Positions 1 to 64,000 of a stretch of 64,000 bases of DNA are shown here, one piece after another. The notes beneath the pieces were generated by a model. That model worked only from the letters and a program-made list of their open reading frames with translations, ran no database searches and was not told the origin of the DNA. This stretch comes from Rhynchopus sp. YZ270_cl-10. Lineage: Eukaryota. The translations under genes were made by a program, and so were the position numbers. Location of the stretch: contig OZ037845.1 of NCBI GenBank assembly GCA_964035575.1, positions 1,488,001 to 1,552,000 on the forward strand, in the 5' to 3' direction. Position 1 is the first letter of the stretch, and every line of letters starts with the position of its first letter.

Positions 1-876
1 ATTGGTGTGATTGAGTACCAGGCAGTGGACATGGGTGGGTCGATGTACGTCCACCTGTTCGGTGCTCTGTTCGGAGTGGCTTGCAGCTTTGCTTACATGA
101 AGAAGGCTGAGGTGACGAAGCTGGACAAGGACGGAAAGAACGCGTCATCGCGCACAACAGACACATTCGCGATGGTGGGCACGATCTTCCTGTTCATGTT
201 CTGGCCCTCATTCAACGGTGCTCTTGCTGTGGGCTCGCCACGTACACGTGTGGTGATCAACACTGTGCTTGCCATCTGTGCGTCCACCACCTCTGCGTTC
301 CTGATGTCGTACGTCCTGCGTGGTGGGTACTTCTCGATGGTCGACATCCAGAACGCCACACTTGCGGGTGGTGTTGCTGTGGGCAGCAGCAGCGATCTTG
401 TTGTTGACGCTTGGCCCTCCCTTCTTGTGGGAACCATTGCTGGGTTTGTCTCCGTCTTTGGCTACGTGTACCTGAGCCCTGCCCTTGAGAGCGCTGGCCT
501 GCACGACACCTGTGGTGTGCTGAACCTCCACGGCATCCCCGGAATGATTGGCGGTATCTCTGGTGCGATCTCTGCTGCGTCTGCGGGTGAGTCTGTGTAC
601 GGCGGTGACATTGGGCTTGTGTTCCCTGCACGCTCGTCTGGCCGCTCTGCCTCGCACCAGGGTGCCATGCAGACGGCTTGCCTGTTCACCACCATCGGAA
701 TTGCCATTGCTGGAGGGCTTGTCACTGGCATTGTTCTGAAGTTCATCCCGAACCCTGGTGATGCTCGCTACGAGGTGTTCGAGGACAAGCGCTACTGGGA
801 GGAGCTGGCTGACGAGGACGAGGAGGCCACCACCCTTGAGATTGACGCTGAGATGGCCGAGAAGGCTGAAGAGTAG
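1..876 (+). CDS. Rh50: Rh-type (Rhesus/Amt superfamily) ammonium transporter, 5'-truncated by window edge
   Basis: Motifs DMGGSMYVHLFGA, FWPSFN, DIQNATLAGGVAVG, DTCGVLNLHGIPG. Nearly identical to the gene at 1529 (offset 2023) except the last ~15 codons. Confidence 0.93.
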   Translation: MGVIEYQAVDMGGSMYVHLFGALFGVACSFAYMKKAEVTKLDKDGKNASSRTTDTFAMVGTIFLFMFWPSFNGALAVGSPRTRVVINTVLAICASTTSAFLMSYVLRGGYFSMVDIQNATLAGGVAVGSSSDLVVDAWPSLLVGTIAGFVSVFGYVYLSPALESAGLHDTCGVLNLHGIPGMIGGISGAISAASAGESVYGGDIGLVFPARSSGRSASHQGAMQTACLFTTIGIAIAGGLVTGIVLKFIPNPGDARYEVFEDKRYWEELADEDEEATTLEIDAEMAEKAEE

Positions 877-1528
877 AAGCTCCTTGCACATCTGTTATGC
901 CCACTGCTCCCTCATATCCCATCTCTTTCCCTTCCCCTCTTCCCCGAACGTTAGCACCCTTTTGCTTCCCATTCCACGCAGTTCGAATGTCCAACGAACA
1001 CCCCGAAGGCACCTTCTGCAGAAATGCATGAGTGGCAACGTTGGCGTGACGCACAGTGGTTTCGCATTGTAGGGCAGAAGCGTGCCTTGTAAATTTGTTA
1101 TGTTATGACGGCGCCTGAGAACGCCCCCGACGAGAGAGAGTCTCGCAAACTTGTAAAAAATGTAAAGATAATAAAAAAAAGGGGGGGGGGGGGGGGGAAA
1201 TCCCAGAGTACCAAAGAGGGAGATTACCACACACAAACGAGCCAGTTCACGTCCTCTGTTGTTTGATGCAGCGCAACTATTTTATAGAGAAAATATGTAA
1301 AGAACGAAGGGAAAAGGTTGCGAAGGGGGTCGAACCTGCAACTGTACGCCACTTCTGATGTGTGGATTTAATAAAATTAAAAACTGAGGGACGTTGACAG
1401 CTCGTGCACAAAAAAGACAAAATAGAACAAACCCACCACATTTTGCTTTGATCTGTTGCTCAGTTGCCTTGCCTTCGCTATACACACAGACACACACAGG
1501 CATTTGTATTGTTAGTTGAGGATTAACT

Positions 1529-2908
1529 ATGGCGCACGCGGCAAAGATCGAGCCGGTGACGGTAGCAACGTTCCTTCTGTTCCAGATTGCACTCATCTTC
1601 CTGTACGCCTACTGCGTGGAGTACTCCGATGACACAAAGGTGTCCGACACGGAGCAAGAAAGCGACCTGTCCCTGACGCGTCTGTACCCCTTCTTCCAGG
1701 ATGTGCACGTGATGGTGTTCATTGGTTTCGGTTTCCTGATGACCTTCATGCGCCGCTACAGCATGACCGCAGTTGCCTTCAACTACTTCGTCGCAGCCGC
1801 AATGCTGATGTGGACGATCCTCGTGCTTGGGTTCTGGCACCGTGCCTTCGGTGCAAAGAGCTTCTTCGACAAGATCAACCTGCAGGCAACCGACCTCGTC
1901 ACAGGAGACTTTGGTGCGGCATCTGTGCTGATTGCATTCGGAGCTGTGCTTGGGAAGGTGGGACCCACACAGCTGCTTGTGATGGGAATTCTGCAGATCT
2001 TCTTCTACGCACTGAACGAGTCGATTGGTGTGATTGAGTACCAGGCAGTGGACATGGGTGGGTCGATGTACGTCCACCTGTTCGGTGCTCTGTTTGGAGT
2101 GGCTTGCAGCTTTGCTTACATGAAGAAGGCTGAGGTGACGAAGCTGGACAAGGACGGAAAGAACGCGTCATCGCGCACAACAGACACATTCGCGATGGTG
2201 GGCACGATCTTCCTGTTCATGTTCTGGCCCTCATTCAACGGTGCTCTTGCTGTGGGCTCGCCACGTACACGTGTGGTGATCAACACTGTGCTTGCCATCT
2301 GTGCGTCCACCACCTCTGCGTTCCTGATGTCGTACGTCCTGCGTGGTGGATACTTCTCGATGGTCGACATCCAGAACGCCACACTTGCGGGTGGTGTTGC
2401 TGTGGGCAGCAGCAGCGATCTTGTTGTTGACGCTTGGCCCTCCCTTCTTGTGGGAACCATTGCTGGGTTTGTCTCCGTCTTTGGCTACGTGTACCTGAGC
2501 CCTGCCCTTGAGAGCGCTGGCCTGCACGACACCTGTGGTGTGCTGAACCTCCACGGCATCCCCGGAATGATTGGTGGTATCTCTGGTGCGATCTCTGCTG
2601 CGTCTGCGGGTGAGTCTGTGTACGGCGGTGACATTGGGCTTGTGTTCCCTGCACGCTCGTCTGGCCGCTCTGCCTCGCACCAGGGTGCCATGCAGACGGC
2701 TTGCCTGTTCACCACCATCGGAATTGCCATTGCTGGAGGGCTTGTCACTGGCATTGTTCTGAAGTTCATCCCGAACCCTGGTGATGCTCGCTACGAGGTG
2801 TTCGAGGACAAGCGCTACTGGGAGGAGCTGGCTGAGGAGGACGAGGAGGACGAACCACTTGAGATTGACGCTGAGATGGCCGATAAGCAGGAGGAGGCGA
2901 CGGCATGA
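1529..2908 (+). CDS. Rh50: Rh-type ammonium transporter (459 aa, intronless)
   Basis: YPFFQDVHVMVFIGFGFLMTF, HLFGA, FWPSFN, QNATLAGG and LHGIPG Rh signatures; many hydrophobic helices. Confidence 0.95.
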   Translation: MAHAAKIEPVTVATFLLFQIALIFLYAYCVEYSDDTKVSDTEQESDLSLTRLYPFFQDVHVMVFIGFGFLMTFMRRYSMTAVAFNYFVAAAMLMWTILVLGFWHRAFGAKSFFDKINLQATDLVTGDFGAASVLIAFGAVLGKVGPTQLLVMGILQIFFYALNESIGVIEYQAVDMGGSMYVHLFGALFGVACSFAYMKKAEVTKLDKDGKNASSRTTDTFAMVGTIFLFMFWPSFNGALAVGSPRTRVVINTVLAICASTTSAFLMSYVLRGGYFSMVDIQNATLAGGVAVGSSSDLVVDAWPSLLVGTIAGFVSVFGYVYLSPALESAGLHDTCGVLNLHGIPGMIGGISGAISAASAGESVYGGDIGLVFPARSSGRSASHQGAMQTACLFTTIGIAIAGGLVTGIVLKFIPNPGDARYEVFEDKRYWEELAEEDEEDEPLEIDAEMADKQEEATA

Positions 2909-4847
2909 GCACGCAACGAACACTCATCCCCTGTGTCAAAAGGACAGCCGCACTGAGTTGTGCAGGACACAGGCTTGGTTTCTAGTTGCGATATGATTCA
3001 TGTTTGAAAACGCAAAAAAAAAAAAAGCAAAAACAAAACAAAAGAAAACAATCAATTTTCAAAGACTCCAAAAAAAAAAAAGGCATACACAAATTCTGAA
3101 CAACCCCCCTTAACCCCTCCTTCCCTCCTTGTATCTGTTACTAAATTGTAGACATTTTGTACACTGTGCTTGCGCGAGGGATATAAGCCCTCACCGGGAC
3201 CATTTGGTTCTACAATTTGCGCAAGAAGAACTGCATTTAATGTCGTGCTCCCTCATCCCAAAAGATGCTTGTTTCGTTTGCTATTGCCGGATGTGTCCTG
3301 AAGACGTTTGTAGGCGTAGTTGACGGAATTTTGTTTCATTAAAATGAGTTTTATTTTTTGTTAGAAGCAGTTGCAAAAAAAAAAGTATCAGCCGGCAGCG
3401 GGGAGGGAAAAAATATATATCAAAAAAGAGAGAAAAAGGAATGTACCGAATTAATGTCTGGCGGTGTGATATGTAGCGCACCGTGCAAACCCTCTTAGAG
3501 ATGATCAGACATAACGGAAAATACAACGACCATTTTTATTTTATTTTATTTTTTGCAGAAAATAGATTGACAGCAGTTTTTTTGTGTTGAAAATCATGGA
3601 AAATGTGCTGTCATATCGGTGACTAAGCACGACAGGCTTAGGTTCGTTTCATAAGATATTTTTTTTCTTTTTTCTGCGTTTTTTCCCCATCTTTTAGGAT
3701 GCCTGCAATGCATGTTCATCTTTATTTTCATCTTTCAAGTTTCCCCCCCGGTGCCTTTTTAGCAGTGGAGCTGCGAGCCGTGGATGCACTGTTCACACAT
3801 TTTTTTTAAATTTTTTTTTGAAAAAAAAATATGTGTGAAAAGTGGTGTAGAATTTTTCGTTTGGGTGTCGTGCCCACCTCCTGGAAGTGTCTATGCCGTC
3901 ATTTAACGGCAATGATTATGTTCCTGCTTACAGCCCCCCTCGTGGTGACCGTGTGCATACCAAATGGAGTGATCTCTGGGGTTCGATAACCCGCGAAGAA
4001 TCGTGCTTGCGTCCATTGATGAACGGTGAGGCGGTTGCACTTTCAACTTCTCTTTAACTTCACTTTCAGACAAAGGCATGAATGGTTCTTTTGTTTTTAT
4101 TTAGTATGTGAAGTGTCCAAGGGCAAATACATCTTTCAGATTTCTTTCAAAACTTTTTTGACTATTTTTTTTTTTTTTCCTGCAGTGGCTTCTCTTCGTC
4201 CCCTGCCCCTCACTTTTTTTTATTTTTGCCCAAAAAAGGGAAGAAGAAAAAGATGTTTATATCTTCAACACATTCATCTGAGTTAGATTTATATCAAAAA
4301 AGCAAAAAAAAAATAGCCTTTTTTCTTTTCACAACAAGTGTATCTAGTGTGGTTTCCTGTTTTCATTTTTTGTTTATTGTTTGAAAAAACCAAACCAAAG
4401 TTTTGAAAGTACAGATGTGTTTGCCCAGGACTATTTCATGTTTCAAAGTGGTAAATCGAAAACGAAAGAACAAAGATCACGATTCGATAAAACCAAGAAT
4501 GGTCCCTTGAGCCCTTTCTCATCTCTGAAATATAAAAATATAGTGTGGAGTTCATCCTCGGGTGGCTACACTAATACAACCAAGTTTTCAAAACTATAAA
4601 ATAAAGTCTCCATCTCACCACGAGACTTGAATACCAGCACTTCCCTCTCTCCTTTGGGTCCCCCAACTCACCCCCTTTACTATTTTTAAAACGCTTTTTT
4701 TGTGTATGTTTTTTTTTTTCTCTCTCTTTTCTTTTGTCCAGTTTTGAAAAAGAATTACCCCTCCGATTTATCTCATCATATTTAATTTTTCTCTGATAAC
4801 CACCATTTTTTTTCTTCAGGCATTCTCCAAAGTCGGTAAGAGCAATA

Positions 4848-6275
4848 ATGGCAGTCGCGTCACCCATGCCGATGGTGGCGATCTTTGCGCTGTTCCAGCT
4901 GGCCCTGTTGCTGCTGTATGTGTTCTTGGTTGAGTTCCCTGAGGAGTCGGAGATCCAGACGAGCGTCAGCGAATTCACCTTTGCGGGGCTGTACAACTAC
5001 TGGGTGGGTGTGCACATCTTTTTGCTCATTGGTATCGGCTTCCTTGCGTCGTTCCTGCGTAAGTACAGCCTGACTGCAGTGGCGTACAACTACCTCCTTG
5101 TTGCCTTTGCCCTGCAGTGGACCATCCTCGTGTACCACCTCTGGCAGCGTGCCTTTGAGGAGCAGGTCCAGGGCCGCTCAATGTACGACAGAATCCAGAT
5201 CACCACAAAGGACCTTGTTGTCGGCGACTTCGGAGCCCTGACAGTGCTGATCTCCTTCGGGGCGGTGATGGGCAAGGCTGGGCCGGCGCAGCTTCTTGTC
5301 ATGGCGATCATTGAGATCATCATCTCCGAGCTGAACAACGCCATTGCGTACTACGAGTACGAGGCGATTGATGTGGGTGGTGCCACGCAGGTCCACCTCT
5401 TTGGTGCTATCTTCGGGATTATGGCGGCGAAGTTCTATATGTCGGCAGATGAGGTGAAGGAGAAGGATAAGGACAACGGTCTGCAGCGCCGTGCCACCTT
5501 CGCGCACTCCGCCCCAAGCGACCAGCTCTACGTGGCGCGCAACAACTACATCTCCTCCAACAGCACCACCGACACCTTCGGCATGATCGGAACGCTCTTC
5601 CTTGCGGTCTTCTTCCCTGCCCTCAACGCTTCCATGACCGTCGGATACGCCAGAGAGCGCGTCGTGATCGGCACGGTCCTTGCAATGTGCGCCTCCACCA
5701 CTATGGCATTCACCGTCTCAGCAGCCCTCCGTGGCGGGAAGTTCTCGATGGCGGACATCCAGGCCGCAACCCTCGCAGGAGGAGTCATCATCGGGGGGGT
5801 CACCTCTGTGGTGTCTCATGTGTGGGTGTTCATCCTGCTCGGGATGCTTGCGGGGGTGTTGACCGTCGCAGGGTTTGTTATCTTCACGCCGATCCTGGAG
5901 GGTGCAGGGATTCATGACACCCGTGGAGTGTTTTGGCTTCATGGACTCCCCGGGTTTGTGGCAGGTATTGCGAGCTGCATTTCACAGCGCATGGCGAACG
6001 GAACAACGATCTTCGGACAGTCCATCGGTGTGTTGATCCCTGCACGCATGAACGACGACCGCATTCCTTCGTACCAGAGCGCGATGCAGGTTTCTATGCT
6101 CTTCACGACCATCGGTATGGCACTGGCAGGAGGTATCCTTGCAGGCATCGTCATGAGATTCGTCCCCAACATTGGAGATGATGAGCACCCCGTCTTCGAC
6201 GATGCACGCTACTGGGAGGAGCTTGCGGAGGGCAAGAAAAACGATGACGATATCCCGCTTGAGATCGACGCCTAG
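4848..6275 (+). CDS. Rh50: Divergent Rh-type ammonium transporter paralog (475 aa)
   Basis: Colinear with 1529..2908; keeps HLFGA and LHGLPG histidines and the YWEELA...LEIDA tail. A T-tract plus CAG at 4806-4819 is a possible splice acceptor. Confidence 0.92.
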   Translation: MAVASPMPMVAIFALFQLALLLLYVFLVEFPEESEIQTSVSEFTFAGLYNYWVGVHIFLLIGIGFLASFLRKYSLTAVAYNYLLVAFALQWTILVYHLWQRAFEEQVQGRSMYDRIQITTKDLVVGDFGALTVLISFGAVMGKAGPAQLLVMAIIEIIISELNNAIAYYEYEAIDVGGATQVHLFGAIFGIMAAKFYMSADEVKEKDKDNGLQRRATFAHSAPSDQLYVARNNYISSNSTTDTFGMIGTLFLAVFFPALNASMTVGYARERVVIGTVLAMCASTTMAFTVSAALRGGKFSMADIQAATLAGGVIIGGVTSVVSHVWVFILLGMLAGVLTVAGFVIFTPILEGAGIHDTRGVFWLHGLPGFVAGIASCISQRMANGTTIFGQSIGVLIPARMNDDRIPSYQSAMQVSMLFTTIGMALAGGILAGIVMRFVPNIGDDEHPVFDDARYWEELAEGKKNDDDIPLEIDA

Positions 6276-8060
6276 AATTTGAAAAAAAAAAAAACACCGC
6301 CCACCAATGGGCGATAGTCGATTGGATTTTAACAAAAAAAAGCAACAAAAAAAAATGTAACACCACTTGCCTCGAGAAAAGGGCAGATTTTTAAAAAGCG
6401 TTTAGATTTTTGAGAGGGAAAAAGATAGGTTCGGCCCCTTCCTGCTATGGTTGATAGCCAGAGATAATAGGTTTTTCATTTTAATGGAACACTTCGTAGG
6501 GGATGGCCAAGAGTGCGATGGTAAAGCAGGTCGAGTACAACCCTCGGGTAGGGCTCTCTTCTATTTTACCACAAAATCATATAAAGATTTCAAAAGAGAA
6601 AAAAAATAGAAATTTAATGGCCATGATCGATTATCAGAAAAGTTAAAACTACATAAAAATGTGTTCGTCTGTCAAAAAAAAGTAAAACAGAATATATCTC
6701 GTGTAACTCATAGCAGATGGCTGCGTGGGTTTTTCAAAAGAGTATTGGAGCACAACAGCTTTCTGATGGACATCTTCTTGGGGGAGAAAAAGTAATCGTC
6801 TTTTCTTTTCTTTCTTTTTGGGGCATTCGCCTCAACTTTCGACCTCTCTTTTTCTCTCTTTCTCTCTCTCCCTTTTCCCCTTACCCCAACTTCTCTTGTT
6901 TTCGGTTCTTGTAACTCCTTAAATTTTTTTTTTTTGATTCTGTTTTTTGTTGTTTTTGAGGATGGATGAATAACCTTTAATTTCTTCAATATACGGACGC
7001 GTTGTCCTTTTAGCGTAAAAGAAATTTGCCGCAGAGATGACGGAATTCTTTTAAAATAAAAATGGATAAAAAAAGGGATTTGTGTAAAGCCCGAGATAAA
7101 AAAAGGGCAGAGCGGAGCTCGTAGTTAGATCCAGAGCTCAGGTTGTAAGGTGCCACGGTTTTTTCGTGATGGCGTAATGTCATAGCGTTGGCTGTGGGTT
7201 AAAACATCTTACATCAAGAGCTGACAAAAAAAAACTGTTGAGAGATGATTTGTAGCTTTACCTTTGAAAAATTCATTAGCCTTCAGGCGACTTTGTTGTA
7301 GCAAAGCCTGTCTTAGGACAGATTGTCGATACTGCAAAAAAGAATAGATCAGACAAGATACAAAACGCAACATAAATGGGGAGGAAGGGGGGGCAACGTC
7401 TGATATTAGCGAGGTGAGAAAGGGGAATCTGAAGCTGGAGAGGCTTTTATCTTGTTGGGGAGCAGTGTTTATTTTTTTTTATTTATGGGTTACGCAGAAC
7501 TTTGTGTTCGAGAAGAGCACATTATTTTTTAATGTTTTTCTCCTCTCGAAAACGAGTTTCGGCGTTGCTCTACACAACGTAGTTCTCTCTCGTTAAAGTG
7601 ACTAAGCACAGAGAGGCTTAGATTCGTCCTAGGGGGTTTTCGTTCTTTGTTATGTGTATCGTGTGTGCACTCGTTTTTTTTTTTTTTTTTTTTTTGCGAA
7701 GGTTTCTTTCTTTCCACTTATTTCTCTCCTTTTTAAAAATACCCTTCTCCATTTTTTCTGATTCCAACAACGTGTCACCAAACCTCCTTCCAAGGAGAAA
7801 AACTTCTTTTTAACCATGTTGTGGAATATAATTAGGGAAATTCAAAACACAAAATATATTCTAACACAAAACGGAAGGGGGGCGGATTTTTTTTTTGACG
7901 GATTTTTTCTCTTCTCCAGCTTCTTTTTGTCTTCTTCCCTCCCCCCCAAAAAAAATCATTTTTTTTTTTTTTTGTACATTTGGAGGAAGAAGTGAAGAGA
8001 AGGTAAATAACATTTTTTTTTTCTTAGATGTGTCGCCTTTTTATCCCCCCTCACCCCTTC

Positions 8061-8213
8061 CACCGCGGACTAGTCAGGTGAACTACTAGTGAAACTACTA
8101 GTCGTAACGACTAGTACTACACTGGTGGTGTTATTGGTGTAACACTAGTTGTAAAACACTAGTCATTTGGACGAGTAGCACTACTAGTAGTCTTCTCTGA
8201 CTAGTCCGCCGTG
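8061..8213. mobile_element. Small MITE rich in ACTAGT palindromes (CACTA/CMC-like ends)
   Basis: 17-bp TIR CACCGCGGACTAGTCAG / CTGACTAGTCCGCCGTG (1 mismatch), flanked by TC on both sides. Confidence 0.6.
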
Positions 8214-9128
8214 TCCCTAAAGGATTCCTTTTCTTTTCTAAGATGAACCTGCATCGATGAGGCGTTTTCATTTCTCTTGCAAGGATTCCTTTTTCTCTTT
8301 TTTGTTCTCGATAACCCGCGGGAATTGGTGCATCCAGACGTGCACCTTTTCTACCCCATTTTTTTTTCCGTTTTTTCTTTTTTTTTTTCTCTACAGAGTA
8401 CTTGCCATTATTTGTGATGGCAGAGAAGTGTTTTCTTGTACCCCACCACCACCACCCCCACGTCAAGACCCCTCCCCTTACTCCTAATGCCTTTTCTTTT
8501 GTGAACAAAAGCTTACACCAAAATAACCCCCCTACGCGACACTACCCCCCTCACATACCGGAGCTTGACAATACAGGGAAAAAAAAAACAGTAAAATACA
8601 ACAAAAGCTTAAGATAAAAAACGCTTCCCATTTTTGTCCCGATTTTTTTTTGTTTCCACACTTTGTTCCATGATGTAAACCTCGAAATGGATTGTAGGAC
8701 TGCATGGTTGGGGAAGTCCACCCCGGTACAGCGCTTGTCTTTGCGTTGTACTACGGCAAAAGGCAGACTGCTGAGGATACGTATCCGCTCGAGGCGCGAA
8801 GTCTGTTGTGCTCATGTCCTCATTAAGTATCGCTTCTTCGGGTTGCGGTCTTTGTGAGGCGTGTGTATCTCAGATTAGTTTACGTAGGGTGCGCACCGAT
8901 CATTGTACCAAAAGGTACATATTGTCACGAAAAAGGGCTTTGTATTTCAATTTTTTTTTCTTCCTTCTTCAACAAATCCTTTTCCAGAACACTATTAAAA
9001 AACACACACTTTCCCACTCCCACCCTCTACGAACCCTTTTGGAAATGAGGGTACAATAGATTGACTCTTTATTACCCCAGTCTATTTTTTTTCTTTTTTT
9101 GTTTCTCTCTTTTTTTGTTTCCTTTACT

Positions 9129-9983
9129 ATGCCTACCCCTATTCGCACGCACTCTTATGCACAGCACCACCTTCCTCAAGGACCACCATCTGTTCCGCAA
9201 TACGCCGCACATCAACAGAGCTTGCTTGAAGGAGGCAGTGGGGATGGACAGGGGTCGTACTTTAGAGACGCTCACCTTCACCCTCACCCTCAAGGGGAGA
9301 ATATGATGGGTGGTGTGAGCAATGCGACGTATAACAACGTATCCCAGGAGCCTCTGTCACCGACACATACCCCACCACCGCAGGTTTTTGCGAGGTTTGA
9401 AAGAGGTCCTCCCCCAGCGCCGTATCAGATGCCCCATGGGGTAAATCAGATGCAAATCCAAAACTACCCAAATCAAAACCACGTTGTCTCCCCACCTCCA
9501 CCCGGAGCGTATGATCCACGTGTTTTCTATGACACACCAATCACTTCGATGGATGTGAATCTTCTTCGCGCTGCATTACAGTTTGAAAGGGATGCGCATG
9601 AAACCACTAGGAGTCGGTTTGCGGTGATGCTTGCTGGGACGCAGGAGAGATTGGATGAGATTCGAGATGAGTTTGGGAAAGGTGAGGATGAAAACGCGGT
9701 GCTGCGTGGACAGCTCAGGAGACAGCAGCAAGGGGGTGGGGAGGGGCATGTGAACAATGAACCTGGTCCTTCATGGCAGGCCAGAGGGCGCTATGAAACC
9801 GTACCTACAGTGCACCCCCCACGCAGAGGCTCTGCCAGCAGAAAACCGCGTTTGCCTATTGAGGCTCGAGGAGCTGGTTCTGGTGTGAACTCTAACGCCC
9901 GCAGAAGAGATGGCGTTATGTCACCAAACAGCCGTCTCCAAACCGGGGGAAGAATTGAGCTGTTGACCCCTCGAAAACGGTAG
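9129..9983 (+). CDS. Hypothetical protein, Pro/Gln-rich N-terminus with a short coiled coil
   Basis: Long GC-richer ORF in AT-rich surroundings; first ATG at 9129 follows a pyrimidine tract; LRAALQFERDAHE...LRRQQ looks coiled-coil. Confidence 0.6.
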   Translation: MPTPIRTHSYAQHHLPQGPPSVPQYAAHQQSLLEGGSGDGQGSYFRDAHLHPHPQGENMMGGVSNATYNNVSQEPLSPTHTPPPQVFARFERGPPPAPYQMPHGVNQMQIQNYPNQNHVVSPPPPGAYDPRVFYDTPITSMDVNLLRAALQFERDAHETTRSRFAVMLAGTQERLDEIRDEFGKGEDENAVLRGQLRRQQQGGGEGHVNNEPGPSWQARGRYETVPTVHPPRRGSASRKPRLPIEARGAGSGVNSNARRRDGVMSPNSRLQTGGRIELLTPRKR

Positions 9984-11206
9984 AGAGGGAGGGGGACTTT
10001 TTTTTTTTATAGATTTGGAACATTTTTGTTTTGCGAAAATAGGAGAATGTTGACGGGCAGCGATTGTCCCTATAGATTTGTTTTTTGACCTTTTTAGAGG
10101 GTTCTGTAGCAGGGGGGGGTTTTTTTTTCCTTACAGTGTTAGAAAACCGCCTCCACGTGTACGGGCTGAGTCCAAGAGGAAAAGGGAAACTATCCCCTGC
10201 CCAGTCGCAGTGTGGAACCCCCGCTATGTAGCACAGCAATAAAACTAAGAGTCAGTGTACACCATGAGGCGAAGCTACCAAAAAAAACTACTGTGTAGTC
10301 ACGCCTATCTCGGTAGGTTGCGAGTGAAATTAAAAAAAAAAAAAACCGGAATAATAAAGCCAGTCTGAATCCCGACTATTTTTCTCCCCTCCTCCCGTTA
10401 AATTATTTTTTTTTGCACCAATTCAGATCTCATACTGTTTGGCTGCGTTCAACGAAAATAGTCCTCCATTTTCCTAGTCGTGATATCAAGATCAGGTGGC
10501 AACCGTAAAAGTCCGGTTTTGAACATGCCAACACATTCTTATCTTACACGATTTTTTGAAGTGTTGAGCATGCATAAACATTCTTTCCGGGTGTGTTTTT
10601 TTCCCCTTCTTTTTTTTTTGAAGAATTTTTGGAATAGTGTTGCCACGCAAGCTCCACTGTTTTTTTTTTTTGCGCCTTGAAACTCACTTTGAGTTTCCTT
10701 TGTTTATTTATGACCTCCGTGGAGGTTATGAAAAAGAAGTCCTTATGTGTTCGCACTTTTGAGACACTTCTGTCGGTTCTCTTTCATCCTTTTAGTGTAT
10801 TTCATTCTCCTTTCCAGCTTTCTGTCACTGTGAAGCGCTGCAAAAAATAATTTCCCCCCCAAATTTGCGACTGAACGATGTGTAGCCACATCCTAATATC
10901 CTCTATTGTGGTGCATGAGCAAGTAACAACCGCCCACCACCCTTGCTCACTTTTTCCACTCTCCTTTCCCACCCCCAACTACAGACCGTTGTCATTTTAG
11001 AAGCTTCATTAAAGGCCCCTCTTCTCCCCTCCCCTCTCCCTTTTTTGGTTCATCCAATGTAAACAGCAACCCCGCAAACACGAATAGAACTTTCATGGTT
11101 TCTCCTTGGTGTAGTGTGCTGCTGACTTCGGTGCATTTTTTGCACCAATGATCAAGACTTTAAGGCTTAAGGATCATTTTACCAAACCCCAGGAATTTAC
11201 ACAAAA

Positions 11207-11887
11207 ATGGGTGACGACCCTGGTGACATGCGCGCGGAGTGTTTGAAGCTGCAGTGTGCGTTGCAGGACCGCCAGGCCACATGCGATGCTTATATGTCAA
11301 AACTGAAGGAGAAGAGCGCAGACGTGAAGACACGCGACCGCACTATTGCGGAACGTGACCAGCAGATTGTGGACTTAGAGACAGAGGTGCTGAAGGGGAA
11401 GGAGCGGGAGCGGCAGTTGGAGGCACTGCTGCAGTCGTACAACGACGAGCGGGAGGAGGCGCGCGATGATGCACGCGACATGAGCGCGGGTGAGAACGAG
11501 GCGGTACTGCTGGAGCTGGACCGCAAGAAGGAGGACATCCTGCACCTGAAAGAAACCATCGCCAACATGCAGGCACGCGACGCGCTTGCAGCAGCAGAAG
11601 CAGACGAATCCGACGCCATGGCACAACTGCACAAAGAAAACCACCGCCTCGTCGAGCTCGTCATGGAACTCAAAAAGCGCGAAGCCGAAGCAATAAACGA
11701 CAAAAACGAAACCGACCGCGGGCGCGACAGAGACAAAGCTAAGACACCAAAACGGACCTTCTCCCCAAAGAAAAAGGCGCAAGATGGGCTTGGGGTATGG
11801 CCCTCACTTACGTCCCTCTTTTCTTAACCCCCCTTCACTTTACAGCAACTCAAAGGCAAAGTGTCCGGTATATTGAAGAAGTTATAG
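11207..11887 (+). CDS. Coiled-coil hypothetical protein; exons 11207-11794 and 11846-11887
   Basis: E/K/R/L heptad-rich ORF. Phase-0 intron GTATGG...TTTACAG (11795-11845) gives the ending QDGLG-QLKGKVSGILKKL*. Confidence 0.7.
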
Positions 11888-13532
11888 AGCTTTCTGCCGG
11901 CCGCAACAACGGTATCCAAACGAGAGACAGACGATGATAGCTGCAAGGTCACAGCGTGGTGACTACACAGGGACCATTAACTTTTGGTGGAAAAATGGAA
12001 CCCAAAGGCATTTGGCCGCAAATGCCGACCAAGTATTGCAGGTACTGATGAGTATGTCGTTGTGCCACTACTAGGCTGCCATTGGTTGGAAGACCGTTGA
12101 CGTGCTCATGAGTGTGATTGGGGGTTGGGGGAAACTGGGCTGGGGGGGTCTAAGGGTTAAGGGTAGCAAAGGTTCTTGGGATATGAGGGTTTATTCATCT
12201 GACCTTTTCATTGTTTTTCGATACTCCGTAAAGACCCCAGGTCGCAGCTGTGCTTCAAATAAGTTAGCATATGGGACAGGGTTCTCTTGCAAAGGACATC
12301 TCAGGGGAATGTGGTTGAGGTTTCAATTTGAAAATTTGAAATTTCTCTTTTATGGTGACTAAGCACAGAGAGGCTTCGGTTCATCTTACAATAAAAATAC
12401 ATTCTCTTTTATTTTCATAATGCACCACTGAAGGGGGAATGAGGGTGGGCGAAACAGCTGTTGTGCACACAGCTCTCTCGAGGCTCATCATGTCATATTT
12501 CTAACAATTTCTCAAAAACTACAAAAAATACATACTCGAAACTTGAAAAAGTGTCCAAAGGGATGTGTTCCCATCAGGATTTCGTTCTTTTTTTTCTCAA
12601 AAAAAACTGTTCGTTTTGTGTTTGCCTTCTTTTTTCACGGTTTCCTCATGATTATGAGTAATCTATGATTTGTTTTCGTGTTGATAGGGTGACCTTACCT
12701 TCTCAGTTTTTTAGCTTAATTCTGAGTCGATGATCGCTTGGGGGGGGGATATGGTGAGTGTGTTAATGTATGGATGTGGTCCGCTTAACGGGAATGAATA
12801 AAAAAATGCAGTTTCAGTATTGCAAAAAGAAGGAAAGTGTGCAAATCGGGGCACCTCTGGCAGCAATTTTAATTGGTTGTTCAAAACGGTGGTGCCTCGT
12901 TTGTTTTGTTTGCGTCTTTCAATGTTACCTTTCCTCCCTTTTATATCTGTAGGGTACGTATGGCTGCAATGCAGTCTTCACTGTGCATTCCTTCGTTTTT
13001 GTTGTTGAATTCATGTTTTTTTTTAAAGCCTGTTGGTTACCTGCAAGCCCCACCGAAGCTGCGTTGACCACATTATATGCCACTGCCTCTTTAACAAACC
13101 ATTCACGTTCACTCACTGCTTTTCTCACTCTTTGAGTAATGCTGGAGACAACAAGGCATGTTCAGTAGTGTTTCGTGTGTCGCTTTTTCATCAATTCACT
13201 GTATACACAGCTACTGTAAACAGCCATCTTGTGCCAGTGTGCACGTGCTGCTTGTCTCCACGCTGCTCAAAGCTTCTCAGTGTAAGCTAACAAACAAAAA
13301 GTTGATACTAAACCACGTGTTCCCACTCATCTTCGATTGCAGCACGTTACTTTAGCAATTCTTTATGAAATCACCAATAACGGTGTACGATGCTCAGTGT
13401 GGGGTACGTGCTCAACTCGGTCAGAACAAAAAAGAACTGTACCATGTTGGCATTCTTTCCTCCATCCCCTATACCCCAAGTACACAAAGCTCCATTACAC
13501 CATTCAGCGTATCATCAAGAACCAAACAAACC

Positions 13533-15360
13533 ATGGCTGAGGCAAAGCACGAGCCCCGTGACCACGACTCCTTCCAGGATGACACCCTCCCCGACGACGT
13601 CAAGGTTGTCCCGTCTTTCGACGAGATGCCCCTGCACACCAACCTTCTCCGTGGAATTTACTCCTACGGGTATGTAGTCTTTGCTTCACGTCTTTGCTTC
13701 CTTTCCTGTCACACAAGACTTTTGTAATCATTTCACCCCCACCACAGATTCGAGAAGCCGTCTGCCATCCAGCAGCGTGCGATCATCCCTTTCATCAAGG
13801 GAGGTGACCTGATCGCCCAGGCCCAGTCCGGAACCGGCAAGACCGGAGCCTTCACGATTGGTCTCCTCCAGCGCATGGACTGGACCAACCGTGCCTGCCA
13901 GGGACTTGTCCTCTCGCCCACCCGCGAGCTGGCCACCCAGACCGAGAGCGTGATCTCCTCCATTGGAGAGTACCTCTGTGACGGACCGTTCTGCCACACC
14001 TTCGTGGGTATGTTGCTTGTTTTGTGTTTTATTTTGCGTCTGTTGTTTTGTCTCGTTTGGGTCTGTGATGACATTGAATACACCGCAACGGTCTGACCTG
14101 CTTCTTTGCGATGCTTACAACCGTATTGACGTCCCCTTCATTGGGGGCAACTGAGATCCTCTCACCTGTGTGTTCCCTTTCAACTGTTTCCAGCGCGCCA
14201 TGTGTCCCCTTGCTTCCACATGAGGTACGGGTCAGATAGGATCGCAAGACACCCATCCACACAAAGCTTCACACCACGCAGTAATGATGATATTGTAAAT
14301 ACATCCGCAACGGTCTTGATGAGCCTGTTCGCAGGCGATGGTTAGAACTCTTTCTTCGTATTACACTGACACTCTTCACTCTGTCGTTTCCGTCATTTTT
14401 TTGTGTTTAGTTGTTTGTTTTTGTGACCTGACACTTTTGCACCCTTGTCTTTTCTCACCACAGGAGGAACCCGTGTGACTGACGATCTCGCCAAGCTCCA
14501 GAAGGGAGTTCTGGTGGCTGTCGGAACCCCCGGACGTGTGTTCGACGTTATCAAGCGTGGAGCCCTGAAGACCGACCACCTTAAGGTATGCAAGAAAGCC
14601 CGTTGACGACAACACCAACAACACAGCACACACACGACACACACACACACACAACACACAACACACACAGGTGCTCTGCCTTGACGAGGCTGACGAGATG
14701 CTTTCCCAGGGATTCTCCGAGCAGATCTACGAGATCTTCAAGTTCCTCCCCAAGGAGGTGCAGGTGTGCCTGTTCTCCGCCACCATGCCCCCGGAGGTGC
14801 TGGACCTGACCCAGAAGTTCATGCGTGAGCCCATCCGTATCCTTGTGAAGAAGGAGGCCCTGACCCTTGAGGGAATCAAGCAGTTCTACGTGGCTGTTGA
14901 GGAGGAGTACAAGCTCGAGACCCTCATGGACCTGTACGACTCCGTGTCGATTGCGCAGTCTGTGATCTTCTGCAACACCCGCCGGAAGGTCGACTGGCTG
15001 TCCGAGAAGATGAACGACAAGGAGTTCACCGTGTCGTTCATGCACGCGGACATGCAGAAGGGAGAGCGTGAAAAGGTGATGAAGGTGTTCCGCTCTGGAT
15101 CGTCGCGTGTGCTGATCTCGACCGATCTGCTTGCCCGTGGTATCGACGTGCAGCACGTTTCCATCGTGATCAACTTCGACCTTCCCGCCAACAGAGAGAA
15201 CTACCTTCACCGTATCGGTCGTTCCGGACGTTACGGACGTAAGGGTGTTGCCATCAACTTCGTCAACACCAAGGACGTCCCTCTGCTCAAGGAGCTCCAG
15301 GAGTTCTACAACACCACCATCGAGGAGCTCCCCATGGACTTCGCCTCCCACCTGGAGTAG
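13533..15360 (+). CDS. eIF4A: eIF4A DEAD-box helicase copy F1 (402 aa); exons 13533-13669, 13748-14007, 14464-14585, 14671-15360
   Basis: The spliced frame restores [43 protein letters not shown] and HRIGRSGR; all introns are GTATG...CAG. Confidence 0.97.
14059..14159 (+). ncRNA. Candidate intronic box C/D snoRNA 1 (also in intron 2 of F2-F5)
   Basis: C box GTGATGA 14065-71, D' CTGA 14093-96, C'-like GCGATGC, D box CTGA 14151-54, terminal stem GGGTC/GATCC. The F4 variant keeps the consensus as ATGATGA. Confidence 0.75.
14190..14275 (+). ncRNA. Possible structured small RNA between the two C/D candidates (H/ACA- or AGA-box-like, unresolved)
   Basis: CATGTG/CACATG stem and GGGT/ACCC stem; copied verbatim with snoRNA 2 at 42849 and 43068. 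Box spacing is not convincing. Confidence 0.35.
14280..14373 (+). ncRNA. Candidate intronic box C/D snoRNA 2 (paralog of snoRNA 1)
   Basis: C box ATGATGA 14284-90, D'-like TTGA 14316-19, C'-like GCGATGG, D box CTGA 14366-69; shares CCGCAACGGTC with snoRNA 1. Confidence 0.75.
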
Positions 15361-15719
15361 AACTGCGGTTGCAGTTCGATGAGCACCCCGCTTGCCATCC
15401 CTTAACCCCTGTCGTTTGGTTTTTTTGTTTCCTCTTTTTTTATTTCTCTGCTTGAATGAGTATCACCATCAAAGAACAACTACCTAGTGAGTGACCTGCT
15501 GCTCCCCCCTGCTTGTCACTTACGTATGTTACGCACCCCGTTTGTGAGTGTCGTTGCCGTCTTCATTGCATCCTCTTCGTGGTAGCGGTGCATGGAACGG
15601 CACAGTACAGTCAGAAAAGATTAACCTCCAACCCCCAATTTTTTGTTCACCTTGTCTCCCCAACTCCAGCATTCACAACCATTTCACACCAGAGCCAACC
15701 AAGTTATCAAAAAGTAATT

Positions 15720-16286
15720 ATGTCTGAGGCAAAGCACGAGCCCCGTGACCACGACTCCTTCCAGTATGACACCCTCCCCGACGTAAATCTTGATGGAATC
15801 AAGCAGTTCTACGTGGATGTTGAGAAGGAGGAGTACAAGCTCGAGACCCTCATGGACCTGTACGACTCCGTGTCGATTGCGCAGTCTGTGATCTTCTGCA
15901 ACACCCGCCGGAAGGTCGACTGGCTGTCCGAGAAGATGAAGGAACGGGAGTTCACCGTGTCCTTCATGCACGCGGACATGCAGAAGGGAGAGCGTGAAGA
16001 TGTGATGAAGGTGTTCCGCTCCGGATCGTCGCGTGTGCTGATCTCCACCGATATGCTTGTCCGTGCTATTGACGTGAAGCAAGTTTCAATCGTGATCAAC
16101 TTCGACCTTCCCGCGATCAGAGAGGACTACCTTCACCGTATCGGTCGTTCCGGACATTACGGACGTAAGGGTGTTGCCATCAACTTTGTGACCACGAAGG
16201 ACGTCCCGCTTCTCAAGGAGCTCCGCGAGTTCTACAACACCACCATCGAGGAGCTCCCAATGGACTTCGCCTCCCACCTGGAGTAG
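15720..16286 (+). CDS. Truncated eIF4A paralog T1: N-terminal peptide fused in frame to the C-terminal RecA domain (188 aa)
   Basis: [21 protein letters not shown] joined to LDGIKQFYV...[11 protein letters not shown]; no introns or internal stops. Confidence 0.75.
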
Positions 16287-17162
16287 TAATCTAAGCAAAC
16301 GGCCACACTACGTGTTGTCAGGCTTCGTATCATCAGCGTATCCACATCTGCCACTAAGCTGACGAAGTCACAACATCCACACCTCCGGGAGGGTTGAACA
16401 CATCTTGATCCTTACGTGTCGCAAGGACGTCAAGGACAAGTGGAACACGCACCGGTGCTCATTGTATTGTCTCTGGACAGCCATTTTATCATGATAGAAC
16501 ATCGGTATTCGGAGAGGTACGCAGGTCCCTGTGTGCACCCCTTAAAAACCTCGGGGAAAACCCCCAAGTACTTTTACTCCTGACCGGAAAAGGTCGGCTG
16601 TGGTTGATCTCACAACCCTTTTTCTTGTTCTTTTCCCCTCGCCATTATCTAGCACAAGGCGCAGCAATAATTTTATGCCGTTTACAAAAGATACGCTATT
16701 GTGCTGCCCCCCTCATGGGCTTCGTTGTTCACGTGGTCTTATGAGAGGCACAGAGCGGCAACACTCTCCCTCTTGCCTTCACTCGTGACTTATAGTCACT
16801 CGGGTTGAAACACCAACTCGGGTGACATATTCACATTCCCCATCCCTTGGTTACCCGATATTAAAAAAGAAGTCTGTGTTCATTCGAGACGTGGTCGATT
16901 TTTTTTTTCTTTGCTTTTTGTTTTTTGCATTTTTTTTTTTTTACTTGAAGTGGTTTCTTAATTGTTGAAAAGCCAGACAACATCACTTGTGTGTCGTTGC
17001 CGTCTTCATTGCATCCTCTTCGTGGTAGCGGTGCATGGAACGGCACAGTACAGTCAGAAAAGATTAACCTGCAACCCTCATTTTTTTGTTCACCTTGTCT
17101 CCCCAACTCCAGTATTCACAACCACTTCACACCAGAGCCAACCAAGTTATCAAAAAGTAATT

Positions 17163-17738
17163 ATGTCTGAGGCAAAGCACGAGCCCCGTGACCACGACTC
17201 CTTCCAGGATGACACCCTCCCCCACGACGTGAGCCTAAATCTGGATCGAGTCAAGCAGTTCTACGTGGATGTTGAGAAGGAGGAGTACAAGCTCGAGACC
17301 CTCATGGACCTGTACGACTCCGTGTCGATTCCGCAGTCCGTGATCTTCTGCAACACCCGCCGGAAAGCCGAGTGGCTGTCCGAGAAGATGAACGACAAGG
17401 AGTTCAGCGTGTCGTTCATGCACGCGGACATGCAGAAGGGAGAGCGTGAAGATGTGATGAAGGCTTTCCGCTCCGGATCGTCACGTGTGCTGATCTCGAC
17501 TGATATGCCTCTCCGTGGTATGGACATGCCGTGCGTTTCCATCGTGATCAATTACGACCTGTCCGCCAACAGAGAGAACTACCTTCACCGTATCGGTCGT
17601 TACGGACGTTACGGACGTAAGAGTTTTGCCATCAACTTTGTCACCACGGAGGACATCCCGCTGCTCAAGGAGCTCCGTGAGTTCTACAACACCACCATCG
17701 AGGAGCTCCCCATGGACTTTGCCTCCGATCTGGAGTAG
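17163..17738 (+). CDS. Truncated eIF4A paralog T2 (CTD only, 191 aa)
   Basis: [35 protein letters not shown]...; motif V region MPLRGMD, motif [10 protein letters not shown]. Confidence 0.75.
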
Positions 17739-18641
17739 TAATCTAAGCAAACGGCCACACTACGTGTTGTCAGGCTTCGTATCATCAGCGTATCCACATC
17801 TGCCGCTAAGCTGACGAAGTCACAACATCCACACCTCCGGGAGGGTTGAACACATCTTGATCCTTACGTGTCGCAAGGACGTCAAGGACAAGTGGAACAC
17901 GCACCGGTGCTCATTGTATTGTCTCTGGACAGCCATTATGGTAAACCGGTATTCGGAGAGGTACGCAGGTCCCTATGTGCACTCCTTAAAAACCTCGGGG
18001 GAAAACCCCGAAGTACTTTTACTCCTCACGGAAAAGGTCGGCTGTGGTTGATCTCACAACCCTTTTTCTTGTTCTTTTCCCCTCGCCATTTTCTAGCACA
18101 AGGCGCAGCATTGTTGTTATTGAGTTTACAAAAGATACGCTATTCTGCTGTCTCCCTCATGGGCTTCGTTGTTCACGTGCTCTTATGAGAGGCACATAGC
18201 GGCAACACTCTCCCTCTTGCCTTCACTCGTGAAGTAAAGTCACTCGGGTTGAAACACCAACTCGGGTGACATATTCACATTCCCCATCCCTTGGTTACCC
18301 GATGTTAAAAAAGAAGTCTGTGTTCATTCCAGACCTGGTCGTTTTTGTTTTGTTTTTGTTTTCATACTTCATAGCCCGCCTGAGTCTATCTTTGCTGGTT
18401 TCCAATAACACTTTAGTGTTGAGGGAAATCGATACAACATGAAAAGAAACAGCAGAACTCTTGATTCGAGTGTCGTTGCCGTCTTCATTGCATCCTCTTC
18501 GTGGTAGCGGTGCATGGAACGGCACAGTACAGTCAGAAAAGATTAACCTCCAACCCTCATTTTTTTGTTCACCTTGTCTCCCCAACTCCAGCATTCACAA
18601 CCATTTCACACCAGAGCCAACCAAGTTATCAAAAAGTAATT

Positions 18642-19172
18642 ATGTCTGAGGCAAAGCACGAGGAGGCCCTGACCCTTGATGGAATAAAGCAGTTCTACGT
18701 GCATGTTGAGGAGGAGTACAAGCTCGAGACCCTCATGGACCTGTACGACTCTGTGTCGATTGCGCAGTCCGTGATCTTCTGCAACACCCGCCGGAAGGTC
18801 GAGTGGTTGTCCGAGAAGATGAAGGAACAGGAGTTCACCTTGTCCTTCATGCACGCAGACATGCAGAAGGGAGAGCGTGAAGATGTGATGAAGGCTTTCC
18901 GCTCTGGATCGTCACGTGTGCTGATCTCGACTGATATGCCTCTCCGTGGTATCAACATGCCGCATTTCGTTTCTATCGTGATCAATTACGACCTGTCCGC
19001 CATCAAAGAGGACTACCTTCACCGTATCGGTCGTTCCGGATGTTACGGACGTAAGGGTGTTGCCATCAACTTCGTCAACACCAAGGACGTCCCGCTGCTC
19101 AAGGAGCTCCGCGAGTTCTACAACACCACCATCGAGGAGCTCCCCATGGACTTCCCCGCCAACCTGTACTAG
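18642..19172 (+). CDS. Truncated eIF4A paralog T3 (CTD only, 176 aa)
   Basis: MSEAKHE joined to [13 protein letters not shown]; open frame; motif [10 protein letters not shown]. Confidence 0.75.
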
Positions 19173-20069
19173 TAATCTAAGCAAACGTCCACACTACGTG
19201 TTGTCAGGCTTCGTATCATCAGCGTATCCACATCTGCCACTAAGCTGACGAAGTCACAACATCCACACCTCCGGGAGGGTTGAACACATCTTGATCCTTA
19301 CGTGTCGCAAGGACGTCAAGGACAAGTGGAACACGCACCGGTGCTCATTGTATCGTCTCTGGACAGCCATTTTCCCGGTGATGGTAAACCGGTATTTGGA
19401 GAGGTACGCAGGTCCCTGTGTGCACCCCTTAAAAACCTCGGCGAAAACCCACTTACTCCTGACCGGAAAAGGTCGGCTGTGGTTGATCTCACAACCCTTT
19501 TTCTTGTTCTTTTCCCCTCGCCATTTTCTAGCACAAGGCGCAGCATTGTTGTTATTGTGTTTACAAAAGATACGCTATTGTGCTGTCCCCCTCATGGGCT
19601 TCGTTGTTCACGTGGTCTTATGAGAGGCACACAGCGGCAACACTCTCCCTCTTGCCTTCACTCGTGAATTAAAGTCACTCGGCTTGAAACACCAACTCGG
19701 GTGACATATTCACATTCCCCATCCCTTGGTTACCCGATGTTAAAAAAGAAGTCTGTGTTCATTCCAGACCTGGTGTTTTTGTGTTCTTTTCATACTTCGT
19801 AGCCCGCCTGAGTCTATCTTTGCTGGTTTCCAATAACACTTTAGTGTTGGGGGAAATCGATACAACAAGAAAAGAAACAGCAGAACTCTTGATTCGAGTG
19901 TCGTTGCCGTCTTCATTGCATCCTCTTCGTGGTAGCGGTGCATGGAACGGCACAGTACAGTCAGAAAAGATTAACCTCCAACCCCCAATTTTTTGTTCAC
20001 CTTGTCTCCCCAACTCCAGTATTCACAACCACTTCACACCAGAGCCAACCAAGTTATCAAAAAGTAATT

Positions 20070-20591
20070 ATGTCTGAGGCAAAGCACGAGGAGGCCCTGA
20101 CCCTTGATGGAATAAAGCAGTTCTACGTGCATGTTGAGGAGGAGTACAAGTTCGAGACCCTCATGGACGTGTACGACTACGTATCGATTCCTCAGTCCGT
20201 GATCTTCTGCAACACCCGCCGGAAGGTCGACTGGCTGTCCGAGAAGATGAACGACAAGGAGTTCACTGTGTCGTTCATGCACGCGAAGGGAGAGCGTGAA
20301 GATGTGATGAAGGCTTTCCGCTCTGGATCGTCACGTGTGCTGATCTCGACTGATATGCCTCTCCGTGGTATCGACATGCCGCATTTCGTTTCTATCGTGA
20401 TCAATTACGACCTGTCCGCCATCAGAGAGGACTACCTTCACCGTATCGGTCGTTCCGGATGTTACGGACGTAAGGGTGTTGCCATCAACTTCGTCACCAC
20501 GGAGGACGTCCCTCTGCTCAAGGAGCTCCAGGAGTTCTACAACACCACCATCGAGGACCTCCCCATGGACTTCGACTCCCACTTGGAGTAG
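20070..20591 (+). CDS. Truncated eIF4A paralog T4 (CTD only, 173 aa)
   Basis: Same junction as T3; in-frame loss of DMQ; open frame. Confidence 0.72.
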
Positions 20592-21378
20592 TAATCTAAG
20601 CAAACGGCCACACTACGTGTTGTCAGGCTTCGTATCATCAGCGTATCCACATCTGCCGCTAAGCTGACGAAGGCACAACATCCACACCTCCGGGAGGGTT
20701 GAACACATCTTGATCCTTACGTGCCACAAGGACGTCAAGGACAAGTGGAACTTTTACTCCTGACCGGAAAAGGTCGGCTGTGGTTGCTCTCACAACCCTT
20801 TTTCTTGTTCTTCCCCCGCCATTATCTAGCACAAGGCGCAGCATTGTTGTTATTGAGTTTACAAAAGATACGCTATTCTGCTGTCCCCCTCATGGGCTTC
20901 GTTGTTCACGTGCTCTTATGAGAGGCACATAGCGGCAACACTCTCCCTCTTGCCTTCACTCGTGAATTAAAGTCACTCGGGTTGAAACACCAACTCGGGT
21001 GACATATTCACATTCCCCATCCCTTGGTTACCCGATGTTAAAAAAGAAGTCTGTGTTCATTCGAGACGTGGTCGATTATTTGCTTTTTGTGTTTCTTTTC
21101 ATCCGTCGTAGCCCGCCTGAGTCTATCTTTGCTGGTTTCCAATAACACTTTAGTGTTGGGGGGAATACACATAACAAGAAAAGAAACAGCAGAACTCTTG
21201 ATTCGAGTGTCGTTGCCGTCTTCATTGCATCCTCTTCGTGGTAGCGGTGCATGGAACGGCACAGTACAGTCAGAAAAGATTAACCTCCAACCCCCAATTT
21301 TTTGTTCACCTTGTCTCCCCAACTCCAGTATTCACAACCACTTCACACCAGAGCCAACCAAGTTATCAAAAAGTAATT

Positions 21379-21900
21379 ATGTCTGAGGCAAAGCACGAGG
21401 AGGCCCTGACCCTTGATGGAATAAAGCAGTTCTACGTGCATGTTGAGGAGGAGTACAAGTTCGAGACCCTCATGGACGTGTACGACTACGTATCGATTCC
21501 TCAGTCCGTGATCTTCTGCAACACCCGCCGGAAGGTCGACTGGCTGTCCGAGAAGATGAACGACAAGGAGTTCACTGTGTCGTTCATGCACGCGAAGGGA
21601 GAGCGTGAAGATGTGATGAAGGCTTTCCGCTCTGGATCGTCACGTGTGCTGATCTCGACTGATATGCCTCTCCGTGGTATCGACATGCCGCATTTCGTTT
21701 CTATCGTGATCAATTACGACCTGTCCGCCATCAGAGAGGACTACCTTCACCGTATCGGTCGTTCCGGATGTTACGGACGTAAGGGTGTTGCCATCAACTT
21801 CGTCACCACGGAGGACGTCCCTCTGCTCAAGGAGCTCCAGGAGTTCTACAACACCACCATCGAGGACCTCCCCATGGACTTCGACTCCCACTTGGAGTAG
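21379..21900 (+). CDS. Truncated eIF4A paralog T5 (same protein as T4)
   Basis: Tandem duplicate of the T4 unit, period 1309 bp. Confidence 0.72.
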
Positions 21901-22687
21901 TAATCTAAGCAAACGGCCACACTACGTGTTGTCAGGCTTCGTATCATCAGCGTATCCACATCTGCCGCTAAGCTGACGAAGGCACAACATCCACACCTCC
22001 GGGAGGGTTGAACACATCTTGATCCTTACGTGCCACAAGGACGTCAAGGACAAGTGGAACTTTTACTCCTGACCGGAAAAGGTCGGCTGTGGTTGCTCTC
22101 ACAACCCTTTTTCTTGTTCTTCCCCCGCCATTATCTAGCACAAGGCGCAGCATTGTTGTTATTGAGTTTACAAAAGATACGCTATTCTGCTGTCCCCCTC
22201 ATGGGCTTCGTTGTTCACGTGCTCTTATGAGAGGCACATAGCGGCAACACTCTCCCTCTTGCCTTCACTCGTGAATTAAAGTCACTCGGGTTGAAACACC
22301 AACTCGGGTGACATATTCACATTCCCCATCCCTTGGTTACCCGATGTTAAAAAAGAAGTCTGTGTTCATTCGAGACGTGGTCGATTATTTGCTTTTTGTG
22401 TTTCTTTTCATCCGTCGTAGCCCGCCTGAGTCTATCTTTGCTGGTTTCCAATAACACTTTAGTGTTGGGGGGAATACACATAACAAGAAAAGACGCAGCA
22501 GAACTCTTGATTCGAGTGTCGTTGCCGTCTTCATTGCATCCTCTTCGTGGTAGCGGTGCATGGAACGGCACAGCACAGTCAGAAAAGATTAACCACCAAC
22601 CCTCATTTTTTTGTTCACCTTGTCTCCCCAACTCCAGTATTCACAACCACTTCACACCAGAGCCAACCAAGTTATCAAAAAGTAATT

Positions 22688-24515
22688 ATGTCTGAGGCAA
22701 AGCACGAGCCCCGTGACCACGACTCCTTCCAGGATGACACCCTCCCCGACGACGTCAAGGTTGTCCCGTCTTTCGACGAGATGCCCCTGCACACCAACCT
22801 TCTCCGTGGAATTTACTCCTACGGGTATGTAGTCTTTGCTTCACGTCTTTGCTTCCTTTCCTGTCACACAAGACTTTTGTAATCATTTCACCCCCACCAC
22901 AGATTCGAGAAGCCGTCTGCCATCCAGCAGCGTGCGATCATCCCTTTCATCAAGGGAGGTGACCTGATCGCCCAGGCCCAGTCCGGAACCGGCAAGACCG
23001 GAGCCTTCACGATTGGTCTCCTCCAGCGCATGGACTGGACCAACCGTGCCTGCCAGGGACTTGTCCTCTCGCCCACCCGCGAGCTGGCCACCCAGACCGA
23101 GAGCGTGATCTCCTCCATTGGAGAGTACCTCTGTGACGGACCGTTCTGCCACACCTTCGTGGGTATGTTGCTTGTTTTGTGTTTTATTTTGCGTCTGTTG
23201 TTTTGTCTCGTTTGGGTCTGTGATGACATTGAATACACCGCAACGGTCTGACCTGCTTCTTTGCGATGCTTACAACCGTATTGACGTCCCCTTCATTGGG
23301 GGCAACTGAGATCCTCTCACCTGTGTGTTCCCTTTCAACTGTTTCCAGCGCGCCATGTGTCCCCTTGCTTCCACATGAGGTACGGGTCAGATAGGATCGC
23401 AAGACACCCATCCACACAAAGCTTCACACCACGCAGTAATGATGATATTGTAAATACATCCGCAACGGTCTTGATGAGCCTGTTCGCAGGCGATGGTTAG
23501 AACTCTTTCTTCGTATTACACTGACACTCTTCACTCTGTCGTTTCCGTCATTTTTTTGTGTTTAGTTGTTTGTTTTTGTGACCTGACACTTTTGCACCCT
23601 TGTCTTTTCTCACCACAGGAGGAACCCGTGTGACTGACGATCTCGCCAAGCTCCAGAAGGGAGTTCTGGTGGCTGTCGGAACCCCCGGACGTGTGTTCGA
23701 CGTTATCAAGCGTGGAGCCCTGAAGACCGACCACCTTAAGGTATGCAAGAAAGCCCGTTGACGACAACACCAACAACACAGCACACACACGACACACACA
23801 CACACACAACACACAACACACACAGGTGCTCTGCCTTGACGAGGCTGACGAGATGCTTTCCCAGGGATTCTCCGAGCAGATCTACGAGATCTTCAAGTTC
23901 CTCCCCAAGGAGGTGCAGGTGTGCCTGTTCTCCGCCACCATGCCCCCGGAGGTGCTGGACCTGACCCAGAAGTTCATGCGTGAGCCCATCCGTATCCTTG
24001 TGAAGAAGGAGGCCCTGACCCTTGAGGGAATCAAGCAGTTCTACGTGGCTGTTGAGGAGGAGTACAAGCTCGAGACCCTCATGGACCTGTACGACTCCGT
24101 GTCGATTGCGCAGTCTGTGATCTTCTGCAACACCCGCCGGAAGGTCGACTGGCTGTCCGAGAAGATGAACGACAAGGAGTTCACCGTGTCGTTCATGCAC
24201 GCGGACATGCAGAAGGGAGAGCGTGAAAAGGTGATGAAGGTGTTCCGCTCTGGATCGTCGCGTGTGCTGATCTCGACCGATCTGCTTGCCCGTGGTATCG
24301 ACGTGCAGCACGTTTCCATCGTGATCAACTTCGACCTTCCCGCCAACAGAGAGAACTACCTTCACCGTATCGGTCGTTCCGGACGTTACGGACGTAAGGG
24401 TGTTGCCATCAACTTCGTCAACACCAAGGACGTCCCTCTGCTCAAGGAGCTCCAGGAGTTCTACAACACCACCATCGAGGAGCTCCCCATGGACTTCGCC
24501 TCCCACCTGGAGTAG
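22688..24515 (+). CDS. eIF4A: eIF4A copy F2; introns 22825-22902, 23163-23618, 23741-23825
   Basis: Same exon/intron lengths as F1 at offset 9155; starts MSEAK rather than MAEAK. Confidence 0.96.
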
Positions 24516-25762
24516 AATCCGGATTGTTTTGTTTCTCAAGAATGCATGTACTCGCATCGTCCTGCAGGAAGAGGAGGGAGCGAGAGTGAAGACTACCCGT
24601 TTGTTTTTATGTTGTTGTTCTTTTTGTTGGTTGAGAGAGTTCCACTCTGTGTGGGAGGGATGGTTTTGTTTGTTGCTGATGATGTTATTTTATAGCTTTG
24701 TTTTTTCCCCCTATTTTTCACCCTTTTTTTTGACATTCCTTGGGAAACCCGCGCCGAGCACTTAAGTGGAAAGAAACTTTCATATTCATTCTAAACAACA
24801 CGCAAATTAACATAACCATTACCACTTTTTTTAATAAAAAGAGCACAAATTCCCTTTACGGTAAACCACTGTCTTCTGGCAGCTAGTTTCAGGAATGTTT
24901 CAAAGAAGGAGGAAATTGTGAAAAAAGACAAGAACATAATGGATGAGCAACATTCAGAAAAGAAGTTGTGAGGTTTTTTCTTTCTTCCGTTCCCGCTATT
25001 TTTTTTTTTTTTTTTTTTTTTGGTGTTGTTCTGCTGATGATATTATTTTATAGCTTTGTTTTCCCCCTATTTTTCACCCCTTTTTTTGACATTCCTTGGG
25101 AAACCCGCGCCAAGCACTTAAGTGGACACAAACTTTCATATTTATTTTAAACAACACGCAAATTAACATAACCATTCCCACTCAAGAAAATAAAAGGTCA
25201 CAAATTCCCTTCACGGGAGACCACTGTCTTCTGGCAGCCAGTTTCAGGAATGTTTTAAATATTTTCCCCTCGCCATTATCTAGCACAAGGCGCAGAAATA
25301 TTTTTTCCAGTTTACAAAAGATACGCTATTCTGCTGTCCCCCTCATGGGCTTCGTTGTTCACGTGCTCTTATGAGAGGCACATAGCGGCAACACTCTCCC
25401 TCTTGCCTTCACTCGTGACTTAAAGTCATTCGGGTTGAAACACCAACTCGGGTGACATATTCACATTCCCCATCCCTTTGTTACCCGATGTTAAAAAAGA
25501 AGTCTGTGTTCATTCGAGACCTGGTCGATTAGTTGCTTTTTGTTTTTTTGCATTTTTTTACTTAGCGTTTTCTTCATTGTTGAAAAGCCAGACAACACCA
25601 CTTGATCTCTGCAACAGCATTTCTCTGCGAAGGCGTGCTTAAGGTATCAAACCCATTGGCAAGTGAGGGAATTCAGGATAAAGTACCAGTTGCAGTGATC
25701 TCGTTGGTGGCTCTATCTTTGCTGGTTTCCAATAACACTTTAGTGTTGAGGTGATACACATA

Positions 25763-26800
25763 CCCTCACAGTAAAAATAATGTTTTTTCAAAAATAAATT
25801 AATAAAAAAATGACCCAAAAGTAACATTTTTTTTGTAACAATTTAATAAAATGTTTTATTCGTTTTTTTGCAGTTGGGCAAAAAGTAACAAATGTTACAA
25901 CGTGGTGTGTTCCGGGGTATGGGATTTTACACATCTTCACACATCTTCACAACTCTTCACAACTTTTCACAAATTTTCACAAATTTTCACAACATAATTT
26001 TGGCCATATTTTTGTGAAGAATTGTGAAGAGTTGTGAATAGTTGTGAAAAGTTGTGAAGAGTTGTGAATTGAAATGAAAATTTGGATGAAAAAAACACAG
26101 ACGTTGTGAATATTTGTGAAGAGTTGTGAACAGTTGTGAAGAGATGTGAAGAGTTGTGAATTGGGAAAACCCCCCCTTTTTTTCTCCAATTCACAACTCT
26201 TCACAACTGTTCACAACTCTTCACAAATATTCACAACGTCTGTGTTTTTTTCATCCAAATTTTCATTTCAATTCACAACTCTTCACAACTTTTCACAACT
26301 ATTCACAACTCTTCACAATTCTTCACAAAAATATGGCCAAAATTATGTTGTGAAAAATTGTGAAAAGTTGTGAAGAGTTGTGAAGATGTGTGAAGATGTG
26401 TAAAATCCCATACCCCGGAACACACCACAACGAAAAAATAAAAAGCCCATGGTTGAAGCACGGGAGTACCATAGGGAACTGGGTTGCTGACCACACCATC
26501 CAGGCTGTACCTCAATTTTTTTTTTGCCTGCGGCGCCATTTTCCCTTTTTTGCTCCGCAAAAAAGGGTTCGTAGAGTGACTCTGTGTAAAAAGCTAGATT
26601 TTTACACCATGGGTTTCCGCGCTGTATGCTTTATTAGCCCCCCCAGTAACATTTTTGTTACGCCTGCGGCGTAACAAAATGTTACAAAAAAATAAAATCC
26701 AAAAAATGAAAAAAGTAACAAAATGCAAAAATGTTATAAAAAAAATAAAAATCGCCGAAATAATTTATTTGTAACAATAACATAATTTATACTATGAGGG
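25763..26800. mobile_element. Tc1/mariner-type MITE inserted in the eIF4A spacer
   Basis: TIR CCCTCACAGTA / TACTATGAGGG with TA on both sides; the empty site ATACACATAACAAGAAA is present in the spacers at ~21166, ~22475 and ~32275. Confidence 0.8.
25903..26427. mobile_element. Foldback (near-perfect palindromic) element nested in the MITE
   Basis: ~260-bp inverted arms starting TGGTGTGTTCCGGGGTATGGG; CAACG duplicated at 25898-25902 and 26428-26432; arms built from TTCACAACTC-type decamers. Confidence 0.85.
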
Positions 26801-27007
26801 TAACAAGAAAAGAAACAGCAGAACTCTTGATTCGAGTGTCGTTGCCGTCTTCATTGCATCCTCTTCGTGGTAGCGGTGCATGGAACGGCACAGTACAGTC
26901 AGAAAAGATTAACCTCCAACCCCCAATTTTTTGTTCACCTTGTCTCCCCAACTCCAGTATTCACAACCACTTCACACCAGAGCCAACCAAGTTATCAAAA
27001 AGTAATT

Positions 27008-27535
27008 ATGTCTGAGGCAAAGCACGAGGAGGCCCTGACCCTTGATGGAATCAAGCAGTTCTACGTGGCTGTTGAGGAGGAGTACAAGTTCGAGACCCTC
27101 ATGGACCTGTACGACTACGTATCGATTCCTCAGTCCGTGATCTTCTGCAACACCCGCCGGAAGGTCGAGTTGCTGTCTGAGAAGATGAACGACAAGGAGT
27201 TCAGCGTGTCGTTCATGCACGCGGACATGCAGAAGGGAGAGCGTGAAGATGTGATGAAGGCTTTCCGCTATGGATCGTCACGTGTGCTGATCTCGACTGA
27301 TATGCCTCACCGTGGTATCAACATGCCGCGCATTTCCATCGTGATCAACTACGACCTGTCCGCCATCAAAGAGGACTACCTTGACCGTATCGGTCGTTCC
27401 GGCCGTTACGGACGTAAGAGTGTTGCCATCAACTTTGTGACCACGAAGGACGTCCCTCTGCTCAAGGAGCTCCGCGAGTTCTACAACACCACCATCGAGG
27501 AGCTCCCCATGGACTTCGCCTCCCACTTGGAGTAG
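27008..27535 (+). CDS. Truncated eIF4A paralog T6 (CTD only, 175 aa)
   Basis: [12 protein letters not shown] junction; MPHRGIN and DRIGRSGR substitutions; open frame. Confidence 0.73.
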
Positions 27536-28458
27536 TAATCTAAGCAAACGGCCACACTACGTGTTGTCAGGCTTCGTATCATCAGCGTATCCACATCTGC
27601 CGCTAAGCTGACGAAGTCACAACATCCACACCTCCGGGAGGGTTGAACACATCTTGATCCTTAAGTGTCGCAAGGACGTCAAGAACAAGTGGAACACGCA
27701 CCGGTGCTCTTTGTATCGTCTCTGGACAGCCATTTCCCGTGATGGTAAACCGGTATTTGGAGAGGTACGCAGGTCCCTGTGTGCACCCCTTAAAAACCTC
27801 GGGGAAAACCCCCAAGTACTTTTACTCCTGACCGGAAAAGGTCGGCTGTGGTTGATCTCACAACCCTTTTTCTTGTTCTTTTCCCCTCGCCGTTATCTAG
27901 CACAAGGCACAGAAATAATTTTATGCAGTTCACAAAAGATACGCTATTCTGCTGTCCCCCTCATGGGCTTCGTTGTTCACGTGGTCTTATGAGAGGCACA
28001 GAGCGGCAACACTCTCCCTCTTGCCTTCACTCGTGACTTAAAGTCACTCGGGTTGAAACACCAACTCGGGTGACATATTCACATTCCCCATCCCTTGGTT
28101 ACCCGATGGTAAAAAAGAAGTCTGTGTTCATTCGAGACCTGGTCGTTGTTGTTTTTGTTTTCTTACTTCGGCGGCTCCGGCTACTTCGTAGCCCGCCTGA
28201 GTCTATCTTTGCTGGTTGCCAATAACACTTTAGTGTTGAGGGGAATACAAATAACAAGAAAAGAAACAGAAGAACTCTTGATTCGAGTGTCGTTGCCGTC
28301 TTCATTGCATCCTCTTCGTGGTAGCGGTGCATGGAACGGCACAGCACAGTCAGAAAAGATTAACCTCCAACCCTTATTTTTTTGTTCACCTTGTCTCCCC
28401 AACTCCAGTATTCACAACCACTTCACACCAGAGCCAACCAAGTTATCAAAAAGTAATT

Positions 28459-30252
28459 ATGTCTGAGGCAAAGCACGAGCCCCGTGACCACGACTCCTTC
28501 CAGGATGACACCCTCCCCGACGACGTCAAGGTTGTCCCGTCTTTCGACGAGATGCCCCTGCACACCAACCTTCTCCGTGGAATTTACTCCTACGGGTATG
28601 TAGTCTTTGCTTCACGTCTTTGCTTCCTTTCCTGTCACACAACACTTTTGTAATCATTTCACCCCCACCACAGATTCGAGAAGCCGTCTGCCATCCAGCA
28701 GCGTGCGATCATCCCTTTCATCAAGGGAGGTGACCTGATCGCCCAGGCCCAGTCCGGAACCGGCAAGACCGGAGCCTTCACGATTGGTCTCCTCCAGCGC
28801 ATGGACTGGACCAACCGTGCCTGCCAGGGACTTGTCCTCTCGCCCACCCGCGAGCTGGCCACCCAGACCGAGAGCGTGATCTCCTCCATTGGAGAGTACC
28901 TCTGTGACGGACCGTTCTGCCACACCTTCGTGGGTATGTTGCTTGTTTTGTGTTTTATTTTGCGTCTGTTGTTTTGTCTCGTTTGGGTCTGTGATGACAT
29001 TGAATACACCGCAACGGTCTGACCTGCTTCTTTGCGATGCTTACAACCGTATTGACGTCCCCTTCATTGGGGGCAACTGAGATCCTCTCACCTGTGTGTT
29101 CCCTTTCAACTGCTTCCAGCGCGCCATGTGTCCCCTTGCTTCCACATGAGGTACGGGTCAGATAGGATCGCAAGACACCCATCCACACAAAGCTTCACAC
29201 CACGCAGTAATGATGATATTGTAAATACATCCGCAACGGTCTTGATGAGCCTGTTCGCAGGCGATGGTTAGAACTCTTTCTTCGTATTACACTGACACTC
29301 TTCACTCTGTCGTTTCCGTCATTTTTTTGTGTTTAGTTGTTTGTTTTTGTGACCTGACACTTTTGCACCCTTGTCTTTTCTCACCACAGGAGGAACCCGT
29401 GTGACTGACGATCTCGCCAAGCTCCAGAAGGGAGTTTTGGTGGCTGTCGGAACCCCCGGACGTGTGTTCGACGTTATCAAGCGTGGAGCCCTGAAGACCG
29501 ACCACCTTAAGGTATGCAAGAAAGCCCGTTGACGACAACAACAACACTCACAACACACACAGGTGCTCTGCCTTGACGAGGCTGACGAGATGCTTTCCCA
29601 GGGATTCTCCGAGCAGATCTACGAGATCTTCAAGTTCCTCCCCAAGGAGGTGCAGGTGTGCCTGTTCTCCGCCACCATGCCCCCGGAGGTGCTGGACCTG
29701 ACCCAGAAGTTCATGCGTGAGCCCATCCGTATCCTTGTGAAGAAGGAGGCCCTGACCCTTGAGGGAATCAAGCAGTTCTACGTGGCTGTTGAGGAGGAGT
29801 ACAAGCTCGAGACCCTCATGGACCTGTACGACTCCGTGTCGATTGCGCAGTCTGTGATCTTCTGCAACACCCGCCGGAAGGTCGACTGGCTGTCCGAGAA
29901 GATGAACGACAAGGAGTTCACCGTGTCGTTCATGCACGCGGACATGCAGAAGGGAGAGCGTGAAAAGGTGATGAAGGTGTTCCGCTCTGGATCGTCGCGT
30001 GTGCTGATCTCGACCGATCTGCTTGCCCGTGGTATCGACGTGCAGCACGTTTCCATCGTGATCAACTTCGACCTTCCCGCCAACAGAGAGAACTACCTTC
30101 ACCGTATCGGTCGTTCCGGACGTTACGGACGTAAGGGTGTTGCCATCAACTTCGTCAACACCAAGGACGTCCCTCTGCTCAAGGAGCTCCAGGAGTTCTA
30201 CAACACCACCATCGAGGAGCTCCCCATGGACTTCGCCTCCCACCTGGAGTAG
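28459..30252 (+). CDS. eIF4A: eIF4A copy F3; introns 28596-28673, 28934-29389, 29512-29562
   Basis: Same exons as F1/F2; intron 3 shortened to 51 nt. Confidence 0.96.
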
Positions 30253-30788
30253 AATCCGGATTGTTTTGTTTCTCAAGAATGCATGTACTCGCATCGTCCT
30301 GCAAGAAGCGGAGGGAGCGAGAGTGAAGACTACCCGTTTGTTTTTATGTTGTTGTTCTTTTTGTTGGTGAAGAGAGTGGGTGGGGGAGGGGAGGTTTTGT
30401 TTGTTGCTGATGATGTTATTTTATGGCTTTGTTTTTCCCCCCCTATTTTTCACCCCTTTTTTTGACATTCCTTGGGAAACCCGCGCCGAGCACTTAAGTG
30501 GAAACGAACCTTCATATTCATTCTAAACAACACACAAATTAACATAACCATTCCCACCTTTTTAAATAAAAAGAGCCCAAATTCCCTTCACGGGAGACCA
30601 CTGTCTTCTGGCAGCTAGTTTCAGGAATGTTTCAAAGAAGGAGGGAAATGGGAGAAAAGACAACAAAATAATGGATGAGCAACATTCAGAAAACGAGTTG
30701 TGAGGTTTTTTCTTTCTTCCTTTTCCCCTTTTTCGTTCTTTTTAGTGTTGTTCTGCTGATGATGTTATTTTATAGCTTTGTTTTTCCC

Positions 30789-31720
30789 CAGGGGTCGCGC
30801 TAATTTTGGGGGAAATCGGCGAAAAAATGGAAAAACGGTACCAAAAAACGTACCTGAAACAGCTGTGCACCAGGGGGTGAAAAAACAGTGTTTTGTGGCA
30901 TTTCCGAGCCAATCCCAGGCTGTGGTGGGGGATATACTATTTTATATATATACGGAAAAATGGACAAAATTTTGGTGACTTAAATTTTCACAAAATATGA
31001 ACCCATACTCGTAAACAAGGGTCATTTTCAGGTCTGAAAACCCAGCTTCAGATGAAATGGTGGTGTTTTTGAAACCACTGAACAGTAGGTAGCGCCGCAG
31101 GCGCACGGTGCCCAACTTTTGTCTTCTCTTTTTCCCTTTTCTCTGCGTTCTTTTGATTGTACGAGCTGATTGCTCTCCACAGTGGTCACATGTGTGCGCA
31201 AAAACACGCTAAAGTACCCTTACTATGAAATATGAGATTCTCTGCAAGCATGTTCCCAGATAACGAAAAAAGGGAGGCGTTTTTGAGCGTTTTTGTTGAT
31301 CGCATCGTCCGATGCGGTGCAATTGCAGAAAGTGATGGGGTCATTTTGGAAAAATGGACGAATTTTCGGTATTTAAGTTTTCACCATTTTTTATTCCTGT
31401 GCACTTTTCGAGACTGCCGATTCTCGTAAAGAAGGGTCATTTTCAGTTCTTGATTGAGAACAGTAGGGAGCGCCGCAGGCGCACGGTACCCAACTTTTGT
31501 CTTTTTTTCCCCCTTTTCTCTGCTTTCTTTTCATTGCGCGAGCCAATTGCTCTCCACGGTGGGGTCACATGTGTGTGCAAAAACACGCTATAGTACGTTT
31601 ACTATGAAATGTGAGTTTCTCCGATTTAGTAAGGAAACCCCGGTTTGCAAAAAAAAAAAACGTACCGAGCAAAATCGCCAAAGATCTACGGTAGTCGGTA
31701 GCAAGTTAGCGCGACCCCTG
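30789..31720. mobile_element. hAT-type non-autonomous DNA transposon
   Basis: TIR CAGGGGTCGCGCTAA / TTAGCGCGACCCCTG; 8-bp TSD TTTTTCCC; internal ~200-bp imperfect direct repeat. Confidence 0.88.
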
Positions 31721-32488
31721 TTTTTCCCCCACCATTTTTTTTTTTTTTTGACGTTCCTTGGGAAACCCGCGCCGAGCACTAAAGTGGACACAAACTTTCA
31801 TATTCATTCTTAACAGCACGCAAATTAACATAACCATTTCCACTCAAGAAAAAAAAAGTGCGCAAATTCCCTTTCACGGGATACCACTGTCTTCTGGCAG
31901 CAAGTTTCAGGAATGTTTTAAATAATTTCCCCTCGCCATTATCTAGCACAAGGCGCAGCATTGTTGTTATTCAGTTTACAAAGATACGCTATTCTGCTGT
32001 CCCCCTCACGGGCTTCGTTGTTCACGTGCTCTTATGAGAGGCACATAGCGGCAACACTCTCCCTCTTGCCTTCACTCGTGACTTAAAGTCACTCGGGTTG
32101 AAACACCAACTCGGGTGACATATTCACATTCCCCATCCCTTGGTTACCCGATGTTAAAAAAGAAGTCTGTGTTCATTCGAGACCTGGTCGTTTTTGTTTT
32201 TGTGTTTCTTTTCATACATTGTACGCCTGAGTCTATCTTTGCTGGTTTCCAATTACACTTTAGTGTTGGGGGGAATACACATAACAAGAAAAGACGCAGC
32301 AGAACTCTTGATTCGAGTGTCGTTGCCGTCTTCATTGCATCCTCTTCGTGGTAGCGGTGCATGGAACGGCACAGCACAGTCAGAAAAGATTAACCACCAA
32401 CCCTCATTTTTTTGTTCACCTTGTCTCCCCAACTCCAGCATTCACAACCACTTCACACCAGAGCCAACCAAGTTATCAAAAAGTAATT

Positions 32489-34316
32489 ATGTCTGAGGCA
32501 AAGCACGAGCCCCGTGACCACGACTCCTTCCAGGATGACACCCTCCCCGACGACGTCAAGGTTGTCCCGTCCTTCGACGAGATGCCCCTGCACACCAACC
32601 TTCTCCGTGGAATTTACTCCTACGGGTATGTAGTCTTTGCTTCACGTCTTTGCTTCCTTTCCTGCCACACAACACTTTTGTAATCATTTCACCCCCACCA
32701 CAGATTCGAGAAGCCGTCTGCCATCCAGCAGCGTGCGATCATCCCTTTCATCAAGGGAGGTGACCTGATCGCCCAGGCCCAGTCCGGAACCGGCAAGACC
32801 GGAGCCTTCACGATTGGTCTCCTCCAGCGCATGGACTGGACCAACCGTGCCTGCCAGGGACTTGTCCTCTCGCCCACCCGCGAGCTGGCCACCCAGACCG
32901 AGAGCGTGATCTCCTCCATTGGAGAGTACCTCTGTGACGGACCGTTCTGCCACACCTTCGTGGGTATGTTGCTTGTTTTGTGTTTTATTTTGCGTCTGTT
33001 GTTTTATCTTGTTTGGGTCAATGATGACATTGAATACACCGCAACGGTCTGACCTGCTTCTTTGCGATGCTTACAACCGTATTGACGTCCCCTTCATTGG
33101 GGGCAACTGAGATCCTCTCACCTGTGTGTTCCCTTTCAACTGTTTCCAGCGCGCCATGTGTCCCCTTGCTTCCACATGAGGTACGGGTCAGATAGGATCG
33201 CAAGACACCCATCCACACAAAGCTTCACACCACGCAGTAATGATGATATTGTAAATACATCCGCAACGGTCTTGATGAGCCTGTTCGCAGGCGATGGTTA
33301 GAACTCTTTCTTCGTATTACACTGACACTCTTCACTCTGTCGTTTCCGTCATTTTTTTGTGTTTAGTTGTTTGTTTTTGTGACCTGACACTTTTGCACCC
33401 TTGTCTTTTCTCACCACAGGAGGAACCCGTGTGACTGACGATCTCGCCAAGCTCCAGAAGGGAGTTCTGGTGGCTGTCGGAACCCCCGGACGTGTGTTCG
33501 ACGTTATCAAGCGTGGAGCCCTGAAGACCGACCACCTTAAGGTATGCAAGAAAGCCCGTTGACGACAACACCAACAACACAGCACACACACGACACACAC
33601 ACACACACAACACACAACACACACAGGTGCTCTGCCTTGACGAGGCTGACGAGATGCTTTCCCAGGGATTCTCCGAGCAGATCTACGAGATCTTCAAGTT
33701 CCTCCCCAAGGAGGTGCAGGTGTGCCTGTTCTCCGCCACCATGCCCCCGGAGGTGCTGGACCTGACCCAGAAGTTCATGCGTGAGCCCATCCGTATCCTT
33801 GTGAAGAAGGAGGCCCTGACCCTTGAGGGAATCAAGCAGTTCTACGTGGCTGTTGAGGAGGAGTACAAGCTCGAGACCCTCATGGACCTGTACGACTCCG
33901 TGTCGATTGCGCAGTCTGTGATCTTCTGCAACACCCGCCGGAAGGTCGACTGGCTGTCCGAGAAGATGAACGACAAGGAGTTCACCGTGTCGTTCATGCA
34001 CGCGGACATGCAGAAGGGAGAGCGTGAAAAGGTGATGAAGGTGTTCCGCTCTGGATCGTCGCGTGTGCTGATCTCGACCGATCTGCTTGCCCGTGGTATC
34101 GACGTGCAGCACGTTTCCATCGTGATCAACTTCGACCTTCCCGCCAACAGAGAGAACTACCTTCACCGTATCGGTCGTTCCGGACGTTACGGACGTAAGG
34201 GTGTTGCCATCAACTTCGTCAACACCAAGGACGTCCCTCTGCTCAAGGAGCTCCAGGAGTTCTACAACACCACCATCGAGGAGCTCCCCATGGACTTCGC
34301 CTCCCACCTGGAGTAG
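32489..34316 (+). CDS. eIF4A: eIF4A copy F4; introns 32626-32703, 32964-33419, 33542-33626
   Basis: Same structure as F1 at offset 18956. Confidence 0.96.
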
Positions 34317-36463
34317 AATCCGGATTGTTTTGTTTCTCAAGAATGCATGTACTCGCATCGTCCTGCAAGAAGCGGAGGGAGCGAGAGTGAAGACTACCCG
34401 AAAATGCCCCATCCCCCCCCTATTTTTTCCGCGTTCTTTTCCCACCCCCTTCAGTTTTTTGTCCCCATAGTTTGAGGGCGTGTCTTCTTCTTCTCGTTCA
34501 AACTGTCGTAGGAAGTTTGTGTTTTCGTGTGTCCTTTTGGTTACAAAAAGACTTTTGACGTAAACTTTACGTGACGTCTATCTATTTTTTCATCCCCAAA
34601 AAAAGAAGTTTCAGAACTTCCCCCCCTTTGTTCTGTACTTCTCGAGAAAAAAAATAACCGCGTTTCTGTGAAAGAAAGAGTACGTTGGAGTTCATCATCC
34701 CAACCCAGTATGTAGGCAGTGTAGGAAAAAATTAAATTGTCGCTGCAGAAAAAAAATTTTTTTTTGGCCGAAAAAAAAAAAATGGCGCACGAATACAAAA
34801 ATGTGGGGCGCATGACTTCATTGTTCACTATCCCATGAGGAACTGAGGGAGATAGTGAATTAGTTTTTTGTAATCGTGTGTTTGTTTGTTTTTTTTTTTT
34901 TAATGTTGTTCTTTTTGTTGGTGAAGAGAGTGGGTGGGGGAGGGGAGGTTTTGTATTGTTGCTGATGACATTATTTTATAGCTTTGTTTTTTTCCCCCTA
35001 TTTTTCACCCTTTTTTTTGACATTCCTTGGGAAACCCGCGCCGAGCACTTAAGTGGAAATAAACCTTCATATTCATTCTAAACAACACACAAATTAACAT
35101 AACCATTCCCACTTTTTTAAATAAAAAGAGCACAAATTCCCTTTACGGGAGACCACTGTCTTCTGGCAGCTAGTTTCAGGAATGTTTCAAAGAAGGAGGG
35201 AAATTGTGAAAAAGGACAACAAAATAATTGATGAGCAACATTCAGAAAAGTTGTGAGGTGTTTTTTTTTTTTTAACCCCTTTCCCCCTTTATTTTTGGAA
35301 GTCGGACGAAGCAGAAAGGACCCCTCAGAGGCAGAGAGAGTAATTGGTTTTCCACTATTTTGCTTTTTTTTTCTTTTGTTGAAAAAAAAATGGCTGCAAA
35401 AATGTGACTTATATGCGCATTTTTCTTAGTCCTTTTTTCAATGATTCTTTTCTTTTATAACAATGTGTGGCAGGGAAAACCCTCCACAGCTCCCATATTC
35501 CCCCAGCATTGGTTTGCAGTAGATCTTGTTTTGGCGTTTCTTTTTTTCTTTTTTTTTTTTTTTTTTTTTTTTTTGCTTTTGTTATTTATTGTACCTTCTA
35601 TTCAGTAGGATGGAGAGTATATGAAATAATTATGTTGCTTTTCTTTTTTACAGAGACTGTTGGAGAGAGTGAGAGCAACGGCTTTCACCCCCAACTTCCC
35701 TCTATTCATAGGTGATTAAGCAAGGTTTGCTTATTCTCATCTTATCAACATTTTTCTTTTTCTTTTTTTTGATTTTGCAGTAGTAGCTTGAACCCTAGGT
35801 TCATCTAAAATCTGCAAAATCAAAAAAAAATTTTTCTTAGTTTGGTAATGTCTACAAGGCATTTTGTTTTCCCCTCCCCTCTCCATCAGTTCCGTGCCTC
35901 AAAGGCATACATGGAGCAATATGGATGGTATAATAAAATGGAAAGGGAAAAAAAAAATCAAAATTTTCGGATGAGAGGAACACCAACCTCTCTTCCTCAA
36001 GTTGATTTTTTTTTTTTTGGAAGGTGACTGGGCAGGGGGAGGCTTAGGATCATCTTACAAAATTTTTCTCATTTTTATTTTTTTTTTTGTTTACAACGTG
36101 AAAGATGAGTGTGCCCTTCAGGTATGGTCATCTTTTACATATTATTTTTTTTTTCATTTTTTTTTTAATGTGGTTTTCTCCGATCTACGTAGGAGTTTGA
36201 GAGAAAAATCCACATTTCCCTTCCCCCCGGTTCCCCGATGTTAAAAAGACGTCTGTGTCCATGCGAGGCTCATTCGCCCTTTTTTTCTCTTTTTTTGCAT
36301 TTTTTTTTCTTGATGAATTTTCCTTCTGTGAATTTTTTTTTTTTTATATTATAGTGAAGTGTTTTCTTCGTTGTTGAAAAAAAAAAGAAACAAACAGAAC
36401 TCTTGTCGCAACCTTTTCCACCTACGACCATACAAGGGAGAAGAAACCATTTTTTAAAAGGAT

Positions 36464-37396
36464 CAGTCCTATTCGTGGTCATTTACCCCCCCCCCCCTTT
36501 GGGTCGGTGAACCGGAAATTTTGGAAATAAGGGGGTAAAATAAGGGGGGGGGGGTAAATGAGGGGGTAAGGGGGGGGGGGTAAATTACCATGTTATGGGT
36601 TAGGTCATGTTTTTGGGTGGGAAGGGGGGACTTTTTCATACACGGTGGGGTAAAATTTTGCACAACACAGTGTGACGACACATGCTCTCATGACAAATGT
36701 GTCATCTGAAAAAAATTCCTCACTTCCTTGCGACATCGCAAGCAGTCATGCATCATGGATCCACATCATCCACATCATCTTTCTGCCCGTGCCTGAACCA
36801 TGACTGGTCAGGGATCACGGTGTTGCCTCAGATTCCGTGAGGTGTCCCAAACGTATCGCCCACGCAGCACAAACGTACCCACCTGCACCCATCTACCTGC
36901 ACACGTGATGTAAAACAGGGTGAAAGATTATTTGCACTTTACCCCTTTCCTCATTTCGAGCTTGTCTCCAGCTTCAAATCAGACGAGTCCTACAGTCTCC
37001 GGATGTACGACCCGCTGAACACATCAGCCCCTCCCAGCAAACCATAAAACAAAACAGGTATGCGCTGCACTAAGTGAAACTATTACCCCATAATTACACG
37101 CCAGGTGGTGTTTTGCCACTCGTTCCCTGAACCCCCTCGCTTCGCTCGTGGGTTTAGGTCACTCGTGACAAAACACCACCTGGCGTGTTGCGGCGATAAT
37201 TACCCAAAAATTACCTGGTGGCTGGTACTTTACCCCCCCAGGGGGGTAAAGTACCAGCCACAACAGGGTATTATAAGGGGGGGGGGTAAATTACCATGTT
37301 ATTTTGGCCTGAACCGTTTTTTTCTGAAAAAGGGGGTAAAATAAGGGGGGGGGGTAAATTTAGGGGGGGGGGGGTAAATGACCACGAATAGGACTG
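36464..37396. mobile_element. MITE / non-autonomous TIR element
   Basis: ~34-bp TIR CAGTCCTATTCGTGGTCATTTACCCCC... / ...GGGGGTAAATGACCACGAATAGGACTG; AT on both flanks; subterminal GGGGGTAAA repeats. Confidence 0.85.
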
Positions 37397-38081
37397 ATAC
37401 TTTATATTTTTGCGGAATTAGATAAAAAGGAAGAGATGATGAATGGACTTCCCTTTTTTTTTTCTTTTTTTTTTTTTTCTTTTGTCTGTTTGTTCCGAGA
37501 TGTTTGCCGTTTTCCCATCCCCCGGTTCCCCCCCAGCAGCAAAGCAGGATAGTGGTTAACAGAAGGACAAGAAAAAAAACTGATTCTTCCTCTCCCCCCC
37601 CCTCCCTTACTCCTACCCCCCCACTCCCACATACCTGCTTACACGACTCTTCCTTATTACCCGCACCTCAGCAAAATTCGTGATGTAAACCACGAAAGGG
37701 AAACACATGGTTTTCAGTCCACTTCCTGGTATTCTGGTCATGCAGCAAGGTACACTGTCACAGAGACGGCTTTGTATTTCAAATTTTTGGAGTACTTCAA
37801 GTATTTGGCGTACAAAAAAAAAAAAGTCGTCAAATTACCCGCAAAAATTCTCCATGCTGATGACACCACTCTCCATCATCACAGTGCGCTTATTGCTCAA
37901 CCCCACACCTCGTATCACACCATACTGCTTTCATTCCACAAAAAATACCCCCTTTTTTTTCTTTTCCAGGTGTCCCACACAACATTTGGGGCATCGCACA
38001 CACACATTGCGTTGGACAACAACGAAGGGATGTGCCCTACCATATGCCCCCAATGAGCCTGGGTGACGCCCATCTGTAACC

Positions 38082-39065
38082 ATGGCAGAGCAAAGTGCCT
38101 TGGAGCGGGCCCTGCCGTGCTTGAGGGGTGGGGGAGATGTGGTCGTCGTGACCCCAGCTGCGCCTGCGTCTGCCTGCATCGCGCCTGTATTGGAGCTCAT
38201 AGAGGAGGGTACCGTGCGGACTGTGCTTCTTGTTGTGAACGACCCTGAGTCGTACATCAATGCAGTGCGCAACGTGAACATCTCCATCGACACTACAGAC
38301 ACAGACACAGACACACCACAGGTTCTAGTCGGCACTCCGCACCAGCTTCTTATGAGGGAGGATTTCCCTGTAGATATGGTGTACATCTGTGCGTACGGCT
38401 TTGATGCGGCGCGCTATGAAGCGGCTGTGGTGTTGGTCAAAACGCTTGCGTTGCAGGTGTGTGTCATCGCGCCTGCGGTGTGTACGTTGCTTACGAAGGT
38501 GGAGGCAGCGTGCAACCACCCGGTACGCATTGTGGTGAGGGAGCGCGTTGAAACGGCGTGCGACTTTACGCAGTTCTACATTGCAGTGGAGGAGGCGTTC
38601 AAGGTCGAGACGCTGTTCGACCTATACGACAGTGTCTCCATCATACGCTCTGTCATTCTCTGTCAATGCCGCACCACAGCAGACTCCCTGCGGCAGCAGA
38701 TGGTCTCCGTAGGCCACAACGTAGGTGTGCTGCACGGAAACTCCTCTGAGCAAGACATAGTGTCCACGGTAAGAGACTTCTGTACAGGGAGCATCCGGGT
38801 CATGATCCTCACGCTTGACGATATACTAAAGAACGTAGGGAAAGACATTAGCCACCATCGCTGGCTCGCAATTTTTTACAGTGTACCCGCGCAGAGCGAA
38901 CACTATATCCACAACTTCTGCTCCAGACGCCGCTACGGCCACATGCACGACGTGATATACTTCTTCAGTGCAGCAGAAACAGGCATGCTCCTAGAGATGA
39001 ACGCATACTACAGAGACGCCATCCACGAGCTGCCCATGGATCTCTCAGCAGCCCTAACGCATTAG
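38082..39065 (+). CDS. Highly divergent intronless eIF4A-like protein, predicted catalytically inactive (327 aa)
   Basis: Colinear with eIF4A ([49 protein letters not shown]) but lacks the GKT, DEAD, SAT and HRIGR motifs. Confidence 0.85.
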   Translation: MAEQSALERALPCLRGGGDVVVVTPAAPASACIAPVLELIEEGTVRTVLLVVNDPESYINAVRNVNISIDTTDTDTDTPQVLVGTPHQLLMREDFPVDMVYICAYGFDAARYEAAVVLVKTLALQVCVIAPAVCTLLTKVEAACNHPVRIVVRERVETACDFTQFYIAVEEAFKVETLFDLYDSVSIIRSVILCQCRTTADSLRQQMVSVGHNVGVLHGNSSEQDIVSTVRDFCTGSIRVMILTLDDILKNVGKDISHHRWLAIFYSVPAQSEHYIHNFCSRRRYGHMHDVIYFFSAAETGMLLEMNAYYRDAIHELPMDLSAALTH

Positions 39066-39237
39066 CCAGAGTTTGCTTGCCTATGCTCTGGCCTGAAAAA
39101 TAAATAAAGAACGTGAAAAAGAACAATAGACAGGTGGGGTTTTTTACTATAAGTTTGCTATGTTTGGTCACTTCCAGTGACCAAACTTCCTCTCCCACCC
39201 TCAACACAACACACCAGAGACAAATAAGACATCAATC

Positions 39238-41053
39238 ATGGCTGAGGCAAAGCACGAGCCCCGTGACCACGACTCCTTCCAGGATGACACCCTCCCCGAC
39301 GACGTCAAGGTTGTCCCGTCTTTCGACGAGATGCCCCTGCACACCAACCTTCTCCGTGGAATTTACTCCTACGGGTATGCAGTCTTTGCTTCCTTTCCTG
39401 TCACACAACACTTTTGTAATCATTTCACCCCCACCACAGATTCGAGAAGCCGTCTGCCATCCAGCAGCGCGCGATCATCCCTTTCATCAAGGGAGGTGAC
39501 CTGATCGCCCAGGCCCAGTCCGGAACCGGCAAGACCGGAGCCTTCACGATTGGTCTCCTCCAGCGCATGGACTGGACCAACCGTGCCTGCCAGGGACTTG
39601 TCCTCTCGCCCACCCGCGAGCTGGCCACCCAGACCGAGAGCGTGATCTCCTCCATTGGAGAGTACCTCTGTGACGGACCGTTCTGCCACACCTTCGTGGG
39701 TATGTTGCTTGTTTTGTGTTTTATTTTGCGTCTGTTGTTTTGTCTCGTTTGGGTCTGTGATGACATTGAATACACCGCAACGGTCTGACCTGCTTCTTTG
39801 CGATGCTTACAACCGTATTGACGTCCCCTTCATTGGGGGCAACTGAGATCCTCTCACCTGTGTGTTCCCTTTCAACTGCTTCCAGCGCGCCATGTGTCCC
39901 CTTGCTTCCACATGAGGTACGGGTCAGATAGGATCGCAAGACACCCATCCACACACAAAGCTTCACACCACGCAGTAATGATGATATTGTAAATACATCC
40001 GCAACGGTCTTGATGAGCCTGTTCGCAGGCGATGGTTAGAACTCTTTCTTCGTATTACACTGACACTCTTCACTCTGTCGTTACCGTCATTTTTTGTGTT
40101 TTGTTGTTTGTTTTTGTGACCTGACACTTTTTCACCCTTGTCTTTTCTCACCACAGGAGGAACCCGTGTGACTGACGATCTCGCCAAGCTCCAGAAGGGA
40201 GTTCTGGTGGCTGTCGGAACCCCCGGACGTGTGTTCGACGTTATCAAACGTGGAGCCCTGAAGACCGATCACCTTAAGGTATGCAAGAAAGCCCGTTGAC
40301 GACAACACCAACAACACAGCACACACACGACACACACACACACACAACACACAACACACACAGGTGCTCTGCCTTGACGAGGCTGACGAGATGCTTTCCC
40401 AGGGATTCTCCGAGCAGATCTACGAGATCTTCAAGTTCCTCCCCAAGGAGGTGCAGGTGTGCCTGTTCTCCGCCACCATGCCCCCGGAGGTGCTGGACCT
40501 GACCCAGAAGTTCATGCGTGAGCCCATCCGTATCCTTGTGAAGAAGGAGGCCCTGACCCTTGAGGGAATCAAGCAGTTCTACGTGGCTGTTGAGGAGGAG
40601 TACAAGCTCGAGACCCTCATGGACCTGTACGACTCCGTGTCGATTGCGCAGTCTGTGATCTTCTGCAACACCCGCCGGAAGGTCGACTGGCTGTCCGAGA
40701 AGATGAACGACAAGGAGTTCACCGTGTCGTTCATGCACGCGGACATGCAGAAGGGAGAGCGTGAAAAGGTGATGAAGGTGTTCCGCTCTGGATCGTCGCG
40801 TGTGCTGATCTCGACCGATCTGCTTGCCCGTGGTATCGACGTGCAGCACGTTTCCATCGTGATCAACTTCGACCTTCCCGCCAACAGAGAGAACTACCTT
40901 CACCGTATCGGTCGTTCCGGACGTTACGGACGTAAGGGTGTTGCCATCAACTTCGTCAACACCAAGGACGTCCCTCTGCTCAAGGAGCTCCAGGAGTTCT
41001 ACAACACCACCATCGAGGAGCTCCCCATGGACTTCGCCTCCCACTTGGAGTAG
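39238..41053 (+). CDS. eIF4A: eIF4A copy F5; introns 39375-39439, 39700-40156, 40279-40363
   Basis: Same exons as F1 (MAEAK start), with a distinct 5' flank. Confidence 0.96.
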
Positions 41054-42848
41054 AACTGCGGTTGCAGTTGTCATTTTTTTTTTATTTGCAGGAACTTGCC
41101 TATGTGTCCCGATGACCCATTTCCTCCCACCCACCCGATCAGATTTAGTCAGAAGAGTTGTGCCGTCTCATGTTCCTATCAGCTAGCTTTTAGGTTCCAT
41201 GAGGCGCAGTTTTTTTTTTTTATTTTTGAAATGCTATTTCTGGACGACCTGATGCGCTGCAGTCTTTTCTGTTAGTGTACCATCTTTGTCTTAGGCGCGC
41301 ATTTTTTTTTTTTTTTTGTTTTTTGGAGAAGCTTTTTTTTTGTTTTTATTTTGAGTAAACGCGTTTTTCCGCTCTTTCGGAGTCGGGTGCGACCGTTTTA
41401 CATTTTAGTTTTTTTATTTTTTGCAACCACATCTGTCCAGAAGGCTGAACTACCCCCTTTTCTTGCCGCACTTCAACGGAGGGAAGGCTCATTTTGAGTC
41501 TTCAAGCTGTCTGTGGTAAGGCCTGGGGGTTTTTCTCTATTTTTTTTTTTTTTTTTTTATTGTTTCCCCACCCCCTTCTGTTTTCGGTTGTGTCGCAGTT
41601 AATGCTTTATTTTCATGGTTTTCTTTATCAAAGGGCAGAAGTATTTCTTTTATTTTAGGATCTTTTGGGAAGATAACGGCAAAATGCCATATTTTTTATT
41701 TGGAGTTTGTATGACAAACATTCATTTTTTTTATTTTATTTTTATCAAAGGTAACTAAGCACAGTGCGGCTTAAGTTCATCTTTCAGGGTTTCTTTTGAT
41801 TTTCTTTTTATTGGGTCTGTTGAAGGGAGACTCTTTGTAAGATCATGTGTGCACGAGAGGTTCCTTATCTTACAAAATTTTCTTTTTAATCCAATTTCCC
41901 CCCCTCCCCAACCCAGGGAAGAGTCCCCCTTTTTTGAAGAGACTCAATATGCAATAATATAAGAAAACGAAAATGGACAACAAAGAAAATAAAATTGGAA
42001 ACTTCATTTTTCCGAAGTTTTTTTATTTATTTATTTTGGGGAAGAGATACCCTACGGGTGGCAGGGTGCAAAGTCCACCGCCACAACGTTATCCCCGAAA
42101 AAAACATTTTTGTTCCCATTCTCGATGTAGTTTTTTTTAAGGTGACTAAACACGAGAGGCTTATGTTCATCTAAAAAAACTTTTTTTTTTTTTTTTTTTG
42201 ATCTGTGCACGAGAGGCACATTTCATCTTGAGATATTTTTCTATCAATAATTGAATTGGTAGAGATATCACCCATTTTTTTGGTTTTCTGTTCCTTTTTT
42301 TTTCTTCTAGAAGTTTTAGGGAAGTACTTCAAGGTGGGGGGAAAAGTAAGGGACAGACGACCTACGTACTGCTAACATTTGTTAGGTGTGTGTGCACGAG
42401 GGGAGCATTCATCTTACAAGTTTTCTTTGTTACCCACCCCCTTCCTCATCCAAAATCCCTTTTTGATTTCTCCGATCAGAACGTTTTGTGTTCCTCTGTC
42501 TTGATATGGGCCGTAGCGTGTTGGTCGGGAGGCATTTTTATTTTTATTTTTTTGCTTTCTTTTGTGGGGGTTGGGGTGTTTCTTAAGGAAATTTGTTATG
42601 TTTCCTCAAGGAATTGCATTTTCTGTTTCCAAACGAAAGCGTGGGGGGAGGAGAGAGCGGGGGTCACCCTTCTCTCTCTCTCGCTCTGCTGTGCTCTCGT
42701 CTTCCGGTTTAAAAATGGGGGAAAAAAACCAACAAGGAAAAGCAGAAAGAAAAAAAAAAATGGCGGGAAAAAAGGCAGTTGCGTAAAAAAAAAGGGTTCC
42801 CTTTTTTAAGATGTTGCCGTCAACTGTGATCGTCACTTTCAACTGCTT

Positions 42849-43031
42849 CCAGCGCGCCATGTGTCCCCTTGCTTCCACATGAGGTACGGGTCAGATAGGA
42901 TCGCAAGACACCCATCCACACAAAGCTTCACACCACGCAGTAATGATGATATTGTAAATACATCCGCAACGGTCTTGATGAGCCTGTTCGCAGGCGATGG
43001 TTAGAACTCTTTCTTCGTATTACACTGACAC
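42849..43031 (+). ncRNA. Extra-intronic copy 1 of the eIF4A intron-2 cassette (middle element plus C/D snoRNA 2)
   Basis: Matches 14190-14372 base for base by eye. Confidence 0.7.
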
Positions 43032-43067
43032 CATGCAACGGTGATCAACAGGAATACTTCGCACCAC

Positions 43068-43250
43068 CCAGCGCGCCATGTGTCCCCTTGCTTCCACATG
43101 AGGTACGGGTCAGATAGGATCGCAAGACACCCATCCACACAAAGCTTCACACCACGCAGTAATGATGATATTGTAAATACATCCGCAACGGTCTTGATGA
43201 GCCTGTTCGCAGGCGATGGTTAGAACTCTTTCTTCGTATTACACTGACAC
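43068..43250 (+). ncRNA. Extra-intronic copy 2 of the same cassette
   Basis: Tandem duplicate from CCAGCGCGCC to ACTGACAC, after a 36-nt spacer. Confidence 0.7.
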
Positions 43251-43409
43251 ACCCACACCCCCACCTCCACCTTTCACTTTCATCCACACTTCATTGTACC
43301 ACTCTTCTCCACCACACTTGCGACCTACCCAACCTCTGACCCCTTACTCCTCCCACCCACCCCCAAACATTTTCACACCTCACATCCTACAACAGACCCA
43401 CACAAAATC

Positions 43410-44402
43410 ATGCGGGTCACCGGCGCAGTCGTTGTTGTTGGGTGCATAGCGGGGTCGTACAAATGGTCTGGCTGGACCGGTGTTGCACTAGCCGGGGGTG
43501 GGCTCTGCGTCGGGCTCATCCTGCCTCTCATCACAGCACCGAAGAAGGCAAAATTTGAGGGCGGCTACGAGGAGCTGGACCACACCCTTTTGAACATCGT
43601 CGCCGACACACAATGGATGAACCTCGGGATGTGGTCTGTTGCTACTCCGATGAATGGAAAGACACCTGAACTCTATCACGTCGCGTGCGCACGCTTGGCA
43701 CACCATTTAGGCAATTTTTGCAGCCTTTCCCCTAATGACAGTGTTTTGGACGTCGGGTTTGGGAGGGGACAGCAGTGTTTGTATTGGTTTGACACCTTTG
43801 AGATTAAGTCGTTGGTTGGGGTGAATATTTCGCCGAATGAGGTGGCTGCGGCGCAGGCGAAGTTGGGGAGGACACAGCATAAGGAGAAGGTGCGTTTTGA
43901 GGTGGGGAGCGCGACTGCGCTGGAGGCAGTAGCGAAGGGGGAGCAGTTCTCTGTGGTGCTGTCGTTGGATTCTGCGTATCATTACGCGCCTTCGAGGGTA
44001 GGGTTTTTGGAGCAGAGCTTTGCCGCACTGCAGCCAGGCGGGAGGTTCGCAGCAGCGGACATTGTTGCAGTGCGTCCTCTGTCCTCATGGTCGTTCCCAG
44101 CACGGTGCATACTGCGTATGGTCTGCACCTTCTCGTCGCTCCCTGAGAGTAACCTTGTCACTCTCGTAGAGTATGAAGCGCAGCTCAAGGCAATAGGCTA
44201 CACAGACATCCGATCAGAGTCGATTGGGGCAGATGTGTTTCCAGGGTTCGCGTCGTTCCTGCGAAGGCATGAGAGAACGTTGGAAGGTGTGGCGCAGACG
44301 CATGTGTGGAGGAGGTATCGTCTCGTTGCATCTCTCGCAGACTACGTCCACTTCAACGATGTCCTCGACTTTGTGGTTGTCACTGCGAAGAAGCCGGAAT
44401 AG
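43410..44402 (+). CDS. Class I SAM-dependent methyltransferase with hydrophobic N-terminus (small-molecule/lipid type)
   Basis: WMNLGMW, motif I VLDVGFGRG, VGVNIS, FSVVLSLDSAYHY, LQPGGRF. Confidence 0.9.
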   Translation: MRVTGAVVVVGCIAGSYKWSGWTGVALAGGGLCVGLILPLITAPKKAKFEGGYEELDHTLLNIVADTQWMNLGMWSVATPMNGKTPELYHVACARLAHHLGNFCSLSPNDSVLDVGFGRGQQCLYWFDTFEIKSLVGVNISPNEVAAAQAKLGRTQHKEKVRFEVGSATALEAVAKGEQFSVVLSLDSAYHYAPSRVGFLEQSFAALQPGGRFAAADIVAVRPLSSWSFPARCILRMVCTFSSLPESNLVTLVEYEAQLKAIGYTDIRSESIGADVFPGFASFLRRHERTLEGVAQTHVWRRYRLVASLADYVHFNDVLDFVVVTAKKPE

Positions 44403-44839
44403 AAGGGAAAATAAATGTGTTTTTGTTTCTTTCGGCGGAACTCTGCAACCGATTAGGAAAATTATTATGTTTTGCAAAACGTATTCAATAATGTCTCATC
44501 TCTGCTGCTCTTCAGGAATGGGGCGCCGTTTGTGTTTTGTTGCGTTGGGCCTGTGATTTTGTTGATTTTAAAATAACGTTAGCATCGCTTTGAGGGTAAT
44601 GCCTTTAGCAAAGAAGAACAGAAAAGAACTTAAGGGGGCGGGGAGGGGAGTGGATGGATAAAGAGGAAACCAGCAAAAATATTCGGCTTCCCCTTTTTTT
44701 GTGTTGTACGGTGGGTCGTTACACGCTATCGACCGATAAAATGCCCTTGATGGGGATATTGCCACCTAAAATAAAAGACCTTTTTAGCGACGTTGTTACC
44801 ATAGTTGAGGGGGGTGCGTCGTTCTGTGCTGATATATCT

Positions 44840-44998
44840 TTGGGCCATCTATGAACGGGGAGAGATTTTTTAGGTACACTGTCACGAGAGGACTGTTGTA
44901 TTTCAAGTCAACTTTTTTTTTCACTAGCTCTCAGTAAGCTCTCACAGGCTCTCAGAGCCTGTTGCGTTGTCTCACGGAGACGATCATAGATGGTCCAA
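44840..44998 (-). mobile_element. Short copy of the TIR element that spans 53434-60042
   Basis: Ends TTGGGCCATCTATGAACGGGGAGAGA and CACGGAGACGATCATAGATGGTCCAA match the reverse complement of the long element's ends; only ~4 decamer units inside. Confidence 0.8.
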
Positions 44999-45371
44999 TA
45001 TGCGCTTTTTACAAAAACTACATCTCTGATCTTCAAGGGCAGTCTGTGCGCACTTCCTAGCCTTTCAAAATAAGGTGCTTGGGGTGCAGAGCCTCTGGGT
45101 GATTGTCGATACAAAAATGCTGTCATTTCCCTTTTTTTCCATGAAAGGTGATAATACAAACAGCGCTTCGCTTTTCTCAATGCATTTCATATGTTCATTT
45201 AAATGTGTCTGAGTCCTTTTGCGGGCTATACACATTCCCATTTTCACCCCCTTTTTTCCCTCCAGCCAGCTTGGTCTCAAAGAATCCGTCTGTTACGAGA
45301 CACAGGGAGACAGGCTTTCAAAAAACCCCCCCTTCGCCAAGCGTGTTCCCCGCATGACAACGATAGTGGAA

Positions 45372-46220
45372 ACATATGGGTCCGTCCGGAAACCCTCCTG
45401 GTAAGATTCATCCTTTTGGGGGTTTTTTGAGGTTTTTCTGCTCAAAACACCCAAACAACCCAATTTTTTGATACCCACCATACACCTACCACCCCAGAGG
45501 GCATATTTTGGGCATTTATTTTTGTTTATTTCCCCTCCCCCCCTTTTTACTTATATTTTTTTACGTATTTTTGGACATTTCATAAACGTGGCAATGACAG
45601 CAGTGAAGTTCACTTTTTTGTCGAGAAACACGGTAAGAATGGGTGCGACGCACACTTGGTGTCGTTTCGAACCATCTCTCTGATGATTCTTGTTGTCAGG
45701 AGATCCTTACCGTAGGGGTCATTGTCGGTGCCCTGCGCGAGCTTCCCCACACAGAGGCCTTTGTTATCTCATTCCCTCGTACTCATACGTATCAGTGCAC
45801 CCTTCTTTCCATCAATCTCTTTTCTTCTGTGTACTGCTACCCGAGCAACGGTCGTGTCATTTCAGCGTGTACTCTGACACGGAGGGAACCTTTATTTACT
45901 ATGGAGTCTCCACATCCAAGGTGACCCGCAAAGCAAAAGTCCCTGGCATTGACCCAGTAGATTTGACAGAGGTCAATGAAACCTTGTCAAGGCGGCATGG
46001 CAGGATTAAGAGAAAGAGAGAAGAGATCCAGAAGAACGACAATAAAAGGCTGAAAATCTGATTAAAAAAGCGAAAATACAGCCTCAGACCCCCCCAAAAA
46101 CCTATTTTCATATCAGAATATCACCTAGATGCACTTTTTGTGGGGGACATCATCAAAAAAACCCAAAAATACCCAAAAGGATGAATCTTACCAGAGGGGT
46201 TTCCGGACGAGTCCATATGT
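45372..46220. mobile_element. Non-autonomous TIR element
   Basis: ~50-bp imperfect inverted ends ACATATGG..CGTCCGGAAACCC..CTGGTAAGATTCATCCTTTTGGG and its complement at ~46172-46220; TSD unclear. Confidence 0.75.
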
Positions 46221-46799
46221 ATGTAGGTTGCATTCATTTTCTCGTTCTTGACGTGTGAATAAGGCACGTTCAATCTTTCAAGTTTCTCTTCGTTTTCTTC
46301 GTTTTCTTCGTTTTTTTCTCTTCAAAGGTTGACCAGGAGAGATGGAAGGTGTTTTTCTTTTGTCACCTCATGAAATGAAGGAGAAAATAGAAACAAAGCA
46401 TTTTGAACACACTTTGCGGTTCTAGGGACGACCCGCGCTGCAGAGCCACTCCTCACCCAAACAGGTCGAGGTGTGTGCGTTTCACCACAACCTGTCTCCC
46501 ATGGGTTTTATCGTGCGATGAATGTTAAGTTTCTATTTTTTCTTTTAACCGCAGGGTAGCGCCATCTGCACCACAACAAACAACTTCCTCTTTTGCCCCC
46601 CCTCCCATTTGTTTGCACCACATTTTCCCCCCTCCTTCATATTCAGCACAGATACACCTCAGAATCGTTGCCTCAATAGGGGAACAACACAATCATTCTT
46701 TTGTCCCTTCTCCCATGCTACGGCATTTGTAAAAAGGATACTGAAGCTTAGGTCAGGGATCATCTTCCAATTTGATTGCCACTTTTTGTCACCTTTCCT

Positions 46800-47222
46800 A
46801 TGCATAAAAAAAGCATTCCGATTTACCGGCGGACCGATTCCATTGGATGGGGGGTACGGCGAGGGAGTATTGACTGTAAAGACACGGCGCCTGTTGTGGC
46901 TGTAACGCGTACACAGGACTTGCAGTGCCATCTTTGCGACAGAGAGCTGCAGGCTGCGCAGGCGTTCTGTACGGGGTGCGGTACAAAGCGTGGCGATGTG
47001 CTCAAACGTGTCACCACCTGTGGACGATGCGGGCTTCCCCTCTCAGCAAACCATCTCTTCTGCACGTCCTGTGGAGTCTCTGTAGATGATGACACCTCCC
47101 GTGAGCAACTCTACGAAGCGGTCTTGACCTTCAAAACCGGCCAGAAACGCATCGCAAAACTCTGCCACTCAGAAACGCTGCAAGGAAGGAAAGAGACGGG
47201 GCGTTTTAAAAAAGTGGGGTGA
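46800..47222 (+). CDS. Small double zinc-ribbon protein (possibly spliced at 47214-47312 to a further short exon)
   Basis: CHLC-x-FCTGCG and CGRC-x-FCTSCG pairs; GT...(T)n GTAG candidate intron. Start and end uncertain. Confidence 0.6.
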   Translation: MHKKSIPIYRRTDSIGWGVRRGSIDCKDTAPVVAVTRTQDLQCHLCDRELQAAQAFCTGCGTKRGDVLKRVTTCGRCGLPLSANHLFCTSCGVSVDDDTSREQLYEAVLTFKTGQKRIAKLCHSETLQGRKETGRFKKVG

Positions 47223-47275
47223 AAAGGGGGGAAGGGTGGCTGGGTGGGGGGTGGGGGAGGTTTTGATAGGTTGTG

Positions 47276-47306
<31 letters not shown>

Positions 47307-47517
47307 TTGTAGGGCGGCAAGAGTACGGCTTCCGTCGACTTTGCTAGACAAGTGTATTTCATTCAAAAACGTCAAGAAGAAGAAAAAGAAGAATCGGCCA
47401 CAAAATTTTGTTTGCGGTATTAGGCATTTTGATCCACCCCGCGCATTCATTGTTATGTATTTCTGTTAAGGCGTTTGGTCCTCCAACTGTACACATTGTG
47501 CGTTGCGGTTTTCCGCA

Positions 47518-50409
47518 ATGCTTTTTTCAAAAATGTCGTCGAGTCTCTCATCCATAGAGCCCCAGGTCGCTCCTTCGCCACAGAACTTTCTTTTCGTGGC
47601 ATCTGTGCTGCTCTCACTGTACTCGGCAATAGCGACTGTAGCAGCGCTGGCGATGCAGGACAGTGTCGAGATGTGGGTGTGGTTTGCATCGTTCCTGCCC
47701 ATAAGTTTGTTTTTTGCAGTGTCGTCGTTCGTGCTGCACCGTCACAAACGCAATGCACGTATCATGCATGCGTGGCTGCTGACAACAAGCATGCTGGTGC
47801 TGTATGCAGACCACATATCGAACCATCTCTACGAGGTGTGGCTGCTAAACCTTATGGTCGTTGTGCTTGCCGTCATTGTGGGGGATGCGGCCGTGCTTGG
47901 TGTTGTGTGTGCGGTGCTTGTGGTGAGCATCACTGTTACGACGGTGTGCGAGGTGTCGTCGTGCGAGGAGTTCGACTTCTTTGCCTCTTCGCAGGAGTAC
48001 CACGTGCAGTGGAATGTGGGCTGGCCGTTGTTGGTCACACGCCTTTTGTTTTCTGTGCTGCTTGTCGTGACTGTGCGGCGTGTGACGGCCCTGCGTGCGT
48101 CTTCCGAGCAGTCGACCAACATTGCCATGGAAGTTGTTGACCTGCTCGTGAGCCATGACATAGACGGTGCATACGCAAAGCTTTCTGGGGAGGAGGGTGT
48201 GCATGTATCGTCACTGTACAAGCTCATAAGGACACTGCAGCCCGTTTCTACGGAGGCAAGTCTTTTTGTGCAGGTGACCGATACGGTACACCAGGACGAC
48301 TTTTCCACCGCACCGCGCACCGGCACGCTGCGACCCAAGACCAGTTGGGTGGCGGGCTTGGGGATCGACGTAGGATCACTCTCGCGATCCGCACGTTCCG
48401 CTGGGCCTGATAACTCGTTGTCGATGGACGTCGGGTATGTCATATGCTTGATGTTTTGTTCACCACTACCACATCACATCACATCACATCGCAGGGAGGA
48501 GACCGAGTTGACAGTGGAGCTTCCCCGCCTGAAGACGAGCAGAGCCACCGTGCTCCTCATCGATCTCACGACAAACGGCAACCACACGAATGAGTCCGTC
48601 CATGTGATGCGTGGTGTGGTGACCCAGGCGTGTGCAGCGTTGGCCCGGCATTCGGGTGATGTGGTGGAGATACGTGCGAACCAGGTGCTAGCGTCGTGGA
48701 ATGTGATGAAAGCAACTGCGACCCACGCAAAGTCAGCGTGCCTAGCGGCGCGTGTGTTGATGGATGTGCTCAACGGACACGAGTTTCACTGGTGGTCCAT
48801 CACACTTTCCAGCGGGCTTGTGGACAGCTTCGCAACAGGTCCGCTGAATGCGCAGGTGATCTCAGGGATGCCTGTGGAACAGGTGCGGTCCATGTCGCCG
48901 TTGTCACTGACGATGTGCTGCCCAATCCTTGTGAGCCAAATAACGAAAGGGTTGGTGGGTGACGAGTTTTTGTTCCGTGCTATTGACGTTATATCGTATG
49001 CACCTCCAAGCTCACTGACCCAAGTTGGGGACAACGCGAACAGTGTGCTGACGGTGTACTCGCTGACAGTGGGGATGTCAGCACGGGATGTGGCGCTTTT
49101 CAACCAAGGATTCTCCCACTTCTGCAGTGGGCGATACACTGATGCACTTAACGTCTTCAAGCGTTTTGCAGAGAGTGTCCCGCACGATCTGCAGGCCAAG
49201 CGTATCGTAGCAATGGCAGAAGGGGTGTTGGATGAAAGCCTGTGTTTGCCGAATCCCTACATGAGGGAAATGCTAGAGTGGGAGAACTACGAGAACAAAG
49301 CAGTGTTTGGAGAGAGCAAATGGAGAGAGACACCAGCGCAGGAGGTTGGTCTACCGAAGCTGCAGTCAGTTCTTAGGGCCGATAAGGTTGAACGGCAGAT
49401 ACGTGCCATCTCTACCCCTCAGTCGCCAGCTCCTTCGGACAGCTCTGATTCAGAAGACTCATCGTGTATGCTTCCTCTGGTGCTGCGGGATCAGCGCGCT
49501 GCTCTCTACTTCAGATCCGACAAAGTACTCGGTGTGGGTGCACACGGGTCGGTGTGGCAGGGCATGTGTTCAAATGGCACACTGTCCGCACTGAAGTACA
49601 TACCTATCCCGAAGCAGCAAAACAGAACAACCCTGCCGAAGTGTGATGTACCATCAGCAGCCTCGTCGCTGTCCAGCTCAACTGCAACAAGGCACATCGC
49701 CCTGACTGTTCCATCTCCACGGGAGGGGGCTGCGCGCGCAATGCCCCCTCCGTCGCCACGTCGTGAGGAGACGAATAAGATTGTGCAGGAGATCATGATG
49801 CTGAGCCAGCTGGAGCACGAGAACATCGTCTCCTACCTCGGGTACTGCATGTCGTCGACGCACGTCACCATCTGCATGGAGTGTGCGAACAGCGGGTCTC
49901 TGGCGCAGATTGCGACGCAGTTCCGCGAACTGCCTGACAGTGCCGTGGCACGCTTCACACGCGACATCACCAACGGCTTGGTGTATCTCCACATGAAATA
50001 CGTTGTGCATGGTGACCTTAAGCCTGGGAACGTGCTCCTCCTCAGCGATGGCACCTGCAAACTCACTGATTTCGGGACAGCACGCATCGGGCTGAAGACT
50101 TCTGAATGCCTGGGCACACCAACGTACATGAGCTACGAGGCAGCGATGGGTGTGATCACGCCTGAGAACGACCTGTGGGCTCTGGGTGTGACGATTGCGG
50201 AGCTGCTGGAGGGGTGCCTTCCGTTCCCACAGGAGCTGCGTGGACTCTCGCAGATGCAGTTCTTAAGAAAGGTGCAGAAGGGCGAGGCGATACCAATTAC
50301 GTCAAAGCTGGACACCGCCTCGGCTGACTTTGTGCGGCAGTGCCTTCATCGTGACACGGATGCGAGGCCGAAAGCCAACACAATGTTGCTACACGCGTTC
50401 TTGCTTTGA
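47518..50409 (+). CDS. Multi-pass membrane protein with a degenerate nucleotide-cyclase-like domain and C-terminal STE/MAPKKK-like kinase; probable intron 48435-48494
   Basis: ~6 hydrophobic helices; ATVLLIDL...GDVVEIRANQVLASWN...AKSACLAA cyclase-fold-like segment; kinase motifs GVGAHG, ALK, HENIVSYLG, HGDLKPGN, DFG, GTPTYM, DLWALG. Confidence 0.9.
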   Translation: MLFSKMSSSLSSIEPQVAPSPQNFLFVASVLLSLYSAIATVAALAMQDSVEMWVWFASFLPISLFFAVSSFVLHRHKRNARIMHAWLLTTSMLVLYADHISNHLYEVWLLNLMVVVLAVIVGDAAVLGVVCAVLVVSITVTTVCEVSSCEEFDFFASSQEYHVQWNVGWPLLVTRLLFSVLLVVTVRRVTALRASSEQSTNIAMEVVDLLVSHDIDGAYAKLSGEEGVHVSSLYKLIRTLQPVSTEASLFVQVTDTVHQDDFSTAPRTGTLRPKTSWVAGLGIDVGSLSRSARSAGPDNSLSMDVGYVICLMFCSPLPHHITSHRREETELTVELPRLKTSRATVLLIDLTTNGNHTNESVHVMRGVVTQACAALARHSGDVVEIRANQVLASWNVMKATATHAKSACLAARVLMDVLNGHEFHWWSITLSSGLVDSFATGPLNAQVISGMPVEQVRSMSPLSLTMCCPILVSQITKGLVGDEFLFRAIDVISYAPPSSLTQVGDNANSVLTVYSLTVGMSARDVALFNQGFSHFCSGRYTDALNVFKRFAESVPHDLQAKRIVAMAEGVLDESLCLPNPYMREMLEWENYENKAVFGESKWRETPAQEVGLPKLQSVLRADKVERQIRAISTPQSPAPSDSSDSEDSSCMLPLVLRDQRAALYFRSDKVLGVGAHGSVWQGMCSNGTLSALKYIPIPKQQNRTTLPKCDVPSAASSLSSSTATRHIALTVPSPREGAARAMPPPSPRREETNKIVQEIMMLSQLEHENIVSYLGYCMSSTHVTICMECANSGSLAQIATQFRELPDSAVARFTRDITNGLVYLHMKYVVHGDLKPGNVLLLSDGTCKLTDFGTARIGLKTSECLGTPTYMSYEAAMGVITPENDLWALGVTIAELLEGCLPFPQELRGLSQMQFLRKVQKGEAIPITSKLDTASADFVRQCLHRDTDARPKANTMLLHAFLL

Positions 50410-50816
50410 TATGCGTACACAACTAAGGAGGGTGACTCCGTCTTGCTGTGGAGCTGAATAGCAGCAGAGAAGTGAAGCGTGTGCACGTGAGTGAGAGGTA
50501 CATTCATCTTAAAAGTTTTCTTCATTCCCGGCGGAGAACTACTAAGTTCATAAAATTTCAAGAAAGCTTTTTTCAAAAAGGTACACCCCCGTTTATTTTG
50601 CGATGTTTACTGACTTTAAAAACAGCTTCAGTAGAAGGTACAAAATCGGTTTTACGACATTCACCCAATAAAGGGAAATTACTGACGATGTCCACCCTTT
50701 TGAATACTGTATAATTCTTCCAGAAACAGGGTTACTGTTAGAAACCAATATGCCGAAAAGTTTTGATTTGCGCGGAAACAATTGCCATTTTCCTTTCACA
50801 TTTTTTGCAAAATAAA

Positions 50817-51159
50817 TCATGGTATACATAATATCTTAAAAAGATATGGGGATTTTCCCAAAAACCCCAGCGTCTTATCTTGGGGAATATTTTATCTGTA
50901 CTTGTCATACAAGTATAACGGCCGTCACGACGGGGAAAAATTTTTTTTTTGTCGGGGATGGTGTGACCTATACAGGGGTAGTGGTATACCTTAGAAGGAC
51001 CTTTTTTACACCTTTTTTTTGGGGGGTGCTAAAATTATTGGCTCGCGAAAAAAACCCACCCAAACACTAAGATCTTAATTTTTTGGGGGGAAACCCTAAG
51101 ATCGTAAAAAACAGGGGTTTTTCTTCCATATCTTAGTTAAGATCTTATGTATACCATGA
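50817..51159. mobile_element. Probable MITE
   Basis: 15-bp perfect inverted ends TCATGGTATACATAA / TTATGTATACCATGA; no TSD seen. Confidence 0.55.
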
Positions 51160-51241
51160 CATATTAAATAGAAAAAACATGGGTGTCATGTACAAAGTAC
51201 GTTTCCACTTTTTTTTCATGTACTTCACGTACTTGATAGTT

Positions 51242-51318
51242 TCTTCTTCTTCTTCTTCTTCTTCTTCTTCTTCTTCTTCTTCTTCTTCTTCTTCTTCTTC
51301 TTCTTCTTCTTCTTCTTC
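51242..51318. repeat. (TTC)n microsatellite
   Basis: About 25 perfect units. Confidence 0.98.
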
Positions 51319-51879
51319 CTTTTTTTGTTTTGTTTTTTTTTTACCTTTATCTCGGGGTCGGGCGAGGGGTCCCCAAAAGTGCCCAAAAATCCTCTCTTTT
51401 TTTTTTTTTTTCCCCTCCCAAAAAAAGATTTAGTTGATTTCAACTAATTGCGAACCGCACGATAACCCCCTGAACTGACAGTCAGGGAGGTCGGGAGTCC
51501 CCCAAAATTTTTTTTTAGCGATTTAGCGGTTTTGGGCTCCCGAGCTTTTTCACCCTTAAAAAGGGTCACTGGCACCCAAAGGCTCCTGGCGAAGCCACGG
51601 TACGCAACATTTCTAAAAAATGTTGACATAAAATGGCACTTTCGTTGGTAATTATCGTCAGTTCTGTAAATTTTACTTCCATATTTGCTAAACGAAAGTT
51701 TTTGGCGAAGCCACGGTACGCAACATTTCAAAAATATGCGCTTACAATTGAACATTTTTACAGCCAAACTATGCCATGGGAAGGGTGGGTTGCAAGCTTG
51801 CGCCGCAGGCGCACGGTACGCTACTTTTTTTTCTTTCTTGTATCTCTGGTGCGCGGAGGGCGGGGCCACCCCCCCTGTA

Positions 51880-52509
51880 GCATACCTTCGCAAATTGACC
51901 CTGATTTTGGGGTGGCGCTACGCGCTACGTCCCTTTTTGCGAATAGGGGTCGTGAGCCTTTTGTACAGGGAATGTTACACCCGTGTGGAGAATGTGGCCA
52001 AAAGTGCTGTTATTTGCATTTTCGGATCACTGATCTTTCCACCGTGGGGTCAATTTCGAAAATTGGACAAGTTCTTGGCACATTAAATTTCGTCAAATTT
52101 GGCCGCATGAACGTACGTACGCTATGTACGCTACGTCATGTAAGTTACGTACGCTACGTTATGTACGCTACGTCGTGTACGTTATGTGCGCTACGTACGC
52201 TATGTATGCTATGTACGCTACGTCATGTACGTTACGTATGCTACGTCATGTACGCTACGTACGCCACGTTATGTGCGCTACGTACACTATGTATGCTATG
52301 TACGCTACGTTATGTGCGCTACGTCATGTACGTTACGTACGCTATGTACGCTACGTCATGTGCGCTACGTACGCTATGTGCGCTACGTACGTTACGTTAC
52401 CGTTACGTTACGCTACGTACGCTACGTTATGCACGCTACCTTATCTCCCCCCCGCTACGTCCCCCCCGCTACGCGCTACGCGCTACGTCATAAATTTGCG
52501 AAGGTATGC
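51880..52509. mobile_element. MITE containing a degenerate TACGCTACGT/TATGTACGC tandem array
   Basis: 17-bp perfect TIR GCATACCTTCGCAAATT / AATTTGCGAAGGTATGC; array ~52110-52490. Confidence 0.75.
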
Positions 52510-53473
52510 CCTCAGGTAAAAAAGAGGTAAATTCGGGCATTATAAGCGGTTCCGACCCTCATGAATACGTCTGGGACCCTCCCAGGACCCCTAAAAGCTG
52601 CAAAAACCATACATTTCCACCCCGGGACCCCAGAAGATGTGGACTGAAGTGTTTTTCGGGTGTTTAGAAGGAGTTTTGTCTGATTGGAGAAATTTCTTGG
52701 CAAGTGTAAAATTTTAGCCCCCAAGCGTGACGCAAACGTGACGCAGTTTTTGGGCTTTTTTTCACAAAAAATCGATTTTTTTTAGACAAGAAATGCTCTG
52801 TGAAGGTCGTCAGGTGGTTTATTGGGATATATGGGTGATCCCCAGGGCGATTTGCGGCCAGGCACGCCCATTTTAGTGGATTTCTTCACCGAAATTTCAA
52901 AAAAATGGGTTTTGGACAGCAAAACGCCCTTGGTGGAACCCCCTACACCCCCCCTGGACACGTCTGAAAAACCCCCAAGGGCCCCCCCGCCACAAAAAAA
53001 TCTCTGGCCCAAACCGCTAAACCGGCATTTAGCGGTTCCAAAACCGTACCACCCGACCCCCCTGGACAACTGCCTTGCAAAGGTTGTAGGGGAGGAAATG
53101 AAAACGTATCTGAGTGTGCCCGAATTTTTGGTGTGAACGATGTAAACACGACACAACTCATCCACGGAAAAGTTTTTGATGTTGTCACCACACACTCCAC
53201 AAAAAGCCGGTGCGATCAACGAAAAATTCTTTTATTTTTCCCGCGTCAAGTACTTTTTCCCCATCTAGTACTTTCTTTATTTCAAGGAGTACTTGACGGG
53301 ATAAGTACTTTTTGTTGTCTCAAATACTTTTGACCCACAGAAAAAAAAAGGAAACGTACTTGATTTATGCCAAGTACTTTCCCTCCCTCATCCCTTTTTT
53401 TTTTTGTTCAGTTGTATTGTGTTTTATTTATAGTTGGGTGATCTATGATCGTCTCCGTGGGACACGTAACAGG

Positions 53474-53725
53474 CTGTGAGACCTTGTGAGAGCTTGTGAG
53501 AGCCTGTGAGAGCTTGTGAGACCTTGTGAGAGCTAGTGAGAGTTAGTGAGAGCTAGTGAGAGCTAGTGAGAGCTAGTGAGAGCTAGTGAGAGCTAGTGAG
53601 AGCTAGTGAGAGCTAGTGAGAGCTAGTGAGAGCTAGTGAGAGCTAGTGGGAGCTGTGAGAGCTTACTGGGAGTTAGTGAGAGTTAGTGGGAGCTAGTGGG
53701 AGCTGTGAGAGCTTACTGAGAGCTG
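53474..53725. repeat. Decamer satellite (GAGAGCTAGT and variants)
   Basis: Tandem 10-mers. Confidence 0.95.
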
Positions 53726-53733
53726 ATGACCTA

Positions 53734-54142
53734 CAGTACACAGTATACACAGTATACACAGTATACACAGTATACACAGTATACACAGTATACACAGTAT
53801 ACACAGTATACACAGTATACACAGTATACACAGTATACACAGTATACACAGTATACACAGTATACACAGTATACACAGTATACACAGTATACACAGTATA
53901 CACAGTATACACAGTATACACAGTATACACAGTATACACAGTATACACAGTATACACAGTATACACAGTATACAGTATACACAGTATACAGTATACACAG
54001 TATACACAGTATACACAGTATACATAGTATACACAGTATACACAGTATACACAGTATACACAGTATACACAGTATACAGTATACACAGTATACACAGTAT
54101 ACACAGTATACACAGTATACACAGTATACACAGTATATACAC
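53734..54142. repeat. Nonamer satellite (CAGTATACA)n
   Basis: About 45 units with a few 7-nt variants. Confidence 0.97.
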
Positions 54143-54296
54143 AATACAAACGCCAGGTGGTCTGAAGAGTGATCTGACCACATTGTCCCAGTATAACATA
54201 CGCCCAATAAATCCATTGAAGAAGGAATATTTCACGTTTGACCACCACAGAATACATGTTGCCAGCCACACCACACCACTAACAAAAAACCCCTCA

Positions 54297-54625
54297 GAGT
54301 TAGTGAGAGCTTGTGAGAGCCTGTGAGAGTTAGTGAGAGTTAGTGAGAGTTAGTGAGAGTTAGTGAGAGTTAGTGAGAGTTAGTGAGAGTTAGTGAGAGT
54401 TAGTGAGAGTTAGTGAGAGTTAGTGAGAGTTAGTGAGAGTTAGTGAGAGTTAGTGAGAGTTAGTGAGAGTTAGTGAGAGTTAGTGAGAGTTAGTGAGAGT
54501 TAGTGAGAGTTAGTGAGAGTTAGTGAGAGTTAGTGAGAGTTAGTGAGAGTTAGTGAGAGTTAGTGAGAGTTAGTGAGAGTTAGTGAGAGTTAGTGAGAGT
54601 TAGTGAGAGTTAGTGAGAGTTAGTG
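54297..54625. repeat. Decamer satellite (GAGAGTTAGT)n, left flank of the retrotransposon
   Basis: About 33 units; resumes in register at 59851. Confidence 0.97.
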
Positions 54626-55346
54626 GGGGTCTCTTTAGGATAAAATATGGGGGGAAAGGTCTTTTTTGGTTAATAGCGCCGAAAAAACGGCAGCGAGGTA
54701 TGTGGTCATGAGGGCGAGACTGGGGAAACACAACACAAAATACTGATGAAGGTGGTGGTGAGATTTCCCCGTAACGTCCTCAACCAACCTTGCCGAAGCA
54801 AGTGGTAAGCAATAACAACAAAAGGGCACGTAGCAATAGAGAAATGGTACGCGCAAAAAAAATATATCCATAGCGAAAAAGGGGGAGGGGGAAAAGACTT
54901 TCTTATTCGCGACATATTTTATCCTAGAGACCCCCCTGGCGTAGCAAAGCTACTTAAACAAGTTTACAGTATGGGGGTCTCTTTAGGATAAAATATGGGG
55001 GGAAAGGTCTTTTTTGGTTAATAGCGCCGAAAAAACGGCAGCGAGGTATGTGGTCATGAGGGCGAGACTGGGGAAACACCCGTCGCTCGTGCCCTGACCT
55101 GTGCCCAACTTTGACGCCACACTGAGGTAGCGTTCTCCACGTGAGAAGCATAATCTCCAATACTGTCTCATGACAGAAAACAACTCCGAACACAAAAAAT
55201 ATGGCACGAAAAAACGTAACGTAGGTAAAAAACAGCCCCACGCGAAACACACGCACGAAACATCAAAAACAACAACCTTGACTCGACCATTCGCACTCCG
55301 ACGACCAGAAAAAACAAAGCCACACCCTAGAAAATAGAAAAAACAT

Positions 55347-58300
55347 CTACTGCAGGACATCGTCAGACACTCTCATCCCCGACGCCTCCTCCACGACGTG
55401 ACCAAACCTGTTGGGACTCAAACTCACGCCCTGACCTGCCAGCTTCTGTCGGGACCCCCAGTCGGCGGGCATCTCGTCGGTCTTAATCCACCTGATGTGA
55501 AGGTGTGCCTTCGCTGCGGAGAGTCGCGTGCTCATCCTCCTCAGAATGGAGTTGCCCAGGCGGGTGCGGGAGTGGCCTCTCCTGAGGACATACTTCACCG
55601 CCTCGTTGTCCACGAAAAGAACGATAGCTGTGTGGCCGCCCTCCAAAGCTGCTGCCATGCCCTTCTCAGCCGCACGCAGCTCCAACACAAACATCTCTCC
55701 AGAGGTGTGCGTCGATTCCCACCGTCCGTGCCTTTCGACGCCAGAAAAAGAGTTCTGCAGCTTCGACACCCAGCCCCAGCCTGTCGTGGACGCGTCGGTC
55801 CATACTGCGATGGAGAAATGTATCGGGGGCGGAGAGGGGAAGGGAACCGTCACACAAGTCTGAATGTTCGCCACAGCGAAAGCTGCCAACTCCTCCTTCG
55901 TCGCAACGTGCATGGCCACGTCGTCATCCCATGACAGCTTCTTGCGGGAGACGAGTTGTGCTTTACTGCGCACGAACTGCAAAGTGTGGCAAAGAAAACA
56001 TAGCTTGAAATCCAGGACGTACGCGGCTCTGAACACAAGTCCGCATACCTTCCACCATTTTCGTAGGGAACAGGTCTCCAGCTTCAGGGTGTCATGAATG
56101 ATGCGTGATGACTTTAACCTCCACTCCTCTGGTAACGAAAAAGATTGCAACGGAAGGTTCCACACTATGCCGATGAAGTCAACGACTTCAGCCGGTTTAG
56201 CCATGGACTTCTTCACGTTTACCTCCGCACCCGCACGCTGCAGACGGTCACGCACAAAAGCCGTCTTAGCCGCCGCCTCAGCAGGATATGCACCCCACAC
56301 AAAAATGTCGTCAAGGTACACAACACCCCATTTGTTCAGAATGGGGCCAAGAAAAATCTCAGAAGTGTTCTGCGCGATGTACGGCGCGTACGCAAAACCC
56401 ATGGGTAGACGCGCCCATCTAAACCAACGTCCCCCAGCCTGCACACAAAAATATTTGGACACCTCGGGTGAGAGGGGGAACTGGTGGAAATACCCCTTTA
56501 GGTCGGTCTGTTGAGCAAAGCGTGCGTTTGACACCTTAAGCATTGTTGCAAGCTTGTGGGGGTTGACCAGGGAGAAAGGCTGTGGCTTGGCGATCCTTTT
56601 GTTAACAGGACGTCCATCCACCACTAGCCTCCGCAGTTGCGGGTCACTCTTCGGGACGTCAAAAACGCAAACTGCGCCCTTCTTGCGGTCAGTCCGAGCA
56701 AGAGGAATCAATACCTTCGACTTCACGCACTCCGACACAAAAGAATTTGGGATTTTTGACTTCGGGCCAGGGAGCGGGATCGGTCCAGATAAAGCATCTG
56801 CAATCTTACGTCCGGAAGTACACCACTGCAGGAAATCAGAGTCCTTCCCTACCTCCTCAGCCATCCTGCGCACGGCCTCCAACACGATTAGGCCCGTGGG
56901 GAAAGAATCAAGGCTTTTCTTTATGATGGGGGGGGGCTTGCAGAGCCCCACGGGGAAGTAGTCGGGGTCAGGCACCTCTATCCCCTCGTCGCAGACTGGT
57001 AGGGGATATTTCGCCCCGTTGATCAGTGCAGCAACTGCAGGGTCTTCAGCTCCTCCGTCTCCCTCATCCGTGCAGATACGTTCGTCGCGTTCAGGTATGC
57101 CGCTGTCTGCCCCACGTTGCTGTGTCGCAGGAGTAGACGCATTCTTTCGTTTGATGCCCCCTGCAGTTGAATCGCTTGCGCCGCTCCTCTCTTGAATGAG
57201 TGCATCCACGTCCCCTTTGGCATGACCTTGCGAATGCGCTCCATCAGCGACTCGAACTCTCGTGTGTTGCCCCCCATCACGGTGTTGTGGTGTTGCACAG
57301 TTCTCCAAAAAGACACCGCGATTGCTGTTAGAGGACCCGGAGGAAGATAGATGGGGGGGCGAGCCACCAGGACGCCCTTCTCCTTCGCAAATAGTTCTGC
57401 TCCTACCTTGATCGGCGACTCCCCTGCACAATGAATCTCGCGCCAATCCGATTTGTTCAGAAAACGTAGGTCTGGGACGCGGGACCTCGTCATGTAGGAC
57501 ATCGCAGCTAAAGCGGCGGCATGTTGGTCTCCGGCCTTGACAAGCTTGTTCACGCCGGTGATGACATCGGAGGGAGGAAGAGGTGGCGCCTGTCTCGGAC
57601 GTACCGCCGCAGATAGTCTTCTGAGCGCCTTCTTTGCCCCCAATACACGGACCGTTGCGACCCCTCTGATCCCTCGCCGCTTGCACTCTCGCAGGATCTT
57701 GCACATGTAGCCTACTACGGAGCGGGGGGCCGCCGTACGTAGCCTGCGGTGCGCGAACTGCAGAAGATGCACTTCCTTGCTCAGATGAGGAGCAGTTGCG
57801 CAGCCCCTCAGGAAATCGCTCCACACTCGTTGCACCTCTCCTTGGGTCGTTGGGGCAGTCGCGTGCAGGTGCAGTTCGTCCCACGGAATCCTCTCGTGCA
57901 TCGCCCTCCCCAGGGCCTTTCCATCCCTGATGGAGAAAAAGTTGTGGTCGACCAAATTGCGGGGACCTCCTTTCGCTCGTGGTAGCCGCGATGCGAATCT
58001 TGTCGTTGGGGAAGGTGGTGGAGACAGATTTGGAGGAGGGCATACGCCCCATCGTAGTGGTGCCGGCTCTTCTTCCGCTTGGTGCAGGCCAACGTGTAGG
58101 CTGTCTGGGCGCAAAGCTGCCTTGTTGTTCTTGTTTTGGCGCAAAGCTGCCTTCTTGTTGTTCTCTTTTGGGCGCAAAGCTGCCTTGTTGTTTGGGCGCA
58201 AAGCTGCCGAATTGTTGACCTTTTTGTCTTTGTCTTTTATCAGGCGCGAAGCTGCCAAATTGTTTTTGTCTTTGTTGTTGTTGTTGTTGTTGTTGTTGTT

Positions 58301-58592
58301 TTTGTTCTTGTTTTTGATTTTGATTTTGTTTTTTCTCAGGCGCAACGAAGCAGCCGATGTTTTTTGTCCCAGGTGCACTGAAGCCGCTGGTTCGCTCTCC
58401 CACTTCCATCTCTCTCTGGTCAGTGGTGCCGTAGTTACTACCTGCGAGGGGCGTAGGAATGGTTCCGAAAAAACCAGTTCGGGCGTTGGTTGGCACCTCC
58501 TCTGGAGTGCCGCGGCTTGTTTTCTGTTCTCGGACGCTTAGGTGCCCTTCCTCCCTGTGCATGAGATGTCGGAGCCTTTCTCTTCTGTCCAA
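55347..58592 (-). CDS. Reverse transcriptase / RNase H polyprotein ORF (true start uncertain)
   Basis: RT: VPKS..RRLVVDGRPVN, DLKGYFHQFPL, LPMGFAYAP, YLDD. RNase H: WTDAS, ELRA, VDN, MPADWGSR. Confidence 0.95.
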   Translation of the reverse strand: MDRRERLRHLMHREEGHLSVREQKTSRGTPEEVPTNARTGFFGTIPTPLAGSNYGTTDQREMEVGERTSGFSAPGTKNIGCFVAPEKKQNQNQKQEQKQQQQQQQQQRQKQFGSFAPDKRQRQKGQQFGSFAPKQQGSFAPKREQQEGSFAPKQEQQGSFAPRQPTRWPAPSGRRAGTTTMGRMPSSKSVSTTFPNDKIRIAATTSERRSPQFGRPQLFLHQGWKGPGEGDAREDSVGRTAPARDCPNDPRRGATSVERFPEGLRNCSSSEQGSASSAVRAPQATYGGPPLRSRLHVQDPARVQAARDQRGRNGPCIGGKEGAQKTICGGTSETGATSSSLRCHHRREQACQGRRPTCRRFSCDVLHDEVPRPRPTFSEQIGLARDSLCRGVADQGRSRTICEGEGRPGGSPPHLSSSGSSNSNRGVFLENCATPQHRDGGQHTRVRVADGAHSQGHAKGDVDALIQERSGASDSTAGGIKRKNASTPATQQRGADSGIPERDERICTDEGDGGAEDPAVAALINGAKYPLPVCDEGIEVPDPDYFPVGLCKPPPIIKKSLDSFPTGLIVLEAVRRMAEEVGKDSDFLQWCTSGRKIADALSGPIPLPGPKSKIPNSFVSECVKSKVLIPLARTDRKKGAVCVFDVPKSDPQLRRLVVDGRPVNKRIAKPQPFSLVNPHKLATMLKVSNARFAQQTDLKGYFHQFPLSPEVSKYFCVQAGGRWFRWARLPMGFAYAPYIAQNTSEIFLGPILNKWGVVYLDDIFVWGAYPAEAAAKTAFVRDRLQRAGAEVNVKKSMAKPAEVVDFIGIVWNLPLQSFSLPEEWRLKSSRIIHDTLKLETCSLRKWWKVCGLVFRAAYVLDFKLCFLCHTLQFVRSKAQLVSRKKLSWDDDVAMHVATKEELAAFAVANIQTCVTVPFPSPPPIHFSIAVWTDASTTGWGWVSKLQNSFSGVERHGRWESTHTSGEMFVLELRAAEKGMAAALEGGHTAIVLFVDNEAVKYVLRRGHSRTRLGNSILRRMSTRLSAAKAHLHIRWIKTDEMPADWGSRQKLAGQGVSLSPNRFGHVVEEASGMRVSDDVLQ
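57023..57901 (-). CDS. Tyrosine recombinase (open frame extends upstream to ~58378), nested in another frame of the RT ORF
   Basis: Catalytic R (TRSRVPDL), HxxR (HSFKRG), H and Y (LRHSNVGQTAAYL); first ATG at 57901. Confidence 0.93.
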   Translation of the reverse strand: MHERIPWDELHLHATAPTTQGEVQRVWSDFLRGCATAPHLSKEVHLLQFAHRRLRTAAPRSVVGYMCKILRECKRRGIRGVATVRVLGAKKALRRLSAAVRPRQAPPLPPSDVITGVNKLVKAGDQHAAALAAMSYMTRSRVPDLRFLNKSDWREIHCAGESPIKVGAELFAKEKGVLVARPPIYLPPGPLTAIAVSFWRTVQHHNTVMGGNTREFESLMERIRKVMPKGTWMHSFKRGAAQAIQLQGASNERMRLLLRHSNVGQTAAYLNATNVSARMRETEELKTLQLLH

Positions 58593-59556
58593 CCCCTGCT
58601 GCTGCCTTCAGGGCGGCTTTCCTGTCCGAGGAGACCCCGTTTGAGGCGGTCATGGATTTGGAGAAGGCCTGGGCCGCCTCCCATCCTTCCTTCGCCCGGA
58701 TGCCTAGGTGCATCACAGAGTTGAGGAGACCGGACAGGATGTCGTTCGGTGGGGAACCTTCCAAGATGCTGAACATGATATCCATGCTCGCCTTGATGGC
58801 ATCCCTGGCGTCCCCTTGCTCCCTTGGCAGGTACATCTCGGTGAGGCGGTTGCGGAGGGTAAGCAGCTGTACCTCCGAGAGCTCGTGCCATTTGTCCGGG
58901 ACGAGCAGTACATTGTCCACTGTGAGCTTCTTGGTAGGGGCGGAAGCCTCGCCTTCGCTCTCGCTATCCCCGATGCTCGCATCCTTCTTCTCATCCTCTG
59001 ACTTGTCCTCATGTGTAGGGAGGGGGGGGGCGGGGGGGGCAGGGTGTTGTGTGTTGGAACGAGGGGTGAAGTGCACGGTGAGGCGTTCGCGCTCCTCGTC
59101 CCTCTCTGCGTCTCTCACGCTCTCCGCCGCAAACGCTTCAGCAACGGTGTTCACGGAGGCGGGAGGGGTAGGCACTTCGGGGGAGTGAGGCAGCTCGGCG
59201 TCGCCCTCCCTCACGACAGCTCCAAAAAGCTCGTCTCCCAGCCTCTTCCGGAGGACTCCAAGGAGCAAAAGAAGACGCAGACAGGGAACATCTGTCCAGT
59301 CCGAGGGCACAGTTCCCGTGACGCGTGCCAACGCAGCGCGCACGTGTTCCTCCCCGAAATCTTCCTTCTCCCCCCGGAAATCCTCAAACGTCCGGACGCA
59401 CAGCGCGCCCGTGACGGACTCCCAGGCGTTTCCCAGTGCAGACTTCACGGCGTCCGACGAATCCGCAACGATGTTCGCAACATCTCGCGACATCCGGAAC
59501 GACCGTGACCCACTCTTGGCCCTGAGCGACTCCAGCGCTTCATCCATAGTGGTCAT
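58438..59556 (-). CDS. Gag-like ORF1 of the retrotransposon
   Basis: First long ORF after A1 (ATG at 59556 or 59547); acidic/Pro-rich middle and basic C-terminus. The call is positional. Confidence 0.75.
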   Translation of the reverse strand: MTTMDEALESLRAKSGSRSFRMSRDVANIVADSSDAVKSALGNAWESVTGALCVRTFEDFRGEKEDFGEEHVRAALARVTGTVPSDWTDVPCLRLLLLLGVLRKRLGDELFGAVVREGDAELPHSPEVPTPPASVNTVAEAFAAESVRDAERDEERERLTVHFTPRSNTQHPAPPAPPLPTHEDKSEDEKKDASIGDSESEGEASAPTKKLTVDNVLLVPDKWHELSEVQLLTLRNRLTEMYLPREQGDARDAIKASMDIMFSILEGSPPNDILSGLLNSVMHLGIRAKEGWEAAQAFSKSMTASNGVSSDRKAALKAAAGVGQKRKAPTSHAQGGRAPKRPRTENKPRHSRGGANQRPNWFFRNHSYAPRR

Positions 59557-59699
59557 GAGGGCGAGACTGGGGAAACACAACACAAAATACTGATGAAGGT
59601 GGTGGTGAGATTTCCCCGTAACGTCCTCAACCAACCTTGCCGAAGCAAGTGGTAAGCAATAACAACAAAAGGGCACGTAGCAATAGAGAAATGGTACGC

Positions 59700-59743
<44 letters not shown>

Positions 59744-59850
59744 TCCATAGCGAAAAAGGGGGAGGGGGAAAAGACTTTCTTATTCGCGACATATTTTATC
59801 CTAGAGACCCCCCTGGCGTAGCAAAGCTACTTAAACAAGTTTACAGTATG

Positions 59851-60009
59851 AGAGTTAGTGAGAGTTAGTGAGAGTTAGTGAGAGCTGTGAGAGCCTGTGA
59901 GACCTTGTGAGAGCCTGTGAGAGCTTGTGAGAGTCTGTGAGAGACTGTGAGAGCTTGTGAGAGCCTGTGAGACCTTGTGAGAGACTGTGAGAGCTTACTG
60001 AGAGCTAGT
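59851..60009. repeat. Decamer satellite, right flank
   Basis: AGAGTTAGTG units grading into GAGAGCCTGT/GAGACCTTGT variants. Confidence 0.95.
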
Positions 60010-61337
60010 AAAAAAATCTCTCCCCGTTCATAGATCACCCAATAGTGCTTACCTCAAAAAAAAAAATGTCAAAAAATGACAGTAAAGCTGCTGTCTGGTT
60101 CAAAACGGGAGGCAAAAATATAGGAACAATTCTTGGATTTGCCTGGACTATGGTCAAACACGTCCTAACGGCTAAAGGCTAACACGATTTTGATGTATTC
60201 CAATATCCAAAAAAAAAAAAAAAACTGTTCCCAGCTCCCCAGCGACACCAGTCGTTCTGTCCTTGTATTTGAATTGAGATATGCCATAGTGCTCATATCG
60301 ATCAGTATTGTACTTTCAACGTTTTTCCAGACTGTTAGCGTATTTTTTTTTCTTCCCTTCAACTATTCCTTGCCATACACACGGGGGGGATGAAGTGTAC
60401 CCGTCTGCATTTCCTCCCGATGGCTGCAGGGGTATGCAGGACTATTCTGTATTGTCCTCAGGGAGGTAAACACCCCTGCCCCTACGAAATGCAAAGTTTA
60501 ACCCTGGCTAGGGTATATAAATGCTGGGCCAGTGGCTTCCCCATGCTATGAAGGGTGTTTGCGCTCGGAGCATGAAACAGCGACAAAAATACAGTCAGGC
60601 CAGAGCTTGCTCTGCTACGCCTAGTGGTTATGGTGTACCGCCTGTAAGGATGTCTCCATGAGGCCCCCCAGCAAACGGGACGCCAAATGGGATGTTGTGA
60701 CCTCCACTGCTCTCATTGCAAAGTACTACAATGAAATACAATGCGAAAGAGTAGCAAAAAACAAAAACAAAAACAAACTTTCAAATCCCCTGTTCTCATA
60801 TCTCGACAATCGTGCACCAAGAGTTGGGTGAAGCAAATGGGAGTACCTGTAAGCTCACAACTCGGCAGAAGGTGGGCCGCCGGCTGACGAGCGGTTGTGC
60901 ACCGCCCCCGTTCACACTACGGTACGGGTAGGTCTTTCGGCTTCCTTTTTCCATGCCTTTGTTGTTGGCCGCAGGGTGCTTGTGCTTTTCATCCAGATGG
61001 CTGGCAGCGTGTCAGTTGGAGGTGCCTGCATAAACTATTATTTCTTTGCTATTTTCTCTTGACCGATTACACCCTATGAACGCCTTTAGCTCATACTAAC
61101 TCATACCTTGTTTATCTTATGGAGAGATCTGCTCACTGAGCCTCGCGCTTAGTCAGCAATGTGCTGTATTTGTTTTGCGTGGCATGAGGCAATTTAGAAT
61201 CTGGACTAGGAAACTTTACGTTGGGATTACCACGAACGTAAATTTTTTTCTTTTCTTTTGAAACTGAATTACCCACCCTTTTTTGCGTGCTATGTGCCCC
61301 CTCTTCCCCCCCTCCCCCAATTTGTTTCGGATAATCC

Positions 61338-61797
61338 CAGGGATATTGCTAACCATCGCCCATCGCCCCACTGAATTTGGGGTTTCCCCCTTTTCCATAA
61401 ACCATCGCACCATCGCCCCACGGTAACTAGTGTACTAGTGTACTAGTGTACTAGTGTACTAGTGTACTAGTGTACTAGTGTACTAGTGTACTAGTGTACT
61501 AGTGTACTAGTGTACTAGTGTACTAGTGTACTAGTGTACTAGTGTACTAGTGTACTAGTGTACTAGTGTACTAGTGTACTAGTGTACTAGTGTACTAGTG
61601 TACTAGTGTACTAGTGTACTAGTGTACTAGTGTACTAGTGTACTAGTGTACTAGTGTACTATGGTACTATGGCCAAGTTTCACAGCTCCGGAGACTATCA
61701 CGGGAGAAAGCTCGGGAGACCCTTTTTTCTTGCCCCCCCCCCTTTTTCAGAAATTATCCAAAAAAAAAATATATCCCGAAAGTTAGCAATATCCCTG
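61338..61797. mobile_element. MITE containing a (CTAGTGTA)n octamer array (61427-61660)
   Basis: 16-bp perfect TIR CAGGGATATTGCTAAC / GTTAGCAATATCCCTG; no TSD seen. Confidence 0.75.
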
Positions 61798-63872
61798 TTA
61801 CTTCAAGTATGTTGTAGTGCACACCCCTGTCTTCGTCTTTGCCAGCACGGTATATCATGCAGGCGCTGCTTAAATCGTATCAAGTGGGCGCCATCTAGAA
61901 AGATGCTCGGTAAGGGTGTGCGAACTTTTCAATTTTTTTCTGTAAAAAAACCAGTTCCAAAATACTTGGATCTAAATTGTATTACCGACTACTTCTTGTC
62001 TATACCAAAATAGGATCTTGACCCTGACTACAGCGAGGCGGGACGTGCAATGACCTCACTTCTTTCTTTCTTCACCTGCTCTAAGCCCCGGCCTTTTACA
62101 CAGTCAAAATATCATGAAAACAAAAAGAATTTGTCTTCGTGTGTTTTTGTACTCATTGTACTCAATGAAATAACTTTCACAGAAAAAGCTTTTTTTCTTT
62201 ATTGTATCCTACTTTTTTTAGCCCCTGCTCCTTCTTCAGTTTATTTATTTTTTTGTAAATCAAGATCAGGGTGTTTCCTAATTTGCTTCCGCTTCCGGGG
62301 ATTTGGAAAAAACTGGCCGGGTAAAAAAATTGCGGGGAAAAATTAGGGACGTGTGTAAAGTGCTTATTTTTTGGTATTTTCCCGAAAAAAGTATGTTCGC
62401 TGTTCTGGATCGCTCCAATCATTCAAATAAAGCAGTTTTCGGGAATTTTTATTTCACCAATGTTGGGCACCGTGCGCCTGCGGCGCTGCCTGTTCCTACC
62501 AGTTTCTACAGGCAAACACTTGGCCCCCTTTACCTTTCACTGACGGGTTTAGACCAAAACCAAGAACTTGTCCATTTCGGCAAATTGACCCCACCACACA
62601 GCGGGCGGATTCCGAAAATGCAAATGCCGGTGTTTTCGGGCATTTTCATGTTTTCAGGATCAGGGAGAGAAAATCTGGGTTGTGGTATTTACCTTGCCCT
62701 CTTTACGTTACACTCATTTTGACCAAAACCAAGAACTTGGCCATTTCGGCAAAGTGACCCCACCAGCGCGGACGGATTCCGGAAATGCCAATCGCGGCAT
62801 GTTTTGGGGCTGAAAACCCACTTTTTTTCCAGGGAAATTTTTTGCTTCCGGATGTCGGAATTTTCTGGAAAATTTCCAGAATTAGGAAACAGCCTGATCA
62901 AGGTACTTGACAATAGGAAATAGAAACGACGGAAGGTGCGTGCCCGCCAGCTTGTGTTTTCTCACTCATTATTTTTTCTATCTCATACAACACACACTTC
63001 AGCGAAAAAACACATCAAGCTTTCGGAGCGATAACGAAAAAGTTGTTTTTTATTGTTTTCTTTTTATTCAGAACCTGAAGTTAGTTTCTATTTTGAACAA
63101 CAAGGTTATTTTGACTTTCCCCCCCTTTTTATTTTCTTTTCTTTTTTTGAAAGCACTGAAAGTTTCCTTACAACCATTGCGAAAGAGTAAGCCGAATACG
63201 TTACAATTCGTACATCACTTTGGTTCAGGATCTAAAGAGCAAACAACACAAACACAAAACAAAGAGTGCAACACATAAACAAAACAACATTTACAAACGC
63301 CCCGAGGCCTTTTACACATTCAAAAAAAAAAAATTCTCACGTGACCTCTTTAACCCACCCTATCCCCCCAAACTTTTGATGATGCAACTTTTGTGTATAC
63401 CACAGCACTCGAATGCATAAACAACAAATAAAAGCGACTTTCCGGGGTTGAGGACGACCTCCGTCTATATCTTTGAAGTACAATAGCCTTCGGGCGACAT
63501 TGAGTACAGATCCTGCACTAGCAGGTGATTGTCGACACAACAACAAAATATCATTTCTGTAAAGCAAGGCTTCTGTTCACTATTATACAGACCTCACCTG
63601 ACGTTGGCACAACAAAAAAAAAAAGGTTTCCCCCCTCCCTGCGTCTCTCTTATCCAGGAATCTATAGTTCAAGATTGGAGATCGGGTCAGATTGTTTACG
63701 TGCAAAATTTTCAGCACCACTGGCCAAGGGAACATTGTATCCCACTCTTTTTTACCCTCAGGCCAAGACCCATCACCCCCCCCCCCCCCAAACTCGGTTT
63801 TGGGGTGCCAATTCTGCCTTTCCCCTTTTCATCCCATATACCACAGGCGGAAACGCAAAAGACATACACGAA

Positions 63873-64000
63873 ATGGTGGGCTACGATAGTTTTATGACGA
63901 TGGCGGAGTTTGAAGGGATGGTTCATGACCCGCAGACGATATTGGATCGTGCGGGGCAGTATTTGAATTATTTGGAGCAGCAGCAGCAGGCGCTGGAGGA
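63873..64000 (+). CDS. Start of a hypothetical protein running off the window
   Basis: MVGYDSFMTMAEFEGMVHDPQTILDRAGQYLNYLEQQQQALE is open to the edge, downstream of a pyrimidine tract and CCACAG (63841-46). Confidence 0.5.
   Translation, partial: MVGYDSFMTMAEFEGMVHDPQTILDRAGQYLNYLEQQQQALE

Follow-up and report, generated by a model that had tools for sequence, protein, structure and literature searches.

A high-copy hairpin repeat of 41–50 nt in T-runs between diplonemid genes, perhaps a promoterless micro-retroposon

In the 64-kb window that we analyzed (the whole stretch of DNA presented above), we found a family of dispersed hairpins that is real and comprises several subfamilies: a high-copy, sharply bounded repeat of ~41–50 nt, inserted into T-runs between co-directional genes. 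The reading we favor, at a probability of roughly 45%, is that this repeat is a promoterless micro-retroposon. We observed directly the family, its ends and T-rich flanks, one insertion whose paralogous sites are empty and, within the window, an orientation matching that of the genes. The host lineage is that of the diplonemids, marine flagellates, and the eIF4A encoded in the window is 90% identical to that of Diplonema papillatum.

A first-pass annotation had listed 13 copies, all intergenic and all on the plus strand, and on re-reading the window we found the described sequences at 13/13 coordinates. Two further copies, at 8914 and 36104, are likewise intergenic and on the plus strand, while a 16th, at 8241, is degenerate and doubtful, having been spotted by eye and missed by the covariance model (Table 1). 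Three subfamilies can be told apart: A (inner stem CTAAGC/GCTTAG), B and C. The covariance-model scan that the annotation had called for was run on both strands of the 64-kb window with filters off, using a model trained on 15 copies; its matches at E<0.01 were precisely those 15, all on the plus strand, a recovery that follows from the model having been built from the same copies. Nine weaker matches scored 12.4–16.6 bits (E 0.97–8.2), the best of them being the reverse strand of the 36104 copy. A candidate at 46735 had neither a fold nor a covariance-model match and was discarded. The same scan found no hairpin copy in the YR-type retroelement at 54.6–59.9 kb, so nothing connects that element to the family, and no match near the sole RT in the window. 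Pattern scans for subfamilies A and C matched neither viral nor metagenome contigs (0 in each).

Table 1. Hairpin copies, and the MITE that holds one of them, by position in the window.
Feature	Position	Strand	Basis
Subfamily A copy, inner stem CTAAGC/GCTTAG	3610..3663	+	model 42.5 bits
Subfamily A copy, outer stem decayed	7589..7643	+	model 34.9 bits
Degenerate doubtful copy, B-like, orientation uncertain, flanked by 13-bp direct repeat	8232..8285	+	by eye; model misses
Subfamily C copy (8914), short 5′ extension resembling loose-end consensus of other contigs	8908..8959	+	model 32.8 bits
Subfamily A copy, A-rich tail, exact 11-bp direct repeat at 12343-12353 and 12401-12411	12346..12400	+	model, flank comparison
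Subfamily A copy, loop divergent	35703..35756	+	model
Subfamily A copy, inner stem G-U-rich, outer stem long	36015..36069	+	model, folding
Subfamily B copy (36104), most stable fold of the family, -22 kcal/mol, z -6	36096..36147	+	model, folding
Subfamily C copy	37741..37791	+	model 26.4 bits
Subfamily A copy	41742..41796	+	model
Subfamily B copy, outer stem perfect 10 bp, inner stem weak	41834..41884	+	model, folding
Subfamily A copy, T-runs on either side	42133..42186	+	model
Subfamily B copy (42200), 5′ end short, in T-run after the 42141 copy	42190..42241	+	model
Subfamily B copy; look-alike contigs stop at 42386-42389 and 42427-42431, flanks T-rich	42377..42428	+	model, contigs
Subfamily C copy, 41-nt insert, T6 / T9, within MITE; best-defined insertion	44872..44912	+	contigs, empty relative
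Host MITE, terminal inverted repeats; relatives (53436-60043, other contigs) without hairpin	44843..44996	.	alignment, contigs
Subfamily B copy, loop enlarged, 63 nt 3′ of kinase stop codon	50472..50523	+	model, distance

The copy at 44872 provides the evidence for movement. The claim that it had inserted into a MITE held up: the relative ending near 60040 carries T7 where the 44872 site reads T6, 41 nt, T9 and C. The relatives of this MITE do not have the 41-nt insert in their T-run, so the element moves. We compared the window with public contigs of the same organism from runs X1 and X4 (X6 and X8, small shares, were left out), and contigs of two runs connect 44865/44867 directly to 44913. 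The empty sites found, among MITE relatives in the window and in the contigs, are all paralogous and carry T7, T9 or T11 at the insertion point. At this one site the insertion lies between T and T with no other target change, showing a T-only duplication at most and no poly(A) tail. A comparison of the duplicated eIF4A spacers gave no paralogue of 35296–36208, the stretch with three copies, and hence no filled/empty pair for it. Copies lie adjacent or in tandem at 41750/41834, 42141/42200 and 36023/36104, and a contig joint connects 44921 to 44872.

The contigs also show that the element is high-copy with sharp boundaries. Summed depth at 44895 reached 507,884 in X1, against about 90–100 for single-copy sequence, and 647,440 in X4, against about 150; because such sums count the copies of a fragmented repeat too often, these values translate only into hundreds to thousands of copies. 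At the edges of the 44872 copy, 91 X1 contigs stop before 44872 and 77 behind 44921. Across 42120–42440, where 42120–42209 was skipped as repeat and the copies at 42141 and 42200 were thus left out, 212 X1 records align, 211/212 of them at <95% identity; depth peaks at 63,662 (vs 85.7) over the 42379 stretch, and the loose-end consensus is T-rich on both sides. In the contigs, some subfamily C copies have a longer 5′ part in common. The 5′ end of subfamily B is fixed and carries an inverted-repeat arm, with no ragged truncation.

The annotation's proposal of an ultra-short REP-like mobile hairpin therefore stands as to mobility, given the copy number, sharp ends, empty paralogous sites and T-run targets, but "REP-like" is an analogy, as we saw no partner of the HUH/RAYT kind, and as DNA the stems are weak. 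Bacterial REP sequences have a conserved tetranucleotide foot and a RAYT/HUH partner; like organellar GC clusters and double-hairpin elements, they are ultra-short dispersed hairpins that code for nothing, conserve their structure and are mobilized in trans. The diplonemid hairpin, in contrast to REPs and organellar GC clusters, is nuclear, A-T and G-T rich, transcription-oriented and targeted to T-runs. Its 5′ foot varies from subfamily to subfamily.

The element has one nested hairpin only, with an outer stem enclosing an inner stem. The earlier observation that inner stems differ yet still pair is borne out in that pairing exceeds that of shuffles, but the changes fall mainly between subfamilies. 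In a model-fitted alignment, 79.0% of 176 cells were paired, compared with 68.1% in shuffles (0/500), 23 cells had changed on both sides, compared with 9.4 (0/500), and slid registers paired at 34–52%. Because the covariation lies mostly between the three subfamilies, these cells are not independent events, and the number of pairs with two-sided change (7 vs 5.6 in shuffles, 126/500) was not significant. RNAalifold returned no structure on a plain MAFFT alignment and 4 inner pairs only on the model-fitted one. The loop described as usual, ACGAGAG or ACAGAGAG, is exact in only 6/13 copies. A suggested likeness to the sarcin-ricin loop did not survive, being limited to loop letters in 4/13 copies; this and likenesses to the U6 ACAGAGA-box, group II domain V, SECIS and the histone stem-loop amount to a few loop letters that vary among copies. 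Rfam gave 0 matches in the 64 kb at gathering score, and at E<=10 over 3.5 kb (41.6–45.1 kb) it gave 14 matches, all far under gathering score and none credible.

When folded against shuffles, 6/16 copies did no better, including the 44872 copy (z -0.4). As RNA, the mean was -9.4 kcal/mol on the plus strand vs -5.1 on the minus strand, with the plus strand better in 12/16 copies; with DNA parameters the means were -3.5 and -2.5 kcal/mol, and the 44872 copy reached -2.1 kcal/mol. Rich in A-T and G-T, the stems contain, with the register set by hand, 29 G-T vs 7 A-C among 162 pairs. The G-U bias and the predicted folds point to sense-strand RNA as the structured form.

Target duplications are only suggestive. 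Direct repeats at 12354 (11 bp) and 8241 (13 bp) each outscore all 30 swapped pairings, and among 5575 control positions about 0.4% have a comparable flanking repeat; 8241 was chosen by eye, and for 12354 on its own the chance is about 6%. Across 16 copies, repeats in a copy's own flanks did not outdo those in swapped flanks (P=0.13 by exact match, 0.09 by local alignment), with clear repeats at 2/16 and putative duplication lengths of 0–13. On the 3′ side of the stem, most copies have 2–7 A-rich bases followed by a T-run.

Every host gene of the window is on the plus strand, as are 15/15 copies. T-run availability on the plus strand is 59–64%, and the bias exceeds it (P about 0.002–0.005). 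No copy lies in coding sequence.

If the repeat is a promoterless micro-retroposon, sense copies would be transcribed as passengers in the polycistronic unit, and the RNA would fold into a stem with a 2–3-nt 3′ bulge, an inner stem and the purine loop. The RT of some non-LTR retrotransposon may bind this fold, in the way that "stringent" LINEs recognize their 3′ hairpins; copying could be primed by a nicked T/A run and leave T-only or short T-rich duplications; and successive master copies might have produced subfamilies A, B and C with their compensated stems. T-run availability fails to explain 15/15 on one strand, so an extra assumption is needed, and the sense excess would reflect either transcription-linked target access or loss of antisense copies. 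In favor of a micro-retroposon we count the mobility, copy number, ends, sense fold, the repeats at 12354 and 8241, and the longer 5′ part of some subfamily C copies, which is as expected of 5′-truncated retrocopies. Against it we count duplications no better than with swapped flanks, the 44872 copy with its T-only duplication and no poly(A), the fixed 5′ end of subfamily B, the 44872 fold (z -0.4) and the strand excess unexplained by T-runs. We saw no promoter, and no LINE with the same 3′ end, in the window; a Pol III promoter or a tRNA, 5S or 7SL head is absent, 41–50 nt leaving no room for one, and there is no credible Rfam match. The more specific proposition, a nuclear mobile element consisting of one 41–50-nt RNA hairpin, promoterless, expressed by polycistronic read-through and preferring sense insertion, is doubtful.

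Among known systems, stringent LINE/SINE pairs have compensated 3′ hairpins (PMC3747384, in part), and those of UnaL2 pairs and plant L1 ME1 resemble ours: they are short, close a dispersed repeat on its 3′ side, keep their loop letters and show compensated stem changes. Here, however, the hairpin is approximately the whole element, and no RNA-gene head or promoter, clear poly(A) or microsatellite tail, or partner LINE was found. LINE-type ORFs occur in D. papillatum (PMC10161547, in part). Leishmania SIDER2 elements are likewise euglenozoan, lie between genes of polycistronic clusters, are mostly in sense (82% of those in 3′UTRs) and have smallest members of 44 nt; SIDERs differ in being extinct, mostly 150–690 nt long, and in carrying a 5′ 79-nt ingi/L1Tc signature and an A-rich tail (PMC11520807, in part), whereas the diplonemid hairpins are discrete 45-nt units, shorter than that signature, with signs of recent movement. 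Entamoeba EhSINE1, a protist retroposon, is likewise bordered by T-rich sequence at either end, and its duplications are difficult to discern against a T-rich background; it measures 450–680 nt, however, and has a known LINE partner (PMC2996970, in part).

The best-surviving alternative, which we consider unlikely, is a minimal Helentron-like HUH rolling-circle element, whose plus strand would be peeled off as ssDNA, recognized by Rep through its hairpin and inserted in a T-run with no duplication, perhaps into the strand that transcription has displaced. A Helentron-type insertion fits the T-only duplication and missing poly(A) at 44872 as well: T-rich targets that are otherwise unchanged, a number of T that varies at either end and a terminal stem-loop characterize HINE, DINE-1 and HLE2 elements (PMC4067079, PMC11417382, each in part). 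The adjacent and tandem copies and the non-significant family-wide duplication test also favor it, and Helitron-like ORFs exist in D. papillatum (PMC10161547, in part); the 64-kb window holds no RepHel coding sequence. Against this, the element lacks the HINE layout, in which there are 12–15-bp subterminal repeats and a separate stem-loop follows the right one on the 3′ side, since here the outer stem encloses the inner; unlike HINE and HLE2, the hairpin has no 12–16-bp (sub)terminal inverted repeat pair apart from its stem-loop and is far shorter. Its DNA folds are marginal, and the 11-bp repeat at 12354 is left unexplained.

Next comes a host cis-acting RNA signal under selection (3′UTR stability, localization or 3′-end processing), its mobility incidental or past, or else an exapted mobile element like the Leishmania SIDERs; we think this rather improbable. 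The gene-strand orientation and the G-U bias would suit it, as would the sequence beyond 50.6 kb: its gene-free, non-tandem part, about 6 kb long, has no copy against about 5 expected (P about 0.006), but that stretch is rich in young repeats, which could account for the absence. The D. papillatum 3′UTR median is near 800 nt (PMC10161547, in part), so many copies probably lie within mRNA. Yet distances to the upstream stop (63–3433 nt) and downstream ATG (215–2646 nt) are unconstrained, the model finds no copy in the 13.5–34.3 kb gene array (21 kb, eIF4A-array genes) or in several other spacers, and a single spacer holds up to five. One copy interrupts a MITE that has hairpin-free relatives, the subfamilies are homogeneous and the ends sharp. 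The structured cis-RNA element (UTR/processing) of the first-pass annotation is thus unsupported as a required signal; the hairpin may still influence mRNA in a secondary way.

Mobilization by a DDE transposase, with the repeat as an extremely short MITE and the outer stem as terminal inverted repeat, would agree with the complementary end arms of subfamily B (10 bp at 41834, 11 bp at 36098, and in the loose-end consensus) and with the abundance of MITEs in this genome; it is very unlikely, as the arms are asymmetric with inherited G-T pairs, duplications have no fixed length and a symmetric element should not show 15/15 orientation. Least probable is a self-removing intron-like insert whose ends the hairpin would bring together and which would be spliced from sense transcripts, akin to hemistasiid noncanonical introns: its 34–45 nt come close to the 37-nt median of those of Artemidia motanka, introns with pairing ends and a proposed MITE origin (PMC12621601, in part), and most copies begin with GT, with AG 3–6 nt past the stem in 7/15, but 8/15 lack that AG, coding sequence holds no copy, host introns (GTATG...CACAG) are unlike the hairpin ends, hemistasiid intron ends are G/C-rich, and excision at 44872 would leave a 7-nt scar.

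We found no description of this family in the literature searched, including 7 supplements of the D. papillatum genome paper; the repeat and UTR sections in Additional file 1 of that paper may bear on novelty. If the micro-retroposon reading is true, few mobile elements of the nucleus would be smaller than this bare recognition hairpin with its hundreds to thousands of copies, and it would reveal the minimum that a reverse transcriptase (or HUH protein) requires. It would show promoterless elements living off polycistronic transcription, and structured motifs being seeded into euglenozoan 3′UTRs, which is how the Leishmania SIDERs came to act as regulators. The family is also a testable candidate for the proposed transposon origin of the short paired introns of diplonemids and, if excisable from RNA, would offer a living model for the rise of short, end-paired noncanonical introns in diplonemids and euglenids.

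The hairpin family is real and very probably mobile. All 13 copies listed in the first-pass annotation were present in the window, and we added two more (8914 and 36104) plus a doubtful one at 8241. A model from 15 copies recovered exactly those 15 at E < 0.01 on both strands of the window, all on the forward (+) strand and with no further match above 16.6 bits; since it was built on the same 15 copies, this gauges completeness inside the window, not independent discovery. From 5′ to 3′, the hairpin has an outer stem of 5–12 bp, an inner stem of 5–6 bp and a mostly purine loop, with a 2–3-nt bulge on the 3′ side between the stems, followed by a few A-rich bases and then a T-rich flank. Three subfamilies (A, n = 7; B, n = 5; C, n = 3) are distinct in both stems. 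The loop initially described as usual was exact in 6 of the 13 copies, with the remaining 7 deviating.

In the fitted alignment, 79.0% of 176 cells were paired compared with 68.1% in shuffles, and 23 cells carried two-sided changes compared with 9.4 (neither value was reached in any of 500 shuffles). The number of pairs showing two-sided change, however, was not significant against shuffles (126/500), and much of the pairing excess is subfamily ancestry. Unguided RNAalifold found no structure on the MAFFT alignment of the copies; given the fitted alignment, it returned 4 inner pairs. The 162 hand-registered stem pairs comprised 102 Watson-Crick, 29 G-T, 7 A-C and 24 other pairs, the G-T pairs not being independent events because many are inherited. 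Folding 16 copies with RNA parameters gave means of −9.4 kcal/mol for + and −5.1 for −, with z better for + in 12/16 copies and z ≤ −1.7 in 10/16; DNA parameters gave −3.5 (+) and −2.5 (−) kcal/mol. By folding energies and pair counts, a sense-strand RNA fold is modestly favoured over a DNA hairpin.

The subfamily C copy at 44872 sits in a MITE as T6, a 41-nt insert, T9 and C, in place of the T7 seen in the relative near 60040; other contigs jump from 44865 or 44867 to 44913, representing hairpin-less MITE copies with T9 or T11. These joints and the hairpin-less relative confirm the suspected insertion into the MITE T-run, and against the empty copies (T7, T9, T11) the gain besides the insert is therefore T only. 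Tandem and mixed-subfamily neighbours, present within the window as well as in other contigs, are expected if the T-run of one copy is the target for the next. Exact flanking repeats of 11 bp at 12354 and 13 bp at 8241 (picked by eye) exceeded all swapped-flank pairings, against a background frequency of ~0.4% of 5575 positions; family-wide, own versus swapped flanks gave no significant target duplication (P = 0.13 and 0.09), and the two repeats are suggestive only.

Five public contig sets, none recorded as RNA and one of which may be the window's own source, contained 82–93% of the words of 41–50.6 kb. With contigs aligned to the window at 80% identity, single-copy DNA had a depth of ~90–100 in set X1 and ~150 in set X4, and position 44895, in the 44872 copy, reached 507,884 and 647,440; because summed depth overcounts fragmented repeats, we conservatively put the number of loci at hundreds to thousands. 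Within the window, density was 0.83 per kb of spacer. Around the 44872 copy, 91 X1 contigs stopped short of 44872 and 77 ended past 44921; the consensus was a T-run on the far side and, ahead of the copy, a 5′ extension common to some copies. Among 212 X1 records on 42120–42440, one was ≥99% identical and 211 were <95%, with a peak depth of 63,662 vs 85.7; those over the 42379 copy terminated at 42386–42389 and 42427–42431, in T-rich but otherwise unrelated flanks.

We tentatively read the family, at a probability of roughly 0.45, as a promoterless micro-retroposon. The hairpin would be transcribed by read-through, its fold would be recognised by a non-LTR reverse transcriptase, and reverse transcription may be primed at T/A runs. 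What the family directly displays is a G-T bias, sharply defined ends bordered by T-rich sequence, a single insertion for which empty sites exist, and copies lying in sense. Stringent LINE/SINE pairs are reported to have 3′ hairpins with compensated stems (PMC3747384), EhSINE1 to have two T-rich flanks (PMC2996970), and SIDER2 in 3′UTRs to be 82% sense (PMC11520807). The main rival is an unlikely Helentron-like route via single-strand DNA: insertion between T and T with a varying number of T is reported for HINEs too (PMC4067079, PMC11417382), but the hairpin is weak as a DNA fold and lacks the HINE terminal architecture, with its separate repeats and stem-loop. A host RNA signal or exapted element comes next and is rather doubtful.

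The window is nuclear diplonemid DNA. The large exon of eIF4A shares 96% identity with EukProt record 'Rhum', 90% with the Diplonema papillatum homologue and 74% with that of Trypanosoma, and introns of the window's genes start with GTATG and end with CACAG, a type known from Rhynchopus, Lacrimia and D. japonicum (PMC12621601). Every host gene in 1–50.4 kb (ammonium transporters, eIF4A tandem array, methyltransferase, kinase) is on +, and repeats plus a minus-strand retroelement lie past 50.6 kb; because co-transcription of diplonemid genes in clusters has been reported (PMC10161547), we took + to be the transcribed strand. T-runs away from the copies were 59–64% on +, and given this availability the orientation of all 15 copies (12 clusters) has P ~0.002–0.005. 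The hairpin matches gene direction there; as the genes all lie on one strand, transcription and other chromosomal polarity are inseparable. It is not a signal required by each gene, because copy-to-stop and copy-to-start distances vary widely and the model scan found no copy in the 13.5–34.3 kb gene array. A further ~6 kb of gene-free sequence, full of young repeats, held 0 copies vs ~5 expected.

Other features observed in the window
Position	Strand	Feature	Observations
13533-41053	+	eIF4A tandem array	Full genes alternate with shorter, diverged paralogues (first few residues fused to C-terminal helicase domain)
14008-14463		eIF4A intron 2 (also in other eIF4A copies)	C/D-box-like words in a conserved block that follows a hairpin block; by eye, probable intronic snoRNAs; no Rfam gathering-score match
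~42820-43250		Intron 2 block alone	Two tandem copies within spacer
35763-35829		Short inverted repeat	Flanked by T- and A-runs; includes the family's 3′ words; no match to hairpin model
~46350-46500		Second very high-copy repeat	Summed X1 depth up to ~600,000; adjoins likely splice acceptor on upstream side; joined to a hairpin copy in several contigs; fold z −1.0; neither an Rfam match nor a relative within window
~54620-59850	−	Retroelement, presumably Ngaro-like	RT ORF (Pfam RVT_1), split direct repeats; overlapping ORF tyrosine recombinase-like by eye, no Pfam match
53436-60043		MITE-like element	10-bp tandem repeats; hosts the nested retroelement
25902-26428, 36457-37403, 45372-46220		Fold-back element and two more MITE-like elements	10-bp internal repeats (fold-back); terminal inverted repeats (MITE-like)

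A tiny MITE is improbable, the hairpin having neither the symmetric ends nor the fixed duplication of MITEs, and an intron-like insert is the least credible reading of all. Rfam gave no match to the family, scans with sequence patterns gave 0 matches in viral or metagenome contigs, and the literature covered, which left out Additional file 1 of the D. papillatum genome paper, held no description of it; that paper puts the dispersed repeat motifs still uncharacterised at nearly 10,000 (PMC10161547). Because one defining test of each failed, for SINEs the promoter head, we assigned the family to none of SINE, HINE or MITE. The hairpin nevertheless acts most like a SINE tail minus the SINE head, and the family is placed in the genome as SIDERs are.

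What the first reader, a model, noticed from the sequence alone, without database searches (positions are those of the whole stretch)
15720..27535. Family of six in-frame 'half-helicase' eIF4A paralogs: candidate decoy or dominant-negative translation regulators
Seen: each T copy keeps the native start peptide and the whole C-terminal RecA domain but has lost the N-terminal ATPase domain and all three introns. There are at least two junction types (after DTLP in T1/T2; HE-EALT in T3-T6, with AG microhomology), all in frame. No copy has a stop or frameshift, and all indels are whole codons (+K, +F, -DMQ). Amino-acid changes cluster in motif V (LLARGID to [28 protein letters not shown]) and motif VI (HRIGRSGR to SGH, YGR, SGC, DRIG), while ETLMD.YD and the C-terminal tail are largely kept. 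Known: the eIF4A CTD is the main eIF4G-binding surface, and motifs V/VI work only with the N-terminal domain. Inference: a diversifying family of eIF4G-sequestering inhibitors, or decoys for viral or toxin factors, bred from the eIF4A array.
Basis: partly seen in the sequence, partly recalled or inferred. Interest (0 to 1): 0.85.

Follow-up and report, generated by a model that had tools for sequence, protein, structure and literature searches.

The report
Half-helicase eIF4A gene family
Beside five normal copies of the translation helicase eIF4A, this protist genome keeps six intact genes that encode only its rear, partner-binding half; they are likely still working genes whose enzyme-dead proteins would compete with normal eIF4A for its scaffold eIF4G, but neither their translation nor this binding has been shown.

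Summary
Six intact genes (five distinct proteins, since T4 = T5) join the eIF4A start peptide, in frame, to the inter-domain linker and the whole C-terminal RecA domain, among five near-identical full genes. The HE-EALT junction is also in contigs of runs from three studies, so it is not an assembly error. A seventh intact member lies on another contig.

The reading frames look selected: 0 stops in 91 changes, all 6 coding indels in frame, and a nonsynonymous/synonymous ratio of about 0.4 outside motifs V-VI but about 1.2-1.6 inside. That pattern is release of the ATP/inter-domain face. Diversifying selection was not detected. The acidic eIF4G-contact residues are kept in all copies.

Best reading: enzyme-dead eIF4G competitors (0.45). 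Young, conversion-stirred pseudogenes remain possible (0.25), because the flanks diverge no faster than replacement sites and only one weak RNA hint exists. A toxin decoy is disfavoured: every copy lacks Q339. Similar CTD-only, motif-broken eIF4As occur in two unrelated eukaryote sequence sets, so the form may recur.

The parts
15720..16286 (+). T1, CTD-only eIF4A, 188 aa, long-leader junction; G330A, Q334K, R360H, +K
   Evidence: contigs with 0 differences over 15982-16145 in X1 and X2
17163..17738 (+). T2, CTD-only eIF4A, 191 aa, long-leader junction (T1 plus 9 nt); Q334P, S358Y, +K
   Evidence: the 9-nt insert is seen in run X2
18642..19172 (+). T3, CTD-only eIF4A, 176 aa, HE-EALT junction; D332N, Q334P, +F, R360C
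   Evidence: predicted RecA2 fold, pLDDT 78.8, TM 0.85 to the human eIF4A1 CTD
20070..20591 (+). T4, CTD-only eIF4A, 173 aa, HE-EALT junction; S264Y, A268P, -DMQ, +F, R360C
21379..21900 (+). T5, coding sequence identical to T4 (recent 1309-nt tandem duplication)
27008..27535 (+). T6, CTD-only eIF4A, 175 aa, HE-EALT junction; S264Y, A268P, D332N, H353D
13533..15360 (+). F1, full-length eIF4AI-like gene, 402 aa, three GT-AG introns
   Evidence: intron 1 is skipped in spliced contigs of relatives in X10
22688..24515 (+). F2, full-length eIF4A; shares its start peptide and upstream block with the T copies
28459..30252 (+). F3, full-length eIF4A
32489..34316 (+). F4, full-length eIF4A
39238..41053 (+). 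F5, full-length eIF4A
38082..39065 (+). D, intronless 327-aa eIF4A-derived pseudohelicase (39% identity to the F CTD; no DEAD or V/VI motifs; keeps ETLFDLYDSVS and ELPMD)
   Evidence: two-lobed model pLDDT 82.4, best Foldseek hit eIF4A-I; no close relative
18470..18641 (+). 172-nt upstream block shared by all six T copies and F2-F4 (0-6 differences), with a pyrimidine tract and AG; likely trans-splice acceptor (example: before T3)
   Evidence: function inferred
19173..19897 (+). T-type downstream block (candidate 3' UTR); its first ~280-340 nt occur only behind T copies (example: after T3)
   Evidence: a 350-nt contig in RNA-like run X10 matches the T6 copy by difference count

Best explanation
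These are six intact duplicate genes encoding only the C-terminal RecA domain of eIF4A, likely translated and kept by selection as enzyme-dead proteins that would bind the MIF4G domain of eIF4G and compete with full-length eIF4A. SHOWN: a DNA deletion in the tandem eIF4A array fused the start peptide to the inter-domain linker; the product was amplified and reshuffled between copies; ATP and inter-domain residues of motifs V-VI decayed while the frame and the D260/D263/E291 contacts were kept. INFERRED: the copies are trans-spliced through the upstream block they share with F2-F4 and controlled by their own 3' UTR. A 20-22 kDa CTD would fill two of the three eIF4G contact sites without supplying ATPase or helicase activity, and so would damp, or re-direct between eIF4G paralogues, cap-dependent initiation, probably under particular conditions rather than globally.
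For: Frame: 0 stops among 91 distinct changes (neutral P 0.006-0.13 by mutation model). 6 of 6 coding indel/junction events are in frame vs 3 of 8 flank indels (Fisher p=0.03); P(no frameshift at the flank rate)=0.012. Substitutions: ML M0 omega 0.26-0.48, p<4e-4; about 60% of sites at omega 0. Base-stratified 0-fold/4-fold ratio is 0.58 overall (p=0.03), 0.37 outside codons 326-366 (p=0.001) and 1.2-1.4 inside. Conserved sites changed: 14 of 31 inside vs 8 of 53 outside (p=0.004). The F branch has length about 0 on the tree with five outgroups, so the changes arose in T. Both junction types end within about two codons of E235, inside the linker (human domains 21-236 and 247-406, PMC8960835 passages). 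Human eIF4G contacts D265/E268/D296/T298 (PMC7470955, section 15) map to D260/D263/E291/T293: the three acids are kept in 6 of 6 distinct T proteins and T293 is T or S. RNA-binding parts are lost in some copies (-DMQ in T4/5; R306S in P0400). The CTD carries two of the three eIF4G sites (PMC9177959 passages). T3 is predicted to fold as RecA2. The junction occurs in runs of three studies. A seventh intact member exists (P0400).
Against: No ribosome, peptide or junction-spanning RNA evidence; the T junction is not listed for the one RNA-like run. With the flanks as the neutral yardstick, replacement sites are not slower (private alleles 21 of 319 vs 34 of 586, p=0.66). The whole-domain counting test loses significance if G/C-to-A/T mutation is 2-4 times faster. 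The 326-366 window was chosen after seeing the data. The copies are mosaic (47% incompatible site pairs), which violates the tree-based tests. Amino-acid changes are not significantly more conservative than random (p=0.16), and outside the motifs conserved vs variable sites do not differ significantly (p=0.18). Dropping the first junction, the indel Fisher test gives p=0.075. Keeping 4 named residues is weak evidence when 104 of 160 sites are unchanged, and S264Y, A268P and L261V sit next to them. Synonymous changes run G/C to A/T 17:5, hinting at lower expression than F, whereas a competitor must be abundant. Even ATPase-dead full-length EIF4AI slows T. brucei by only about 15% (PMC12063893 passages).
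Confidence: 0.45

Rival explanations
1. Young or recently relaxed pseudogenes: a truncation arose once, spread by unequal crossing-over and is stirred by gene conversion; the open frames and low ratios come from luck, GC-biased mutation and conversion from the full genes.
For: Flank divergence equals replacement-site divergence. Significance is sensitive to the mutation model. Mosaic structure, including a 113-nt tract identical between T1 and F. Radical changes at invariant residues (L327P, P345S). No T-type relative in other diplonemid-like sequences among 120 listed hits or 57 loci.
Against: No stop and no frameshift in any copy, and no broken copy among the window's BLAST hits. The base-stratified test stays significant. 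Damage is concentrated where loss of the NTD predicts it. Breakpoints lie in the linker. The same indels are in other studies' runs.
Confidence: 0.25
2. The proteins are functional but not inhibitors of eIF4G: they act as helicase-free docking pieces in one of several eIF4F-like complexes, or bind another CTD partner (the eIF3 pocket at the mRNA entry site, or another MIF4G protein).
For: Trypanosomatids have five eIF4Gs and not all complexes carry EIF4AI (PMC12063893, abstract and passages). A second eIF4A docks on eIF3 through its CTD (PMC10948362 passages). Variation beside the eIF4G face (S264Y, A268P, T293S) could shift partner choice. Unchecked earlier notes report giant-virus eIF4A stubs beside mini-eIF4G.
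Against: No partner data. Helicase activity is required for eIF4A's translation role in mammalian assays (PMC2216682 passages), so occupying eIF4G without it is most simply inhibitory.
Confidence: 0.18
3. Decoys in a conflict: expendable baits for a viral eIF4G, a bacterial effector or a natural-product inhibitor of eIF4A, varying at the attacked surface.
For: The most variable patch (326-335) overlaps the BLF1 loop (human 337-340) and the hippuristanol-sensitivity residues 338-339. Giant viruses, including Klosneuvirinae, encode eIF4G homologues (bioRxiv 10.1101/2025.09.30.678621 passages). Multiple copies.
Against: No positive selection detected. All copies have lost Q334 (human Q339), five of six to proline, the substitution used to make eIF4A hippuristanol-resistant (PMC2216682 passages), so they are poor baits for the two known agents. 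BLF1 contacts both domains (PMC8960835). The five full genes show no escape variation.
Confidence: 0.1
4. Assembly artefact.
For: T4 and T5 are almost identical, and the region is repetitive.
Against: The junction, the +F codon and the T2 insert are in runs from studies P1, P2 and P4. In X1, contig depths of 114, 129, 382, 420 and about 604 for single-copy flank, T1, +F, junction and F fit about 1:1:3:4:5 copies, although the tool warns that depth is no copy number and one run may be the source.
Confidence: 0.02

Closest known systems
eIF4AI C-terminal RecA domain (PDB 1fuk, 9i9f/9i9g; full protein with eIF4G in 2vso)
   Same: Same fold (T3 model TM 0.85 to 9i9g), nearly the same boundaries as the laboratory CTD constructs, eIF4G-contact acids kept.
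   Different: Those are engineered fragments; here the fragment is a natural multigene family with decayed motifs V-VI.
Dominant-negative eIF4A mutants (DQAD, PRRVAA; PMC12063893 and PMC7470955 passages) and Leishmania LieIF in yeast (PMC5790279 passages)
   Same: Non-productive eIF4A that engages eIF4F.
   Different: Those are full-length and engineered or heterologous; T lacks the whole N-terminal domain and its eIF4G site 1.
Pseudohelicases such as Utp25 (PMC9539457, search listing and start of abstract only)
   Same: Helicase-derived, catalytic motifs lost, likely a binding role. Copy D fits this best.
   Different: T keeps one domain only, is about 91-93% identical in DNA to its active parent and sits in the parent's array.
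MicroProteins / truncated single-domain dominant-negative paralogues such as Id or LITTLE ZIPPER (recalled, no call)
   Same: A small paralogue retaining only the interaction domain of a larger protein.
   Different: Known cases mostly target transcription factors; none for eIF4A was found in my searches, and dominant-negative action is not shown here.
Giant-virus eIF4A stubs beside mini-eIF4G (earlier scan notes, unchecked) and mimivirus vIF4F (bioRxiv 10.1101/2025.09.30.678621)
   Same: CTD-only, motif-dead eIF4A remnant.
   Different: Viral, 104-120 aa, single copy, replacing the helicase; here cellular, whole domain, multicopy, beside active genes.

Membership tests
Active eIF4A / DEAD-box helicase | N-terminal RecA domain with motifs Q, I, II (DEAD), III | tested here: not met
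   Deleted in all T copies; only Helicase_C in the 3 of 6 scanned
Active eIF4A / DEAD-box helicase | Intact motifs V and VI | tested here: not met
   Each copy has at least one change at G330, D332, H353, S358 or R360, and all at A328 and Q334
eIF4A CTD (eIF4G-binding module) | RecA2 fold | tested here: met
   Predicted for T3 only: pLDDT 78.8 in the best of five models (others 71-52), TM 0.85
eIF4A CTD (eIF4G-binding module) | eIF4G-contact residues D265/E268/D296/T298 (human numbering) | tested here: met
   Three acids kept in 6 of 6 distinct proteins; T293S in T2 and T6 (PMC7470955)
eIF4A CTD (eIF4G-binding module) | Physical binding to eIF4G | not testable with these tools
Truncated dominant-negative paralogue (microProtein-like; definition recalled) | Single interaction domain derived from a larger paralogue | tested here: met
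   (T clade sister to F, support 100/97)
Truncated dominant-negative paralogue (microProtein-like; definition recalled) | Expressed as protein | tested here: inconclusive
   Selection signal; only a downstream contig in a guessed RNA run
Truncated dominant-negative paralogue (microProtein-like; definition recalled) | Inhibits the parent's function | not testable with these tools
   Needs an assay
Processed (retro) pseudogene | Introns removed with flanking exons joined | tested here: not met
   Introns vanish with about 227 codons of exon; the genomic upstream block is retained
Pseudogene | Disabling mutations and omega near 1 | tested here: not met
   None disabled; omega below 1 in most tests, though not against the flank yardstick or under strong mutation bias
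Conflict decoy under diversifying selection | Sites with omega above 1 | tested here: not met
   M2a vs M1a p=0.49-1.0; low power with five sequences
Two-domain pseudohelicase (for copy D) | Both RecA lobes present, catalytic motifs lost | tested here: met
   Predicted model aligns over about 350 columns to eIF4A; no Pfam hit

The most novel reading that the evidence does not exclude
Eukaryotes have repeatedly evolved a natural eIF4A 'microprotein': the isolated C-terminal domain with dead ATP motifs and a kept eIF4G face, acting as a built-in competitor that switches off or re-targets particular eIF4F complexes. This diplonemid-like family of seven or more genes, the alveolate-like gene in L040, the P0214 cluster and the giant-virus stubs would be independent inventions of an undescribed class of translation regulator.
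Probability: 0.3. Interest if true: 0.85.

Novelty: new variant of a known kind. Interest (0 to 1): 0.62.

Why it matters
Known control of eIF4F acts through 4E-BPs on eIF4E and PDCD4 on eIF4A (recalled). A gene-encoded half of eIF4A that plugs eIF4G would be a further route. Trypanosomes, relatives of this organism, regulate genes mostly after transcription and run several eIF4F-like complexes (PMC6597758 listing; PMC12063893), so such a regulator would be plausible and directly testable. The array also catches a possible birth of new genes from an essential housekeeping gene: full genes homogenised to at most 0.5%, half genes 7-9% diverged, and an old pseudohelicase (D) side by side. If the copies prove silent, it is a tidy case of array decay.

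Tried and rejected
No whole genome is held, so broken or further T copies elsewhere could not be counted; P0400 was found through a protein collection, which only shows open frames. Sequencing runs: no holder is on record as RNA. The T downstream 28-mer has 0 matches in metagenome contigs. The T3 search listed 120 of 2828 hits; apart from the window's own, these are mostly short-contig fragments of ordinary eIF4A. Viral contigs gave one full-length viral eIF4A and no half gene. D has no close relative in either protein search; the Atlas gave no answer. Rfam found no RNA family at its curated threshold in 12000-44000; seven weak miRNA-model hits fall on a repeat element, so a known ncRNA does not explain the conserved flank. 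Retroposition and positive selection were rejected (see membership). No complex was predicted: no cognate eIF4G was at hand. The primary structural papers (Schutz 2008, Oberer 2005, Marintchev 2009, Virgili 2013) and a review (PMC3590233) were not held, so the interface rests on four residues from secondary sources. Literature searches listed no natural CTD-only eIF4A family; the library lacks most subscription papers and no supplements were read. Earlier scan notes had nothing on this genome or sequence, and one search was irrelevant.
Full report
SETTING. The full gene has three GT-AG introns and encodes a 402-aa eIF4A. Its closest fetched relatives are transcript-like contigs at 90% and 84% identity (L001, L004) whose 5' ends carry a shared leader-like motif. 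From recall, that motif is the euglenozoan spliced leader, and introns plus this leader point to a diplonemid; the label is inferred. Residue numbers below are those of F; for the CTD, human = F + 5 (from the alignment ranges).

OBSERVATION. The array holds five full genes whose coding sequences differ by only 1-6 of 1209 nt, six half genes (T1-T6) and one very diverged intronless copy, D. Each T keeps the start peptide and resumes in the inter-domain linker. T3-T6 join E7 to E235; T1/T2 keep about 22 residues and resume within about two codons of the same point, T1 being T2 minus 9 nt. Whether there were two deletions, or one followed by a second in-frame trimming, cannot be told. All introns lie in the deleted part, so this is a DNA deletion. 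T4 and T5 are one sequence. All T copies share a 172-nt upstream block with F2-F4 and a downstream block of their own.

IS IT REAL DNA? Four of 17 listed runs were laid on F1 and T1. X1, X2 and X6 (studies P1, P2, P4) hold T features. X1 and X2 cover the introns. The HE-EALT joint is in X1 and X6, and appears as matching loose ends in X2; the +F codon is in X1 and X6; the T2 insert is in X2. One of these may be the source sample. X1 depths (114 single-copy flank, 129 T1, 382 +F, 420 junction, about 604 F) fit the assembled copy numbers, with the tool's warning that depth is no copy number. A seventh intact T protein, P0400, lies on a different 1.31-Mb contig and differs from T6 at 16 residues.

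EXPRESSION. No run is on record as RNA. X10, guessed to be RNA, has zero depth in the three bins 14102-14452 of intron 2, which are among the deepest in X1. It has a 472-nt exon-4 contig with 2 differences from F (depth 70.8) and a 350-nt contig from the T-type downstream block (depth 4.6). That contig's 17 differences and 1 gap against T1 equal the T1-versus-T6 count. This is a weak hint that the region behind T6 is transcribed. It could be read-through, and no T junction is listed for X10.

SELECTION. Over 160 CTD codons the five distinct copies carry 91 distinct changes against F: 32.5 synonymous, 58.5 replacement, no stop. The F branch is about zero on a tree with five outgroups, so the changes arose in T. 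Codon models give omega 0.26-0.48 (p<4e-4 against 1). A two-class model (about 60% of sites fixed, 40% neutral) fits far better, and adding a positively selected class gains nothing. Stratified by base, 0-fold sites change at 0.58 of the 4-fold rate (p=0.03), 0.37 outside codons 326-366 (p=0.001) and 1.2-1.4 inside. Six of six coding indels or junctions are in frame, against 3 of 8 in the first 600 flank columns (p=0.03, or 0.075 without the first junction); no frameshift where 4.4 are expected has P=0.012.

Against this: the simple counting test fails under a 2-4-fold G/C-to-A/T bias (flanks show little such bias). Replacement sites are no slower than the flanks (21/319 vs 34/586). Changes are not significantly conservative. 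The motif window was chosen after looking. The copies are mosaics (PHI-like test, 0 of 10000 permutations). The flanks being about four times less diverged than 4-fold sites (0.08 vs 0.31) is unexplained; conversion that homogenises flanks but not coding parts, or constraint on the UTRs, would do it. On balance I put the chance that T proteins are or recently were under selection at about 0.75.

WHAT IS KEPT. Conserved positions (90% or more among 116 homologues) are changed at 14 of 31 sites in the motif V-VI region and 8 of 53 elsewhere. Every copy has damage to ATP or inter-domain residues, with different lesions in different copies (R360H, R360C, H353D, S358Y, G330A, D332N), as expected once the N-terminal domain is gone. 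The four CTD residues that contact eIF4G in the modelled human complex (PMC7470955, section 15 part 1 read) are D260, D263, E291 and T293; the acids are kept in all six distinct proteins and T293 becomes S in two. RNA-binding parts are less protected (-DMQ in T4/5, R306S in P0400). T3 is predicted to fold as RecA2, with low confidence at motif V and VI loops. The eIF4G side is not frozen: T1 and T3 keep 257-278 unchanged, but T2, T4/5 and T6 carry A268P, and T4-T6 carry S264Y.

MECHANISM. The CTD holds two of eIF4A's three eIF4G sites (PMC9177959, passages) and mediates most of the interaction (PMC12063893, passages); helicase activity and eIF4G binding are both needed for translation (PMC2216682, passages). 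A folded CTD with its eIF4G face and no motor would therefore occupy eIF4G unproductively. That is the reading I commit to (0.45); translation, binding and inhibition are all inferred. Because the half lacks site 1 and its codon use is drifting away from F's (17:5), a conditional or paralogue-specific damper is likelier than a global off-switch. Rivals are a pseudogene swarm (0.25), a non-inhibitory docking role or another partner such as eIF3 (0.18; PMC10948362 passages) and a conflict decoy (0.10). For the decoy, the variable loop does overlap the BLF1 and hippuristanol sites, but all copies have lost Q334 (human Q339), mostly to proline as in the engineered resistant allele, and BLF1 binds both domains (PMC2216682 and PMC8960835, passages).

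RECURRENCE. Of 57 loci fetched, L040 is the one with a complete CTD-only ORF in long flanks: a 212-aa ORF on a 31-kb contig of an alveolate-like organism (the only species-named hit among the 120 listed is Symbiodinium, 63%). It begins matching at the linker, has broken motifs V and VI, keeps the three acids (T to S at the fourth), and no N-terminal domain is detectable in the 10.5 kb held. Three other partial loci (L055-L057) were not examined. The P0214 cluster (8 members, contigs of 0.9-3.7 kb, context not seen) has the same build, with changes enriched in motifs V-VI (10/31 vs 6/53, p=0.02); L040 shows no such enrichment (p=0.58). Unchecked earlier notes describe giant-virus stubs. These are leads; any of them could be a pseudogene or a mis-called exon. 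In the array itself, D is an older two-lobed pseudohelicase that keeps D260/D263 and the ELPMD tail, with no close relative found.

VERDICT. Real, present beyond the assembly, probably under purifying selection, not demonstrably diversifying. It works like a truncated dominant-negative paralogue but is not shown to be one, and it is not an active helicase. My searches listed no natural family of this kind. New variant of a known kind; interest 0.62.

Noticed in passing
window 38082-39065 (+): Intronless 327-aa eIF4A-derived pseudohelicase D directly upstream of F5; all catalytic motifs gone, codon-position bias kept (GC3 0.68), no close homologue among 1.84 billion representatives.
   Followed up: partly
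L040 4899-5537 (+): Independent CTD-only eIF4A ORF with broken motifs V/VI in an alveolate-like 31-kb contig; no N-terminal domain within the 10.5 kb held.
   Followed up: partly
protein P0400 (other contig, 1.31 Mb): Seventh intact T-type protein with the HE-EALT junction, ancestral E240 and loss of the RNA-binding arginine R306.
   Followed up: partly
proteins P0214, P0391-P0397; P0196: A cluster of eight CTD-only, motif-degenerate eIF4A-like proteins on short contigs; also an eIF4A CTD at the end of a 753-aa nematode protein model (possibly a gene-model fusion).
   Followed up: partly
window 16287-28286 (T flanks): Non-coding flanks of the T copies are less diverged (0.08 per site) than the coding 4-fold (0.31) or 0-fold (0.14) sites; unexplained.
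   Followed up: partly
window 25902-26428: Nested inverted-repeat element (215-nt arms, 97% complementary, built of TTCACAAC-like units) inside a ~1-kb AT-rich insertion upstream of T6; probably a MITE-like element.
   Followed up: no
window 25262-25525 and 31926-32316: Parts of the T-type downstream block with no T gene before them, behind F2 and F3; possible scars of lost T copies or shared spacer.
   Followed up: no
window 42820-43250: Two near-exact copies of a ~200-nt piece of eIF4A intron 2; this piece has very high depth in X1, so it is likely a dispersed repeat.
   Followed up: no
window 55347-59826 (-): Retroelement with overlapping long ORFs (RVT_1 hit); the 504-aa ORF has tyrosine-recombinase-like residues by eye, suggesting a DIRS/Ngaro type (recalled).
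   Followed up: no
window 1-6275 (+): Tandem ammonium-transporter (Rh-like) genes: Pfam hit for 1529-2908, a near-identical partial copy before it and a diverged paralogue at 4800-6275.
   Followed up: no
window 52034-54349: Two arrays of short tandem repeats (about 8-9-nt units) giving long spurious ORFs.
   Followed up: no
window 43410-44402 and 47470-50409 (+): A SAM-dependent methyltransferase and a membrane-anchored protein kinase.
   Followed up: no

What the first reader, a model, noticed from the sequence alone, without database searches (positions are those of the whole stretch)
38082..39065. Old intronless eIF4A pseudo-helicase retained in the same array
Seen: a 327-aa open frame alignable to both domains. 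AQSGTGKT aligns to TPAAPASA, LDEAD to AYGFD, SAT to APA, and HRIGRSGR to HNFCSRRR. The best-kept stretch is [24 protein letters not shown], the same CTD-start region kept in T1-T6. Inference: a second, independent route to an inactive eIF4A mimic, whose open frame despite deep divergence implies selection and supports the decoy/regulator idea.
Basis: partly seen in the sequence, partly recalled or inferred. Interest (0 to 1): 0.75.

Follow-up and report, generated by a model that had tools for sequence, protein, structure and literature searches.

The report
Catalytically dead eIF4A keeps docking patch
A marine diplonemid protist carries, inside its cluster of genes for the translation helicase eIF4A, an intact single-exon copy that has lost all ATP- and RNA-handling motifs but selectively kept one surface patch, so it likely works as a non-enzymatic plug on the eIF4G-type scaffold, although its expression and binding are untested.

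Summary
The 327-aa ORF (38082-39065, +) is real and derives from eIF4A. It sits 172 nt upstream of one of five intact eIF4A genes; the nearest named relative of those genes is Rhynchopus euleeides (96%). The ATP/RNA motifs are destroyed, yet AlphaFold2 builds both RecA domains (pLDDT 86). Selection is supported: no stops, no new prolines and conservative changes in the C-terminal domain (each P<=0.03 against neutral decay). dN/dS alone is inconclusive. Retention is uneven: 15 of 16 invariant residues survive in the QFYIAV...DLYDSVSI patch, against 10 of 55 in the motifs and 24 of 63 elsewhere in the domain (scan-corrected p=0.0005), and gene conversion does not explain it. The patch carries two of five known eIF4G contacts; two others are changed and one is deleted. 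Docking onto a stand-in viral eIF4G-like protein gave weak support (0.49, best control 0.01). No ortholog was found and expression is untested. This scan noted motif-dead eIF4A copies before on other DNA (Naegleria, a fungus, a giant virus). Verdict: a selected eIF4A pseudo-helicase; the decoy role is plausible but unproven.

The parts
38082..39065 (+). Single-exon ORF, 327 aa, eIF4A-derived pseudo-helicase (P0001)
38082..38534 (+). Shortened RecA1-like domain (res 1-151): N-terminal ~46 aa and Q motif missing or altered, motifs I/Ia/Ib/II/III lost; parallel strands and helices predicted
   Evidence: model 4-324 aligns to 2vso_A 46-393, Z 23.3, rmsd 6.7, 307 aligned
38151..38174 (+). Walker A / motif I equivalent, TPAAPASA for AQSGTGKT
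38550..39056 (+). RecA2-like domain (res 157-325), fold kept; motifs IV, V, VI degenerate
   Evidence: Z 23.4, rmsd 1.9 A over 165 residues to human eIF4A1 CTD 9i9g
38571..38642 (+). Selectively retained patch, res 164-187, with D180 and D183 (= human eIF4A1 D265 and E268, eIF4G contacts)
38910..38933 (+). Motif VI equivalent HNFCSRRR; the Arg at motif position 2 (R in 85 of 85 aligned homologs) is Asn
37950..38081 (+). Candidate trans-splice acceptors (pyrimidine tract + AG at 37968; AG at 38026 and 38056) and three upstream ATGs (38030, 38044, 38053); unverified
   Evidence: sequence only
39238..41053 (+). Adjacent intact 4-exon eIF4A1 gene (402 aa); splicing seen in contigs of three further runs
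13533..34316 (+). Rest of the array: four more intact eIF4A1 genes (13533, 22688, 28459, 32489) and six CTD-only copies T1-T6 (starts 15720, 17163, 18642, 20070, 21379, 27008)

Best explanation
This is an eIF4A1 duplicate that has lost its ATP- and RNA-binding motifs but, under selection, kept its predicted two-RecA fold and one C-terminal-domain patch, so it likely binds the eIF4A site of an eIF4G-type MIF4G scaffold without ATP and would make that complex helicase-dead. Shown: homology, motif loss, open frame, non-neutral substitution pattern, and concentrated retention of res 164-187. Predicted: the fold and MIF4G docking. Inferred: origin by local duplication with internal deletions, transcription as part of the unidirectional gene cluster, and a damping or gating effect on one particular eIF4F-like complex rather than on bulk translation.
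For: Neutral decay to the same CTD identity (0.37-0.38) leaves the CTD stop-free in 0-3% of 1000 runs, proline-free in <=0.8% and equally conservative in <=0.3%, under all four null settings; over the whole aligned frame 0-5 of 2000 runs stay open. Synonymous codon use scores 0.156 per codon, inside the range of six neighbouring genes (0.03-0.38) and above all 102 non-coding windows (max -0.03). Residues >=95% invariant in 43 close eIF4A homologs are kept 15 of 16 in the patch, 10 of 55 in the motifs and 24 of 63 in the rest of the CTD (p 5e-5; best-window permutation p 0.0005). With a pan-eukaryote reference the counts are 10 of 10, 10 of 51 and 20 of 48. The patch codons differ synonymously at 11 of 21 identical residues, so it is not a recent conversion tract. 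D180 and D183 map to human D265 and E268, eIF4G contacts whose mutation impairs binding (PMC7470955, section 15 part 1 and passages read). The CTD alone binds eIF4G almost as well as full eIF4A (Kd 1.3 vs 0.6 uM; PMC3064780 passages). ESMFold2 docking of res 150-327 on a giant-virus eIF4G-like protein: weak support, 0.49 against best of 3 controls 0.01, runs agree in >=60% of contacts, partner pLDDT >=73. That mark was reached by 51 of 78 solved and 2 of 108 mismatched pairs, but at <=0.60 by only 5 of the 78 and by all 4 mismatches that passed; a like complex (2VSO) is solved, so the pass may be from memory. An ATPase-dead T. brucei EIF4AI slows growth ~15% and switches eIF4F partner (PMC12063893 passages).
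Against: Three of five listed eIF4G contacts are not kept: T298 -> N213 (T in 43 of 43 close homologs), D296 -> G211 (a variable column: N, E, D, Q), and the R45 region is deleted. Human D296K alone reduced binding. Part of the patch is a strand and an amphipathic helix of the domain core, so fold constraint explains some retention; solvent exposure could not be computed. One copy in the window faces five intact genes, so mass-action competition would be weak (inference). No ortholog in four searches, so current selection cannot be dated. dN/dS is inconclusive: the codon-position pattern is matched by synonymous change on the intact gene's branch alone (P 0.06-0.40). The docking partner was a stand-in from another organism. 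The AF2 model used an alignment of mostly intact eIF4As, which biases it to that fold. Expression is untested.
Confidence: 0.42

Rival explanations
1. The protein docks on a MIF4G scaffold as a stable, positive subunit or adaptor of a specialised complex (a divergent eIF4G paralog, NOT1, CWC22 or NOM1/Sgd1 type), not as a competitor of eIF4A.
For: Solved complexes of related helicases with MIF4G-type partners are among the top structural matches (CWC22-eIF4A3 6yvh/4c9b, CNOT1-DDX6 4ct4, Gle1-DDX19 6b4i); that they use the same RecA2 face is recalled. Changes at the D296/T298 equivalents could mark a switch of partner. Kinetoplastids have five eIF4Gs (PMC5862402 passages). The RecA1 fold is also predicted to be kept, which a pure CTD plug would not need.
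Against: No partner identified; shared residues point to euglenozoan eIF4A1 rather than other subfamilies (12 against 6 diagnostic columns plus a shared one-residue deletion), though the AU test does not reject an eIF4A3-like position (p 0.25).
Confidence: 0.23
2. It is a selected pseudo-helicase with a new partner or role; the patch is kept for folding or for a non-MIF4G ligand.
For: The patch includes core strand and helix residues; K174 is invariant in all 86 aligned sequences. Most of 17 other motif-degenerate eIF4A homologs also keep 6-9 of 10 patch residues, although they were found with this query and so are biased.
Against: Equally invariant CTD residues outside the patch are mostly lost (24 of 63 kept), and acidic or polar patch residues (E170, E171, E176, T177, D180, D183, S184, S186) are kept.
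Confidence: 0.17
3. The gene was functional for a long time but has recently died or is not matured into mRNA; the signs of selection are historical.
For: No ortholog. Three upstream ATGs follow the strongest acceptor-like site. Degenerate tandem copies of gene ends that stay out of mature mRNA are described in D. papillatum (PMC10161547 passages).
Against: No stop or frameshift, gene-like codon use, and GC 0.74 (34 of 46) at four-fold sites that no longer match the parent; death would have to be very recent. An AG at 38056 gives an ATG-free leader.
Confidence: 0.14
4. It is a neutrally decaying pseudogene or an assembly artefact that stays open by chance, with the patch refreshed by gene conversion.
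For: An 80%-identical 61-nt DNA match to the intact copies lies in the patch; dN/dS is inconclusive.
Against: Simulations; 11 synonymous differences in the patch; 0 differences in contigs of three runs.
Confidence: 0.04

Closest known systems
eIF4A1 (yeast Tif1/2, human eIF4A1, T. brucei EIF4AI; host's own array copies)
   Same: Two-RecA fold (Foldseek top hit 2vso_A, E 9e-17), 31% identity over 312 aligned codons to the host's copy, euglenozoan-type CTD signature, D265/E268-equivalent contacts.
   Different: Q, I, Ia, Ib, II, III, V and VI motifs lost or broken; 75 aa shorter; no introns; T298 and R45 equivalents lost.
Utp25/Def pseudohelicase (PMC9539457, parts 1-2 of 4 read)
   Same: DEAD-box fold with vestigial motifs, arisen by duplication and divergence.
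   Different: Utp25 is conserved from yeast to human, essential, nucleolar, 721 aa; this protein has no detected ortholog, clearly descends from eIF4A1, lies in the parent's array, and is untested.
Engineered inactive eIF4A mutants (DQAD, PRRVAA; PMC12063893, PMC7470955 passages)
   Same: Inactive helicase that can still meet eIF4G; a precedent for the proposed effect.
   Different: These are point mutants with the whole eIF4G interface and most motifs intact; they are laboratory constructs, not natural genes.
Motif-degenerate eIF4A homologs in other eukaryotes (Blastocladiella britannica KAI9224585, Monocercomonoides exilis 'eIF4a-12', Nonionella stella) and this scan's unverified notes on Naegleria, a fungus and a giant virus
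   Same: eIF4A-derived, motifs eroded, patch largely kept.
   Different: Not orthologs (best hits 25-40% identity over partial stretches, no closer than intact eIF4A); this one is the most extreme of the 18 compared (10 of 51 motif residues, 10 of 10 patch residues).

Membership tests
DEAD-box helicase (active) | Two tandem RecA-like domains | tested here: met
   AF2 pLDDT 86.4, pTM 0.70 with an eIF4A alignment; VIA Z 23.3, rmsd 6.7, 307 aligned to 2vso_A; CTD pLDDT 73-76 without an alignment
DEAD-box helicase (active) | Q motif and Walker A (motif I, GKT) | tested here: not met
   Q motif missing or altered; TPAAPASA for AQSGTGKT
DEAD-box helicase (active) | Motif II DEAD and motif III SAT | tested here: not met
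   DEAD falls in a deletion; SAT -> APA
DEAD-box helicase (active) | Motifs V (ARGID) and VI (HRIGRxGR) | tested here: not met
   LKNVGKD with insertions; HNFCSRRR
DEAD-box helicase (active) | RNA-stimulated ATPase and unwinding | not testable with these tools
   Needs an assay
eIF4A1 lineage (by descent) | Closest sequence and structure matches are eIF4A | tested here: met
eIF4A1 lineage (by descent) | Groups with euglenozoan/diplonemid eIF4A1 in a tree | tested here: inconclusive
   Branch too long (4.3-10); AU p 0.50 host, 0.70 diplonemids, 0.25 eIF4A3-like; 12 against 6 diagnostic columns and a shared deletion favour Euglenozoa
Pseudohelicase (pseudoenzyme, criteria of PMC9539457) | Catalytic motifs lost in sequence | tested here: met
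   10 of 55 invariant motif residues kept
Pseudohelicase (pseudoenzyme, criteria of PMC9539457) | Helicase structure retained | tested here: met
   Predicted model only
Pseudohelicase (pseudoenzyme, criteria of PMC9539457) | Expressed, with a function shown despite no activity | not testable with these tools
   Only indirect evidence from selection
eIF4G/MIF4G-binding eIF4A mimic | eIF4G contact residues D265, E268, D296, T298, R45 | tested here: inconclusive
   2 of 5 kept, 2 changed, 1 deleted
eIF4G/MIF4G-binding eIF4A mimic | Docks on a MIF4G domain | tested here: inconclusive
   Weak support with a viral stand-in: 0.49 against best control 0.01; a like complex is solved
Processed retrocopy | Loss of parental introns, dispersed site, poly(A) remnant and target-site duplication | tested here: inconclusive
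   No introns, but it lies in tandem with the parent; intron 1 falls in the deleted part; poly(A) remnant and target-site duplication not searched for

The most novel reading that the evidence does not exclude
An expressed, natural dominant-negative eIF4A: a genome-encoded plug for the eIF4A site of eIF4G that switches a diplonemid eIF4F complex off or into a helicase-independent mode. It would be one case of a repeatedly evolved, undescribed class of eIF4A pseudo-helicases in unrelated eukaryotes.
Probability: 0.27. Interest if true: 0.78.

Novelty: new variant of a known kind. Interest (0 to 1): 0.5.

Why it matters
Known natural brakes on eIF4A (such as PDCD4) bind the helicase. A dead eIF4A that occupies the scaffold instead would be a different kind of translational control, relevant in Euglenozoa, where genes are co-transcribed in clusters and eIF4F-like complexes are multiplied. 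Very few pseudohelicases are validated: PMC9539457 counted two proposals in 2022. The sharp split between lost motifs and one kept patch gives a direct experiment. No paper on a natural motif-dead eIF4A paralog, or on diplonemid eIF4A, turned up; the library lacks most subscription journals and supplements were not read.

Tried and rejected
Expression: contigs from four further runs were laid (X7, X8, X10, X14, of 22 listed). X7, X10 and X14 hold spliced, near-identical transcripts of the intact eIF4A at low word depth; none covers the ORF apart from short matches that run on into other eIF4A sequences. Contigs show presence, not absence, and the intact gene is multi-copy, so this says nothing about expression. 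X6 had too little cover. Orthologs: none among 4047 candidates of 179-573 aa (only intact eIF4A P0002), 179 shorter candidates, the best 150 of 1474 hits among 1.84 billion representatives, or JGI metagenome contigs (1 of 112 pattern matches, the same intact eIF4A); longer forms were covered only. P0134, P0185, P0180, P0182 were examined as candidates and rejected (other lineages or no closer than intact eIF4A). Trees: branch at the cap under C20; long-branch joins; no dating possible. dN/dS (CTD dN 0.61, dS ~2.6, saturated) was set aside as evidence. NTD codon alignment is unreliable, so tests rest on the CTD. A hidden upstream exon was not evident in three-frame translation or DNA self-comparison. 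The whole genome is not held, so host eIF4G and copy number elsewhere could not be examined. The ESM Atlas could not read P0001; a homolog gave only generic DEAD-box clusters. Two primary structure papers were not held, so the full eIF4G interface list is missing. Corrections: exon borders were off by one; the methyltransferase control was out of frame; T1-T6 starts were missed.

Full report
Observation. The frame 38082-39065 (+) gives 327 residues without a stop. Its best solved relatives are yeast and human eIF4A (E 7e-25 and 2e-22), while Pfam finds only a sub-threshold Helicase_C match (19.4 bits, cut-off 23.5). Contigs from three runs that retain introns and intergenic DNA match the ORF with no differences; one X1 contig spans it whole. 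One of these runs may be the source of the assembly.

Setting. The ORF lies in a same-strand array with five intact four-exon eIF4A genes, 1-6 nt apart in coding sequence, and six CTD-only copies, T1-T6. It ends 172 nt before the last intact copy. The intact protein is 96% identical to Rhynchopus euleeides, 93% to R. humris and 89% to one Diplonema papillatum eIF4A, so the host is a diplonemid near Rhynchopus (inference). Spliced contigs confirm the intact gene's introns. Within the window the ORF is single-copy; its only eIF4A-related DNA match is a 61-73-nt stretch at 75-80% in the CTD start. No whole genome is held.

Anatomy. AlphaFold2 with an 86-sequence alignment gives pLDDT 86.4 and two RecA-like domains. 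The CTD superposes on human eIF4A1 CTD at 1.9 A over 165 residues, Z 23.4, and the whole model aligns to yeast eIF4A from residue 46 onward; Foldseek ranks 2vso_A first. The alignment biases the model towards this fold, but the CTD also reached pLDDT 73-76 without one. The Q motif region is missing or altered, motif I reads TPAAPASA, III APA, V is broken by insertions and VI reads HNFCSRRR. ATP binding and hydrolysis are therefore very unlikely (established knowledge of DEAD-box motifs; PMC9539457 parts 1-2).

Is the frame under selection? Synonymous sites are saturated against the intact gene (pS 0.73; 9 of 46 four-fold sites identical), against about 0.11 for T1-T6, so this copy is much older than they are. 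The apparent dN/dS of about 0.25-0.3 is not good evidence, because synonymous change on the intact gene's branch alone reproduces the codon-position pattern (P 0.40 and 0.06). Three tests survive that control. At matched CTD identity, neutral decay gives 4-6 stops (0-3% stop-free), 5-9 new prolines (observed 0; P <= 0.008) and harsher substitutions (BLOSUM -0.7 against -0.25 observed; P <= 0.003). Over the 312 aligned codons 0-5 of 2000 neutral runs stayed open in each of 12 settings. Indels were not simulated; about ten alignment gaps are compatible with the frame. Synonymous codon use resembles neighbouring genes and exceeds all 102 non-coding control windows. These tests show selection during most of the divergence, not necessarily today.

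What was kept. Among columns at least 95% invariant in 43 close homologs, the ORF keeps 15 of 16 in canonical 244-267, 10 of 55 in the motifs, 24 of 63 elsewhere in the CTD and 20 of 65 elsewhere in the NTD (Fisher p 5e-5 against other CTD; best-window permutation p 0.0005). Eleven of 21 identical residues in and next to the patch use different codons, which excludes recent conversion. The patch holds D180 and D183, equal to human D265 and E268. PMC7470955 (section 15 part 1 and passages) lists five eIF4G contacts: D265, E268, D296, T298, R45. Here D296 is Gly in a variable column, T298 is Asn in a column that is Thr in 43 of 43, and R45 is deleted. The CTD supplies about 95% of eIF4G binding energy in yeast (PMC3064780 passages). 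No host eIF4G was available, so a giant-virus eIF4G-like protein found head-to-head with a viral eIF4A (weak MIF4G match E 4e-4 in 1 of 3 homologs) served as stand-in. The result was weak support: 0.49 against best control 0.01, contacts agreeing in at least 60%, partner pLDDT at least 73, alignments not used. Passes at or under 0.60 came from 5 of 78 solved pairs and all 4 mismatches that passed, and a like complex is solved, so this shows likeness, not binding.

Origin and relatives. No ortholog was found; the protein is a singleton cluster, although transcriptomes of several diplonemids and the D. papillatum proteins are in the collection. Trees cannot place so long a branch. A shared one-residue deletion and 12 against 6 diagnostic CTD columns favour a euglenozoan eIF4A1 parent. 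Lack of introns does not prove retroposition: the gene is in tandem with its parent, intron 1 lies in the deleted part, and only about 41% of D. papillatum genes have introns (PMC10161547 passages). T1-T6 are young, with pN/pS 0.43-0.79 and several patch changes, and do not add independent support. Motif-eroded eIF4A homologs that keep much of the patch occur in other eukaryotes (sample biased by the query), and this scan has noted similar cases on other DNA (unchecked).

Mechanism and verdict. Most likely the gene encodes a folded, ATP-independent eIF4A mimic that docks on an eIF4G-type MIF4G domain and leaves that complex helicase-dead (0.42). A positive adaptor role on another MIF4G scaffold (0.23), a non-MIF4G role (0.17) and recent death (0.14) remain; neutral decay or artefact is unlikely (0.04). 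It is not a member of the active DEAD-box helicases; it fits the pseudohelicase kind by sequence and predicted structure, with function untested. No description of such a natural eIF4A paralog was found in the listings; subscription papers and supplements were not seen. The finding is real and sharply testable, but it rests on one genome with no transcript and no ortholog, so interest is 0.5.

Noticed in passing
window 15720-27535 (T1-T6): Six open CTD-only eIF4A copies of 173-191 aa, each a short N-terminal piece fused to canonical ~234-402; pS ~0.11, pN/pS 0.43-0.79, changes clustered in motif V (326-335).
   Followed up: partly
P0181 (Ploeotia vitrea, EukProt): Euglenid eIF4A paralog with an N-terminal BRCT domain (Pfam E 2e-6) and altered Q, III and V motifs.
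   Followed up: partly
window 39854-40066 and 42820-43250: A 183-212-nt element inside intron 2 of the intact eIF4A genes recurs twice, 97-100% identical, just upstream of the methyltransferase ORF at 43410; possibly an intron-encoded small RNA or a short mobile element. Not scanned against Rfam.
   Followed up: no
window 13500-13533 and 39210-39238: The 5' leader of a spliced eIF4A contig in run X7 resembles the sequence upstream of the 13533 copy, not of the 39238 copy; three runs also show an allele (39671 C) found in none of the five assembled copies, hinting at further copies or strain differences.
   Followed up: partly
window 36500-37420 and 37748-37782: Highly repeated elements with long G runs and an inverted repeat upstream of the ORF, matched by very many contigs.
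   Followed up: no
window 55347-59826 (-): Retroelement with a reverse-transcriptase ORF of 1086 aa (RVT_1, E 4e-14) and an overlapping 462-aa ORF, flanked by tandem repeats.
   Followed up: no
window 1520-6275, 43410-44402, 47470-50409: Two ammonium transporter genes, a methyltransferase and a protein kinase on the same strand as the array; ORFs at 9060-9983 and 11171-11827 have no Pfam match.
   Followed up: no
L002 899-1900, L004 808-1887, L005 898-1911: Giant-virus contigs with an eIF4G-like gene head-to-head with an intact eIF4A; already noted by this scan.
   Followed up: partly
P0185, P0180, P0182: Motif-eroded eIF4A homologs in Blastocladiella britannica, Monocercomonoides exilis and Nonionella stella that keep 7-9 of 10 patch residues.
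   Followed up: partly

Follow-up and report, generated by a model that had tools for sequence, protein, structure and literature searches.

The 64,000-nt stretch of DNA analysed here (the window) contains a complete tyrosine recombinase (YR) retrotransposon, which most probably represents a new VIPER-like family of diplonemids that is intact, young and multi-copy, and whose recombinase is predicted to join the junction of its repeats A and B to sites resembling that junction, and not to a single satellite. An eIF4A with 90.9% identity to that of Namystynia makes a diplonemid host likely. The family would extend intact VIPER-like elements to such a host; the diplonemid genome paper mentions TATE-like ORFs only (PMC10161547). 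Priming, rebuilding of the ends and target choice in split-repeat YR retrotransposons have so far been modelled, not demonstrated, and the primer and YR specificity of DIRS-1 are given as unknown (PMC7192593). The exact junctions, target motif, junction hairpin and near-identical siblings described below make these questions testable.

Architecture and gene content of the element

The repeats and junctions of the element are as follows:

54624..59850, minus strand: complete YR retrotransposon, A1-gag-YR-RT/RH-B1-A2-B2, 5227 nt including both TG cores
59549..59850, minus strand: repeat A1, 302 nt including a 38-nt run (sense-strand T38 at 59702-59739)
54702..54973, minus strand: repeat A2, 272 nt, with an A8 run
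54972..55079, minus strand: repeat B1, 108 nt
54624..54731, minus strand: repeat B2, 108 nt, with a 30-nt core in common with A2
54702-54731, 55050-55079 and 59549-59578: the 30-nt core common to A and B
54972..54973, plus strand: TG core of the internal B1/A2 junction (template of the donor junction)
54906..55004: imperfect 31-nt inverted repeat (arms 54906-54936 and 54974-55004), 81% complementary, 37-nt loop

The same TG recurs at the outer edges of the element (54624-25 and 59849-50), and the letters read TTAG-TG-GGGGTCTC at the left junction, CAGTA-TG-GGGGTCTC at the internal junction and CAGTA-TG-AGAGTTAG at the right junction, exactly as the preliminary description had given them. The B pair (54624-54731 and 54972-55079) is identical at 108/108 nt and the A pair (54702-54973 and 59549-59850) over 161 + 119 nt flanking an A-run of 8 versus 38, which agrees with the earlier statement that the repeat pairs differ in one A-run alone. 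Exact duplications of 108-161 nt are far longer than chance would produce. The split direct repeats A1 ... B1 A2 B2 are those of the VIPER-like superfamily, and a short core at the ends and internal junction, unaccompanied by an ordinary target duplication, is a feature of the order DIRS. An assembly artefact was considered and rejected: the coding part and repeats are found in 8 runs from 4 studies at half or more of their words, and long A-runs are also seen in runs X6 and X7. Among the runs carrying the element, the source sample itself may be X1 or X4, and none of these runs is recorded as RNA.

The coding frames and candidate expression signals, all on the minus strand, are:

58438..59556: Gag-like ORF (so named by position), 372 aa, free of stops
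58468..58474: G-TTT-TTT slippery heptamer in the gag frame, a candidate frameshift site
59636..59637: first AG past the T38 tract, 80 nt upstream of the gag ATG, a predicted spliced-leader acceptor
57023..58537: YR frame, 504 aa stop to stop, free of stops; domain at about 57997-57023
55347..58607: RT/RNase H frame, 1086 aa stop to stop, free of stops, open across the whole YR gene

The assignment of the YR frame draws on several lines of evidence: 1) The protein carries the motifs TRSR, AKEK, HSFKRG, LRHS and AAYL with a box of the form H-x-x-K-R, and catalytic-type motifs are kept in 3/3 aligned proteins, in which the box reads HSFKRGA, HSLKRGA and HGVKRGA. 2) All four matches at E<=10 in a PDB sequence search are integrases (E 0.5-1.5), and one of three YR proteins matches a PHROG integrase (E 5e-4). 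3) With the structure model (pLDDT 52, poor in the catalytic half), the best 15 Foldseek rows listed are Cre or Tre, none at E<=0.001, and the VIA comparison ranks the N-domains of Cre, Xer and IntI 1, 2 and 4 (Z 6.2-6.5), none at Z>=8. Pfam missed the YR in 4/4 scans. Each homology signal is weak alone and all agree; judged by sequence and predicted fold, the ORF is a tyrosine recombinase, as in the order DIRS.

The RT matches RVT_1 (E 1e-14) and has its YLDD motif at 56318, a form kept in 10/10 family RTs. The RNase H motifs DAS/E/D/D (55802-55469) recur in 8/8 aligned proteins, with weak RVT_3/RT_RNaseH matches in relatives, and the frame closes about 40 residues past the last of them. Domain scans of the element and its relatives gave no match to an integrase or protease, and the combination of RT and RNase H with neither a DDE integrase nor a protease is again that of the order DIRS. 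There is no Dam methylase match in the element and no room for such a gene. The Gag-like ORF has no Pfam match and no CCHC knuckle. The order gag, YR, RT/RH, the overlap of YR with RT/RH and the lack of a methylase are VIPER-like features, and the earlier reading of a YR retrotransposon that has split direct repeats and the gene order of VIPER/TATE is supported.

Relationships and age of the family

VIPER (solo form SIRE) of kinetoplastids resembles the element in the following respects: 1) According to PMC6681497, it has the order gag-YR-RT/RH and the layout A1...B1-A2-B2 with some repeats 100% identical, lacks a methylase and has a long RT/RH frame (948 aa aligned in T. cruzi). 2) By eye, copies from C. 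fasciculata carry the YR box H-S-I/L-K-R-G-A (HSIKRGA/HSLKRGA) and A-W-x-T-A-S-R, in general form H-S-x-K-R-G-A and x-W-x-T-x-S-R. 3) It makes no target duplication (PMC12278014). 4) A single C. fasciculata copy (n=1, judged by eye) has a 5' edge similar to the internal junction around a TG. VIPER differs in its kinetoplastid host and D-N RT motif, whereas here the host is likely a diplonemid, the motif is YLDD and Gag lacks a CCHC box. Further differences are the 30-nt A/B core with the gag ATG, the 31-nt junction inverted repeat, which the part of PMC6681497 at hand does not mention for VIPER, and repeated insertion in a MITE-like minisatellite. The use of D-N at the RT motif (in all 4 VIPER/TATE copies compared by eye, absent here) and of the YR box H-S-x-K-R-G-A (present here) as marks of the group is our own by-eye observation and not a published one.

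TATE of Leishmania (Viannia) and other kinetoplastids shares the gene order, the repeat layout and a fixed phase in a short G-rich tandem repeat, but its target is the telomeric hexamer, against a decamer and other G-rich sites here (PMC6681497). By eye, its YR has P-S-I-R-K-G-A and a long N-terminal part, and its RT has L-I-D-N. Ngaro (for instance in Cafeteria burkhardae) is likewise A1-ORFs-B1A2B2, with solo AB units and nesting in another mobile element, but has the order gag-RT/RH-YR, H-x-x-R and a Pfam-detectable YR (PMC8547959), whereas here YR precedes RT/RH and has H-x-x-K-R. DIRS-1-like and PAT-like elements have a short core at both ends and the internal junction, proposed to recombine with a like target without duplication, and DIRS-1 cDNA is single-stranded and mostly linear; they differ in a methylase after RNase H, which is lacking here (PMC3266345, PMC7192593). 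DIRS further differs in its inverted termini, ICR and 3-nt core (mostly NTT), whereas the present element has split direct repeats and a core of 2 nt. Short tandem repeats are also the target of the YRs of CryptonV (microsatellites; PMC8869645) and of nimaviruses (telomeric pentamer; PMC10871703), but these belong to a DNA transposon and a large DNA virus without RT and are reported to be specific, whereas the present family is not exclusive.

The proposed membership of the VIPER/TATE group is supported by gene order and repeats, with YR motifs favouring VIPER over TATE, and not by the RT motif. In the RT tree the family (99/95) falls within a clade of 32 rows (100/99) that also includes D-N-type RTs and a D. 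papillatum Pol, this tree containing no named VIPER, TATE or Ngaro; nor did 20 clusters of RT relatives that were looked up include any of these names, only D. papillatum Pol and a Papus transcript. An RT-only tree groups the Papus ankaliazontas RT with the family. In the outgroup only P0020 and P0016 gave weak methylase-type matches, that of P0020 being Dam-like. It is rather unlikely, though worth serious consideration, that the element is VIPER-style but of a separate YR-retrotransposon lineage, sister to VIPER/TATE, with a gene order shared by older descent. The uniform YLDD of the family RTs, set beside D-N in 97/144 next relatives and the four VIPER/TATE RTs, would fit this alternative, as would the 23.7% identity to D. 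papillatum Pol. Against it, the YR motifs are by eye close to those of C. fasciculata VIPER, and D-D recurs in several branches of the D-N clade, which indicates that the RT motif is labile.

The RT cluster has 16 members, of which nine long ones compared are 98.8-100% identical (15 of the 16 are listed, on 14 different-sized contigs), and six long members of the nine-member YR cluster are 96-99.8% identical. By these comparisons the family is young and multi-copy, and the near-identical repeats in the window copy, together with the near-identical RT copies, support the earlier claim of recent activity. Sister RT families share 35-49% protein identity with it. An exact scan of JGI metagenomes for the end pattern gave 0 matches; the RT profile had 2/339 candidates confirmed there, both distant (30% and 25%) and without the element ends, and 0/15 in viral contigs. 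A 3431-nt X3 contig was rejected as a diverged sister family, as it ends inside repeat B and continues into 3.4 kb of flank.

The host array and the choice of target

The element lies within the following host features:

53434..60042, plus strand: MITE-like host element with perfect 15-nt terminal inverted repeats (53434-48 and 60028-42)
54296..54625, plus strand: decamer array left of the element, 33 units, 30 of them consecutive TGAGAGTTAG
59849..60006, plus strand: decamer array right of the element, about 16 mixed units
53725..54295, no strand assigned: second interruption of the decamer array, containing a 9-nt TACACAGTA array (53737-54141)
44840..44998, minus strand: a further, short copy of the MITE-like element (159 nt) with 3-4 decamer units

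The MITE-like element has TAG at both outer sides and the decamer minisatellite also at 53476-53724. Taking out the retrotransposon and keeping one TG leaves an unbroken run of TGAGAGTTAG units, and among the 20 unit phases on both strands none resembles the donor junction as closely as the phase used (5/9 nt; next 4). Thus both the in-register insertion and the donor-target resemblance proposed earlier are confirmed. The "satellite" of that proposal is a real tandem array of decamers, but an expanded minisatellite of a dispersed MITE-like element rather than a free-standing satellite. This MITE-like element, the 30-nt A/B core and the junction inverted repeat are observations additional to the preliminary description.

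Flanks of other copies were sampled in 16 junction rows listed from 7 other sequencing runs, contigs at one place being merged into a consensus and 48 further loose ends per search lying outside the rows listed; some rows are the same locus in related runs, and flanks may be those of solo A-B units or older copies. A decamer flank occurs in 2/16 rows listed, in the same register (X8, left, 4 contigs merged; X5, right), so that these runs contain one or more additional decamer insertions in register. Other flanks are TGTGTGGG, TAGGGG, GCTGTG and GGGG-GAGGG, those of X1 and X2 being GGGTGT/GGGTGA-like hexamers; a GGGTTA array, as at the fixed telomeric position of TATE, is absent from all junction flanks listed. 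The legible flanks are all G- or GT-rich, the fourth base past TG is G in 4/4 flanks with letters displayed, and in one flank (X3, X5 and X7) the core has G in place of T. The target motif TG-N-G-N-G-K was drawn after these flanks were seen, with the first bases of three rows inferred from alignment. As the decamer TGAGAGT fits it every 10 nt, expanded MITE-like arrays would be a frequent but not exclusive landing site; in the window 39/412 TG.G.G[GT] sites lie within decamer arrays, which make up 1.3% of bases. The flanks compared are thus not random and yet not decamer-only, and the idea of a satellite-specific family, with nearly all copies in one repeat, is not supported, 14/16 rows listed being other than decamer. 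As targets vary, the case for a sequence-specific integrase is weaker than proposed. The available part of PMC9341512 holds nothing on YR targets.

It is improbable that the family is a true decamer-targeting autonomous one, the remaining flanks being those of solo A-B units, of older copies or of sister families that have different targets. The window copy and the X8 and X5 junctions do share one register, one non-decamer flank adjoins a copy whose 2 differences over 63-67 nt mark it as older, at least 8 sister RT families match each other or this family in contig size, and TATE reportedly occupies a single position in the telomeric hexamers (PMC6681497). Besides the many non-decamer rows, it is opposed by the X1 flank, which adjoins a 200-nt repeat A match with 0 substitutions and 1 gap, and by the divergence of the sister RTs, which makes it unlikely that sister repeats would match at >=90%. 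We regard as even more doubtful a recombinase that needs a TG (or G) core only, the decamer reflecting chance or the survival of harmless insertions in repeats. Just 1-2 nt are common to all junctions, as the G-for-T flank illustrates, the flank sample is small, and selection favours copies in repeats. Yet only 1.2% of TG sites in the window (102/8514), decamer-rich as it is, lie in arrays, while 2/7 legible flank types are decamer, every decamer junction uses the phase closest to the donor, and every legible right flank is rich in G or GT. Joining of the A/B junction to junction-like sites is accordingly the reading we prefer.

Expression, the junction hairpin and a possible insertion cycle

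The gag ATG sits inside the 30-nt A/B core; D. papillatum 5'-UTRs are about 70 nt (PMC10161547). At G-TTT-TTT the YR (-1) and RT (-2/+1) frames are both open. A cycle of the following form may be envisaged: 1) Most of A1 would be lost when a read-through transcript receives its spliced leader near 59636. 2) A slip at the heptamer in gag would give access to YR and RT. 3) During reverse transcription, the internal copies A2 and B1 would serve to restore the missing ends, producing the donor junction CAGTA-TG-GGGGTCTC. 4) Crossing-over by the recombinase, at the TG or within it, would join this donor to a target close to TG-N-G-N-G-K, without target duplication.

The inverted repeat surrounds the internal junction, and a hairpin is predicted in single strands (z -5 to -8). 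Integron and CTX-type substrates provide comparable cases of recombination of folded single strands. A speculative version, to which we give only a modest chance, is that the recombinase acts on folded single-stranded cDNA, with TG at a bulge of the hairpin, by a single exchange into any TG-N-G-N-G-K duplex. If so, both a donor structure and a target motif would for the first time be defined for a split-repeat YR retrotransposon that is intact and recently active, and the family would be the founder of an undescribed diplonemid radiation. A 3' fold-back of the element is also predicted (z -5.7); self-priming from it is a minor option, since it does not by itself restore A2-B2. The junction of a circular form of the element would read identically to the internal junction.

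Anatomy and coding capacity of the retrotransposon

The element at 54624-59850 reads A1-ORFs-B1-A2-B2 on the minus strand, A and B being its split direct repeats; on the plus strand B2 occupies 54624-54731, A2 54702-54973 and B1 54972-55079, followed by the coding region and A1 (59549-59850). B1 and B2 are identical (108/108), A1 differs from A2 only in the length of an A-run (38 versus 8) that is bordered by 161 and 119 identical nt, and the A 3' end and the start of B have 30 nt in common, within which lies the gag ATG. A TG is present at the internal B1|A2 junction (the donor junction) and at both element ends, and excision of the element with retention of one TG leaves 15 consecutive TGAGAGTTAG units in the printed stretch. 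The insertion phase is the best of 20 against the donor junction (5/9 nt). The junctions and repeats thus read as the preliminary description had claimed, namely as a split-repeat tyrosine recombinase (YR) retrotransposon lying in register in a decamer array via TG. Three open frames were found in the element.

Open frames of the retrotransposon
59556-58438, minus strand: Gag-like ORF, 372 aa
58537-57023, minus strand: YR frame
58607-55347, minus strand: reverse transcriptase (RT)/RNase H frame, open over the entire YR gene

The RT is unambiguous (RVT_1, E 1e-14), and the Gag-like ORF has no Pfam match and no CCHC motif. The YR is too divergent in sequence for a Pfam match; its motifs TRSR, EK, H-x-x-K-R-G, RH and YL are conserved in all three aligned proteins, its four PDB sequence matches at E<=10 are all integrases (E 0.5-1.5), and one of three YR members has a PHROG integrase match (E 5e-4). 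With a weak structure model (pLDDT 52), the best 15 Foldseek rows shown were Cre/Tre (E 0.07-0.72), and VIA placed Cre, Xer and IntI N-domains at ranks 1, 2 and 4 (Z 6.2-6.5, rmsd 2.8-3.4, over 70-85 residues). Each test alone is not significant; combined with one another and with the architecture, they make the YR assignment firm.

The decamer array and target choice

The decamers are flanked by perfect 15-nt inverted repeats (53434-48 and 60028-42) with TAG outside both, and the ends of this 53434-60042 element recur in a 159-nt relative (44840-44998) that has only 3-4 decamer units. Given the shared terminal repeats and the few units of the short copy, the "satellite" is the expanded minisatellite of a MITE-like element of an undescribed family; as the number of units is 3-4 in one copy and ~74 in the other, it grew inside that element. 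The outer flanks are TAG/TAG in the long copy and ATA/AGA in the short one. The array is broken twice, by the retrotransposon and by a 9-mer block at 53725-54295 (~46 copies of TACACAGTA); ACAGTA is common to this 9-mer and the retrotransposon A end (TTTACAGTA).

Contigs from seven of the ten element-carrying sequencing runs (X7 twice) were aligned to the element and those at one place merged, giving 16 distinct junction rows displayed at 54972-54980, with 48 further loose ends per alignment outside this sample. Two of these 16 have decamer-family flanks: the X8 left junction has GTGAGAGCGT-type units (4 contigs, agreement 0.87) and the X5 right junction continues GTGAGAGCCTGTGAGAGCTT. Both are in the same register as the window, and their adjacent units are unlike the window's, which implies at least one further decamer insertion, of which the two rows may be the two ends. 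The other 14 rows displayed are as follows.

Flanks outside the decamer family, with the sequencing runs in which they occur
TGTGTGGG-type flanks: X1, X7, X2
TAGGGG flank: X2, X5
G-CTGTGCCC flank: X3 twice, X5, X7
GGGG-GAGGG flank: X8
left flank ending CAGAG-G: X3 (with 3.4 kb of flanking sequence), X5, X7
mixed flank, letters unreadable: X8

Among the rows displayed there are thus seven legible flank types, two of them decamer. Some of the junctions displayed are therefore in-register insertions into decamers, most are not, and the satellite targeting proposed earlier, taken strictly, fails on this sample (2/16 rows displayed). Random targeting also fits poorly: both the window copy and the four flanks with displayed letters carry G as the fourth base past TG, for which the post hoc chance is ~0.013 (G frequency 0.237, three independent types). 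In the window 102 of 8514 TG sites lie in decamer arrays, as do 39 of 412 TG.G.G[GT] sites; hence a loose donor-like motif alone gives an eightfold decamer concentration.

The CAGAG-G left and G-CTGTGCCC right flanks co-occur in runs X3, X5 and X7 (place 54973-54975); if they belong to one insertion, the crossover fell between T and G, with G alone shared. The flanks in X1 (54973) and X2 (54978) are degenerate GGGTGT/GGGTGA/GGGTTT hexamers that look like variant telomeric repeats and may echo the way TATE chooses its targets. Depth of A and B relative to the coding part is ~2-fold in X1 and X6 but reaches ~7-fold in X2 and is higher by far in X7, and although depth is not copy number, the excess in X2 and X7 is as expected from many solo A-B (SIRE-like) units.

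Affinities, host and age of the family

The element works like VIPER, TATE and Ngaro. Its gene order, and the fact that it has no methylase, set it outside Ngaro, PAT and DIRS as these are defined (PMC8547959, PMC7192593). By-eye translation of supplement copies in PMC6681497 indicates that its YR motifs match those of Crithidia fasciculata VIPER and do not match those of Leishmania braziliensis TATE. The four VIPER/TATE RTs read from that source have D-N, whereas the element family has YLDD in 10/10; among 144 next relatives 97 have D-N, 41 D-D and 6 another motif. In an RT/RH tree of 39 rows hand-picked from 170, midpoint-rooted and without named VIPER, TATE or Ngaro, the family (support 99/95) falls within a 32-row clade (100/99) alongside Diplonema papillatum Pol, to which the element is 23.7% identical; the seven rows outside are taken as DIRS/PAT-like or unplaced. 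Membership of the VIPER-like group is therefore likely, not proven: layout and YR motifs favor it, and YLDD speaks against it. Of the earlier interpretation, membership of the VIPER/TATE group stands as likely and the satellite specificity is not supported; the value of the locus lies in a clean young copy, a definable target motif and a junction hairpin, rather than in a satellite-specific integrase.

Tyrosine recombinases that insert into short tandem repeats have already been reported for TATE (PMC6681497), CryptonV (PMC8869645) and nimaviruses (PMC10871703). On diplonemid YR retrotransposons, searches of openly available papers listed no description beyond one sentence on TATE-like ORFs in PMC10161547. 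The sister RT families P0003, P0005, P0007, P0008, P0061, P0062, P0158 and P0159 are found on contigs whose lengths recur among them and in the element's own family, which suggests that nine or more families radiated within a single host assembly. They are 35-47% identical where measured, and several have an RT frame open for 1035-1164 aa. A distant DIRS/PAT-like RT locus (L002:1-340) starts with a tandem array of ~33-nt units.

The host is likely a diplonemid: the window's eIF4A has GT-AG introns, and its C-terminal 220 aa group with those of Namystynia karyoxenos, a diplonemid, at 90.9% identity. The RT cluster of the element has 16 sequences, 15 listed members lying on contigs of 14 distinct lengths, with 98.8-100% identity among the nine long members compared; six aligned members of the nine-member YR cluster are 96-99.8% identical, and at least half of the element's sampled words occur in each of eight runs from four studies. 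On these sequence comparisons the family is young and dispersed, and the near-identical cluster members and paired repeats bear out the recent insertion previously suggested.

Proposed mechanism and other features of the window

In the integration model of PMC3266345 and PMC7192593, a short junction core recombines with a like target without duplication, and the paired repeats are near-identical at insertion (PMC6681497). The first AG past the T38 tract (59637-36), which precedes the gag ATG by 80 nt with no other ATG on the way, is a putative spliced-leader acceptor, since this distance is close to the ~70-nt 5'-UTRs given for D. papillatum (PMC10161547). An mRNA so spliced would lack most of A1, and A2 would therefore be needed to rebuild it. 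A G-TTT-TTT heptamer at 58474 in the gag frame, where the other two frames are both open, is by general slippage rules a candidate slippage site. A 31-nt inverted repeat surrounds the junction with 37 nt between its arms, a spacing exceeding that of the usual YR core site. It is predicted to fold as a single-strand hairpin (z -5.2 and -6.1 as RNA, -8.0 and -7.1 as DNA; 100 shuffles each); by analogy with DIRS-1 cDNA, described in PMC7192593 as single-stranded and mostly linear, a folded single-strand donor at this hairpin is plausible.

Elsewhere in the window, 31-6275 holds three ammonium-transporter genes in tandem, Rh-type on reading, and 13533-41069 a tandem cluster in which eIF4A genes, whole or fragmentary, contain GT-AG introns; the complete copies begin near 13533, 22688, 28459, 32489 and 39234, and a diverged paralogue lies at 38082-39065. 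A 527-nt palindromic element at 25902-26428 (91% self-complementary, 10-nt TTGTGAAGAG-type units) is likely a fold-back element. The protein encoded at 47518-50409 (963 aa) is predicted to contain membrane segments and ends in a kinase domain (Pkinase, E 5e-46), and simple arrays occur at 51241-51318 (TTC x26), 52114-52444 (TACGTACGC-type) and 61426-61669 (palindromic ACTAGTGT x30).
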